The notes under the pieces were generated by a model. That model saw only the letters and a program-made list of their open reading frames with translations. It made no database searches and was not told the origin of the DNA. A stretch of 56,617 nt of DNA, counting the filler, from Dugesia japonica (lineage: Eukaryota): NCBI GenBank assembly GCA_001938525.1. It is 5 parts of 5 records of this genome, joined end to end, with 100 filler letters (N's around TTAATTAATTAA, not from the genome) between each part and the next. Parts side by side here need not be neighbours in the genome. Positions count along the whole stretch, not along the records: positions 1 to 12,357 come from MQRL01632032.1; positions 12,458 to 20,883 come from MQRL01525792.1; positions 20,984 to 36,239 come from MQRL01618923.1; positions 36,340 to 48,109 come from MQRL01641550.1; positions 48,210 to 56,617 come from MQRL01604077.1. One strand, given 5' to 3'. Below are positions 1-56,617 of this stretch, one piece after another; position 1 is the stretch's first letter, and the number at the start of each line of letters is the position of its first letter. The translations under genes and the position numbers were made by a program.

Positions 1-399
1 AAGTATTTCTCTGCTTCTTCTTTATTTCCATACATTAATAAATTTTAATTTCTTCTATTATTTTCGGAAACTCTAGATTTATAAACAAATTTATAATACC
101 AATCAAATTAAAAATACAATTACGTTAAGTTCAAATTAAAAATCTAAAAGTATTATTTAAAACAAATCCTATTTTACACAAAACAAATTTTATTATTTAA
201 TATTTTATAATAACTCTTTTAATAAAAAAATTGCATAAAAATTATAATAATCAGTAATTTTACATATATACTTCTTAGAGACATACTATAGTTAACAATT
301 GTTATTTAAATAGTGACATACTATAGTGAAGAACCAACCTTGGAAGGGGAACCCTATGAATTTAATTATCAACAATGAACTTACTGTCATTGACATAAT

Positions 400-1590
400 T
401 TATAACTTATATATCAAATTCAGTGCAATTAGCTTGTTTATTGTGAAATTGCCAGTTCTTTGTAGACCATGCGATGCAGATTCTTATGCTGGCAAGTGCA
501 AACTTTCTCATTACATTGACTTTGAGACCAAGGTATTCCAAGATAGACTCATTTTCAACACACCAAGATCCCAGACATTCAAATGAAATTGTCTCAAGAT
601 AGACATTCCAACTTGGAAGATTACGTTTAATGTTTTCTTTGATTAATGTGTATATCCTGATATTGATGTCTCTAGCCAATTTGATGTTGTTAGAAGTGTT
701 ATAAGGATTTTTCACATCCAGCAATATAATCTTACTCTATTCTACATTGATCAGTTGTAAATCAACTCAATTAGTGCGGTTCACAAATTCGCAAAACTGG
801 TGGACAATAAATTTGAAACTCGTAATTCAACGAAAAAAGTTCGCAAGAAGTTTCAGGAAATCATTGAAAAAAGCCAATGATGGACCGCAGTGACAAAGGA
901 CATGAACTTTGGTTTCAACAAGAAGTGCATATCTTCTGCAGACTTTATTTCCGAGACGAAGATTAGATCCTACAGGATGAGTGCATGTTCGTGCTTTATC
1001 TGCTTTATACTTGATATATAGTTTTGTCATAAAGAGGTCTATTCGAGAGTGGAGACTCACCAATTGAAGTACGTTGAAGGAACAATTGACTGACTACGTT
1101 TAAATTGAGAGTTCCATTTTTTAGTATGTGACTAGCTCATAATGTTGTGTAAGAGTTTAGTCCCTGTTCCCTTATCCTACATAGAAACCGAATAATTTCC
1201 TGCAGACAGATTGAAGGCAGATTCTGCGTTCATTGACCTGGAATCTTACTTGAAAATCGAATTTTTTCTTTAGATAAGTAATTGACATCTGAATTTTCGA
1301 TGACCAGCATTTTTAAATCGTGCAGGTGGCATGTTTCTGAACCCAGTTGAGTACCTTATGAATGGTGCATAGATTTGGAGGATTAAGCTGTTTGTATGCA
1401 GTATTGATAAGGTCATTTTTAGCTATATCGCTAACTATTACATCTCGACAAACAAGCATCTTGAATCCTTGAATGATTGATTGTATCACATACTCATCCC
1501 TGGCTTCAGTTAATCCAACTCCTCTGTTGGGGTGAAACACCCAGTCAACGAAAAAACTAGACCAGGAGGATCTTAAACCAGCAAGCACCA
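400..1590 (-). mobile_element. Degenerate 3' part of an RLE-type non-LTR retrotransposon (NeSL/Utopia-like): RT thumb, CCHC knuckle, restriction-like endonuclease
   Basis: Broken minus-strand frames, in order: thumb-like DWVFHPNRGVGL; knuckle CRRY..ETKVHVLCHC; endonuclease (V)DLQL..ILLDVKNPY; C-terminal LGSW..NESILEYLG..IAWS. This order and these motifs are typical of RLE-clade elements. Confidence 0.8.
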
Positions 1591-3139
1591 TAAAAAAAGA
1601 AAAAAATACTGTATGAGGGAAAAATACTAACATTAAAAACAAGACCGGGTAGGAAATTAATGATAAAAGGGAGCAACATAAGAAAAGTCGATAACCATGA
1701 ACCTGGATAATCAAACCAACATCCATTAATTAAAAAAATGATTAAATTATTATTTAAAGAAGCAAAAAAACTATTAACAAAAACAATTAATTATAAAGCA
1801 AATATGAATTAATTAAAGGTTAAAATAAATTAAAATTAGGCCGAAATCCATTTTATGAGAATAACTTTGCCCCAGAAGATCACAGGAACTCAGCGCAAGA
1901 AAATTCAGGAAGAGTGAATGGGGGGAATCTTAATTTTATAATTGAAAAATTATACCTTCATCCAGAAGGGTCCTATTGGGATCCAAAGATTTGGCCAATA
2001 CGGATTCAGAAAATAAAAATAAGACAAAACACAATCGATCACATGAGGTTTTAAAAATAACTGCCAATTAGAGTTCTAAAACTCTAAACAAATTACAGAT
2101 AATTATCATCAAAACCAATCAAGAACGGAAGATTCAAACTAAAAATAGCAGACCAACGACAATTAAGTTATGGTGTCTCGTAAAATGATATTTAAAATCC
2201 CTTGATTTTGAACGAAAAAACAACAAAAAAACAACAATTTTCATAGTAATTAAAACACTGGAAAACTCATCAACTAGTGAAAACACTACCAATTAATTTT
2301 CAAGAATTTAAAGTAACTACCGTTGATTTCACGTTAATATTTGGAAAAGAAAACAAAACCAGGTAAAGAGAAATCGTCTATATTAACTAAAATTAACTCT
2401 TGAAAATAAAGAACTAGGCATCATCTACCAATTCTAAATCGAACTATCAATTGGCCACTTTGAAAAATCCTGTTGCAGAATCCTAAATTCATTAGTAAGC
2501 AATGTGTTTCAATTTTATTGCTATATTATGATTTGATCATTAAATAAAATATCACTATAAATGTGTGTTTATAATCAGTCAATCAAAATATAATTAAAAG
2601 AAAATTTTTTCTAATTAAATGATATATTTAGTCATTTCTAAAAATAGCAATTCTTTTTATGATAGTTGCATGATTATCAGCGAAGTATGTTGTCNNNNNN
2701 NNNNNNNNNNNNNNNNNNNNNNNNNNNNNNNGATAGCACTATTAACATTTCGTTCATACCCACAAAATCGATAGCTCTAATTAGTTATCTATGTGAATAA
2801 TAGGTGTGCCGGCCGTTGTTCAATTAATGAGTCATCACTGAGGAGATGGCATTATTAGTTGTTTGCTAATATAATGAATGCACATTAATCAGCAAATTTG
2901 CCTCGTACCATGCTAGAAGTCAATCGATGATATAATCAAACTGGATTTTCGCATTTCAAATTGAATAACGTTTTAATAGTGGATTTTGCATTATGATGAC
3001 CACAACAACTATCAGAGATCGTCCGTTTCGTGACTCTATCCAGGTAGGCCATCGTTTCTTCTCTACAAATTAGGCCATACCGATAGTTAACTGTGGTGAT
3101 TCCCATCAAATTCCTCAATATGAATGAACTTCGTTGTTA

Positions 3140-3610
3140 ATTACGATTCAGCTGGTTTATGACAATATACGACTTATTTTGATTCCAAATATCATTTCCT
3201 GTCTATTTCTGTATAACTAATGAATAGTGATTCGATATTCGATTTTATTTTATTTCACATTTTGCATGAGTATTCATTGGATTAATTATACATAAGACCT
3301 CTTACTGATCGTCCTTGGATTTATTTTTGTATCTGAATTGAACCGGAAAANNNNNNNNNNNNNNNNNNNNNNNNNNNNNNNNNNNNNNNNNNNNNNNNNN
3401 ATTACGATTCAGCTGGTTTATGACAATATACGACTTATTTTGATTCCAAATATCATTTCCTGTCTATTTCTGTACAACTAATGGAAAGTGATTCGATATT
3501 CGATTTTATTTTATTTCACATTATGCATGAGTATTTGTTGGATTAATTATACATAAGACCTCTTACTGATCGTCCTTGGATTTATTTTTGTATCTGAATT
3601 GAACCGGAAA
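3140..3610. repeat. ~210-bp near-identical direct duplication flanking a 50-N gap
   Basis: 3140-3350 is repeated at 3401-3610 with a few substitutions; probably an unmerged allelic overlap, possibly a tandem duplication. Confidence 0.9.
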
Positions 3611-4768
3611 ATAATTTCTGAAACGATAAATCTAGTTTCACAAATATTATTATTATCATTATTATGTTTTTATAACCATTCTCATTGACCTCTGTATATG
3701 GACATTAGTGTTTTCCAATTCACCACAATCGCTAGGTTTGAGAAAATACAACAAGGGATTAGATTTTGATTTTGAAGACATCGTGGTGGTTATTGAAATT
3801 GCACTCCCTGTTATTATAGAATAAACCTGATATCGTTATCATTCATTATGATTAATTTATTAATTGCGGCCACAAATATATTATTTTCTTTGGTATTTAG
3901 TCTCATATGAATCGGGGTTTTATGGTGGATTTTTCCGGCTTTCTTATAAGTAAATAGCTGCGTTGCCAATATAAGTATGTCATCAGTAATTTTTTCTGCA
4001 TGAACAAAACTATTATTTAGATTTATTATAATCATTAATATTATTTACAATGTTGTTTATCAGGCTAATAAAAATAGCTCTTATATTGTAATTCAGCTCT
4101 TATACCACCACACTTTACCAATACCATTGCATCTACTGAGGCGTCCATTATTAGATCAATACTCGACAACATTATCATTGTAAGTATGGGTATAGATTAT
4201 TGAAGGTATTACGAAGGTTATACTATGATTAATTCTAATGTGGTCGTTCATATTCGTATTGCTATTACTCGCGCCCGCACTATCATTATTATTGAAATCA
4301 TTGCTTATAACCTGATCTAAACTATCCACCATCAGTAGTATATGGTTAACACTGGAAGTAACCTATAGATACATCTAACTATATTTTCGCTGGGATCGAA
4401 GCCGAAATCTTTAAATAAGATTTCGATTTTGTTGAGTCCTTATATTTTTCTTTCAGGTAGAATTCGAGAATTCTGAAAGATACGTTGTACCTAATTCGTC
4501 AAGAAAGAGAACAGGCCTGTTGTAAGCAATTGGTTGGTCACCTCCTATTCCCTCATCTTGTTCTTCACCAGGATGAAATGGATTTAAGGTGTTTTAGGGA
4601 TGTATATCCCTTCCCTTGGGGGGTAGACCTATACATTGAACCTGGCTATAAATCATAAAACAAACTTCAGTGTCGATGACGCTCATTGTTATTATTTATC
4701 TAATTTTGTTTTATATTTATTGATGTTTCGAATATCGTATTATGTTGACGGTAATTTAAATTTTTCAG

Positions 4769-5007
4769 TCAGAAATGGAATCAATATGGGAGAGGGTAAT
4801 GGACCGCATAACCGCGACGCGGGTGTTCTGTCTGACCGGTCGAACTTACCACCGGTAAATGCCATCGTCGCCCGTATCCAAGACTTTGGCGAGCGACAAA
4901 ATTATCGGAGTTGGACGGGGCCGGACCGAACCCTTGTCACAACATTCCATTATCAACCTACAGCCCCACCCCCAGCGGTGCAGGTTTTTATTAACAATTT
5001 ATTATAA
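4769..5007 (+). CDS. Short GC-rich ORF/exon of unknown family (MGEGNGPHNRDAGVLSDRSNLPPVNAIVARIQDFGERQNYRSW...)
   Basis: Open, visibly GC-rich segment after a tttttcag acceptor (AG at 4767-68); TATAAA at ~4647 and AATAAA at ~5112; no recognisable domain. Confidence 0.4.
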
Positions 5008-5189
5008 GTTGTAAGAGAACCCTCGGGTAGCGAGGATTCAGAGAATACGGCAACCATGGAAGATTAGACTCTTACCCATTAGTGTGTTGCTATTAAGTTT
5101 ATTGTGTGTTAAAATAAAATCACTAATTATTCTTTTCTTATCACTAAATCTTTTTATTCCGAAGTTGTCTTATATGAAAACTAAGATTA

Positions 5190-6166
5190 ATGGTAGTTAG
5201 TTGTCCACCGGGTACCAATAAATGTAAGTATTCGGTGCTACTCACCAAGGTTTTGTATTGTGTTTAACCGAAATTCGTTTTTTTCTAGTGCACTCGTTCT
5301 TGAATCGCACTACAGCACCAACCAAGAAAATGCGAGAGTCCAGCGATGAGGCCGAAATCACGTGGGACCTATACAAATTAGCAAAACGGCGATGGAAGGC
5401 CAGTACGGCATCCGCTGAAGCCAAAGTAGGCCGTTATAAAAAAATGTTTGGCTTTTAAAGCCGAGGCGGAAGAGTCCCACCGGCAAGAGAGAATCTGTAA
5501 GGCTCAATTAGAGTCGTTCACTGAGATTATCCGGTCCTACCAAGACCGAGAGAATAAATTGGTTCAGGATATTCACGAATTGAAAACAGCAATGCCCCTC
5601 GAACCATTGATGGTCGATAAGGGTAACCAGGCTCCAAGAACTTAATATCTGCCATTGCATAAATATATGTTTTGATATTAAAATTTATTTTTTTAATTCT
5701 ATTACTTTTGCTTAGTTAATTGGCCTATCTGTCACCGAACGAATAAACTAATGTTATATCTTGTTTAGTGCCGCGAATAACATTCCCAAACAGCTTAAGA
5801 AGATGTCATCGAATTATGCGACGTCTCCTAGTCGAGCGAAAACTTAAGCGAAAGACCGACTGAGCACTTCTGAAGCACCTTAATCAGAGAGATCAATTAA
5901 TAAGAAGTCTTGACTCGATAGTCAAACGACAGAGCAGCCTGGCCGAACAAACTAAGGCTCTCGCACAAGAAGCACAGTTACTGTTACAGCGCAAAATNGA
6001 ATTTTTGAAACAGTATATTGCCGATCTCTCCCGTCAACTAGGAAACCCTACATGGGTCCAATGGGACGATAACAACGATTCGGCATCGTTCAACGTTTTG
6101 ACGACCGATCCAGCTCAGTGGTTAGACCCGGTGCATTGGATATCATGTAATTTTTATGTAAAATAA
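5190..6166 (+). pseudogene. Three-exon spliced gene of unknown family, predicted coiled-coil protein (~250 aa), with one frameshift and one premature stop
   Basis: Exons 5190-5223, 5289-5622 and 5769-6166 join in matching phase 1 via GT-AG introns. Frameshift in an A-run at ~5440; in-frame TGA at ~5861; AATAAA overlaps the stop. Exons are GC-rich and introns AT-rich. Confidence 0.65.
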
Positions 6167-6227
6167 AGTTGTTATTGTTCTACTCATTCTAACCTTTAAT
6201 AAATTCGTAGTAATAGGGAAAATAGTG

Positions 6228-6400
6228 AACCCAAATCCAAAGGCCTATGGGCGCGCACCTCCCATTAAGCGAGAGGTCAACCATCATAAGCGAATACCTA
6301 ACCTAGGGGCGTTAGGTTAAATTCTTTGAAAGGTTCCCTGAGGGCTATTTTTCCCCAGTCACGTTTTCTTCACTCAACTCAGGTGGAAACCCAACACCTC
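6228..6400 (-). ncRNA. Candidate structured RNA motif, copy A
   Basis: Minus strand: gcttatg a tg GTTGAC ctctc gcttaat gggagG TGCGCGC ccataggcc TTTGGATTTGGGTTC. Stems acctctc/gggaggt and gcttatg/cataggc; outer stem gaacctttcaaag/ctttggatttgggttc. Confidence 0.55.
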
Positions 6401-6727
6401 TATGTTTTTTGGAGCTGTATAGGTAATCAGAAGCGATAATCCAGAAAATTTAATTGTAAACATCTACCCATAATAATGTAGCAATTATGTCTACACCAGC
6501 TACTATTGCAATGATTAAATATTTACATCATGTATTCGACAATCAAATAATTTACCTATAAGACATTATTATTTGCCAANTTTTTTTTCTCAACATCATT
6601 TTCATTAATCTTTGGAAAGTTACAGGTGTTCCGCATAATCTAGTAAACTTAAATTATCTATATTCTGTTTTGAATTCGGTTTTTTTTCTTTTCATGATAT
6701 AGGTACTTGATAATAACCATTGAAAAG

Positions 6728-6905
6728 TGTGATATATTTAAATTATGATAATATTTAAATCTATTTAAATTCAAATTATTGAATATTTAAAATTAAATAT
6801 TCAAAATATTAAAATGAATTTGATTTGTTGTAATATTGCTATTTTATGAAATATAATTTTAAATTGTTAAATATCTTATTATTTAATATCTACATTTATA
6901 TAACA
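6728..6905 (+). repeat. 5' LTR of Gypsy element
   Basis: Starts TGTGATATATTTAAA, ends TAACA, followed by TGGCGTC (PBS-like); matches 11806-11939. Confidence 0.9.
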
Positions 6906-7147
6906 TGGCGTCAAATGAACAGAAACATTATCTGCAGAAATTTATGTTTAAAGAATAGGAAGCTAAATTGTTCAAGTTCCGAAAGGACAATGAAAGCTCA
7001 GTCATCGAGAACATCTAAAAAATGTCATGGAAATTTTAGTTTATTCGATGCTTGTAGNNNNNNNNNNNNNNNNNNNNNNNNNNNNNNNNNNNNNNNNNNN
7101 NNNNNNNNNNNNNNNNNNNNNNNNNNNNNNNNNNNNNNNNNNNNNNN

Positions 7148-7900
7148 TACGAAGGTAGATATCGATTACTTGGAAAAACATCTTATCAATTTACTGGATG
7201 TTAAACCATCAAAAATTAACCAAGCTATGCAATACTTAAATAATTGCAGTATTGAGGAGAAAAATAACGGATTTTGCTAAGCGTATTCATATGGAGAGCA
7301 GAGTTTTATCTGACAAGAAATAGGAAATCATGGTAAAAGCATTTATTAATGTCTTGGGAAATAGAAAATTGGCAAATGCACTTAAAATATTCGAATCAAA
7401 ATGATTGGAAAAGATTGTAGAAATTATGAAAGATGAAAAATTTACAGATGATTACAAAACGAATGAAAATGTTTTATGTAATATGTGCCAAGAGAATGAA
7501 ACTATAAAGAATTTGAAAATTGAAATAGAAAAGCTAAAGAATGAAATTGCTGAACAAAGAGACACAATTACAAATTTCGTGCACCAAATGTGTTTAATAT
7601 AAATAGGAATAATAATGCACAAAGTTCTGAAAAAACCCAAAAATGTATAACTGTGGGTAGATAAGAAACAAGAACATACTTTACATGTGATAAAAAAAGG
7701 CCATCTAGCTAGAGACTGCAATATCAAAAAATGGTTCATGTATGGGGGTGACCATCTTAAAAGAAACTGCAAACAAAAAAGCAATCTAAGATACTATTAT
7801 GATGAAGAAGAGCAAACAAAATCCGTATCAACGATAAACCAAAAGAAGAAGAAGATTACAGCGCTCAAGAGAATACGATAAGTGAAAATAAACCATTTTG
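7148..7900 (+). pseudogene. gag: Gypsy gag remnant
   Basis: Coiled-coil segment followed by degenerate zinc knuckles TCDKKGHLARDC and (C)FM(C)GGDHLKRNC. Confidence 0.8.
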
Positions 7901-8033
7901 GAACATTCAAAAATCTACTGAACTAATTAAAACGTTTAAACCGTCACTTGAAGATGGTTATGTCAATTTTATCGAATGAAATGGAGCACGGCCAAGACAA
8001 ACACTTAAAAAATATGAACCAACACTAATATCA

Positions 8034-11000
8034 GTGTCAAGCATAGATAAAGCAAGAAATAAACCAATTCTTGAATGTCAGGTTGCAAGGATACCAGTAA
8101 AAACTATGTTTGACACGGGCGCTGATTTGAATGTTATAAGCCAGGTATTAGCCGAGTGTATCTGTAAAAAGAACCATGTTGTAAGAATTTTTAAATCTAT
8201 TACAAAAGTAACATGCGCAAATGGTACAACAGAAGAATGTTTGGAGAAGATATTATTAAATATGGCAATTGAACCTGTAATGACAGCACACGTGTTTGAT
8301 ATTATGCCAAATATATTTCCACATATATATTGGATTAAGAAGCATGAAGAAATACGAAATAATTGTGGATGCAGCAAATGATGAAGTAATAATACAGAAT
8401 GTTAAGATTCCATTTATTTCTAAAACAGTTCTAGCTGAATCAATAAAAAACTAACACCGACCGTGTTAATGAGTTGTAATACGGGATTCAGAAAAACAGA
8501 GACTCNTGAGATTTATAATGATAAACAATGCTATAGAATTGCGGTATCTGAATGCGTAGATGCAAGTAGAATTGGTGAATATTTTATCATAGGCATGATA
8601 ATGGACCACTCAGATCAGAAAATTACTTATGACATGAGTAAAGAATGAATTTTCACTGAGATAAAGAGAAAATGACCGTGCGGAAACTTTTAGTAACTGA
8701 TGGAATTACATTCGATAATAATGGATACATGTGAGTAAGAAAATATATGTTAGAAGGTGGATGTAAAGCTTTACACATCGAAACTACACTCGGATATGAT
8801 GAAGAGCTTAATCAAAATGAAGAAGTGTTTGAAAACGTATCACTTAGACAATTGTCCTCTGAAAAACAAAGAAGAGAGGAAGAAATTACGAACAATATAC
8901 TTCAGAAAATTAAAAATGATATGGAAGTTGTAAACAATTACTACGATGGGGTCAAAACATTAGCCACGCTTGAAAGGAATAAAGATGTATTTAGTCGATA
9001 TAAGATGGATGTGGGTAAAACTGATATTATTGAACATAAAGTAGAAACAACCAATAGCAGACCAATTGCTTTCAAGCCACGAAATATACCAAAAGAACTC
9101 GAAGAAGAAGTAGAACATATGGTAAACAATTTGAAAGATGCTGGTGTTGTAAAGCTGAGTACTTCTCCATGGAACTTGCCAATTGTAGTGGTGAAAAAGA
9201 AAAACGGTGATAAACGTATGTGTGTTGACTACAGTGTACAGAATGTTAAAACAAACCGACCAATATTTTCAATACCATCATCAGAGGAAATATTTGACAG
9301 TATTGCTGCAGCTAAGTAGTTTTCAATTCTAGACCATTCGAGTGGATATCACTAAGTGCCGATAGCTAAAAAAGATCAGGAAAAAACAACATTCAGCACA
9401 AATTTGAATTATACGAATTTACCAGAATGCCGTTTGGATTATGCTCAGCATCAGCGNNNNNNNNNNNNNNNNNNNNNNNNNNNNNNNNNNNNNNNNNNNN
9501 NNNNNNNNNNNNNNNNNNNNNNNNNGATGTTTTAATATTCGGTAAAACTGTAGAAGAGCATAATGAAAGACTAGATCAAATATTAAAAAGAATAAGAGAA
9601 GCTGGACTTAAATTAGCACCAATTAAATGTAAATTTTTACAGGAAAAATATACAATATCTCGGACATATAATAACTAAAAATTGAATCGCAACAGATCCT
9701 GATAAGATAATGGCAATCCTAAAATGAGAGATTCCTCAATTTCGAAAAGAACTTCAAACAGTTTTAAGGTTTTGTAATTATTATAGGCGATTCATAAAGA
9801 ATTATGCAAATTTATCAGAACCTCTCAGTTCGATGCTAAAGAAAATAAATGAAATAATGAAAATAAAGAATATTTTTACAAGCTACGTAAAAGATTGACA
9901 GAACCANNNNNNNNNNNNNNNNNNNNNNNNNNNNNNNNNNNNNNNNNNNNNNNNNNNNNNNNNNNNNNNNNNNNNNNNNNNNNNNNNNNNNNNNNNNNNN
10001 NNNNNNNNNNNNNNNNNNNNNNNNNNNNNNNNNNNNNNNNNNNNNNNNNTCAGAAACAGTACTGCATCACAAAAAAGACTTTCTGCCAATAGATGCGTTT
10101 GTCATCAAGTTTAAGCACTATTTAATGGGATCACAATTTGTGGTACGAGAAGGTCATCAAGCTTAATTGAAATAGCCCAAATACGCCACAATACTGCATT
10201 TGGAAAGCTGAACTGGAGATTTTTAGATATGATCGTATAATTTAGAAAAGATCGTGAACATTCACGATTATTAGATTGCGAGCAGTGTTTAATAAAACCC
10301 GAAGATCCAAAAAGGAAAAGAAACGTTAAAATATACAAAACAACAGACAAAGATGAAGAACAAAGTATACGCTNNNNNNNNNNNNNNNNNNNNNNNNNNN
10401 NNNNNNNNNNNNNNNNNNNNNNNNNNNNNNNNNNNNNNNNNNNNNNNNNNNNGGCTCTAGAAAGAAACGAGATAACACTTCGTGACGTAGAGGTAAATAA
10501 GGAAATACAATTGTATTGGGATAAAAAGAAAGAACTGCGAATATGAGGTGAGATGCTATATTTAGAAACGGATGAGAAATATCTTCTTATTGTGCCCAGA
10601 AATAAAAGAGAAGATGTCATTTGAAAATATCATAAGTTATTTGGTCATCCAGGAATAGAAAAACAACAGGAGTTATCAAAAATGAGTATTATTGGCCGTG
10701 TATGGATAAAAACATAAGAGAACAACTATCAAAATGTAAAAATTTTAATGCGCATAAATATATTAACGAAAAATTAAAGCACCATTACAGAATATATCCG
10801 AAAAAGAACCATTTCAAAGTATTGCAACAGATATTACAGGACAATTTAAACCAAGGCAATATGGTTATAAATATATTCTTGGAGTTGTAAATTATTTTTC
10901 GAAGTTTATATGTTAAATTCCATTACGAACAATAACAACTGAAGATATATGTGAAGCTCTTTGGATACATTGGATATCCAATTTCTGAATACCTAGTCGA

Positions 11001-11640
11001 ATTCACTTAAATTGTGGTAGTAATTTTAATTCAGGTGCATTTCAGAAATATTGCAAGCAATTGGGAATCGTGAAAACATTTTCATCTCCATATTACCTTC
11101 AAGAAAACGGATTAGTAGACAGATTATTTAGAATGGCAAAACCTATGATTAGAGCAGTACTAGAAGACAGGAGAATTCAAGATTAGAGTACTGTGGTACC
11201 AATAATAGAATATTGATTACGAACAGCAACACAAAAAACGACTAAGTACACTCCGTATGAAATAGTATTTGGGAGGAAACCTAGAATCGTTATGTGGAAT
11301 GCTGGAAGGAGGGAAACGAACATCACAAAGAATTCTGATCAATATGTAGAACAATTAAAAAGAAATATTATGAATATTCATAGCCATGTAAGAAAAAAGA
11401 TTGAAAAACCTAATGAAGTAACATCAGCTAAATAGGACAAATATCGTTGGAGAGATGAAATTAAAATTGATGATAAAGTTCCGATAAAAAACAATGCACA
11501 TAATGGTTTTAAAAGGCAATATATTGGACCATTTAAAGTAATAAAGAAAATGAAGGAATGGACTTACACTTTGCTTGATGAAAATAGAAACATTTTAATT
11601 CAACGAAATACAACCAAATCAAAAGAATACTAATAAATGA
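8034..11640 (+). pseudogene. pol: Gypsy pol remnant (protease-RT-RNase H-integrase)
   Basis: FDTGADLNVI; SPWNLPIVVVKKKNGDKRMCVDY; MPFGL; DVLIFGKT; GHPGIEK; SPYYLQENGLVDR; GPF; many stops and frameshifts. Confidence 0.95.
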
Positions 11641-11805
11641 AATTTCCTTCAAGTCCTGGAGCACACAAACATCAGTAAGTAGCAAACAGAAAACAAACTT
11701 ATCAGTACAACCTGACCGACGAAATGAGAGCGATATCAGAAGACATTACAAAGAGAGAATGATAAGGAAACTGAATCCTCAATATTGATAAAGCAAAGGG
11801 AGGAA

Positions 11806-11939
11806 TGTGATATATTTAAATTATGATAATATTTAAATATATCTAAATTCAAATTATTGATTATTTAAAATTAAATATTCAAAATATTAAAATGAATTTG
11901 ATTTTATGAAATATAATTTTAACTTGTTAAATATCTTAT
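11806..11939 (+). repeat. 3' LTR of Gypsy element (internal deletion, 3'-truncated)
   Basis: Preceded by PPT AAAGGGAGGAA; near-identical to the 5' LTR but lacks a ~17-bp internal stretch and the terminal ..TAACA. Confidence 0.9.
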
Positions 11940-12277
11940 ACCGCATGCAGAAAATATTTAGAGAGAAAATAATGCTCTTCCAAATATTCTAAAACTTCTC
12001 TCTTAAATGAGTTATTTAACCGCTTTATGAAAAGAAAATGCCATGACCAACCACTACTAACAATTAGTCCTATGATAGTATTCACATGAACACTCTATTG
12101 TCTGATATCTTGATTTCATTAAAATTAACAATGTTGTGATTTTTTATTCATTATTCAATTAACATAGTGGTTTATCAACGTTTATTTTACTTGCATATGA
12201 ATATAGGAGAGGGTCGATTAGGCATGATCAATCAAAAGCTTCTATCGCTCTATTGAGATTTTTAAAAATTTATTTTG

Positions 12278-12357
12278 AATTCAAAGTAAATCGGTACGCG
12301 CCTGCACTCCTTGGAGGAGTCACCGACGATGCCGAATGAACAGGTCATAAGACGACC
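12278..12357 (-). ncRNA. Candidate structured RNA motif, copy B (5' part lost in gap)
   Basis: Minus strand: ggtcgt ctt atgacc .. tcggcatcgtc GGTGAC tcct cca aggaG TGCAGGC gcgtaccga TTTACTTTGAATT. Stems actcct/aggagt and tcgg..cgtc/ggcg..ccga. Confidence 0.55.
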
Positions 12358-12401
12358 NNNNNNNNNNNNNNNNNNNNNNNNNNNNNNNNNNNNNNNNNNN
12401 N

Positions 12402-12413
12402 TTAATTAATTAA
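12402..12413. other. Artificial assembly spacer TTAATTAATTAA centred in a 100-bp N gap (also 20928-20939, 36284-36295, 48154-48165)
   Basis: Identical 12-mer with stops in all six frames, in the middle of four equal-length N runs. Confidence 0.95.
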
Positions 12414-12899
12414 NNNNNNNNNNNNNNNNNNNNNNNNNNNNNNNNNNNNNNNNNNNNGTGATGAAAATATACGCTTAGTAGATGTGCTGAATCGTGTGCA
12501 AGATCATGTGACGAGAAGATTTTGCAAGGCATTATTTCATAAATGACCGCGTTCAAATAACGTAAAGGATGATGTTTAATTGGTTCGTCTGTTTCTTTAA
12601 TTAACGGCAAAATAATTATTTGAAATTCAAAAAAATTATCAACACGATTTGGCGTCATCCCATACTTTTTAATTGGCGTAAAATCGAAATTCACTTGTAT
12701 AGTTAAATAAGAATTTGTATAAAGATGATTGGTGCAAAATGATAACCTCGTAACAAAGTTTTTTAAGCATTTCTCAACAACCATGTAGCATCACTATTCG
12801 CCCATATAGAACTTCAAATGGAGATCTCTTAATAGCGCTTTGATAAGTTGCATTAATAGCAAATTCAATCTAATAATTTTAATAACTGTATTTTTGTTA

Positions 12900-12937
12900 A
12901 GACCGCGGACCGCTGTTTGAGAACTACTGCGCTAGAG
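12900..12937 (+). mobile_element. Right terminus of a Charlie-like hAT element/MITE
   Basis: CCGCGGACCGCTGTTTGAGAACTACTG (ends 12929) followed by CGCTAGAG, resembling the NTCTAGAN target site of Charlie/Buster hATs. Confidence 0.6.
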
Positions 12938-13219
12938 GTAATATTATCCAGAGTTGATAAGTGGAGAGCTTATTATTCTCTTGATAAAATGTAGTTATTG
13001 GAGATCGATTTGAGTAATTATAAGGTAATAAANNNNNNNNNNNNNNNNNNNNNNNNNNNNNNNNNNNNNNNNNNNNNNNNNNNNNNNNNNNNNNNTATAA
13101 TAACTAAATATATCCTAAAATATCGTATTTCATTTTAATTCAAATTAAATTAATCAAATAATATAGAAATTTAAAATAATAAAAAAAAATACTTAAAATT
13201 CTTATAAAAAAATAATCAC

Positions 13220-13436
13220 CTGTCTTTTTGTTCGCGTTTTAATTCAGTAATAAACATTTCAATTTCCTCCATAACTTCTTTAATTGAATTAACAACTAGA
13301 ATTATTGTAAATAAATAATACTAATTCTCTATTTATTTAATCTAACATTCTTCGTTTGGTTGAATATTTTCAATTCTAACTCTGAATTTATCAATTTTTG
13401 TTCTGATTTCAATAATGCGTTTTTTCAATTTATCAC
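13220..13436 (-). CDS. CCDC112: Two internal exons of a CCDC112-like coiled-coil host gene
   Basis: Exons 13436-13347 and 13295-13220 with a 51-nt GT-AG intron splice in phase to DKLKKRIIEIRTKIDKFRVRIENIQPNEEFVNSIKEVMEEIEMFITELKREQKD. This resembles the CCDC112 segment KPTPDFVEKLREMMEEIE..FKEEQ (recalled from memory). Confidence 0.7.
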
Positions 13437-13539
13437 CTCATTTAAAAATAATGTAATGAATACAAAAAAAATTAATTATTACAATCACTTAATCTAGATT
13501 TTGAACTTTGACGAAACTCTAGTAAGAACTTATTTAAAA

Positions 13540-15250
13540 AATCGTGCGAAACATTTCGACTATTACCCAAGTAACTTTCAACATTACTTTCTAGAACACG
13601 GTATCTGTTAAGAAGACTTTTAAGGAGTTAGTAGGATAATATTATTTATACCTGACGTTTAATTTATAAATATCTTTAATAATTTCTTTTGGATTTTGAC
13701 TTTCAATATTCATTTTAAAAGTGTGACAATTTCATTAGAAACAGATTATTTAAACTACATGAATGTTTAGGTTTTATTAATTTTTGAATAATTAGAAATA
13801 TAGTTTTTAATTTCTTTATTTAAATAACGGCAAACTATTTATTATAAATTTAGTAAATAAAAATTAATTAGTTATAAATAATTACGAAATTTCTATATTG
13901 TTCATAATTCATTTGAAAGTATTTATTTTTAAAAAAATACAGAGATTAAGTATGAAACATATATGTAATACCCTACAAAATAAATTTAAAGTTTTACATA
14001 AAAATTTAAATAATAAATTTAATTTTTAATTAGTATTGTTTTTAAATTACTTGTCAAGGAAAATTTGCATCAATCGAAGACCCATAAATTAGTTTGTAAA
14101 TTAAAATATTTTCTTCATTGTTATTGAAATTTTTTTAAGAATAAACTATATTAAATGGTAATGGTTTCGTAAAATTATTTTGGTAAATATTATTTCAGTA
14201 ATAAATAATTATACTCATAAATAAATTATAAGTGGATTTAGTTCTAAGGCTTTTTACTTTTTTCTCGTGAGATTTCCATAGCTTTCTCCGTTGATTTTCC
14301 TATCAATTCTGGGGGTATATCCCAAAATAGTAAATATTTGCGAAATTATTTTTGCCCTTTTCTCGAGATTTGGCGAGTCATTGCGGAAACAATTCATTTA
14401 ACAATAACTTTCTTTCTTGCCAGTAATACTTGACGATCATTTTTCTATCATAGCAGATAATATTTCACAACACACTTTCTTTTATTTCTGATCGTCTTAA
14501 ATAATAAATTGTTTTCAGTGTTTTGTAAGATTTTACAAAAAATATTTATTTCTGTTTTTGAAATTTCTAAAAATTTATCGGGGATTCCGATTCCTGTAAA
14601 AGACCTTGTCATGTGGTTTATCATCTTAGTTTTTGTAAAAGCTGTGATCACGTTCTTATTTAANGAAAANTTGCAGCTAATTTGATTCTTCCCTGATTTT
14701 CTTGTTTTCTGTAAAAGAAATCGTTAATTTTGAATATCAGAGATTTCATTATATACTGTTTTTATTTTGATCACGAGTTTTATTTTTATTTTTGTTACGT
14801 TGTCTGTTTGTCTAGATAATTTTAGGAATTATATCTTTATTTAGTATATCTACAAGTAATGACATCGTTTCTAAATTGTCTGTGTTATTGGCTATGAAAA
14901 TTTATCGTATTTATTGGTGCATCTTTCGCATAAATAATTCCTTGTGTAACTCGTTTGATCCTGAGTTTGTTATATTTGATTGTAGATATTTGAGAATTTG
15001 CTTGAACTATCTGAATAAATCCCATTTATTTATTGTGCTTATTAAAACATTTTACAATTTTTGGAATGCTTTCTCATCTTTTACGAGTAAATCACTTTGA
15101 TTTGAGATTTTACTAATGTTATTAGGATTTGTGAAAATAAAGTTCTAATTTGTTAATTTTTCGAACTCTAAAAACCTTTGTGGGGTACTATTTTCGACAT
15201 TGAAATAATTTGTAATGTTTATTTTTAAAATTGTTATTGAAATTTAGTTC
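13540..15250 (-). mobile_element. Degenerate Penelope-like element remnant without a visible RT core
   Basis: Broken frames resemble PLE N-terminal motifs (ILNK..; ..RIKLAA) and post-RT motifs (RNDSPNLEKRA..FTILGYTP..). A hammerhead-like remnant lies at the 3' side (13548-13581). Confidence 0.45.
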
Positions 15251-15729
15251 AGATCAACAATATATTTTCCATGACATTCATTTTTAATTGATTACATTTT
15301 CTACTATTTCCCTGTCTATTTTCTTCATTATATTTTTATGCCTGCAACTAATGAGTAAACTGAAAGATATCTCTTAGTGTTCTCAATCAATAAACATCAT
15401 TGAAGTTTTATAGCTTATAATAGCTATTCTTAAAGCTCAACAATGGAAAAAGCATTTTAAGTTTTAATTGTTTTTAATTTATTTGTTACGTTTTTATTTG
15501 GACACAAATTTATGCTGCAAAACTTGTAGTTCGATTGATTTTTATTGTCTGATTTCTTGTCCTCTTTAAATTAAGTTAAGGTAATACTGCTTGTATTATA
15601 TATCTCTGTACTATTTACTTATTATTCATTATAAAACTATTCAATATATATTGGGAGAAATTATTGTCCCCAAGAGTATCAAAATAAAAAAAATCCGGTT
15701 GTTGGAAAATTTGATGTTAGTGTTATATA

Positions 15730-16734
15730 CAGGGTGTTCCAATTTAAGGTTACATTTTAAATTTTCAATAAAAGAAGCTAAATGTATGAAATGTAGTAAT
15801 ATATTTATTTACAATGATAGTACATATATTTCGGTTTAACAATGAAAAATAATACCATGCAAGTAACCTTCTGCTGAAACCACATGTTCTGGGTATTCAT
15901 ACCTTTAAATTTATGAAACAAAAAATTTCCAATCATATTTCGATATCGAGTTCCGGTAACTGTTACAGAATTTCCCGCTTCATTCTCAAAAAATAAGGAC
16001 CGATAACACCACTGGCCCAAAAACCACACCAAAAAATTACCTTTGGTGAATGGAATTGTTTTTGTTGTATTTCATGTGGGTTGTCATTGCCCCAAATTCT
16101 ACAATTCTGTGTGTTCACAAATCCTTCTATTTCAAAATATGCTTCGTCGCTAAAGATCACTTTTTTGACAAATGTTTCATTTTCATGCATATTTTCAATG
16201 GCCCATTAACTACATTTATGGCGTATTTCGAAGTCTGCGGGCTTTAATTGTTGAGTTATTTGAATCTTGAATGCCTTCAAATGAAGATCCTCATACCAAA
16301 TTCTAAATAACGTCGTTCTTGGAATGGATAGTTGTTGTAAATGACGACGGATTGAGGTTTTTGATATCTCACTCACACTACAGCTTACAGCTGCAATATT
16401 TGTTTCTGAGCGACCACTTTTATGATATTCTTGGCGTCGTTCATCTTTTATCNNNNNNNNNNNNNNNNNNNNNNNNNNNNNNNNNNNNNNNNNNNNNNNN
16501 NNNNNNNNNNNNNNNNNNNCATATTCAGACTTAAATTTTCTGCGAACTTCGGCATAACTTTCGCCGTATTTAAAATAATTTTTTACAATAAATACTCTTT
16601 GTTCAATGGTATAACGAATTAGTTTTAAAAACCTCATGAATTACTATTGCTCATTCAACAATTATTGATGTAATAAAAAAAACAGAAATAAATAGAACTA
16701 AATTTAAAATGAAACCTTAAATTTGAACACCCTG
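15730..16734 (-). mobile_element. Tc1/mariner element of rosa (DD41D-like) type, internally deleted
   Basis: TIRs CAGGGTGTTC(C/A)AATTTAAGGTT with TA on both flanks; motifs FSDEAYF, VNTQNCRIWG, HSPKV..WCG..VIGPYF, WFQQ; the third catalytic D region is missing. Confidence 0.9.
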
Positions 16735-19264
16735 TATATGTGTGTGTTTTATAAAATATACCAAATGAATATAAATAAAAATAAACATATAAAAACTAAA
16801 TTCTATTCCAAAAATTAAAAGTAAATTATTTTTATAATAAACGCTCATTTTTCGATAAATATTCAAAATATTTTCTTTTGGTAAATATTTAAACTTTCGA
16901 TATTTTCTGATTCAGTTTCTAGTAATTTTTTCGACTAATTTTAAACTTACAAATGTTGTTGTTTTCTAGAAATAGCCTCTAAAGTTTTATTTGATTTTTT
17001 ATTTAAAATTTTAATTTGTGTGTACAATGATGCTGCTTTATTATTTATTATACATAATCAAAATTATTACGATAATAAAATCAAAAATTACATGTATAGC
17101 GAGGTTTGTGTATTAGCAATTCGTCTAATAGCAATAATTGCTTTATAGCTAGGCTTTGCCATTAACCAACAATAAATTCATTAAAATCCTACAAACGAAT
17201 GGCCAAATAGTATATTGCTTAATAGTAATATTTGTTTAATAGCAAGTCCGTTTACATCACTAACGAAAAATTTATTTTATTTTGATGATCGGGAGCATGA
17301 AATTATATAATTAAAAATTTGATTAATTAAAAGTATTGTTTGTTTCAATAAAGATAAGTTAAGTTAATGTAGAATAAATAATTACTAAAAATAGTAATAA
17401 ATTAAATATTAATAAATAATCATTAAAATAATTTATTAAAATAAAAAAAATTTTCTTAAGTTTTTTTTTGAATTGTTTTAAGTAATTGTAAGTTTGCTCA
17501 AATAGTAACGTGGTATAGTTTAAATGAATATATAAGTAAACGCAAGATTGAACATCTTGCACAGATTTAATAATTTTTAAAGGTAAAAGAATTATTGATT
17601 TTTACTGGCACAAATTTAATAATTTTTTAAGATCATTTGTTCAGTTCCAAATTTATTTTGGAAATTAAATCGCAAATCGAAATTTGCAATTATTAATTGG
17701 AAAATTTACTACGGGAATTATTATTTGTTACAATAAGTAATTTTTTTAAAGAATTTTAAATTTAAAAATTGAGTTAGTAAAACTGGGATGGTACTATATT
17801 TTAATAATCATAATTGATAATTTATTAGCCCGTAAAGGACTAGTTTTTATTTTTTCAAGTGTTAATTAAATTCAAAGTTTTAGTTGAAAAAATTATTGTA
17901 AGTTTGTTATAAACTAGCGTAATATTTTTATAATACAATTTTGTCGATATTATTTTTAATAGTAAGTTACTGATAAGAATAAAAAGTTATTAATAATTAC
18001 ACTGAAGGATACTGTTGAACAACATTTTTAGCAGGTATCCTATATTTCCTAAAATCAATTTTAAAATTAACGAGACCCATAAATCTCATTTCTTGTTTCC
18101 ATTGCACAAAGGCGTTGTGTTGCAATTTGTTACTGCCTCCGTGAGTATATTCTTTATGTCAATAGATATTACTGAGTTCGTTAATAAATTATATAGGAAA
18201 GAGTTGCTCGGAAAGGGGTTTCCCTAAAGTTTTACCTACACGCCTATAAATTAATTTTGAGTCAAATAATTATTTGTTAGGTACCTGAGCCTACTAGGAT
18301 CTAACACAAGGATTAGCAAAATTTAAGTTTTTAACTTAGATTCCTCGAGATTATAACCTTTAAAATAAAATATATAAATGTTTTAAATGTATTTTATATA
18401 TTATAATTCTGGAATTTGTAATGTCTTACTTTTGACAATAGCTTAAATTTTGTTTTAATAAATTATTGTATTTATATTTGCTTACAGAATTTGAATTCTC
18501 CATAATTTGGCTACATTTTTATTAATAAAAGATTATTTTATTGCTGTGTTTGTTTTGGTTTGATATTATTAAATTATATATTCGAAGATAACGATTTTGA
18601 TATAATTCTATTTAAATAGCTGTTATTTCAGAATTTATTGTTTACGTATAAATTAATAGGGACATAACATAAAAAGATGGTCTACGGAATATCCCTTTAA
18701 TGTATATAAAACCCCTTTTTTAACTTGATTTAACAAACTACTCAACAGAAAATATTTCCGGTTCAATATACATTTAGAATATATTTAATATATCTATCTT
18801 TATTTCTGTAGTATTGNTAGATGTTGCGTTACACTTGATTATTTAAATTCTTCAAATTTGTATTGTGGTAATGGTCAGAATTGGAGCAGATATAGTGTTA
18901 TCTAATAAACCATTATTATTATTACTAATATTTATATTTTAATTTATATTTTAAAAATTTATTATTTTTAGAACAGATCATTTATTTATAAATGTTTAGT
19001 TATTTTAATCACATTTAAATATTTTAAGTTATCATTTTTGTATTTTATTTACTCCAAAATGTTTCCAAATTTTAAAAGTACATATGAAATTTAATTTCCT
19101 GATATAAAACCAACTGAAAACTTATTATAAATTTTATTATATTTCATGGCATAGCGGTTAAGGAAATTTTTTTTATAAATTATAACTAATTAAATCAAAC
19201 AAGGACTGTTTTAATATATAAAATAAATAATTCTGATATGAGTTTTTTTTAAATCACATTTTTC

Positions 19265-19877
19265 ATGACTTCTATCAATTTTATTGACGAAGAAGAATGT
19301 CCTAAGCATTCTGATTCACTCAATATTCCTGATTTTAGGGAGTAAGAATTTTTTAATCTTTAAATATAACTTGAAAATATTTTTAAAGTATCTATCATGG
19401 CTGTATGTCCAGAGAAGTTTCAGTTAAAACTTTAAAAGCTAGTGGTGAAAATAATTGTTATCTAGTTCGAAAACGAATTAATGCTGACGAAGATGAACAT
19501 TGTGTTGAATATATATTGTCATTTCTTAATGATGATGAAGATTATCATTTTAAGTATGTTTTATTTTTAAAAATAAATCAACTTTTAAGATGTATTTTTT
19601 TAGAATTAAAAAAGATAATAAGTATTTTATATTTGCTAATCGGTATTTCCCTAGTTTCAAATGCGTTATTTCGCATTACATGTTATCCAATATAATTAAT
19701 GATGCTCATTTAGAGTTTGGTGTTGTAAATGTAATTATTTGTTATTTTTTTAGTTATTCATAAATTAATATATTTCATAGAAAACTATAACAGCTATTCG
19801 GGAATCTTTACGAGGATTTTCATGTTATTTAGTTGATAATATTTCCAATGAAAGAATTATAGAATTACTTCATAAAT
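19265..19877 (+). CDS. Host gene exons encoding an SH2 domain (RASA1/p120GAP-like SH2)
   Basis: Exons 19265-19341, 19389-19553, 19604-19730 and 19781-~19877 with 47-50-nt GT-AG introns splice in phase to IYHGCMSRE..CYLVRKR..YILSFL..YHFKIKKDNKYFIFANRYFPSFKCVISHYM..HLEFGV. Confidence 0.85.
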
Positions 19878-21233
19878 GTAAATATAAATATTTCTATAAG
19901 TTAATTACATAAATAATTTTATAAATAAATATTCTAATAAATATTATAATCTATTCTTATCATCATGTTGATTTTCAATACCATTTTTATTTATAGAATG
20001 ATAAACACCTTTAAAATACAAGTAAAAACGGATCATTTTTGATTGAAAATTCAAAAATATAATTTCGTTGTATAATATTGTAAAATTAAATATTTTGTAT
20101 AGAATAATTTAACTTACACATAAAATTTACTTTTAATTGATTCTATATTGTATCCTTAAGTATACCTGAAATCCATGAAATTAATTTATAGTCTGAAAAC
20201 TTATTCTTTATTAAATAAATTAATTATGATATCCATAAAAATATTGATTTTTTAAATTTAAATTTTTATTGATTTTATTTTAAATTAAAATAAATCAATT
20301 TATATATTTATTTATCTATGAAATTATTATCTACGAATTTTTTAATTTATTTTTTGGATTAAAAAACATTTATCAAATAAACAAGCTTTATCATTAGATT
20401 TCCTAATAGAAATCTAAATTTAGAATAAAATAAATATTTCTAAAACAAATGAAAGACAAATAAAGAAGAATTCAAATCATTTTATGATGGAATTTTTTTG
20501 CGATTGTAATTATGTTTTAGTGAAAATAATCTGGTTGTTTTATTACGTATTCTTATTTGGATAATTGGTTCCAAAACGTGCGCTGTCGAAAATTTCCAAT
20601 AATACTCATTTTCTATGAAAGCAGCAATTCCAAAGGACGAATAAAAATCTATTGAATTATGTTCGCAATCAATAAATTAAACATTTTCGTAATAATAGAC
20701 GAATATTTTGANNNNNNNNNNNNNNNTGATTTTATTACTACTTCAAAACAATACTTTCTGTTCTAGATTATCTCTAGTTTTTTTGTTTCTCAATTTATCT
20801 GACTCGGTCAAATGTTGTAAACTTTGAATTAACGAATAAATTGTTTCAATAAATTAAAAAGCTTAGATCAAAATGTTTTTTTTNNNNNNNNNNNNNNNNN
20901 NNNNNNNNNNNNNNNNNNNNNNNNNNNTTAATTAATTAANNNNNNNNNNNNNNNNNNNNNNNNNNNNNNNNNNNNNNNNNNNNGCTTCCATTTCCTAAAA
21001 TTAAATTCATTAATTCTTCAGAATAAGGTATTACTTTTTTATTATTTTCAAAGTATTTCTTTCCATCTTTTTCAAATAGTATTATTGTAGGACCTTTACC
21101 AGGATAAATTATTGTTTGAAATTCTTTATTATGAAATTCATATTCATAAATATCTTGTAATTTAATTTTAAGTTTCATTGATTCAGATAAAATTGAATTT
21201 AAAGAAGTGTTTCTAAAGAATGGTTTTCTTTTC

Positions 21234-21830
21234 TCAAAAAGATTTTTTTACACTTTCAATTGCTTTAATAGTAGGAAGTTGTTGAGTAGTTAAAGTATCT
21301 TGTAAAGTTTTCGATTCAATTACTCCTGTAGTAAATAAATTAACATAATTTTCTTGAGTTTTAATTAATTCTTTCAAAAGTTTTATTCTTTCTGTTATTT
21401 GTTCACTATCCATTTTATTAAAATTTTTAAATGAATTATCAGGAGAATTATCATAAGGTTTTAAATATAAACCATCACCTTTTATTTTAACTTGCACTCC
21501 TTTCTTAGCGTTTTTAGTAATAATCTTTAATTGTGGATTAGGCAAATTATTCTTAAAATATTTATGAATTGCACTTCCTTGATAAGGTTTTAAGTAAAGT
21601 CCACTTCCTTCTTTCTTTGAAGCAATATCTTTATCTAATAATTCAATTTCTTTTTGTTTTTTTATTTTCCCAGAGCTTGTGCTTGAGCAGATCTTGAATT
21701 ACTAACTGTACTAGCAATTACACTCGAAATTCCAGCTGTAGAAGCTAAACCAGCTATAATTGGTGGTATTGCAGCTAGAAAAGCAAATTCTCCACTTTTG
21801 TTTGACCTTCGAGATCTTTGTGTTCTTTAC
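21234..21830 (-). pseudogene. Polinton small virion/membrane-active-type protein with repeated G(S/D)GLYLKPY motif
   Basis: GEFAFLAAIPPIIAGLASTAGISSVIASTV..., then EGSGLYLKPY and KGDGLYLKPY; frameshifted. Confidence 0.55.
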
Positions 21831-22137
21831 TCATTTTCTTTTTTAGTTCCTCTTTAAGCTTTTTCAATCCAATAGTTTTACTATTAATTTTTACAGATTT
21901 AGATTTATTTGAATTTACTAAATCAATTAAATCTTATTCTGAAGAATAAGTTGATTTAAAAGTGATTTAATAATAAGTTAACTTCTTAAATTATTTTTAA
22001 ATCACTTTTAATCCCATCCTCTCAATTTAAAGTTGAATAAAAAGAGATTTAAGAGGTGGGAGGATTAAAAAAGAGGTGAGGTGATTTTTTAAAATTGAAA
22101 CATGTTTCAATATTCAAATCCCTGAGGGCGCCATAAA

Positions 22138-22896
22138 TTATTCAAATAAATTATCAATTAATTCATCAGCTTCTCTGTCTAAATAGAAATAATTATATTT
22201 AGTTTTCAAATGTAAATTAACTTCATAATCATATTCCATTTTACTAGAAAAAATGTTACTAAATAAATCATAATAAACATTATCTTTANNNGTTTTGTTT
22301 AATTTAAAAAATATAAAACAATTGGAATTATTTCTAATATAGTTTTTATCTAAATGAAAATAAGTTTGTGAAATATAAATTACATTACAATGTACATGTC
22401 TACCTGTACTAAAATAACTTTTTTGTTCTTCTTGATTTTTTTCATTGACAACATCATCAAAAACTATTAAATTCTTTTTGTCTTTTGATAAATTATCACA
22501 AGGAATGATTTCATTCGCTTTATTACTTAAAATTACATTAATCTTTTTTGTTGAATACTTTTTAAAGGAAGCTCTTTGGGTAAACCATTGAATTACTTCT
22601 AATGGAAATATTAAAGAATCTGGAATTATATTTTGATTTTCAAAAGTAAAAATGATATCTTCTTTTGTTANTCCATTTTCAAAACCATGATATAATAATT
22701 GTAGTTCAAATTGATTTATAGTTGTAGAATAAATTATTAAATTTTCATATTCTAAAAACCCTGGAGTTAATAACATTTTCATTAATAAAACATTTTTACT
22801 AAATCCTGAAGATTCAATTATTAATAATCTAAAGTTAGATGGAAAGATTTTTTTATTAAAAATGTTTTTGTTTTTATTCCATATTAGTGAAGACAT
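22138..22896 (-). pseudogene. Polinton A32/FtsK-like packaging ATPase
   Basis: FRLLIIESSGFSK (decayed Walker A), LIVFDD (Walker B), GRH, ISQTYF..IRNNSN. Confidence 0.9.
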
Positions 22897-22929
22897 TTTA
22901 ATTTAGTAAAATTTATAAATCTGTTTTCT

Positions 22930-23350
22930 AAAGTTCATTATCATAAAATCTACCCAAGATCTTTTCGTTTTCTAAATCACTAATTCCATAAGTAAAAGGT
23001 TTTGTATTATAAACTCGAGTAACAATAAATTTTTCATTTGTCTATTTAGCTGTAAAACCTTTTTTAATTTTATTTTTATATTTAAAGATTCTAACTCTAT
23101 CTCCAATTTTAAATTTTTGTTTAAAGGATATTGAATGGGACTCTTTAGCATCATTTTCATAGTTATGATCTTCAATTATTTCTTTAATGGTTTCAGGGTT
23201 TTCACTAGCTTCTTTTGGTGTTGATTTAATAGAACTATGAAAAATTAAATCTGCAGACCAAGTTTCATCAATTTCATTAACAATAACTTTTAAGAAATGT
23301 TTTGGTTTTCTATATTTTTTATGTAATTCTTCTGCTAAAATTTTGTTATT
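22930..23350 (-). pseudogene. Polinton retroviral-type integrase with the catalytic core deleted
   Basis: ILAEELHK..IDETWSADL is joined in frame to HSSIKSTP..KFKIGDRVRI..KGFT. Confidence 0.8.
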
Positions 23351-23389
23351 ATCATTATTTTTATTTGAATTTGTGAGAAAAGTATTCGC

Positions 23390-23720
23390 TTCGCTCAGAC
23401 TTATTCCACTACCAATAATTATTTTACCTTTCATTGCAAATTTTACCATTTTAGATTAGGAATATTATTCAAATCATGAATAAAATTAACATCAGCTAAA
23501 TGTCTTTCTCTTAAATTTTTATTTTTATAGGATAAATCATGTTTTAAAGCCGCTTCATCTACTCTATTAATTGATTCTACTCCAGGTTTTAGATTATCTT
23601 CAGAATTTAATCTGAAATCTAATTTTGTTCCATGTCCAGTGTAATTATGTTTAAATAAATGTCTTTCTCCTGGATACTTTTCCCAAGTAAATGGTTTTAA
23701 ATTGCTGAAGTTAATTTAAA
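23390..23720 (-). pseudogene. PLA2X (parvovirus-like phospholipase A2 domain), missed by the ORF track
   Basis: Manual translation: PGERHLFKHNYTGHGTKLDFRL..INRVDEAALKHDLSY..RHLAD, i.e. a YxGxG-type Ca loop plus HDxxY. Confidence 0.85.
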
Positions 23721-23881
23721 AGATTGAAGGTCTCCACCTTGCTTTAAACAAATACGTAAATGTCTAGCTTTATTTTTTCTAAGTAAGATTTTGTTACAAT
23801 TTTTACAAATATATGGGACCCTTTGGGTTTTATTATCTATTTGTTTTATTTTTAACTTGAAATATTAAAGTGGCTGATGCA

Positions 23882-25249
23882 TCAGCCAACTTCATTTAAA
23901 TTTTCTCTTCGCATATTTTTAATCATTACCATTTTACAATTTTCTAATTTCATTTGGATATGTTTTTCTTCTAAAATACACCAGTACAAACCCCCTTTAA
24001 ATTCAGAATCTTTAGTCAAATGTAAAGTTATATCTACAGTATTAATATTTAATTTATCGTCTTGGGAACTTACATCAAAACAAAAGATTGGATATAAATC
24101 ACCAAACTCTTGTAATGATAACTGAGGTTCATTGAAAAAGCCTTTACAACATTTAATATAATTTAAATAAGGAAAAATCACATCATTGTCTTTAATATTA
24201 AATTTACATTCATTTATTGGATAATATGTTTTGCTTAATTGAATTTGAATGCTTTTAAGATTAGGATAAGTAATTTCTTCTTTTTCTTCAGTTCCTTCTT
24301 TTTTCTTTACAGTTTTTGATGTTCTTTGAATAAATAAATTATTATTCTTTTGATATGAAATTTCTGAATCTTTTATTACAATAAATATATATCTTGNTTT
24401 ATAAACTAAATTACTCAATTTAAGTGAATAACTATTTCCAGAATCTAAAGTTGTACTTGAACTAATTCTATTTAAAAATGAAACTTGAATAGATTTATTT
24501 GTATAAATTCTTTCTAAAAGATTTATTTCAATTTTTGGTAATAATCTACATTCTGGGATATGAAATTCTGGAGTCATTAATTTTAAAGTTGCTGTTTTAT
24601 CTTTATCCCCATAAAATAATAATTCATTACTTATTTGAAGATTAAATATAAATTCTATCTTTATATTATATAATAATCTATTATAACATTGCATAAATCC
24701 AAATAAATGTTTTAATGGGAAATAACCAACGAATTTTTTTTTGGATTATAAAGTTTCTTTCTTTAATAAAAACCTTTTTTCCTTCCCAAGTAACATCTAA
24801 ATTCATTTTATTTGTATCTGGAATCCATCCAAATGAATCACCAGAAATATTTTTATGGGTTGAACTAGTTGTTATAAAATTTAACATTGTTGATATTATT
24901 CCAGGATCATGAATTATTTCTACATCTGAAGATCCTACAGTTAATCTCATTGATTTAAATAAACTTGGAAACCAATTATTTTCCGAAGTTATTTTATCAT
25001 CTGTTATTTATCAAGTTATTTTATTATCTCTATTATATAATATAAGAACGAATTAGAAATGTCTAATGGATTTGAAGATTGTAAAGATTGAAAAACTATA
25101 TCTCCAGAAGACATTAAATTATTAATTGAACCCAAAGAAAGAGAAATTCTTAAAACATCGTTTTTATAAAATAAATGTTGAAAATTAATATTATTATCAA
25201 GATTTATTTTATTGTGTAACTCCATTTTTCTTAGATAAAAAATAATCAT
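23882..25249 (-). pseudogene. Polinton double-jelly-roll major capsid protein (frameshifted)
   Basis: LDISNSFLY; NNWFPSLFKSMRL; DPGIISTM; FGWIPD; FPLKHLFGF; RYIFIV; LYPIFCFDVS. Confidence 0.85.
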
Positions 25250-26067
25250 TTTGGTAAATCTTTCTCATCATTAAAAACTTTAGTTCATAAAGTTAAATCA
25301 TATCTTGTTTCAAAATTATTAGATTGATAATAATTAAAACACTCTTCTAATTTATTATACGTTTCATTAAAATCATTTTGATCTCGGTCTTGGACTATTT
25401 TCCATCGATTATAACGACCTGGATTTTTTGTTGCTATCAATTCATCATACGCATAACCAGTTTATTTATTAGTTCTGTTTAATTTTTCTGCTTTAATATT
25501 ATATTCTTCAATATTTTTACTTACTAATGATTCATAGTGTTCTTTACCAAGAATCATTAATGGCATCTTTTTATATTATTAATTATAAATTATATTTTTA
25601 TAAAAATTTTACTTGCAAAACACTTGTAAATGAATTTTATTTGTAATCATGTTTTTATTTCCATTTGTATTATCATTTATATTTTTACTTACAGTTCTAA
25701 TTTTAGGTTTAGTAGTTTTGTGTGTTGTGTTTCTATTTATGTTTATGTTTTTGTTTATATTTAAATTTTTATTAACCATGTTTTATTTTTTTATTCTATT
25801 TAAATATTATATTTTTTATTGTTTCTAATTTTTTCTTTTGTTGTTTCTAATTCTAGTTTTAATTCATTTTTCAATTGTGTTAGCTCTTTAATTTTTATTG
25901 ATGCTAAACTAAGGGCTTGTTTAAATATTCTAAACCTTGGATAAACTCTAAATCTTTTTTAACCTCTTTAATTAACTCTTCCATTTTTCTAATAATAAAA
26001 TCAGAAGATTCAAAACTCCAAATCAAAGCCCAAAAACTTCAAATACAATTAATCGAACCCAAAAGAC

Positions 26068-26203
26068 AGTAGTGTATAAATGGCTATTTTCTCGCCGGTA
26101 ATTTACCCTATGCTATTTTATTATTTATATTTACAAAGTATACCAACGCATCAACGTGCGAGGGGTACACCCTTGTAAGGAAATACCCATTTTTTACACT
26201 ACT
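26068..26203. mobile_element. 136-bp MITE-like unit with AGTAGTG.. terminal inverted repeats
   Basis: AGTAGTGTATAAATGGCTATTT versus the reverse complement of the right end, AGTAGTGTAAAAAATGGGTATTT; no TSD seen. Confidence 0.6.
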
Positions 26204-27211
26204 TAGGTAATGTTGAAAATTAAGAAGCAATAACAGTAACTAAAACCAGAGAAACTGGAAAATAATTACAGAAAATAAATATTGGAAAAATGTTATTCAA
26301 ACAAAACTTACTATGTAATTTAGAAAATACTAAACCTTAACACGTTATTAATACTATAGCAAAAAGTGTAGATAATGTAATGCCTACGATTAAAAAAGCA
26401 AATGCAGATGGTTTCGATATTTCAATATCTTAAGACCCGAGGAATGTAGTTATAGTAAAAATAAACTACCAACTACCACTAACTGTCCAATGAATTGTTT
26501 TTACCAAAATCTTGATTAGTACAACGTGAAAAATATATAGTGTGGTAATAACAAGGTTAATGCTATTGTAACTTCGTGTAAATTTTGAAAAGAATTTGGA
26601 GTCCCCATTGTTAGCGTTATGAATATTTTCAAAGATGTTTAAAATAATAATAAACTAGCAAAGATTGTATATAAAACTTCTTTAGAGATACATATTGATT
26701 TAATAATGATAAAACAATTTTTTGAAATCACTTTGGATTTATATTCTAGTATAAGATTTGCTACTCGTAGTAGATGATAATATATGGCAAGCAAAATGCA
26801 TTTACTAATATTCAAAAGAAAATGGGCGGAAAATGCTACAGAGAAATATACACCTATTTCCTCATAGAATTTGAATTAGTTCTTTCAAATTCTGAATATA
26901 TAAGCACTATAGATGCCAAGTTCAAAAGAAATAAATGAAGAGATCTCAGTTTAAACAACACTTTATTAATTTAAATAAAACTCATTGCTCATCTCGTCAG
27001 CTTATTTGTATTCAAGTGATCCCTGTTTTCTTTGCATTAAGTTTGATTCGACCATTAGTTTTATGATGATATGAGTTCGTCAATTCTCAATTAATATCGA
27101 GCTTAGACACAAATATAAAAACTATATTCCTTCAAATAATCTCAGGTAGTATCTGTTTACCAATAACAAACTAATTATGTCTCTATTTACTTTTAAATTT
27201 ACTATCAGTAT

Positions 27212-27600
27212 TTGCATTTTCAAGGAGTAATTCATTTTGAATTGCTAGATATATTAGAAATAAATTCAGGGGACTACTGTGAAATTCTTCATCGTTTGAG
27301 AAAAGCACTAATTGTCAAAAGGCATGCTATGATCAAAGGAAACAAAATAATTTTTCATCAAGACGGGGCTAGATCACACACTACAAAAGTGAAGCAGCAT
27401 AAACTGAAAGTCTTTTAGTCAAAAGTAATATTCCAACCTAAATAGAGCCCAGACATCACACCTTCAGATAACTATTTGTTCAATCTTTTCAGATCAAAAT
27501 ATTTCACACTAATGACAAATATCGATTTTATCATGACTCGCATTTCAAAAAACTGTTTAAATAAAATAACTAGTTAAAGAAAAACTGAGTGAATACTAAA
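27212..27600 (+). mobile_element. mariner (DD34D) transposase C-terminal fragment
   Basis: GVIHFELL..IIFHQDGARSH..SPDITPSDNYLF. Confidence 0.8.
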
Positions 27601-28285
27601 TAGATAAAGTAAATGATTATTAAGAATCAAATCAGAATGAATAATTTGAAAAATATTGAAAAATTAAATTTACATTTGATAAAATAATACTTATTTTATT
27701 TTCCATTTATATTAGTGGTGAGCAAATGTTGTGTCGCAATAATAATTTAAAAATTAAAAAAAACTGTTCACAATGCCAAGTCCACACATTACATTGATTT
27801 TCAATCTTGCAAAAAGAATAATTAGATTTTATTTTTATGCTTTCTATCATTTCGTATGCTTTTCTAAATTTTTCACAAAAAGAATTTTAAAAAAATAGTT
27901 TTGGTACTGATTTAAATTGCAAAAAAATAAATTGTTTTATTGCGAAAAATATTTACTTTACCCATAACTAATTAATATGATTGACTATGTAAAATTGTAA
28001 AAACATCAGCTTTGGTTTTTTATTATTAGTTATCTTATAGTTTGGTAAAATCAATAACGTCTCCATTTTACATGTTTAATTTTAATTTTCAAAAAATTAC
28101 AAATTTAAATTTCACAGCTAAAAGTAAAAATAAGCAACATTATAAAAATATTCCTATTTATGTATTTATCGATTAATAAATTTGTATTTACTGTGTGTAT
28201 TTACTGTGTGTATTTACTGATCATGTGATCATTCAAATTAGATTAATTATTGATTCATTTATAAGCGGACTAGTTCTAATATATT

Positions 28286-31200
28286 ATGGAATCAAAAATG
28301 TAAGTATTAATTTTCTTTTTTAAAAAATAAAATAAATATTTATGTATAATATAAATAACAAAATTTAAAATAAATAAATAAATAAATATATATTATTCAG
28401 TCTGTATTATTCAAACAAAGATTCAAGCAATTATACTGAATATCACATGGCTATAATCAACATTTTTAATTTTTGAAAATTATTTTCTTTCATAAAATTT
28501 ATTCTAATAAAATTTCTTTTATAATATTTTTAAAATTTTAAACAAAAATAATAAACCTCAATTTTTTATTTTTTCAAATATTAAAGTTAAAATGTATTGA
28601 AATTTTAGTTAACCTATAAATAAAATAAAATTTTCAAATTATTTTGAAATTTTATTAAACAATTACAAACCATAAACTATAAAAAAATTTAAAATTTTAA
28701 ATCTTAAGTTTTTTTAATTAATTTAATCGAAAGAATTGTCTGTAAATCAATGCTTGGAAAATATCAATTGGTTTTTTCCAAAAAAAATTTTAAAGGATTT
28801 TTAACTGAGACTTGAACAAAAATATTAGTTTATCAAAATATTTTTTTAAATAAATGTTTTAAAGAAAATTGCAAAAATAATATATTTAATTAATTTATTT
28901 AATATATTTAAAATTTACTAAAAGTTATAAATTTAAGGTTAGTTTTTGTAAACATTAAAATACGTAAAATTTTATGTTTATTTAACAAATCTCTTTTATT
29001 ATTTAATTAAAAATATTTAATAAATAATTTTAATAATTTCGTCGCAATATACTAAAAATTTAAAATTTCTTTTAAAAACTACTTTACATCAATATTATTA
29101 CTTACAAATATTTTATCAATTGTCTCCAAAGTCAACGAATTTAAAAATGGTTTGCTTTTAGTAACGTTAATGAATATTAGACGTTTTCATGGATTTCGAG
29201 TAAGTTGAGGACAATGACCAAGAACAAAACACTAAACATTTTATCGTGTTTCTTTTATAAGGAGGATAAAAAAACTATTTGGGGTAACATATAAGCCAAT
29301 ATCACCGAGAAGAAATAATAATAATAATAATAATGTTGTTTTAATATTCACTAAAGGTTTGATAATAAAATAACCAGTGCGGTAAAAATACGAATTCTGA
29401 ATTTATTATTTATTATTATTTATTATTATTTATTGAACCATCATTATCGCATTGTCCTGGAGTTAATTATTATCAAAGAAACTATTAACAAATCCGAAAT
29501 TATTTGTAAGTATTATTTTGGTTGTTTTGCTGTAATAGTGTTTTTATACATTATTGTATATTATTACGTTGTCAATTGGTTAATTTTAATTAATAAAATT
29601 TCCTTAATAATTAATAATTTCCTTTCCTAATTTAATAGTTATTAATAAATCCCCTTTAATAATTAAATTATTACAAATTATTATAATTATTATTCTGTTC
29701 TCTAGAAAATGTTAAATAGTTCACTATACAATAACAATCTCTTTTCTTATTGTAGATACCAGTTTCATTATGTGATGATTTCCTTTCAATTAAAATATCC
29801 AAAAAAGGCAAAACACCATTCTTTCTTCCTCTACAGTAATCATATTATTAGGATGTAACGAATTCATAAAACTTTGGAAAGACAAAACATGTTCACAATT
29901 ACCAAAAATAAGGAAAACATCATCTTTTTTAAGCAAAAGAAAATAAGAAAAAAAGTTCATTCGTTATTCAAGAAAATCAATGTTATGTAGGAGCTTGTGG
30001 AGAACCCATAGCTACTTCATCCATCTGTTTATACTATACTTTGTTAAACCAAAACGAAATATTATCCGTTGCAGAAGTAAACAATTTACGAAAAACAGAC
30101 ATACTCATTTCAGTATGATCACCCACATTAGTTTCCTATAAATCCCAACAAAGATATATTGTTTCCAGTAAATAAACATTAATGAGTGAGCTTGAAACAT
30201 CAAAGAACACCATAAACTCATAATTATTACTTACAACAGAATTTGAGATAAAGTTTCAAAACTCAAAATTATACTTAAATTCAAAAATTGAATTCATTGG
30301 TGGACCAATTATTGATATTTTTATAAGCTTCACCTCACAGTAACTCCTGATAAATTTACATGATGTTTTACCGTTACATACGGGTTATCAGATCTTCAGT
30401 ATGTACAATTATGAAAGTGCGTTTAACAATTTAATTTGAACGTTACCTCATAACTCCTTATAATCTTTGTTGAAAAATATTCCACTCTGCAGTCTGCATC
30501 ATCTTCATTAATGACCTGCACAAATCTTGTAATACAACCTCTCCATTGACAAGGTTTCAAAATACGATGGACAACATTTTTCAGATACCAAATTCATGGC
30601 TTGCTTGTCACCCAGATTTCCTTGTGCTTTGGTGATACGATTCTACTAGTCTAATTACCTCTGCGGATCTTGTCGATGTTTGCTGACTTCTGGAATATTT
30701 ATCGTAGACATTGTGAACAGTTCTTTTGACTTTAAACTTATCATTAATTCTTAAAATGGTAAGTCTCGTTGGTAGATCTCTTTGAAACTCCCTCCTAAAC
30801 TGACTTTATACTTTGGGTGCATTTTCAAATATTCAAATTAATTTTCTTTTCACAAAGCTTAATCTTGATAATTATTTTGATTTGGTTTGACCTCGAATAA
30901 TCGGGGGGGTTTTTTATTAAGATTTACTTAAAAATTGAAAATTAAAATAATTTTTAAGATAATTTTTAGATTCAAAGAAAATTATAGCTTAAATTCTAAA
31001 AAGTATTGTAATAATTATATATGAAAATTAAATGTATTAAATAAAAAACAATTTATCAATATTGGCGTTGTCAGCTGTTCTTTAACCAGAACGGATGTCA
31101 GTTTGAAATGATGATTTGACGAAACATCAAATATTCCACTTTATATTCGACTGTACATAAAATTATATTTTGTAAATGAAATGCATTTTAATAAATATTG

Positions 31201-33594
31201 TTCATATTCATTTAAAGTGTATATATATATATATATATATTGGATTGAACTGTTGCTAGAAACTAAGGAAACTTTATAAATATACATTGAGAAAATTTTA
31301 TGTAATTAACTTGAATATATATTGAATAAAGTATTGTTTTTTTATTGAAACTGTTACAAAGATTAATTTACTGCAATTGGCTATCAGGTAAATTATGATG
31401 ATATTTCAAATAATAATTGCACACAAACATCGTTCAAAATTGTTCGATAAACAAACATGCATTTTAGTTTTACTTTATATTGATACTAATATTTTGAGTT
31501 CAAAGTCTGTATGTGTTTTACTATGTAAAAAATAAATGATAAATTGAGTAAATAAACAATTTATTTGTTAAAGTATGTATTATTCAACTATGAATTCATA
31601 CACTATATTATCCATACTACAATTTTTAATTTGAAGAAATTCTTAACAAATTTGTTTTGTTTGTTTAAGATTTTCTAAAATTTATTTTTCTTTATTTATT
31701 CAATCTTTTAATGAAAATTGGAAATCAAGGAATGATGCTTACAGATATGTGTTAAAGTCAAGAAACAAGTTATCCCGGGTTCAACTTGATTCATAGCTTC
31801 TTAAAATTTAAAAACCCATACATATTAGTCTCTCCAATGTTTGTGACATAACACCATTACGTTCATATTTAAAAAGAAGATCAGAACAGAAATGTCTCAG
31901 AATTATTACTAAACACTAAAGACTGAGAAGAATCTTCATTTGTTTTGTTTTATTTATAATGCAATCTTATACTTAGGGAAATGAAAAATGATATTATTTC
32001 CAACAATGAAAATGAAGATTTATTGAAAAAATTAACAAATCTTCAAACTGATTTAAATCAAAGAAATCTCAAAATTTCAGAATTAGAAAACAATATTTCA
32101 GGTATAAAATAATTTTGTGTTTCGTTTGATTTCTAATAGCAAAATTATATTTATTACTTTTATTGATTTTTCTTATACAAATGAATTTGTAATTTGTTCT
32201 ATTTTCAGTTTTCCTTAATCATATTGTAGATTTATTTTAATAGTCAGTTTCCTATTGAATTTTGTAGTTTGATATTAAATTTAATAATTTCTCCATAAAT
32301 ATTATACAAAAAACAATTATTTTGAAAGACGACTTTCAAAAATGAATACGTTGATAAAAGTCAATTCCTGACAAGACAAGTCGAAATATAGATTTCTTAT
32401 CAAAAATCAAAAAAAAAAATTTTATCGAAGCTTTTATTTTAATAAATAATATATAATATAATATAAGACAATACAATACAATATAATATAATATTGTCGT
32501 GGTAAACACGACACTTGAGCTCTATTCAAGTTGAATATAATTACATATCTGACTGAGTTCAATAAGGTGCGTCTCTCTTAATAAATTCGTTTGCATAAAT
32601 AATAATTACTGTGATTAAAACTGAATAAACTTTATTTCTGAACAATAAAAAACTCCAATAAAATACTTCGTCAAATAAAATTCATAACGCAAATTTCCAA
32701 TCAAATGATTTGGTCACATCGAAATCCCATTGGTCGCACATCAACTTTTAATTTTCGCTATCAACAGAAGGTTTGGTGATTGAACCTGTTAAAATTTTAA
32801 AATAACTCAATTTACTATCAAAATTGTCAGTAACCTCTATATTTCTCATGTGTAAAATATTTTATATTTAAATTAATTATTTCATCTAAATTTAAGTATT
32901 TCATAATGGGTTTTTAACCACCTTTTCATCTACAAAAATAATTTCACATTATTTACGATGATTTGTTGTATTTAGACTTCATTTTAAAATTACATTTATA
33001 TATTTATTATCAAACTATGTTTTTCTTTTACATACACCCTTTTTATCATGAATCAATTGTTTGTTTCATTATTCATATTTATTTTGTATTTTTACATAAT
33101 TTACTTTTACAATTTAATTTACAGTATTATATACATTTAAACTTCACTTGATATGTTTTAATTTATTTTGAGCTTTTGGAATTTCAAATTTTATATTTTA
33201 ATTTTCTCAACTATTACAATATAATATAATACAATACAATATAATATAATATAATATAATATAATATAATATAATATAATATAATATAATACAATATAAT
33301 ATTATGTATAAAATATTTTATCTCATTCAATGTTTACGAAGGAAAACGATGGTTGCTTTAACCAGACAACGATAAAAAACACATGTCTGTTCATATTAAG
33401 AATCATAGATCATTATATAATTTTTAATCATTTTGTCTAAATAGATTACTATATATTTAAAAGATATTTCAAAAATACTTTTCTATTAATATTTTTGATA
33501 ATGAAAATTTGGATTTTAGATTTTCAAAATAAAAATAAAAAATTGGAAAGAGAAAATAGAATATTGAAAACTTCTGTTGAATATAAAGAACAAG
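28286..33594 (+). CDS. Partial host gene for a coiled-coil protein (exons 28286-28299?, 31977-32101, 33520-33594)
   Basis: Phase-compatible GT-AG junctions give MESKM EMKNDIISNNENEDLLKKLTNLQTDLNQRNLKISELENNIS DFQNKNKKLERENRILKTSVEYKEQ. The first exon is tentative. Confidence 0.55.
29740..30320 (-). mobile_element. Penelope-like reverse transcriptase fragment
   Basis: VFFDVSS; YKQMDEVAMGSPQAP; MNSLHPN..TVEEE..LPFLD-like motifs characteristic of PLE RTs. Confidence 0.85.
30340..30890 (-). mobile_element. Tc1/mariner (rosa-type) N-terminal HTH fragment
   Basis: QFRREFQRDLPTRLTILRINDKFK.. followed by an S-x-RKS..QAS.EFGI-like motif. Confidence 0.6.
33215..33303. repeat. (AATAT)n pentanucleotide microsatellite (shorter copy at 32447-32494)
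   Basis: Direct reading of tandem AATAT/AATAC units. Confidence 0.9.
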
Positions 33595-34458
33595 GTGAGT
33601 GATTTATATTGTTTATTTTATTAAAATTAATTGAAATAAATTAGGATAAGCGAAAATAATTAATGATAGAAAAATACTAATTAAATGCAAATAAAAATTC
33701 ACAGAAAAGTGTGTTAGTAAAGTATACGTTTATAATAGAAAAATTCTCAATAAACTTTGCAAATGAGAAAATATGTAGAATCTGAAAAACGAAATTAGAA
33801 AGTTGTAGAAAAGCTAAATTGTTAGAAAGACTAGCCGATTAGAATTTGGAAAATCGAGCTATCGGAAAAGGATTCTGGCAAAATAGAAGCAGCTGTGATA
33901 ATTTTTATAATAATAATTTGTGATAACTTGTCACTTTTTCCACATTGAAATTTAATTCACGACCAGCAATCTACTTCATCAAATTTTAAAAAGCAAATAC
34001 TTAAAATATTTAGTAATAAAACCGTCTCTGGAGATGTGATCTATTGGTCAATAAATAAAATGATTCTTTAATTAGCTCCGTGTTATTAAATTCGTTAATT
34101 TTCTTGAATTAGTTAGTTTTATTACTAGTTGACTACTTTGCTATATAGTAATAAAGGAAGTAACGATTAGACCTTCACTTATTGCTTAATAATAAAATAT
34201 AAATATACTCTTTATTTTATAAAAGTAACTGGAGTGACTTATAATTAAATACGATATTCATTCACTATTTACTAGAAGTCAAATATTATTAATGTCATGA
34301 ATTCACTAGTCACACCTCCGAGTCATAGCAGTTACTTCAGATAATGAGCAAGATAAATGTAATTGATTAGCAGTGCTCTACGAAATAGCTTTCACAATCA
34401 TTTGAGTTGTCGAAGTTATTGTGGTAGTAAAAATTTAGTATTAAATATTTATTAAATA

Positions 34459-34620
34459 CTAGCCATATCCAGCCACGCGTTGCTTGGCTCAGTTTGGTTG
34501 AATGAAATAAAATAGAAGAGAGAATGAATAGGTTACTAATATATTTAATTTAACAATTTAATATTTTTGTTGATCCATTGTTTGTTATATAAAGATTGCT
34601 TGGTTTGCTGAATCTAGAAG
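34459..34620 (-). mobile_element. Helitron 3' terminus with the end of RepHel
   Basis: Minus strand: SRFSKPSNLYI..NNGSTK (cf. SRVGKPxNLY..NGxTKNIVY), then hairpin GCCA-AGCAACGCG-TGGC and CTAG|T. Confidence 0.85.
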
Positions 34621-34634
34621 AAGGCCTCATTTTC

Positions 34635-34662
34635 CTGAAGAAGACTATTGTCGAAAATTGTA
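34635..34662 (+). ncRNA. Minimal hammerhead-ribozyme-like core, probably degenerate
   Basis: CTGAAGA a gac-tatt-gtc GAAA attgTA: core boxes and stem II are present; stems I and III are not convincingly paired. Confidence 0.4.
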
Positions 34663-34757
34663 ACCTATTCACAAATTCATTTTATTTTGATCGAAGCTTT
34701 TTATTTATTTAAATGAAATCTATATTAACTAACATTGTTTTTTATCAACTTTTGATA

Positions 34758-36122
34758 CAGGGTGTTCAGTATAAAAGTTGACTCGAAATTATTTTTGGAA
34801 AACATCAAACAAAAAGTTTATAACATAATTAAAGGTTTCGAAGATGTTGAAAGTGGCCACCATTTTGCACTAGGCAGGACTCAATACGGATATGCATGTT
34901 ATTGAAAACGTTGACCAATGTTTGTGGTTGAATAGATCGAATAAGTTACGTGGTGTATTGTTCCAGTTCCTGCAGAGTATGAGGATTTCTTGTAAACACA
35001 GAATCTTTTAGAGAGCCGAAAAGAAAATAATCGGGAGGTGTGAGGTCTGGGCTACGTGGCCGCGATAAGTTCTTTTTGATAATGCGATGGTTAAATAGGG
35101 CTGTCAAATGATTCATTGTGTGACGGCTATTGTGATTTGTTGCAGAATCTTGTTGAAACCAACAATTATTTTTCTCATAGTCGTTTAGTTGAGCATAAAA
35201 TTGATCGATGATGACACAGTAGCGCTCTGAATTTATGGTTTCATGAAAGAAAATGGGGCCTTTGATTCTTGTACGTCTAATCGCTATCCATACACCAATT
35301 TTTAAAGGGTGCGATGGAGATTCGATATGCTGGTGTGGATTTTCTGTACTCCATATTTTAAATTCTGAGAATTTATGTATCCAGAAAGGTGCAGCCAAGC
35401 TTCGTCAGTAAAAAAGATCGTATCCAGCTGGTTATTTTCCACATTGGCNNNNNNNNNNNNNNNNNNNNNNNNNNNNNNNNNNNNNNNNNNNNNNNNNNNN
35501 NNNNNNNNNNNNNNNNNNNNNTAAGGATGCATGTGAAGTCTGTTACGGACAACTTTGTGACAGCTCCCAACAGATAGTCCAGTTTCCAGGGACAAATGCC
35601 TGATGGATTTCTTTGTACTGTGCAACATTCGCTGTCTTATTTCCTTTACTGTATTTTCTGGTACTCGACTTGGTCTACGATTGTGCTTCTGATTGATCAC
35701 CGACCCAGTAGTCCTAAACTTANNNNNNNNNNNNNNNNNNNNNNNNNNNNNNNNNNNNNNNNNNNNNNNNNNNNNNNATCAGCGAAATCCAATGAGCATG
35801 CATCGTAAGAATAAATCCATCTTTCATTTAAAAATCTTCCAGAACGAAAATAAATTTCGACTACAAAGCTGCGTTTTGCTGTGATAAGAACCATTCTTCA
35901 AAGTCAAAATCGGTTAATTGTCTAAAATTTACTAATATTGACTATTTATTTCACTATATTTTAATAAATATCATTAAATGTAATCCATTAAACATAAATA
36001 AGTATGCACTTATTAAATTTGATTAGTATTAAACATGATTTGTATTCANNAACTTACAACTACCAATTGAAACTTACAATGACATTAAAAATTTCGAGTC
36101 AACTTTTATACTGAACACCTTG
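34758..36122 (-). mobile_element. Near-full-length Tc1/mariner (rosa-like) transposon
   Basis: 33-bp TIRs CAGGGTGTTCAGTATAAAAGTTGACTCGAAATT (1 mismatch), TA TSD; FTDEAW, WFQQD, SPDLTPPDYFLFG. Confidence 0.95.
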
Positions 36123-37499
36123 TATAATAAGTAATTTATTTAAATTAGATTCATAAAGATTGTTATGTTAAATAAATATTCGTACAAATCAAATTTCACA
36201 ATTAATTAATTAAGTTCATTTAAAAAACTTAGCACAGGCNNNNNNNNNNNNNNNNNNNNNNNNNNNNNNNNNNNNNNNNNNNNTTAATTAATTAANNNNN
36301 NNNNNNNNNNNNNNNNNNNNNNNNNNNNNNNNNNNNNNNTAAATGACTAAAGTACGTGGAAATGGTGGAAAATAAGGGGAAACATACCTAAATATAGTAT
36401 TATAAATTAAATAAATTAATGTAAGCTTAGCTTACAACCCTAACATCCATTCCACATTAAACTTAAAAGATCTGAAAGAATTCTTTCCTTTAAAATAATT
36501 CATTGATTGAATTTTCATGACTTGCTTTTCTTTGTCGTATTTTTGTTCTTCATTTATAATTTGATCTTTAATTTTTTAATTTTCTTCGTTTAATAGTCTA
36601 GTGGTAGACAGATCCAGAGCAATAGGAATTTATAGAACATTGTAGCTAAATTCTATCTACCTTGAATCCAGTAGGTTTACGTGGTAACTTATTCTAGCTC
36701 ATTTCTTTTTTTATATCTTTGCTGCTTTTGAATAACTTACATTAATAATGAGTACACACTTTACAATATTTATTGAACGAAATCTATTCGTTATTCTCTG
36801 TAATAATCTATTCATATTCTTATATGGCACAAACAAAGGTAATGAATAATCTGGATATGCAGATATGTTCTCGCAGCCAGTCAAAAGTAAATAAAATGAA
36901 ACTAAAATAATTATTTTGACAATTTACTAAAATACTCTCTGAATTTCTCAGTTTTTTAAAGAAACATCGTAATTAACGTAGTTATTTTCAAATCTATCTG
37001 AAAGCCTACTATGCTAGTGAATTATTCAACTGGATCCCCGTATTGTATTCTATAGCATAAGCCAGTTATGTAAAATCGAAAAAAAAACAAAATATTTAAT
37101 AAACAAGACAACATGTAAGAACACTTACACTAATATGTAATTTTCAAAAAAGCCTACTATTAGTATTTCGGGAGTATCTAAATTTTCCAAATGTTTCTAA
37201 CGATTTCAAAGATGCAATTAGACATGTCAGGATAGAATCAAAAGCTAAATGTAATAAAAATGTTTACAAAACTAACTACTAATGGTTGATCTTAAGAATC
37301 ATAACTATTCCAAATCAAATAAGGTTAAACGTACTGGATGTAAAATGACTAATTATGTGAATTACAAAATTAATCTTTATCTCAATTTGCAGGCTCCAAT
37401 GCCAGAAATTTATCAGGAAGTCATACGAAATGAATTTTAATTGAATAGATAAATAATCAGGCATCAATTAGCGATATTGATAGTGAATACTGATTGAAA

Positions 37500-37983
37500 A
37501 CATATTGTACAAATTTTGCAAAGATGCCCAGTAATATGTAAGCCTATTGGACCAATCGGATGGCAAAATTCGTGAAAAACGACTAGGTTTGCAGAAGAAA
37601 AAAATCATTTTTCTGCAAGACAATTCATCTGCCCACAAAAGCACTTTGACCATGACAAATTTCAATGAATTAAAGTACGACTTGCTTGACCATCCACCTT
37701 ATTCCTCTGATTTGGCTCCATCAGACTTTTTTCTTTTTTCAAACGTGAAAAAATTCTTATCTGGAAAGCGTTTTCGTGACAATGAAGAAGCAATTAATGC
37801 TGTACACATCTTTTTTGCAAGACTTGATGAAATTCATTGCAACTAAGGTATCCAGTTGCTAGAAAATTTGAATTTAATGTGTTCAGCTAAAAGAAGATTT
37901 TGTAAAAAATTAATTTGATTTTTGAACAATAAATGTTGTTTTATTCTTTTTATTTTCAAAACTTTTCAAACAGCTTTCATGTA
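37500..37983 (+). mobile_element. mariner (DD34D) 3' fragment
   Basis: IIFLQDNSSAH..HPPYSSDLAPSDFFLF; TIR-like end AACTTTTCAAAC.. Confidence 0.85.
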
Positions 37984-38929
37984 ACTTAAAATTACTGTAT
38001 AAAGACTATATAAAAACTTAAAAATAAATAGTTTTTATGAATGTTTAGGTTTTATGACTGTATTTGGCATATTGATCCGTCAATATCAAATAACCTAGTG
38101 GCTTTTCCAAGTATTTTTTTATTTTCCCAACATCGATTTACGGAGATAACTGATTTTCTTCCAATATTGATAGTTTGATCAATCTCTTGTGACCATATTT
38201 ATTGAGAAGAAAATGTTTTCAAATATTCCTTTCAGTATATGTAAAATTATAAAAACAATACAATAAATATTAAGGCTTCAATAAAATCCACTTTTCTCCT
38301 AAACAAATAATTCTTCTTCTTCAATCACAAGATCTTCTTCATTATCAATAACTACTGATTTTTCTTCATCATTAACTGTTGATTATTCCTCTTTTTACCA
38401 ATAACTATTGATTCTTCTTCTGATTCTTCTTTATCAATAACGTTTGATATTTCTTCTTGATTCGAAAATTAACTATTTAAAAATAAATTTTGCGATACCA
38501 TTTTTAAACTAATTCAAAAGAAAATTAATAACGAATACAATATATTATATATACATATTAAAAACCCACAACTTAATATATTTAATTATTTGAAAATTAA
38601 ATATATAAATTTAAATCGATATTAATAGTACTAGAATTGTTCTGGTTTTGCATCCTTGTTTTTAATTTTTTCAATCCAATCGCTTTTTTGTATAATTATT
38701 TAATAATATATCAGTCATTCTAGATTTTAAACATAAAAAAATTATTTGGTAATTGCACACTTACCCCTTTTTCTGAATAATTACTTAAAATATATAGCAA
38801 CCATACTAAATTTTAGATATTCAAAATTTGCATAGTAATTGTTTGTCTATTAGAAAACTCATTTCCATTGTTACTTCAGCTTTGTAATTAATATTGGTTA
38901 TCATAGTTAATAAATTAATGAGGGACATT

Positions 38930-41200
38930 GCGGGCAAACAAATATAAACAATGTACTAAATTATGAAAAAATTCTAAAAGAAATAGAGAAGTTAAGAAGT
39001 AGTCTATTTAAGTAGTCTATTAAATTATTGGACTTAGTGGTAGCCAAAAAACTTTGTTGATATGAAAATTATTCAAATCAAATTTATTCAAGTCCAAATT
39101 TAAAAATATATACTGGAATTGGGGTGTGTGTGAAGAACATGGACTTACTAAATTTGAATTTTGTAATATGATAATGAAAATTATTAATGGTTTTGATAAA
39201 AAATTGGAGAAAAACATTGAGACCAAGTGATCTTATTGTTGTTTGCAATTTGTATCAGAAGGGAAATCAATAAAGTGACTTCATTAATTTATTCATCAAG
39301 ATTTCGAAGCATTGTAAAGTGACTGTGATATTTAATACTCAAAATCTATTTCATCCTGGAAGCAGTCATAGAACCCGCAATTTAAATGTACAATACATGT
39401 TTCTATTTAAAAATCCCGGAGATCAAACTGTTGTTGATTTTCTAGCAAGACAAGCATACCCAAATAATAAACTATTTCTTATTGAATCATTTCAATATGC
39501 AACAGAAAAACCACATAAAGATTTATTTCTCAACTTTACACAACAATGTCCAGATGACTATAGAATTAGAACAGATATATCCAGTCCAAACGGTATCACA
39601 GTATATAAACAAAATAGGTAATTTTCCTAATATTACAAAAATGACAAATTTAAAGAAATTTGTAGTCGATCCAGTAACTGATAGGGTTTTTAAACGTCTA
39701 AAAATATTGTTTGAGAAGAAAAAGTATAGAAAAAGAGGAAACAATCTCATAAGAAACATCATGTAAAAAAGTGACAGTAGATAAATAAAAGGAAGCAATT
39801 GAACATGATTAAAACACTTGTAAAAAGGTATGAAAAGAAACTAATGGAAAATAGATATCATTATAAACAAATCAAATGCATGTATTATTTTAATGAATTA
39901 AAATGAAATTACAAAGAAGTATTCAGTTTTTTATCGCCTTGATTATATCATCAAAATCGTTGAGAATGAGAATTTTGCAATCATTTACACCTTATATTAG
40001 GGATGATTTATTTGAGATTACTATTGTGTTATAGAGATTATTGTGTTTGAGATTATTATTGTGTTATAGTAGCAATACTAACAATTGCATTAGACTTCAC
40101 TTAAATAAGCAATGGGTAGATTACAATCATTACCTAATTTTGACCTGGAATTTTCATCGAATTATTGTAATAGGGACCCTGATGACCATATGGATGGCTT
40201 CAAAATGCCCAGCTCGTTTTTGAGGCGTAGAAAAATTGATGAAAGCATCTGAAAAAACGAAAGTAAAAACGAAAAAATAGTTATCAGACCAACTAGAGTA
40301 CAGGCTGAACAAGTAAATGTTGAGAAAATTTTCAACAAGAGCATATAAAGCATATAGTATTGATGATTTATAGCAAATGGATTTAATGGAGAGGATTTCA
40401 TATTCAAAAGTTAATAAAGGGTAGAAATATACGTTAACATATATTAACATGGCAATAATTAGATATAAAATGAACTTATAACGAAGTATTACGTGTTTTG
40501 AAGCATTAATCAAATCGGCACGCATTACGATAATCTTTTTCAGTCTATGTTACTCACGATTTAGTTGAAATTATCAAAAATAATGTTTATGTTAATATAA
40601 TTATTAGCAAGTGTGAAAATGATACCTTGAAAAGACATAAAATGGTATTTATTATCGCTGGTAAATAAAAATAATAGAAAATTATGGAGAGAAGTTATGA
40701 AAAAATAAGAGGAATGTCTTATAGCAGCATTACTTCCAATTTTTACAAATTACTTCCAAAACAGATCTGAATTTTACCACACCAAGGCCAGAAATCTTAT
40801 AAAACAAATAAAGATCAACTATTATTCTGTATTCTCACAGTAAAAGGCAGCACGTGTAGAGAGATTTAATCGTACATATGCTTTGAAAAAGTACTTTGTG
40901 CATACTGGTAATAAGATTTGGATACATGTGTTGCCAAACCTTATTCAGAGTTATAATTATTCAAGTCATAAAGGATTAAATGTAGCAAGACCCATTGATG
41001 TAGGCTCAAACAATCAATTAAAGTTATAGTTGTTACGGCAACAACCAAAAAAATAAAGAAACTAAAATATAAAGTTGGTGATAATGTTAGAATATCAAAG
41101 ATATCAGTTTCACCATTCATCAAAACTTTTAATAGTAATTGAGGTGTTTCAAATATCGAAAACCAATACCAAACAAAATTCAATCATGCATTCATTCAAT
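38930..41200 (+). mobile_element. Polinton/Maverick remnant 2 (ATPase and integrase fragments)
   Basis: IIGLSGSQKT; TQNLF..RTRNLNVQYMFLFKNP..LARQAYP..RIRTDI. Integrase N-terminus GVEKL..RKF..IDDL*QMDL at ~40220-40400; C-terminus VERFNRT..KYKVGDNVRISK at ~40850-41110. Confidence 0.85.
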
Positions 41201-41489
41201 TCTATGCATTTAATTTTCAACGTTCACCTTATAAAATTATGATCCTTTATGGCCAAAACAACTCGATCAACCACTTTTAGAAGTGCATGTTGCTTGGAAC
41301 AAAAATCAAAAGATATATTAAAATAAAATTTACTATGAATAATATACCAAAATTACCTTGGTAATTAAGGAAGTAATAACGACTGTAATAATAAACAAAA
41401 ACATTTCGTATAATTTCAATTTTAATTTGGAAAAGCTTTATAAGAAAAATCTGAATCTCTTTATATTTACAATGCGTCTATATATTCTG

Positions 41490-41611
41490 CCGGTTGACAA
41501 GTGATTTGCGTATCACTCAATATTTGATTGAGTGTCTTATTCCTAGAATTTTGGGAGATTGTCGGTGACTCTAAATCCAGATTGCATGCAGGCCTCCATT
41601 TGGTTTGAGTT
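41490..41611 (+). ncRNA. Candidate structured RNA motif, copy C
   Basis: TATA-like CTATATAT at ~41477; hairpin agtgat/atcact; gagtg tct tattc; tgggagattgtc GGTGAC tct aaatcc agat TGCATGC aggcctcca TTTGGTTTGAGTT; actcaa/ttgagt outer pairing. Confidence 0.55.
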
Positions 41612-42686
41612 TCTTAGATCCTCGTTTGTGATTGGTATGCAAAGCAAAGTCTATTATATGTATTTACGTTTTATTTTAATGGTGGAGAGTTAACCTTATC
41701 AATATTGCTAAATAAATGTATAGTGATATTATTTAAGCAAGCAAAATTTCATTAAAGAAGTTAGATTCATAAACCACTTAACTATGAATTACCTAAGTAT
41801 CTATATTAAAGCCATATAGGCTAAATTACTAAATTTAAGTATGAAATAAGATCATATTGTTTGATGAAAGTCTATTTATTTATACAGTTGAGTTAAAGGT
41901 AATTATTAAATTTGATTAGCCTAAAATTTCAGCTTAACTAAATCACTAAACGTTATTTTATAATATTGTGAACTAGGATACTAAAACTATATTAACATGT
42001 TATAAACTAAAATCCTAAAATTATATGAAGAAAATCAAACATTGTTTCATAAACTAAAATTTATTATTATTGACATTAACATCCATCATATATTACATTC
42101 ACCTAATAAATAACAATCAAACAAGCCCTTACGAATTTGCATGCTCTCCAGTCATACGTTAAGCGTATCTCCTTAAAATAGTCGAGCTCGTCCAGCAATC
42201 ATGTAAACACATCGGTAACACAAGTATATCGGCATCATTTTCATTATCCCAAATATCATCCAGCGCTTACACATGCGGTGTGCATTGATATCAATGGTAT
42301 TTTTTCAAGGTTTAGCAGATAAAATGTTCTGATTCTACTGCAAATTTCATCTGCTTTTATACAATTCTGATAATTTTATAATACATGTACAAATTTCTTT
42401 ATGTCACATAATTTTAACATATTTACAGGAAACCTCAATACATACACACTAGATTCAATGTATTTGCATTAAAATATACATAATCTCAATACACAAATTA
42501 TAATGTGTACGGATTTCATAAAGATTTTACAAATTTACTAATATTTGAAAAACATGCAACAAATTCATGAAAATATATGTAAAATTTATTTAAACAGTAA
42601 TTTCATTAAAATATGTAACAATTATAGTGATAAATTTCTATACTTTTCATGATTTTTTATATAAAAAATTATATTAATTTCTTTAT

Positions 42687-45600
42687 AGTTAAGTTACTTT
42701 CAAAATCAGACTTCATTTAAATATTTATTATAAATNAAAATTACACAAATTCTAAATAATATTAAAACAAAGTGTTAATCATTGTAACTCTTCCTCTCTT
42801 CAAAATGCTTTCCACTTCTTTAGTCATTCTATTCTTCTGTAATTTGAACTAGGAGGAAATTTGATTTCTACTTGCCGATTTGATATGAACTTCATTATCT
42901 GATTTGGTTCTTCATATTGGAAATCATTATTTTTTCTTTTGTGTGGTTCTACACGAACTAACACCCACTTCCACACTTTGAAAATTCTCTGTCCACGCTT
43001 TTCATTTTCAAAATTTGCCATTTTATTAACTGCATCATTTAAATTTTGTCTAACTGATTCTAGATTAACTGTTTTGTTTTCAGAAATGGTTTTCACCTTT
43101 GAATGCAAATTTATCCGCCTTCCAAAATTAATCTCAAAGGGTGACAATATTGTCGACTCTTGAACAGTAGCGTTTATACGAACTTAATTCTTGGAAGTAA
43201 TGCATCCAAGTTACTCTCATTACAATTTACTTCAAGTGAAGTTGTAATCATATCTCTTATCATACGAATCATTCTTTCTACCAGCCCATTCGATTGGTGT
43301 TGGTACAGAGAGCTGAATTCTTATTTAATATTAAACTTTGCTGATTTCTCTGACATATATTTACTCTCAAACAATCTTCCTCTGTCGGTTAATATGCTTT
43401 TTGGTTTGCCAAAACGATATATCCATTTGTTCAAAATTATTCCGAAAATTGTTTCTTCATTTATCTTTGATACCGCTGATATACTTACTAGTTTGCTAAA
43501 CTGGTCGATAATCACCGCAAAATAGTTTTTTCCTGATAACAATGTTTCCATATGAGCAATATTTACCATAATTTGTTCCAAAATATCTTGACACTTTCTA
43601 GGTAACAGCAGCTCTTTCGTTCTTCCTCGATCAATTTTTCGTTTTGCACAAATCACACATTTATTCAAGTTATTTTTAATAGTCTCCATCATTGCAAGCC
43701 AGTAATAATTATTATCTAAATATGAAAATATCTTTTTTATTCTTAAATGAAATAATTCTTTATGATTATTTCGTTGGTTATACTCGTACTATTATTAAAT
43801 GGTACTATTATCAAATTTTTATTTTCTCTTTCTGCGACTAATAATCCATCATCCANNNNNNNNNNNNNNNNNNNNNNNNNNNNNNNNNNNNNNNNNNNNN
43901 NNNNNNNNNNNNNNNNNNNNNNGTTTTGCATTATTTGAATTCTTCTATGTATTATTGGATTATCGTTCTGTGCATTCCGAATTTTTTCTATGATTTCTTT
44001 TCTATTGTATGTTATTAATATATTTTATTCTTGATTTTTCTTTCTTGGCATCCAAATGTACTGTTTGGCATTGTGAGCATAAACTCTCTTTTATTCGCTA
44101 TAATCTATCAGCATTGTTGTGTTCTTCCCCTTTCGATATTTTAACTCAAAATAATATTCTCCTAGATTTGCCTTCCACGTCTGAAATATTAAGCTTATCA
44201 ATCGTTGTGTGTTATTCATAAATATCAGTGCTTTGTGATCTATTTTTGCTAAGAATCTTTTTTCATATAGATATTGCTTGAAATGTATCACATATTCATG
44301 TAATGCTAGCAATTCTTTTCTTGTAACGCAGTAGTCATTTTCATGAGCAGTGAGGTGCCTGGATTTATATGCTATCACCATTTCTACACTATCTTCTGTT
44401 CTTTGGCTCAACACTGCACCAATAGCATCGAAATTTGCCTCAGTATCTAATATACATTCTATTTTCTCTTGGATAATCTAAAAATGGTGCATTACATAAC
44501 TTGTCTTTAGGGTTTTCACAACTTTTCTGCATGCTTCTGTCCACATCAAGGTTTTGTCACATCATAAAATAGCTTCATATAAATGTGTTGCAATTCTGGC
44601 GTAATCCTTGATAAAAAGTCTGTAGTAATTCGTTAAGCCAAGAAAAGACCTGAGTTTAGATGAACATTATAGTTCTTCGGCATTTTCTATTTCCTGAATA
44701 TTCGTTTTGTTTTGTTTTTATTCCTTCTGCACTTATTGTGTGTCCCAAAAGACAAGTTGTTTTCGGTAAAATTTATATTTTTTTGGATTTTATCTCAATC
44801 TTGATTCTCTTATTCTGTTAAAAACTTCTTTTAAATTTCATTATGATCTTCAACCGTCCTTCAATACACTTATATATCATATGGATATACGATGACACCT
44901 TTAAAAATTACCCCGTCAACATATCATNNNNNNNNNNNNNAAACGTTTCCGGTGACGTTGCTAACCAAAATGGAATCTGATTGTACCTAAATTGACCCTT
45001 TTTTGTAATAAAAGCCGTAACATCTCTCGAGCTTTCTGATAGTACTACCTAATAGTAAGCTTGTTCTCTATCAATTGAAGAATATATTCTTGCACCTGCT
45101 AAGCAATCCAACAATTACTGGATGTCTGGCATCGAAAATGAAACTTTTTCAGTGATCATGTTCAGATGTCGATAATCAACACATATTCTTATCGAACCAT
45201 CTTTTCTTCCAACAATTACTAAAGGTAAATTCCACGGACTTTTACATTTGCTAATTACCCCAATACTTACTAAATTCTGTATTATTTCGTCAATCTTCTT
45301 TTCTAAGTGCATTGGTTGTCTCCGGGGATGTTGAACAATTGGATCTCGAAATACTTTTATTTAATGTATTACTTGTTTTGTATGTCCTATATCAAACTTA
45401 GACGCCGTGAATATTTCACCAAACTTCGAAATTAGATCATTTAGATCTTTATTATTTGTAAATTATTGTAATTCTGTCTATTATCGTTTGAATGGTTTAT
45501 TCCCGTAAACTCAGTTTCAATGTTATTAACTTCTATCAGTTTAATTCCGAAACTTTTCATTGCATTTATCCCACCAATAAGTTGTGGTCGTATATTTTTA

Positions 45601-47923
45601 ACTATTATGATTTTAATAACTCTCACTTTATTATCCCATTTAACGCTCAGTTCTACACATCCTAATAACCTCTCTCCACTGCTCGAAAATATCCAATTTA
45701 ATATGACGTTGCAACATAAAAAGGATGGTTTTCCTACTTTCAACCAGTACTCTTCGCTCATAACTGTAATCAATGCTAACCGAATCCCACAACATTTCCA
45801 ATTTTACTCAATTTACGTTTACTTTGCTCCAATCTCTTCCGTCTTTAGTTTCATACATCTCTCTTCTGTCTTCATTATTTCGATTCGGGTTATCTCTTCT
45901 TAAACTATCTCCACTGACGAAATGTATGCAACAGAGTTGTTTTGGTTTTTTCATGCATTTCAAAGCTTTCTTTTTCGTCAGTTTGCATCTCTTATTCCTC
46001 TTAGATCCATAGAATTTTAATATTTTTGCCATTAGATTGACCTTGCACAATATAGCATTGACGGAAATTGTGTCCAACTTTCCAGCATATTAAATATTAG
46101 GGGTATGCATAAATTCACATCGCTGTGTATATGTTGAATTTAAGTAATATTAATAATAATATATCATCTAAAAATTTGTAATTTGTTTAAGTAAGTCAAT
46201 ATTAATTATATTAATAGCATAAATTTGATAATTAAATTAAGTTTACCAAATTATTTGCAGAAATTATAATGGAAATAGATAAAATGCATATACACCAGTG
46301 CATTTTGTTTCTGTTTAATCAGAGAAAAACATCAGTTGAAGCCACTCGGATCATTTGCAATACAAATTTTGATGAAGCAGTAGCCAAGAGCTCATGTCGT
46401 CAATAGTTTCGACGCTTCAAAAGCCGTGATTTTAATTTGAACGATAAAAAACGCACTGAGTGGTCACATGAGATGAGTTTGGATAACTTGGAAGCACATT
46501 TGAAAGAGGACTCTACTCCATCGAGTGTAGAATTGGCAGGACGGTTACATATAAGCCAGAGCACCATAATTCGATTGTTACATCAGTTTGGAAGGATCCA
46601 GAAAAAAGGAAAATGGGTTCCACATGATTTATCCGAGAACAACATTACCAGTCGACTCACCACTAGTCTTTTTTTCTCTCAATAGACACAAACAAAAGTC
46701 TTTTTGCATCAAATGGTGACCGGAGACGAAAAGTGGATATATTATTCTAATCCCAATCGCAAAANNNNNNNNNNNNNNNNNNNNNNNNNNNNNNNNNNNN
46801 NNNNNNNNNNNNNNATTCATGACCACAAAGCTCTTCTTTGTATCTGGTCTTTTGTATCTTTATATTTTAATGGACATTAATAACGCATATGTCCATGCTC
46901 TTCACAACAATAACATTGTCCTTCTTGTATTCTTTCTTCTTGTGTTTCAAATAATCCTCTACATCTGTTAAAATGACATCTTGCAATGATTCATTGAAAC
47001 TGTCGAATTTCTACTTAAACTATGTCTTCTGCTCTCTGTAATCACCGATTATGACATCTTCTCGTTGTATTTTCTCTAATACGTTGACATTTCTGTTCTT
47101 GGTTTTTCATATTTTACATTATTATTGGTTTTAAAATTAATTGACGGTTGGTTTTGAGGCCGTCTCTCATGACTACGTCGGTCTCCTTTTACACATTCTT
47201 ACACATTTTCTCTGTATTGCGTAAATAACTTCATTTCCAGCAACGCGTTGGAAATGTTCTTTATCTTTATATATTTTTGACAGAGATCTCATCTCGGCAA
47301 CTTTAGTTTTTGGTCTTGTTGTAAGTGACTCTCACAAATTTTGATTCCTGACTTNCTTTGNCAGGAAATCATTTACAATTTCGTCANTACTTAACCCTGA
47401 ATTCAATACACAGTTAACTAAATTTCTTACTCGTATCTTGAACGTTGCAAATATTTCTTCTGATTCTTGTTTAACTGTTGCAAGCTCTATTATCATTTCT
47501 GTGATAGATTTCGTTATTGTAAAAGTGTCTATATACCACTTTTTTGCATCTTCTTTCGTAATTCTGCCTCACTTAAAATTTTCCCATAAAACTGCGGCTT
47601 CTTCTGATAACAAGAGATCAAAAATTACCATCAAGCTTAAACCATTCACAATAAGCCATTTGCCGATTTCTTTCAGCCATGCTGTAGCTTCTGAAGCATC
47701 TTTACAATCATATTTTCTATATTAAAATTGATAAGCTCGTGAGTCTTCTTAAGCAAGGCTTCTAATATTAATTTTTGTTGTTGGCGTGTAAATACATTAA
47801 CATTTTCGGAGTGGTCGCCAGTTAAATTACTTTCAAAATCAGACTTCATTTAAATATNNNNNNNNNNNNNNNNNNNNNNNNNNNNNNNNNNNNNNNNNNN
47901 NNNNNNNNNNNNNNNNNNNNNNT
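42687..47923 (-). mobile_element. Degenerate Ty3/Gypsy LTR retrotransposon with ~103-bp AGT..ACT LTRs
   Basis: 3' LTR 42687-42789 next to a PPT; 5' LTR from 47820 (partly in gap) overlapping PBS TGGCGACCAC by 1 nt. Gag knuckles, protease region, SPWNLPLV..RICVDYR, RNase H VIAYKSR..TRKELLA, integrase FGKPKSILTDRG. Confidence 0.9.
46097..46850 (+). mobile_element. 5' part of a mariner element nested in Gypsy gag
   Basis: TA|TTAGGGG start; HTH region, GKWVPHDL, VTGDEKWI; truncated at ALLCIW. Confidence 0.85.
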
Positions 47924-47939
47924 CTATTATATTTATTTT

Positions 47940-48109
47940 AAAACCCAATGTAATTTTATACCATAAACCAGTACAGTTTCACATAGGAAATTAATGCAGT
48001 TTCACACAGGAAACCAACACAGTTTCATACAAGAAGCTTATATAGTTTCATACTAGAATCATCATTGTATCATACAGGAAATCAATGCAATTTCACACAA
48101 AAACCATAA
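47940..48109. repeat. Degenerate ~23-bp minisatellite (ACAGGAAACCAATGCAGTTTCAC-like)
   Basis: About 7 divergent tandem units running into an N gap. Confidence 0.75.
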
Positions 48110-48539
48110 NNNNNNNNNNNNNNNNNNNNNNNNNNNNNNNNNNNNNNNNNNNNTTAATTAATTAANNNNNNNNNNNNNNNNNNNNNNNNNNNNNNNNNNN
48201 NNNNNNNNNTTTAAAGGTTACCAATCCATGTTTTGATCTTTGCGCCTTCTACTATTAGTTAATTTTATTTTTTTTCTTTCTACAGCTTTTAGCTGGCCAA
48301 ACTAAGATTGAAAACCTTGGGGAGGATTTTCTGGCTTTAAAGACAGCCTTTGTTAATGTTGGCGCACTTTGCGTTTTGAACTTCAAAAAGAATGAATTTC
48401 AAAGAAGAATTAATTGTAATTGAAATAAAGTATTGAATTAAAANNNTTGTTTTAGTTGATTTAAATGAAGAAAAGAAATAAAACTAACAAACATCATTGA
48501 TAATCATTAAATTAAACTGAAAATATTATGCCAATAATT

Positions 48540-51090
48540 TATTAAAAAATTAAATAAAGTAGAAGTTTAAAATATTTTGAAGGTTTAACTAAATTAAGTC
48601 AAGGTTGTATTTATTAATATTAGGCTACGATAACAATGTACTAATATTAAACAAAAGACTTTATTATGATGTCAATCTTTTGTTTTGTCTTCTGTGTTTA
48701 TCACTTTTCCAAAAAAGAAACTCAGATTCAAGATCAATGTTCTGTCCACTTGTTAAATAAAACTTTATCCTCATCTACATGTCCAAATGATCTAATTCCA
48801 GTCTGTTGAGGGATTTCGTCTTGATATTGTTCATTAAATTGTATCCTCGTTCTGCATCAGCACTGGAGGCTTGAAATGTGCCACAGATATCATGCAATAT
48901 TGCTAGGTTTGAAAACTTATCATCCGCCAATTCATAGCTAACTACATCTGAGAATGTTTTTAATGTCCCAGATTTTAACTTTTCATTTAGTATAAATTTA
49001 AACTCGTTATATTTCTTGATCAATATATTCCTTGTATCACCTTGTATCAGAAAATGATTGTATTTGGCACATAATTTCAGCAGCTCTTAATTTTCAAATT
49101 GAAAGTCTGTTTGTACTTGAATTGGTTGGGTATCGAATGCAACCCATTCTTCTACTTCTCCTTCAGGAAAACTCTCATATAAATAGATGCAAACTCGAGG
49201 AATAAGTCTAAGAATTCCAGCTCTATCAACATCAATAAATTGATCATTTGAAAGTAATTCTACCACTTCCTCACTCCAATTTACTTTTTGTGCTATGTAC
49301 TGAAGTTGCAGTTTAGTAATATTTTCCTTTGCAAACTGAATTGCTTCAAGTGTAGTTATGCAGCTGCGTTGGAAAACACAACATAACTCAGCCAGTTCAG
49401 CTAGAACATTATTCAAACATTTTTATCAAACAGTATTTTGCAATAGAAACTTTATCCTCATCAACTTGTTTTTTAAAATAGTCAATTAACATCATATAAT
49501 TTCTCGATAAGGCTTTTACAGCAAAATATCTAGACATCCACCACACCTCATTAAGTGGTCGAAATGAGATGACATCATAGTCTGCAACATTGTATAATTC
49601 TTCAAATTCAGGTTTGTTAACACTTGACCTACTGAAAGTAGTGTAAACAATTTTTAATAATAATTCAATATCTTTCATCATAGTTAAATTCTTCCATGCA
49701 TCATCAATGCCCAGATCTTCATTATGTGCGACACAGTGCTGCACTGTCAAATGTGTCAACTCTGACGAAAAAGAACATCAACACCATTACGCTTACCTAA
49801 CATTATTGATGCACCATCTGACGTAAACATCACCATTTTCTGAACATCAAGTTGATTGTCTGCATAAAACTTCTTGATTGCTTCACAANTAGTTTTACTG
49901 TCACATGCTGTCAATTTAACAACACTAGCAAAGTATGCTTGATGACACTTTACTGTAGTTGGTCGATACTTGATATAGATAATGAAGATTTTAGTGACTG
50001 ATATGTCTGCACTCTCTTCCACAATCAATGATTGAAATTGGAAATTACGAATTTCTCTCACGATGGCTTCTTTAACAACAGAATCAATACACTCGACAAA
50101 TTTGAAAGCGTAATTTTTACTCCGCCAACTCTCTGTAATTTTAACATACTTTGCCAAATGATTATGAATGTCTTGCACANACAACATAGATGAATTCATT
50201 GAAATTGACAGAATAACATTGTCTATCAAAATCTTTACTTGCTCACTTATGCTTCTGTGACGTTCGTTTAATTCTATTCTTGTCTGCTGACCACTGATTG
50301 TTTCGATAAGCAAAGTGTTGATTCCACCACGAGACTTCATTCTTCTCAATTTAGCCACCGATTCAAAGTGTACTTTTTGAACAAGACGTGTTTTTAAATA
50401 ATCCATTTTCCAAAGATCGCAGATCTTTCCAACCGCAAACTCACAAGAAGACTTGGCTTCCTCGCACATCTTGCAAACAACTCCTTTAACTTCACTGGAC
50501 GTAAAAATAGTTCCAAGATTAACACATGTAGGTGTTTTTTAATCTACAGTTTCAGTTTTGACGAGTTTAAAACTAATAGCAGATCTTGTCCTTGGCTCCA
50601 TCAAATCATGTTGTTGTGTTCGTTTTACCATTTATAATTTATAAATATGGAAAGTGATTTCAAAAAATTATAAAAATCTATTTGTTGTAAAATAATTTTA
50701 TTTGTCTTAACTTATCCCTGTAACATGCAAATAAGCATTGAGAGGATTCTTGCAGTCTGGCTTGATTGATATAATTATATTCTGAGTCATAAGACAAAAC
50801 AAAAGATTGACATCATTATAAAGTCTTTTGCTTTCTTTTAGTAAATTTTTGTCGTAGCCTAATATTATTAAATACAATCTTGACTTATTTAAGTTAAANT
50901 TTCAAAATATTTTAGACTACTACTTTATTTAATTTTTTATTAAAAATCATTTCAAGTTTTGTTATAGTCTGCTACTACTACCACTTAAAAGTCTATCTGT
51001 AGAAATTTTAAATTATCTTGGTAAAAGCCCTTTTTGGGGGGCGTAGACCGCGTGACTCCTGACCCCCATCCACTTTGACATACCCTGCCT
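48540..51090 (-). mobile_element. hAT transposon (ZNF862/C17orf113-like transposase), decayed
   Basis: LIVEESADIS; FTSDGASIMLG; HCVAH; EVWWMS; TFQASSADAERGY..IKTK..NRL; ~150-bp inverted repeats flank the ORF. Confidence 0.9.
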
Positions 51091-51459
51091 GAGAATATAA
51101 TTTCCGTAAAAAAATTTGCTCCGTAAGTTTTGCAGTCTGCTCAGTAGTCTTTGTTCTGCGCTCATTAATCTACATACCTTAGAGGGAACATTGGATATGG
51201 AGTGATAATTTTCGAGCCAATTCATACACGATACTAACATTTGTATAATCAATATTATTATTATTATNNNNNNNNNNNNNNNNNNNNNNNNNNNNNNNNN
51301 NNNNNNNNNNNNNNNNNATTATTATTATTATTATTATTATTATTAAACTATTAAAAATTTGAAATAAAGTCTAAACACCACAAATCATCGTAAATAATGT
51401 GAAATTATTTTTGTAGATGAGAAGGTGGTTAAAAATACCGCTCAATTTAATTGATATCA

Positions 51460-51583
51460 TAGGGTAAGATTACCTAGTAAAACCCGGCAAAAATTCATTT
51501 AAGCGTCCATAATCTAGGTCTTTGGAATAGAGCTGGTGACTCGCAACACGTAGTGCATGCTCGTATTCTTTTGGTTCGGGCTT
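51460..51583 (+). ncRNA. Candidate structured RNA motif, copy D
   Basis: ggaatagagc t GGTGAC tcg caaca cgtaG TGCATGC tcgtattct TTTGGTTCGGGCT. Stem gaatagagc/gctc(g)tattc; outer stem aaacccgg..caaaa/ttttg..tcgggctt. Confidence 0.55.
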
Positions 51584-52279
51584 ACAAACTATTTAATCGA
51601 TTTAATTATTTTTCGATGACTCCGTAGTTTTCATCATCATCGATTATCTTCTCATTAGTTGTTTATAAAAACCTTTCTGTGTTTTGGTTTTACTGGTCTA
51701 GATCCCCTTTCTGTGGTTTAATAATTTTGAAGATTCTGTATCAAGTCACTCGTTTTTTACGCGGTATCTTGTGAAATAATATCTCTGTTCACTTAACAAT
51801 TTTTGTACTCGACTGTGATACATTATTAAGTCGTTATTTGTTTTCTCTTACGATCATCATCTGCATCATTATTATTTTCATTTAGGTTAGCATTATCATC
51901 ATTGTTATTCTCTTTATTATTCACAATCAGCAACTTTTTCCATATTCGGAAACGGGCGAATGCTTTCTCATCTTTTTATAGGGAATATATCAATTTTAGG
52001 ATTATTATTATTATTATAATCATTATTATTAGTAGTTATCATTATCCTTATCATCATTAATATTACGATTCTTATAATGATTATTATTATTCTTATTATT
52101 CTCACCATTATTACCAATATTACTATCATCATTATTATCGTTGATAAGAATTAAGTTGACAAAATTTTATCTCAATTATTTATTATTAATGATTAATAAT
52201 GGAAAGAATCATTATACAAGTTATTAATATATTATTCGTTACTGGTTAAGTGTCTTTCAATATTATAATACATACAAAC

Positions 52280-55200
52280 CAAGAGTTGGCGAACCTTTTG
52301 ACGATTGAGTGCCAAAGTTTAAAAAATAAGAATATACTCTCTTGACTCGCGTGCCAATCCATCGAGTGAGATAGAGGTATCGATTATGTTTATGTCTATA
52401 AGAGACATTGAATTTTTTATAACAAAAACAATAATTTTTTTATTATGGTATTCACAATAATTTGTTTTGAAGTTTAAATATTTTATTAGAGTACATAACA
52501 CATGTAATTATATAAATTCCATAGAAAATTTCAATCAGTCATTACATTTTTATTCGGTGTAGAATAACTTTTCATAATAAAATTATAATTTATATTAAAC
52601 AAAAATAAACGTGACAGAATTAAATTATAATAATAAAGAAAATTAAAGAATTTTCTACTATTGTTAGTGTGATTTCTGTTGTTGTACAGAAGAAGACAGA
52701 TGAATCACATCAGCTTTATATTTTGTTGTTTTTAACATTACACAAGCTGCACTTGAGGCATCGGTTAAATTACTCTTAAAATCGGACTTGGCTTTGGTTC
52801 ATAATATAAAATAATGATTTACATGAGCAAGTAAGGAAAATATCGAGAGTATTGACGCTGCTACATTTTTCAGACACTGAAAACTTTNATGCAAGGAATT
52901 CCATGTTTTTAGAACTTCATTTTCTGCATTGTTCAGCGTTAATCCAGCTAACCCATCTTTTTCCATACTTTCTAATTCATGTCTCAAATCGATAGAATTT
53001 TGCCTCCAAATACAGCTACTCTGTAAGTCAATCAACTGCATTTCAAAATCATAAAAATTAATTATTTGGAACATATACAACTTCAGTTTGTTTATTTTTA
53101 CATTGTCTGAATATTTTATGAATTTTCATGTTTCTTCGAATGACCTGAACCAAGTAAATCTTAAAAATAATTGTACTAGGGTCGAATCAAAAACTGATAA
53201 AATTATTATCTGTAATTTGTTAAAATCTAGTATTTGATCTCCAAGATTAGGTAGGTATTTATGGAGAGTCGGAAAATATTTGTTGATATCATATTTAAAT
53301 ACTGATAATTTTTTTTTAAAAGCTATTATGAGATCAAATATAACATCAACCGTTTTTCCCAACCCTTGTAATTTTATATTTAAATTATTTATGTGCTGGG
53401 GAAAATATGTTGAAAACATTAATCTGCAAAACCACAAGACGTCATACAATTCTTGAAATGACAGTTTCTCATCCGTCAAGAACATACAAATTTCCTCAAA
53501 ACATTCAACAAATTTTGAAGAACGCAACCTTTGCTAAGCCAGTGTATATGAGTCATCCTTTGTATACTGAATTTACATCAATCAGCAAATTTTGGAATTG
53601 TCTTTTTTTAACGGACNCCCTGAAATAAAATTAATCACTTTGGATAAAGTTTTCATAACTTCGAGTTCTTTAAGTATGGATTTTGCGCACAAAGTTTCTT
53701 GGTGTTTAATCCAATGAAACTCCAGAACTGGTTGCTCAGCATGTTTTGTAAACAAAGATACAAAACCTGCTTTCTTACCAACCATACTTGGTGTAACACA
53801 ATGGCATAACTAGATTTTTTAGGCACATAAGAAAATTCAAACTACGGGGTCCCTACCTAAATTATTTTTATTTCAATTGTTTGTAAAAGGTAAATTANNN
53901 NNNNNNNNNNNNNNNNNNNNNNNNNNNNATATATTAAATAGATAGATATATTATAATTTAATTTTAAGTAAATAAATGTATTTAAGATTTGAATATTTAA
54001 TAAAGATTTTTTAAACCAAAAAAACAAAAAAAAGTTAATTAAATATATAATTCTTTTATATATAAATAACAAATAAATAAATTTTTAAAAAGGCCCCCTA
54101 AAGCAGGGAACTCAAAAGCGTTGATTCCAGTTACTTCCCTATAGCTACGCCATTGATGAACCATCTGTAGTCACAGATACCAGATTTTAAAAATCAAAAA
54201 TGTTAACATTTAACTCATTTACATTTGGAGTCTGTAGTTCTTTCAGGTAAAGTTACCAAATTAATAAATTCCTCACGTATCTAATAATAATGGCTATTCT
54301 AGCTGAAAATGTCCTATTCTCATCAGCACAAATTGAAAAGTACTTACATGGTGCAAGATCTTTTGTTTGCTGTTATGATACATTCGTTTCAATTTTTAAT
54401 ATCTTATCTTTAACTGTATTCCTGTTCAGTGGCAAATCCTTAACCCTTTGAATATTTTTTTATCTTTCTAGCAAACAGTCAAACAGAAAAAGAGCGCATT
54501 CTTTTAATCCTTCTTTAATATAATCTCTATCACTGAATGATTTCCCATGTTCAACAATAATCTTTGATATTTTAAAAGAAGATAAAACTAGGTTGCGATA
54601 TCCGTATAGAAGTTTAGTTAAAACATCTAACTGGATTTTTTTATCAAGTACACTAGAAATATATTCTTTTTGTTTATTATTAGTTTTATCACGGAGCCAT
54701 TTATGAACGGTTTCATAATGCCGCTTCACAGATAAAGTTCTACAAGACACTGTTTCAAAACATACACCACAAGGTGCCTTATCACCGCTTTTATCGTGCC
54801 AAATTTTGTAGTCCACCATTGTTGAAAAGGTCTAATGTTATTTCCTTAATTTAAACGTTGTTTCTTTACTGGTTGATTGAACATTGATATTCTAATTTGG
54901 GAAATAAATAAAAAATGTTGAAAAAATATGAAATATGACTGTTCTTAAACATTAGGTACTACTTAAGAAAATAATTTTGTAAAGATTATTCATCATTATA
55001 TTTAAAGCAGAAATTATACATTAATTCATTTTTAAAATAATTTCACATTAGAACTATCAGTATTATATTAAAAAGAAGTTAATATCATTAACCAACTAAT
55101 TTATAATTAAGTACTAAGAACTAATTCAAATAAAATTAATATCAACTCAAAATAATTATTAAGTAATTGTAGTATTTTATAAAGTTAATACGGTTTGCTT

Positions 55201-55394
55201 AATTAGAAAATTCATAAGAAACACATCTCTTTCTGAAATTTTTTAATAGTTATTTTATTTTCAGTGTCAGGAAATAATCAAAATGAACTTGCAAATAAAA
55301 GTGAAAAGAGTTACTTGGACCCTGTAATCTAAACTCATCGTGAAATTGCCTTTAGCGCCCTCCAGCTTGGCGTGCTGTAGGTTTGTCATCCAAG
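52280..55394 (-). mobile_element. hAT transposon of SPIN/GTF2IRD2-like type, decayed
   Basis: TIR-like ends ..TGGCGAACCT / AGGTTTGTCATC; C..C..KRHYET.H; TDGxxSMVGKKAG; HWIKHQETLCAK; LNIKLQG; C-terminal dimerisation region. Confidence 0.85.
53799..54155. mobile_element. hAT-type MITE nested in the SPIN-like transposase
   Basis: TIRs CAATGGCATAACTA / TAGCTACGCCATTG; flanks GTGTAACA and ATGAACCA fit a decayed 8-bp TSD. Confidence 0.75.
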
Positions 55395-55879
55395 TACTAA
55401 CCCATGCGAGCATAAATCATTATCCAGAGAGGGAGCATTGCACATATAACATGATTCAAAAATTATTTGAGCACACAAGCAGAAACCGTTGCATAACTAA
55501 TTCTAATTTATGTCTTATCATGTTCATCATCATTTAACAATCTGTCATTTTCTTTGTACCACCAATTTACATCTTTTGTATATTCATATTTTCTTGACCT
55601 TTTCACGACTTGGTCTCTCCATTTAATACCATTTTATTGCCATCCTATTATGCATACTTTTATCATTCGACGTTGATATCACTCTGTAGTCTTACAGAAG
55701 GTCGTGAATATTAATTTATTAAAATTATATAAGATAGCAATAATAAAATAAAAGTAAATTTTACTTCTTAAAACTGTTGATCTACTTTTTACGCAAATAT
55801 TTGCTTCCAATATAAAATAAAATAAAATGATTACGATTTCAGAATTTGAAGAGTTTGTATACTTCATTTTCACTCATCA

Positions 55880-56617
55880 TTTCCAATCTCATAATTTTAA
55901 TTCTGTTGTTTTCTCGGGTACCCTCTGCAATTGTTCATATTCATTGTCAACAACAAACATTTTGGGTAAAAATATTTTATATTATTGTAATAACCATTTA
56001 GAGAATTATTTTTATCCTCTTCCACTACTTGGAAAATTGCTGACTTAATCTGATGGAATTTGGAACTTGAGTCCAAATCCAAATTGTTGGTTAGAATTTT
56101 TCTAAGTTTTGATTTGAAGTGGGAAAAATAATTTTCTATTGGATTTAGGAAAGGGCTGTATGGTGGTAGGTAAAGGACCATGTGATTTTCTGATGTTGTT
56201 AGGGCATTTTAGTGAATGAAGTAATATTTACTTGCATGTAATTTTAACGAAAAATCATGGATAGACTTCATGTACAGCACTTGGCTGATGGACCCCTGAT
56301 GAATCAAATGATGAATTCCAATTGCCGTTATGCTGGAAATATTCTGGCCACACCGAGATGGTACTTGAATATAGGCATTGACGCCACTGAAACTTCTTCC
56401 TCTTAATCGTTTGGTCCACACATTGCAATAAGTCTCATCTATATATCTTCTATATATCATCTATATGTCTTCTAAAAATTTTTCAACATAATCTTTTCTT
56501 AGATTGTTGACTCGATCTGAATTTTTATCAGCGACGGAATATAACAACTTCTTGATTGTATAAAATTTGTTCCACAAAATGGTCGATATTGTTGATGTAT
56601 CCAGACCTTTTTCTCTG
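55880..56617 (-). mobile_element. IS630/Tc1-family (DDE_3) transposase fragment
   Basis: YIDET..RGRS..GQNIS; VLYLPPYSPFLNPIENYFS. Confidence 0.85.

Follow-up and report, generated by a model that had tools for sequence, protein, structure and literature searches.

A GC-rich cassette of small, putatively spliced genes in what is very probably a dead copy of an old, high-copy mobile element

Composition and Genomic Setting of the Cassette

The window (the whole stretch of DNA analyzed, 56,617 nucleotides long) is eukaryotic DNA, presumably of an invertebrate, with spliceosomal introns and numerous decayed transposons, and it is AT-rich as a whole (GC 0.276). Its sole GC island lies at 4458-6440, where the GC content is 0.409 compared to a maximum of 0.333 across 507 other 2-kb windows. 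The exon-like blocks of this cassette have a GC content of 0.41-0.50, versus 0.21-0.25 in its AT-rich spacers and 0.19-0.32 in four host-like exon pieces, a comparison set that was picked by eye; a composition control is provided by the exons of a host-like gene for a coiled-coil protein at about 31990-32101 and 33518-33594 (plus strand), which are very rich in AT (GC 0.2). CpG is not depleted. The GC-rich character that the initial annotation attributed to the cassette is thus confirmed.

Several other elements share the window. A decayed Ty3/gypsy-like element (6728-11939, plus strand) has AT-rich LTRs, the left one from 6728 to about 6905 and the right one from 11806 to about 11939, where it is truncated. 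It also has a TGG primer-site-like start, and a purine tract precedes its right LTR. Both LTRs are part of this separate element and not of that of the cassette. A Polinton/Maverick remnant with Pox_A32 ATPase and double-jelly-roll (DJR) capsid domains occupies about 21000-26070 (minus strand), and more Polinton-like scraps were noted by eye at about 39200-41200. With labels assigned partly by eye, there are also a second gypsy-like element at 42687-47857 (minus strand) with a mariner-like insert at 46300-46800, a hAT-like element at 48538-50944 with 157-nt inverted arms and DUF4371, and two Tc1/mariner-like elements with TIRs (15725-16739 and 34748-36132). Decayed LINE-like frames at about 400-1500 (minus strand), for which Pfam gave no match, resemble the C-terminal part of an R2/NeSL-type LINE. 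A link between the cassette and this remnant, which we take to be of REL type, was rejected on reading the sequence, as unrelated A-rich DNA and a gap lie between the two. A 211-nt direct repeat (3140-3350 and 3401-3611, 97% identical) flanks a 50-N gap and is most likely a scaffolding artefact.

Gene Models and Predicted Splice Sites

Splice sites were ranked by a simple score among the 141 GT/AG sites of 3700-6300. Three plus-strand blocks at 5190-5223, 5289-5622, and 5769-6166 are bounded by GT..AG, are in phase 1 at both putative introns and, when joined, comprise 766 nt, or about 254 codons if one frameshift is allowed. Exon 1 (5190-5223) comprises 11 codons, with an ATG, and has a phase-1 donor GTAAGT; this donor and the acceptor of the putative intron 1 (5224-5288, 65 nt) both rank 1 of 141 and are the best sites of the region. 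Exon 2 (5289-5645 at its longest) ends either at a donor after 5622 or at the stop at 5643-5645. The putative intron 2 is doubtful, since its donor scores only 5/8 (rank 8-16 of 141), the exon-2 frame continues past 5622 through GC-rich (0.43) bases to the stop at 5643-5645, and the AT-rich stretch of 123 nt that follows (5646-5768), which is either the remainder of intron 2 or an intergenic spacer, resembles the three other AT-rich spacers described below and carries an AATAAA at 5742. Exon 3 (5769-6166) has an ATG of its own at 5816 and a Trp/Asp-rich tail, its terminal stop overlaps an AATAAA at 6162, and it may be either a gene of its own or a last exon used alternatively. Judged from the sequence, two models appear equally plausible: a single three-exon gene for a protein of about 254 aa, or a gene with two exons and about 129 codons, behind which lies either a second gene or an alternative last exon. 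The three-exon gene of about 250 aa proposed in the initial annotation consequently holds up in its coordinates, GT..AG boundaries, phase, and intron 1 sites, but the 5/8 donor of intron 2 is weak and the single protein is unproven. The copy in the window is interrupted, as that annotation had also claimed, by one frameshift (the A-run at 5438-5444) and one stop (5861-5863), and it contains one N at 5998. At the A-run, one of five contigs from the public run X2 (depth 64.5 of 144.9; see below) has an indel relative to the window, the other four having none listed.

Two further plus-strand units precede these exons. Unit 1 (4461-4658) is a 65-codon open frame that opens at splice acceptors 4456 and 4460, the former ranking 2. 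Because it starts at these acceptors and its first in-frame ATG is found only at 4578, it is probably a last exon rather than a free-standing gene. Unit 2 (4769-5067), likewise GC-rich, contains two open frames, one of 73 codons (4786-5007) and one of 27 (4775-4858). The stops of both frames stay stops in about 98% of the X2 depth, and the earlier suggestion that the block is coding to about 5067 is therefore unsupported. Farther left, the lower-copy part of the repeat (3401-4455) holds two candidate small exons on the plus strand (3901-3949 and 4097-4179), proposed speculatively from splice-site ranks and open frames, and an AT-rich spacer of 122 nt (3975-4096). By itself, an open frame is a weak argument for coding (shuffle P = 0.02-0.12 per block). 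The TATA-like and AATAAA words reported previously are present, some of them inside exons.

Unit 1 is separated from unit 2 by an AT-rich spacer of 110 nt (4659-4768) with a splice acceptor at its end, and unit 2 from exon 1 by one of 122 nt (5068-5189) with an AATAAA at 5113. Two regularities were noticed after the fact: four spacers of 110-123 nt lie in front of exon-like blocks, three of them with a ranked acceptor at their end, and phase 1 relative to the long frames prevails among acceptors and donors. The spacers share their AT-richness and no further common sequence motif. The pattern suggests either an operon-like row or a single leader exon that is joined to one of several last exons. 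Flatworm spliced leaders are described as ending in AUG, and candidate flatworm operons as having spacers of <300 nt (PMC12582326). If the host is a flatworm, the AUG of such a leader could supply the start that unit 1 lacks. The RNA data comprised 0 reads for run X3, 30 for X4, and 7 for X7, all partial and none across the putative junctions, numbers that are too few to bear on splicing.

Copy Number and Repeat Structure

Four public runs of 24 were compared with 3401-6720 at 85% likeness. Run X2 consists of contigs and was treated as DNA because all 30 bins, including the introns, are covered and because one contig is identical to 6360-6623 at a depth of 12. It holds 4005 contigs on 3401-6720 (289 at 99+%, 814 at 95-99%, 1734 at 90-95%, and 1168 at <90%), and its summed depth is far above that of unique contigs (about 10-12), although summed depth does not equal copy number as short overlapping contigs inflate the values. 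The depth is mostly 50-520 over 3401-4732 (one low-complexity bin reaches a depth of 2469) and 430-3500 over 4733-6175, apart from a peak of 28,778 at 5510-5620 in the 3' half of exon 2. At 6176-6397 it amounts to 15,000-20,000, after which it drops over the last three bins to 164 (6398-6508), 33, and 11 (6620-6720). The region of the structured motif is ten times deeper than exon 3. In order of magnitude, the repeat family comprises hundreds to a few thousand copies.

Individual contigs link parts of the cassette in other copies. Contig 4 runs from the left part into unit 1 (4112-4506), contig 5 crosses the putative intron 1 (5218-5406), contig 6 covers 5987-6179, and two further copies connect exon 3 with the motif region (joints 6078-6215 and 6093-6188). 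The right edge of the repeat lies at about 6400-6435 (within the stretch 6361-6435): the high-copy likeness extends to about 6400 and the flank is unrelated from about 6430. A 1274-nt contig (contig 8) matches 6430-6623 alone, marking a junction with unrelated DNA at about 6430, and it is from this one junction that the dispersal of the copies is deduced. The left edge is close to an assembly gap, and the copy has no legible target-site duplication. None of the eight joints listed for X2 matches 5223/5289 or 5622/5769, i.e., no intron-less copies were encountered among them, and the putative introns are present in DNA copies.

Coding Selection Across Copies

Of 398 loose ends, 9 were listed; six of these derive from X2, four in coding parts (next to 5509, 5563, 5569, and 5999) and two in the motif. 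The consensus rows of these ends were counted by hand against the codons of the window. All four coding rows are stop-free in the proposed frames, and they keep the residue at 5, 5, 7, and 4 of 9 whole codons per row, 13 of these 21 via a synonymous change. Differences fall at codon positions 1, 2, and 3 in 17/40, 7/40, and 27/39 cases, respectively (position 3 vs. 2, Fisher p = 4e-6 for the four rows of exons 2 and 3), with the caveat that two rows overlap in place, that only a small number of contigs support the distal letters (agreement 0.67-0.88) and that a single run is involved. For exon 2 alone, position 3 differs at 21/30 sites and the others at 14/60 (Fisher p = 3e-5), which shows that exon 2 is real coding sequence, conserved among subfamilies under purifying selection during the spread of the family. 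The single row of exon 3 is less telling (6/9 vs. 10/20, p = 0.45); coding under selection is probable here too, if weakly indicated.

The evidence for the family thus comes from one run (X2) and 9 of 398 loose ends. Given the copy depth and the diverged subfamilies that conserve the exon-2 frame, the cassette is a repeat family and not a single-copy host gene. No single-copy conserved host orthologue turned up: the repeat is high-copy and has no homologues among the sequences searched. The high copy number, the conserved exon-2 frame in diverged subfamilies and the joining of exon 3 to the motif region bear out the initial annotation in regarding the cassette as cargo of a mobile element rather than as host genes.

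The Structured Motif Adjoining the Cassette

A multi-stem structured non-coding motif (copy A) lies at 6215-6360 on the minus strand. In this stretch, which was chosen after inspection by eye, folding gave a z-score of -2.97 on the minus strand and of 0.04 on the plus strand, and in the wider stretch 6190-6400 the values were -2.03 and 0.23, respectively. G-U pairs are commoner on the minus strand. This asymmetry agrees with the proposal that the cassette runs antisense to the motif. A search of the whole window against Rfam at E ≤ 1 yielded one unrelated weak match, and no family for the motif, no hammerhead and no other ribozyme. Among the matches from motif scans, 74 viral ones were unrelated on inspection and were discarded, as were one from a metagenome and three viral ones in which the likeness stops at the pattern. 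Both arms of the hairpin at 6296-6322 consist of CCTAA/TTAGG-like pentamers, which we take to resemble the arthropod telomere repeat; this may be due to chance.

Two short look-alikes of the motif, each a variable hairpin between conserved short flanks, were found at 12284-12345 (minus strand), on the far side of the gypsy-like element from copy A, and at 41545-41610 (plus strand). Their folding is on a par with that of shuffled sequences (z -1.4 and 0.5), and the consensus fold of the three copies (-2.57 kcal/mol) contains no covariation term, so a common structure is not demonstrated. The look-alikes may be traces of further families within this class of elements.

Predicted Proteins and Homology Searches

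Single-sequence AlphaFold2 models were made for exons 2 and 3 separately. Exon 2 is predicted to form helices at residues 19-47 and 51-100 (pLDDT 80, pTM 0.44) and exon 3 at residues 7-29, 33-74, and 78-90, followed by a low-confidence tail (pLDDT 80, pTM 0.43). Such long helices fit the coiled-coil character that had been proposed, although the models are uninformative on the protein family.

The exons were searched separately, which lowers the sensitivity. Exon 3 had no matches at E ≤ 0.001 among 1.84 billion protein representatives, and its model none among 29 Foldseek candidates from BFVD at the same threshold. In the protein search, 0 of 217 "longer" and 0 of 2 "near" candidates were retained for exon 2, and 0 of 1 "longer" candidates for unit 1. 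The Atlas has no entry for a 49-aa part of exon 3 or for unit 1, a blank that signifies neither novelty nor absence. Pfam returned only sub-threshold coiled-coil families for exon 3, and PHROGs a single match to the cassette pieces (E = 0.099). Three short, decayed open pieces on the minus strand at 2939-4362 have no Pfam or PHROGs match. Among PDB sequences, NDUFB10 (E = 0.004 across some 40 residues of helix) and designed bundles of helices were rejected as composition matches. Locus scans retained none of the candidates from viral contigs (0 of 21 and 0 of 25), metagenomes (0 of 338), and prokaryote genomes (0 of 351). A match of unit 1 to the capsid ORF of viral contig L079 was rejected because it comprises just a seed word and an 11-residue gap; positions 1-5479 of that contig are dicistrovirus-like, with an RdRp ORF and a capsid ORF, and unrelated to the cassette. 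With no viral family, fold or contig matched and this one hit a seed artefact, the virus-like nature entertained in the initial annotation finds no support. Word-based rather than sequence-based searching of the literature brought up no description matching this element, which may already be catalogued in some repeat library.

Origin of the Element

In all probability, the region from about 3400 to 6430 is one copy, now dead, of a mobile element that is old, high in copy number and restricted to its lineage. How this element was copied is far less certain. A retro-copy made in the sense orientation ordinarily loses its introns. The presence of introns in DNA copies therefore implies that the copied RNA was antisense to them, that introns were retained as in Penelope-like elements (PLEs), or that copying proceeded as DNA.

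We tentatively favor the first of these, without considering it probable: the element would be a retroelement that is copied from a minus-strand RNA starting near the motif at 6215-6360, and the cassette would be its spliced accessory unit in antisense. This reading is preferred for two reasons: the genes and the fold are on opposite strands, and antisense ORFs of plant LTR elements offer a precedent. In Grande, RIRE2, and Retand such extra ORFs are described from all or most copies, with no database matches given for them and an SMC-like domain in one; antisense accessory genes of transposons are described as lacking an established function (PMC7264820). Rotifer LTR elements, moreover, are described as expressing extra ORFs with coiled coils from spliced messages (PMC5408684). 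For the present element, the motif (6360-6215) would be situated near the 5' end or in a terminal repeat of the minus-strand RNA and could act as a replication or packaging signal, while the cassette would be a separate transcription unit on the plus strand, spliced and polyadenylated to yield two to four small accessory proteins. With the copied RNA antisense to the introns, these would come through copying intact. To judge from the models and by analogy, the proteins would most likely be non-enzymatic oligomerizing scaffolds for particle or RNP assembly, or regulators of host silencing, roles of the kind suggested for the antisense extra ORFs of plant LTR elements. The window copy of the cassette element, which runs into a gap, yielded no RT, gag, integrase, LTR pair, PBS, or PPT, and likewise no replicase, terminal repeat, TIR or, in the window, second copy of the terminal region; gag and pol could be absent from this copy or lie beyond the assembly gap at 2695-2730. 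Against this interpretation, the depth declines toward the left, the trend to be expected of a 5'-truncated element on the plus strand and not of one with an RNA that starts at the right, although the 85% likeness cut-off could give the same fall. Furthermore, the plant antisense ORFs are described as lying mostly between pol and the 3' LTR, not adjoining the 5' end (PMC7264820).

The same climb in depth toward the right edge would suit a PLE of the Athena/Terminon type on the plus strand, mostly 5'-truncated, in which the cassette is a sense, operon-like row of 3' accessory coiled-coil ORFs with retained introns. Terminons are indeed described as mostly 5'-truncated and as carrying coiled-coil accessory ORFs (PMC6431247), and PLEs as retaining introns (PMC8557442), so that introns kept in the DNA copies are in line with this origin, without being specific to PLEs. 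We nevertheless consider it unlikely, as the terminal structure folds on the minus strand, no RT is seen, and Rfam disclosed no ribozyme, a point of less weight as Naiad PLEs are described as lacking a hammerhead as well (PMC8557442).

Comparably unlikely is an element copied as DNA (Helitron-like, another DNA transposon or an integrated DNA virus) with compact spliced genes and with the motif as a terminal fold of single-stranded DNA. Introns would then persist without any RNA step, folding that tolerates G-T pairs would suit single-stranded DNA too, and the head-to-tail genes, the spacers of about 120 nt, the stop overlapping AATAAA and the undepleted CpG would all be in keeping with such a replicon. 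However, no match to a transposase, Rep, polymerase, or capsid and no TIR was found, and the Polinton remnant of the window, with a GC content of 0.23, bears no likeness to the cassette.

It is less likely still that an undescribed element class of hundreds to thousands of copies is involved, in which alternative splicing from a single leader exon, or SL trans-splicing, would resolve an operon-like series of small ORFs that are set apart by spacers of about 120 nt, are each opened by an acceptor and lie antisense to a new structured cis-RNA common to other repeats of the same genome.

Purifying selection and canonical introns would also be expected of an expanded lineage-specific host gene family or operon with a pseudogene in the window, and spacers of <300 nt are described as typical of candidate flatworm operons (PMC12582326). 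This is very unlikely in view of a depth that exceeds the value for a unique contig by a factor of hundreds to thousands, an exon GC content about twice that of host-like exons, the setting in a graveyard of transposons with a sharp junction at about 6430 and, as a weaker argument, the near absence of poly(A) reads in two libraries that do contain a few related reads. Just as improbable is a chance composite of a GC-rich non-coding repeat with an accidental exon pattern beside an independent short SINE-like repeat (6176-6400), since the individual weakness of the open frames, the lack of homologues wherever searched and the tenfold depth of the motif region over exon 3 are outweighed by the third-position bias of exon 2 (p = 3e-5), the top-ranked splice sites and the linkage of exon 3 to the motif region in other copies.

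New proteins, and conflict between host and element, can originate from the accessory genes that transposons carry, a source about which little is understood. An abundant family with selected, putatively spliced genes would provide many natural copies for the study of dN/dS, covariation and knock-down. If the element belongs to a known LTR, DIRS or PLE lineage, the addition is modest; if it is true that it lacks any known replicase, it would represent a new kind of element.

Comparison With Known Systems

The antisense ORFs of plant LTR elements, i.e., gene23 of maize Grande and those of rice RIRE2, Silene Retand and bean PvRetro13 (ORF2), resemble the cassette as described in being unmatched extra ORFs that recur from copy to copy and are opposite in strand to the RNA presumed to be copied, and the antisense promoter of HTLV is a retroviral analogue (PMC7264820). 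The cassette differs from them in its several small units, its putative spliceosomal introns, its animal-type genome and the structured motif adjacent at its terminus; since no LTR pair or gag-pol is seen here, membership in this group is not demonstrated.

With the Terminon and Athena PLEs, as far as these are described (PMC6431247; PMC8557442), the element has in common coiled-coil accessory ORFs, kept introns, a structured terminal RNA and a copy number that rises to one end. In contrast to them, no hammerhead was found for it and no RT is visible, its fold lies opposite to the ORF strand, and the copy is located among interior transposons. A Polinton/Maverick remnant is likewise a multi-gene mobile element with short AT-rich spacers, but the cassette lacks both the A32-type ATPase and the DJR capsid of the remnant in the window and shares no sequence with it; pPolB, integrase, ATPase, DJR capsid, and TIRs of Polintons and adintoviruses were not found in the cassette pieces.

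Burro, the giant gypsy element of planarians, is described as present in thousands of copies in an AT-rich invertebrate genome and as carrying accessory ORFs and Smc-like motifs (PMC6431247), features that recall those of the present family. Its MATH, BIR, BCL2, ankyrin, and env domains were not found in the cassette pieces scanned and, in a comparison by description and not by sequence, Burro has mainly one very large polyprotein (PMC6431247) where the cassette has small, putatively spliced units. By analogy, and with membership in none of these groups demonstrated, the element would seem to work like the accessory-ORF regions of known retroelements.

Follow-up and report, generated by a model that had tools for sequence, protein, structure and literature searches.

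A base-paired RNA motif in four diverged stretches of planarian DNA, one of them inside a probable giant solo LTR

What kind of RNA element would keep its shape in copies that have lost most of their sequence likeness is the question raised by four stretches of Dugesia japonica DNA. They lie in a window of 56,617 nucleotides (the whole stretch analysed, joined from five records of assembly GCA_001938525.1, filler included), spread over three contigs with artificial linkers between. An earlier, sequence-only reading had quoted four conserved cores with 9-nt spacers; in all four copies the cores are at the quoted places, and all four spacers match the quotation. The pattern TGAC-N10-30-TGCRNGC-N9-TTT has four matches in the window against a shuffle mean of 0.06 (at least four in 0 of 100 shuffles), a contrast that overstates significance because the pattern was drawn from the same four copies. 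The copies and their parts are:

6222..6345, minus strand: copy A, a three-way junction defined by folding, covariation and the covariance model
6324-6336 paired with 6227-6242, minus strand: outer helix of copy A
6297-6316, minus strand: hairpin of copy A
6243-6291, minus strand: long core hairpin of copy A
12278..12357, minus strand: copy B, hairpin and long core hairpin, with the 5' part missing at a contig end
41488..41636, plus strand: copy C, core at 41549-41606, outer helices weaker
51452..51600, plus strand: copy D, core at 51520-51577, with outer helices

Common to copies A–D is an invariant core in which UGAC pairs with GU-G-CA, with a 2-nt bulge, a bulged G and a 1-nt bulge on the 3' side. 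No fifth copy was found in the window with the covariance model, the next match scoring 13.2 bits. Copy A is the most divergent of the four.

The four highly diverged stretches keep one base-paired shape. In an alignment of four rows over a 16-pair helix (64 cells), 56 cells are paired, two-sided changes occur at 8 of the 16 pairs and one pair appears in four different Watson-Crick forms; none of 500 shuffles equalled the real alignment on any pairing or covariation measure, and slid-alignment controls paired in 31–53% of cells. Identity between copies in the outer stem is low (0.29–0.43). The proposal that each spacer pairs with its own upstream segment holds for the copies jointly, the true matching being the top of 24 permutations (−36.3 versus −29.4 kcal/mol for the runner-up), and singly for A (p 0.011) and D (p 0.001), but not singly for B (0.18) or C (0.15) in shuffle tests. 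A covariance model, which the sequence-only reading had proposed as a check, was built from the copies, and when trained on B, C and D it recovered A as the best non-training match (16.9 bits, E 0.05).

Outside the core the shape is less uniform. The helix between the TTTGG block and a far-upstream segment, claimed for all complete copies, is partner-specific in A only, the own partner being no better than that of A in C and D; the pyrimidine-loop hairpin preceding the core is solid in A and B and weak in C and D. A possible 2-bp pairing of the pyrimidine loop with the G-rich bulge, read by eye, is a candidate pseudoknot. Whole-copy folding z-scores are modest (−1.8, −2.0, +0.3 and −0.1). As 49 of the 64 cells are Watson-Crick, the helix is pairable on either strand; G-U cells number 7 against 3 A-C cells, a strand bias short of significance (p 0.17), and one position is U-G in three of the four copies. 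Copies A, C and D fold better on the motif strand and B on the opposite strand; with DNA parameters, folding opposite to the motif is much weaker for A, C and D. The TATA-like words upstream, from which a nearby transcript 5' end had been argued, proved to be background and uninformative on that point, such a word occurring in 2581 of 4368 stretches of 150 nt drawn at random from the window.

As the sequence-only reading had anticipated, the Rfam search gave no credible match for the motif copies. Words for hammerhead, twister, twister-sister-like and hatchet cores are absent from all four copies, pistol has no Rfam match and its core word is absent or not common to all four, and no known ribozyme core word tested is a fitting core shared by the copies; the twister-sister-like loops were inferred from excerpts of PMC11620745. 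A hammerhead or retrozyme identity was rejected on the absence of CUGANGA from both strands of all four copies together with the Rfam result. An HDV-like ribozyme was set aside, an L3-like word occurring in two of four copies, the helices being nested rather than pseudoknotted and no Rfam match being found. SECIS elements carry an RUGA/GA quartet and an 11–12-bp helix II on the coding strand; here the upper helix has only about 3–8 bp, the motif lies opposite to the neighbouring ORFs and Rfam gives no match. Also rejected were a tRNA- or 5S-derived repeat or TRIMp3 (no A-box or B-box words, no tRNA and no 5S match) and a spliced-leader RNA or snRNA (an Sm-like word in one of four copies).

Pattern scans beyond the window gave 0, 2 and 49 stretches in viral contigs and 9 in metagenome contigs (all 60 scored with the model, best 17.4 bits), and 96 in prokaryote genomes (best 19.2 bits among the 80 of 96 scored). 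All are read as chance, in what is a weak test because the true copy A itself reaches no more than 16.9 bits when left out of the model. The two metagenome matches that looked best by eye fall within a reading frame like that of a LINE endonuclease, and BLAST of copy A against phage returned only 27-nt chance matches.

Enclosing copy A is a unit whose ends resemble those of an LTR:

1525..6396, no strand assigned: 4,872-bp unit with TG...CA ends, a probable giant solo LTR carrying copy A, delimited by its ends, the duplication and a depth boundary
1521..1524, plus strand: left target-site duplication, 4 bp
6397..6400, plus strand: right target-site duplication, 4 bp

The length of 4,872 bp counts a likely assembly duplication of about 260 nt plus a gap (3140-3611). 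The terminal inverted repeat at 1525 and 6396 is perfect over 7 bp only, and a combination of inverted repeat and 4-bp duplication of equal kind arose in 15 of 2000 shuffles; no internal direct repeat was found between the unit ends. Copy A sits about 50–175 nt inside the right end, where the contig depth of about 12,500 collapses to roughly 23 across the computed boundary (6396-6398; right end only). Depth is 17,000–27,000 over the motif against 8–36 in the flank, and 200–5,100 over most of the remaining 4450-6189 part of the unit, with an equal profile under a second organism label. By its depth the motif thus ranks with the family's best-conserved parts. In diverged relatives a single contig (6164-6388) spans the 3' end of the gene and the motif.

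On this evidence the unit is likely to be a solo LTR from a giant retrotransposon family that is highly repeated, any superfamily assignment being provisional. The earlier suggestion that selection keeps a structure in an LTR-type element is supported by the covariation and by the position of copy A within a TG...CA unit flanked by a target duplication. Ginger-type DNA transposons have TG ends, a 4-bp duplication and long terminal inverted repeats; this identity was rejected, the inverted repeat being only 7 bp and the unit having no integrase match. DIRS/Ngaro elements were discarded on the lack of a recombinase match and the TG...CA ends, and P-like or Helitron ends, suggested by a five-letter word common to A and D, on the TG...CA ends and duplication.

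Also within the unit, on the strand opposite to the fold, is a gene:

5330..6166, plus strand: orphan coding gene, probably spliced, now broken
5224-5288 and 5623-5768, plus strand: its candidate introns, with GT-AG ends
6162..6167, plus strand: its AATAAA poly(A) signal, about 60 nt before the motif start on the other strand

The intron at 5623-5768 preserves the reading frame, an in-frame stop lies at 5861, and the coding block 5494-5580 has high depth. The AATAAA is about 210–230 nt from the CA end of the unit. No usable homologue was found in Pfam, a homologue search, the Atlas or viral contigs, and a search of 1.84 billion representatives gave one match, unrelated and of low complexity; a neighbouring orphan ORF outside the unit likewise had no homologue. 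Fifteen RNA reads from a diverged relative cover the motif region in the same direction as the coding-block reads, and so are probably opposite to the fold, the strandedness of the library not being established. Raw RNA runs mapped 3 and 163 reads, with no end pile-up at this low coverage.

LTR-like anatomy is shown for copy A only, one of the four; the LTR setting of B, C and D is inferred. Their far ends are gone, through contig ends or insertions, and a scan of C and D for TG...CA ends with a target duplication gave chance-level candidates only. Opposite to two of them are coding remnants, neither with a Pfam match:

42106..42266, minus strand: decayed ORF-like fragments, opposite to C and ending about 500 nt past it, putatively linked to C
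51749..51975, minus strand: decayed low-complexity ORF-like fragments, opposite to D, putatively linked to D

The flanks of the four copies are unalignable except for one borderline B–C score, with no common protein similarity, and no PBS, PPT or pol gene was found attached to any copy. Copy C adjoins Polinton-like remains. The window also holds two small Gypsy elements (LTRs 6728-6905/11806-11939 and ~42688-42785/47821-47857+); placement of the motif in such LTRs was rejected, as neither pair has a model match.

The motif is likely to be an RNA signal not described before, on which the copying of these elements depends. Export and packaging hairpins occur near retroelement LTRs, and our tentative preference is for a protein-bound signal that the full-length RNA carries, probably where U3 begins. 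The strand of the fold would then be the LTR sense strand, and the motif would follow the polypurine tract closely as the first part of U3, so that it would be transcribed from the 3' LTR copy into the full-length RNA. There the fold would be a candidate docking site for an exporting or packaging protein; Gag, reverse transcriptase or a host export factor may read the core sequence and the shape, which would leave the stems free to vary and the core fixed. The opposite-strand gene would be an antisense accessory gene, its introns surviving through their orientation, opposite to the RNA that is copied, and B, C and D would mark the ends of further families in this lineage that have diverged strongly. 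In favour of this reading are the covariation, the invariant core, the LTR-type ends with their 4-bp duplication, the high depth over the motif, the G-U strand lean, the better folding of A, C and D on this strand, the intron-like stretches of the opposite-strand gene and the giant Gypsy-like elements described in planarians. Against it are an LTR setting shown for one copy of four, that copy being the most divergent, the lost far ends of B, C and D, the lack of a PBS, PPT or pol gene attached to any copy, the strand bias of p 0.17, the better folding of B on the other strand, the few RNA reads probably opposite to the fold and the AATAAA near the right end, whose position fits U5 equally well.

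In a less probable alternative, the gene strand is the LTR sense strand, the motif end is U5, and a mirror-image fold, formed either in the 5' leader beside the primer binding site or in the first minus-strand DNA, positions the tRNA primer or helps packaging. With about 210 nt between the AATAAA at 6162 and the CA end, the layout is that of a classic R-U5, U5-PBS structures are common in retroelements, the 49 Watson-Crick cells hold on either strand and the few RNA reads appear to be gene-strand. The R/U5 placement given by the sequence-only reading stands only under this strand assignment. In three of the four copies the conserved U-G pair would turn into a C-A mismatch, folding on the gene strand is weaker for A, C and D (much weaker with DNA parameters), and short introns on the sense strand would tend towards loss on retrotransposition; the G-U pairs and the opposite-strand intron-like gene lean towards the start of U3, not decisively.

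It is improbable that the motif is a new class of small LTR-borne self-cleaving ribozyme that cuts read-through or antisense transcripts, or that sets unit-length RNA as hammerheads do in retrozymes. The fixed core flanked by stems that covary freely, the variable hairpin at the apex, the three-way junction in A and the possible 2-bp loop–bulge pairing read by eye would suit it, and LTR-borne hammerheads with 4-bp duplications offer a precedent in the portion of PMC4918200 consulted. It meets the absence of any Rfam ribozyme match or tested core word (the HDV L3 word aside, in two of four copies), the lack of model-supported relatives among prokaryotic or viral pattern matches (a weak test), and the expectation that a cut at the U3 start would sever the 3' repeat needed for reverse transcription. 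Its specific form, a UGAC/GUGCA-core ribozyme with a loop–bulge pseudoknot at the ends of giant gene-bearing LTRs of many diverged families, is equally doubtful. We give low credence to an independent small module, SINE-like or common to different transposon classes, with A merely within an LTR: the near-complete unalignability of the flanks, the absence of common protein similarity and the Polinton-like remains beside C speak for it, but the contig of diverged relatives (6164-6388) continues from the 3' end of the gene across the motif, A-box/B-box words and tRNA or 5S matches are absent, and copies of a SINE would be expected to align, not to covary. That the likeness arose by chance, or reflects a linear DNA binding site, is very unlikely and already largely refuted; there are only four sequences, fitted to a pattern afterwards and with modest single-copy z-scores, but own-partner pairing and two-sided changes lie far above the shuffled and slid controls.

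Cis-acting hairpins of comparable form include HBV epsilon, HIV TAR, the CTE/RTE export elements and U5-PBS domains. The motif resembles these as a long hairpin with bulges, its core fixed in sequence and its place within or close to a terminal repeat, and differs in its core sequence and in having no Rfam match to any of them.

Among elements, giant Gypsy-like LTR retrotransposons with accessory ORFs reach thousands of copies in planarians, the parts of PMC6431247 consulted naming planarian Burro/GYPSM1 and plant Ogre, the latter with LTRs of 1.9–6.5 kb. The copy A unit is like them by description, not sequence, in its multi-kilobase terminal repeat, high repetitiveness, accessory ORFs and A+T-rich, invertebrate-like genome; those parts of the account mention neither a structured RNA nor a gene within the LTR. 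Retrozymes, which carry hammerheads in the LTRs of non-autonomous Ty3/gypsy-type elements, share a structured RNA in the LTR, 4-bp target duplications, solo LTRs and little other conservation across lineages (PMC4918200, in part), whereas the copy A unit has no hammerhead core, its LTR is about 15 times longer and gene-bearing, and cleavage is only conjectural. The twister-sister-like LINE-1/OR4K15 ribozymes likewise have two stems around a conserved internal region and a dispensable apical stem-loop, but the 5- and 6-nt loops with a scissile CA given in excerpts of PMC11620745 are absent here from both strands. TRIMp3 elements (Cassandra, Ajax and Helenus) also hold a small-RNA-like structure inside the LTR (PMC10886601); the LTR here has no 5S or tRNA match and no A or B box, and is not miniature.

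Owing to the many natural variants in the genome, the structure should be solvable by covariation. Were the motif self-cleaving, it would be a new ribozyme class in an animal genome. Between families, the LTRs of invertebrate retrotransposons are normally regarded as beyond alignment; a fold whose core stays invariant in otherwise unalignable copies would serve as a marker for a whole lineage, and may offer a small, testable way into the export, packaging or priming of RNA by very large LTR elements.

Four copies of a folded motif, A (6222..6345, − strand), B (12278..12357, −), C (41488..41636, +) and D (51452..51600, +), lie in the window, with their cores and 9-nt spacers at the places proposed by the sequence-only reading. 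The core pattern has four matches in the window versus a shuffle mean of 0.06; it was drawn from the same four copies that it then matches, and the pairing test is the stronger evidence. In the alignment of the four copies over 16 named pairs (A2), 56 of the 64 cells pair and eight pairs change on both sides, bearing out the proposed covariation; a single pair column reads G-C, C-G, U-A and A-U across the four. None of 500 shuffles of this alignment attained any pairing measure, and sliding the partners by 1–3 columns lowered pairing to 31–53%. Upstream segments pair most strongly with the spacer of the same copy, the true assignment coming first among the 24 permutations; outer-stem identity among copies is 0.29–0.43.

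A–D have one geometry in common, with the G-rich bulge, UG/CR pairs, bulged G and apical hairpin first described: a lower stem carrying a 3′-side bulge of 1 nt, next a 5′-side G-rich bulge of 2 nt, next UG/CR and AC/NU pairs separated by a bulged G, and finally a variable apical hairpin. Per-copy shuffle tests are without significance for B and C, and the folding z-scores of the copies are modest. A covariance model built from B, C and D places A top of the non-training matches, yet at 16.9 bits and an E value of 0.05. Of the accessory elements, the outer helix joining the TTTGG block to a far-upstream segment, proposed for the three complete copies, is partner-specific in A alone; the hairpin preceding the core, thought weakest in D, is weak in both C and D; and TATA-like words are uninformative, being present in 2581 of 4368 random stretches of the window as well. 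The structure itself, a covarying fold with an invariant core that is apparently undescribed, is real.

Searching Rfam with the whole window gave one chance match, away from the motif, and searching with the four short stretches gave 0, 5, 1 and 1 matches, all far under gathering scores and none shared; the claim that no Rfam family is matched stands as no match above gathering score and none common to the copies. Pattern matches in viruses and metagenomes (60 of 60 scored) and in prokaryotes (80 of 96 scored) reached at most 19.2 bits, bit-score negatives that are weak in all three sets. The match at 3001–3047 (−) in metagenome contigs L003 and L006 falls within a GC-rich LINE-type ORF longer than 1,200 aa, in its endonuclease-like portion, and was rejected as chance. 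Familiar points of comparison are the epsilon, TAR, CTE/RTE and U5-PBS domains, Ginger features and ribozyme core words. No description of the motif was found in a literature search with limited coverage of subscription journals, and the available parts of PMC8532177 and PMC11410931 contain nothing on LTR structure.

The window is A+T-rich and eukaryote-like (GC 19–38% in 2-kb windows), and its sequence is partly present under organism B as well as organism A, as public data are coded here. Its five contigs are joined by N44-linker-N44 spacers (12358–12457, 20884–20983, 36240–36339 and 48110–48209), the linker being a six-frame stop; these joins are artificial, so the sequences flanking each are not genuine genomic neighbours. 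Decayed transposons fill the window: two Gypsy elements, Polinton-type capsid and ATPase genes, and Tc1/mariner- and hAT-type pieces.

Transposon remains in the window
6728–11939, +: small Gypsy element; PBS and PPT present; LTRs 6728–6905/11806–11939, the 3′ LTR shortened and stopping at 11939; LTR depth 45,000–55,000
21234–25264, −: Polinton/Maverick-type remains; double jelly-roll capsid 23882–24745, A32 ATPase 22138–22902, phospholipase A2-like domain 23446–23715
42688–47857+, −: second Gypsy element with short LTRs (about 42688–42785 and from 47821); Tc1/mariner-type insertion near 46407–46682
48538–50944: hAT-like element; 157-nt inverted repeats, DUF4371
From 52280: second hAT-like element, by eye, inserted about 700 nt past copy D

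Copies A–D lie outside the LTRs of both Gypsy elements, ruling out a location inside small Gypsy LTRs. The proteins nearest to the second Gypsy element (42688–47857+) are P0001 and P0002, at 54–56% identity. Inspection by eye places an integrase-like fragment and another Polinton-like ATPase fragment at 39274–41200 (+), immediately upstream of copy C; no Pfam match names either.

Near the right end of a 4.9-kb unit (1525..6396) is copy A. On the + strand the unit opens with TGTTGGG at 1525, directly after CCTC, and closes with CCCAACA at 6396, directly before another CCTC, an end match equalled in 15 of 2000 shuffles of the left 6 kb; a partial depth bin puts the repeat boundary at 6396–6398. 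The 4,872-bp unit has neither an internal direct repeat between its ends nor an integrase or RT match, so a giant solo LTR is the best reading of it; the depth check covers its right end. Public contigs were mapped onto 4450–7050 and depth summed per region for sequencing runs X1 and X8. Run X1 gave 200–5,100 over most of 4450–6189, 17,000–27,000 over the motif (6190–6363) and 8–36 over the flank (6451–6711), and X8 (organism B) the same profile (motif 508–610, flank 0–2); summed depth is not copy number, so the profile is taken only as very high repetition and better conservation at the motif than around it. A diverged contig, with 37 differences over 227 letters, runs across 6164–6388 and ties the motif to the adjoining sequence.

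The search for a matching far end came up empty for copies C and D, and copy B has lost its 5′ part where its contig stops. Decayed ORF-like fragments on the opposite strand follow both C and D, giving weak support for the same layout as in A. The motif is shown at one end of a probable giant LTR (copy A) and probably marks a lineage of such elements. According to PMC6431247, planarian Burro elements are giant and numerous, carry accessory ORFs and show env homology, and Ogre LTRs span 1.9–6.5 kb; these elements offer a parallel to the 4.9-kb unit rather than an identification of it. The tandem duplicate (97%) that two stretches of the unit, 3140–3350 and 3401–3611, form either side of an N gap is probably an artefact of assembly. 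Directly outside the unit lies a broken orphan ORF (317–1018, +) with no match in Pfam and homologue searches.

The unit also holds an orphan gene (5330..6166, +), encoded opposite the fold, with a premature stop in this copy and AATAAA at 6162.

Intron-like stretches
5224–5288 and 5623–5768, +: GT-AG, the second frame-keeping

No homologue of the gene appeared in profile, representative-protein, homologue, Atlas and viral-contig searches. Its ‘60-nt’ coding block (5494–5580, +), at 35,900 in run X1 with a peak of about 90,000, is the most deeply covered part inside the unit, which suggests a protein family that is highly abundant in the genome, yet homologue-less in the searches run. Decayed ORF-like fragments occupy the other strand at 2730–4450 (−), and the two coding regions appear divergent from about 4500–4780.

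The letters of the motif that stay invariant are found within and next to the bulges, and the stems vary, a pattern to be expected of a site that a conserved protein recognises. We tentatively favour a protein-bound RNA signal for export or packaging: in the element's full-length RNA the fold would sit where U3 starts, a conserved protein would recognise the bulge region, and export or packaging would follow. The main rival, a rather unlikely one, is a U5 or primer-placement structure, with which the AATAAA, 230 nt short of the end, agrees. The strand that folds bears on this choice. Watson–Crick cells (49 of 64) are uninformative; G-U cells number seven on the reported strand versus three potential ones on the other (p 0.17), and in three copies a single column has U-G. 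For A, C and D the reported strand gives the better fold, for B the opposite one, and folds computed with DNA parameters are much weaker. Short introns would tend to disappear if they faced the copied RNA, which favours an antisense gene and a sense fold. That orientation is weakened by run X13, of unproven library strandedness, in which 15 reads on 6297–6346, from a diverged relative, are oriented like most coding-block reads; run X12 gave three reads in all.

A new ribozyme is less probable still. The architecture would fit, and to the eye the pyrimidine loop may form two base pairs with the G-rich bulge. Cleavage where U3 starts would, however, take away the 3′ repeat, and the motif has no known ribozyme core among the core words with which it was compared. 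The retrozyme is a precedent for a ribozyme in an LTR (PMC4918200), ribozymes in retroelements are reviewed (PMC6765202), and twister-sister-like loops (PMC11620745) and Pol III-derived LTRs (PMC10886601) are treated. The motif would count among cis-acting LTR RNA structures, as one that is apparently undescribed.
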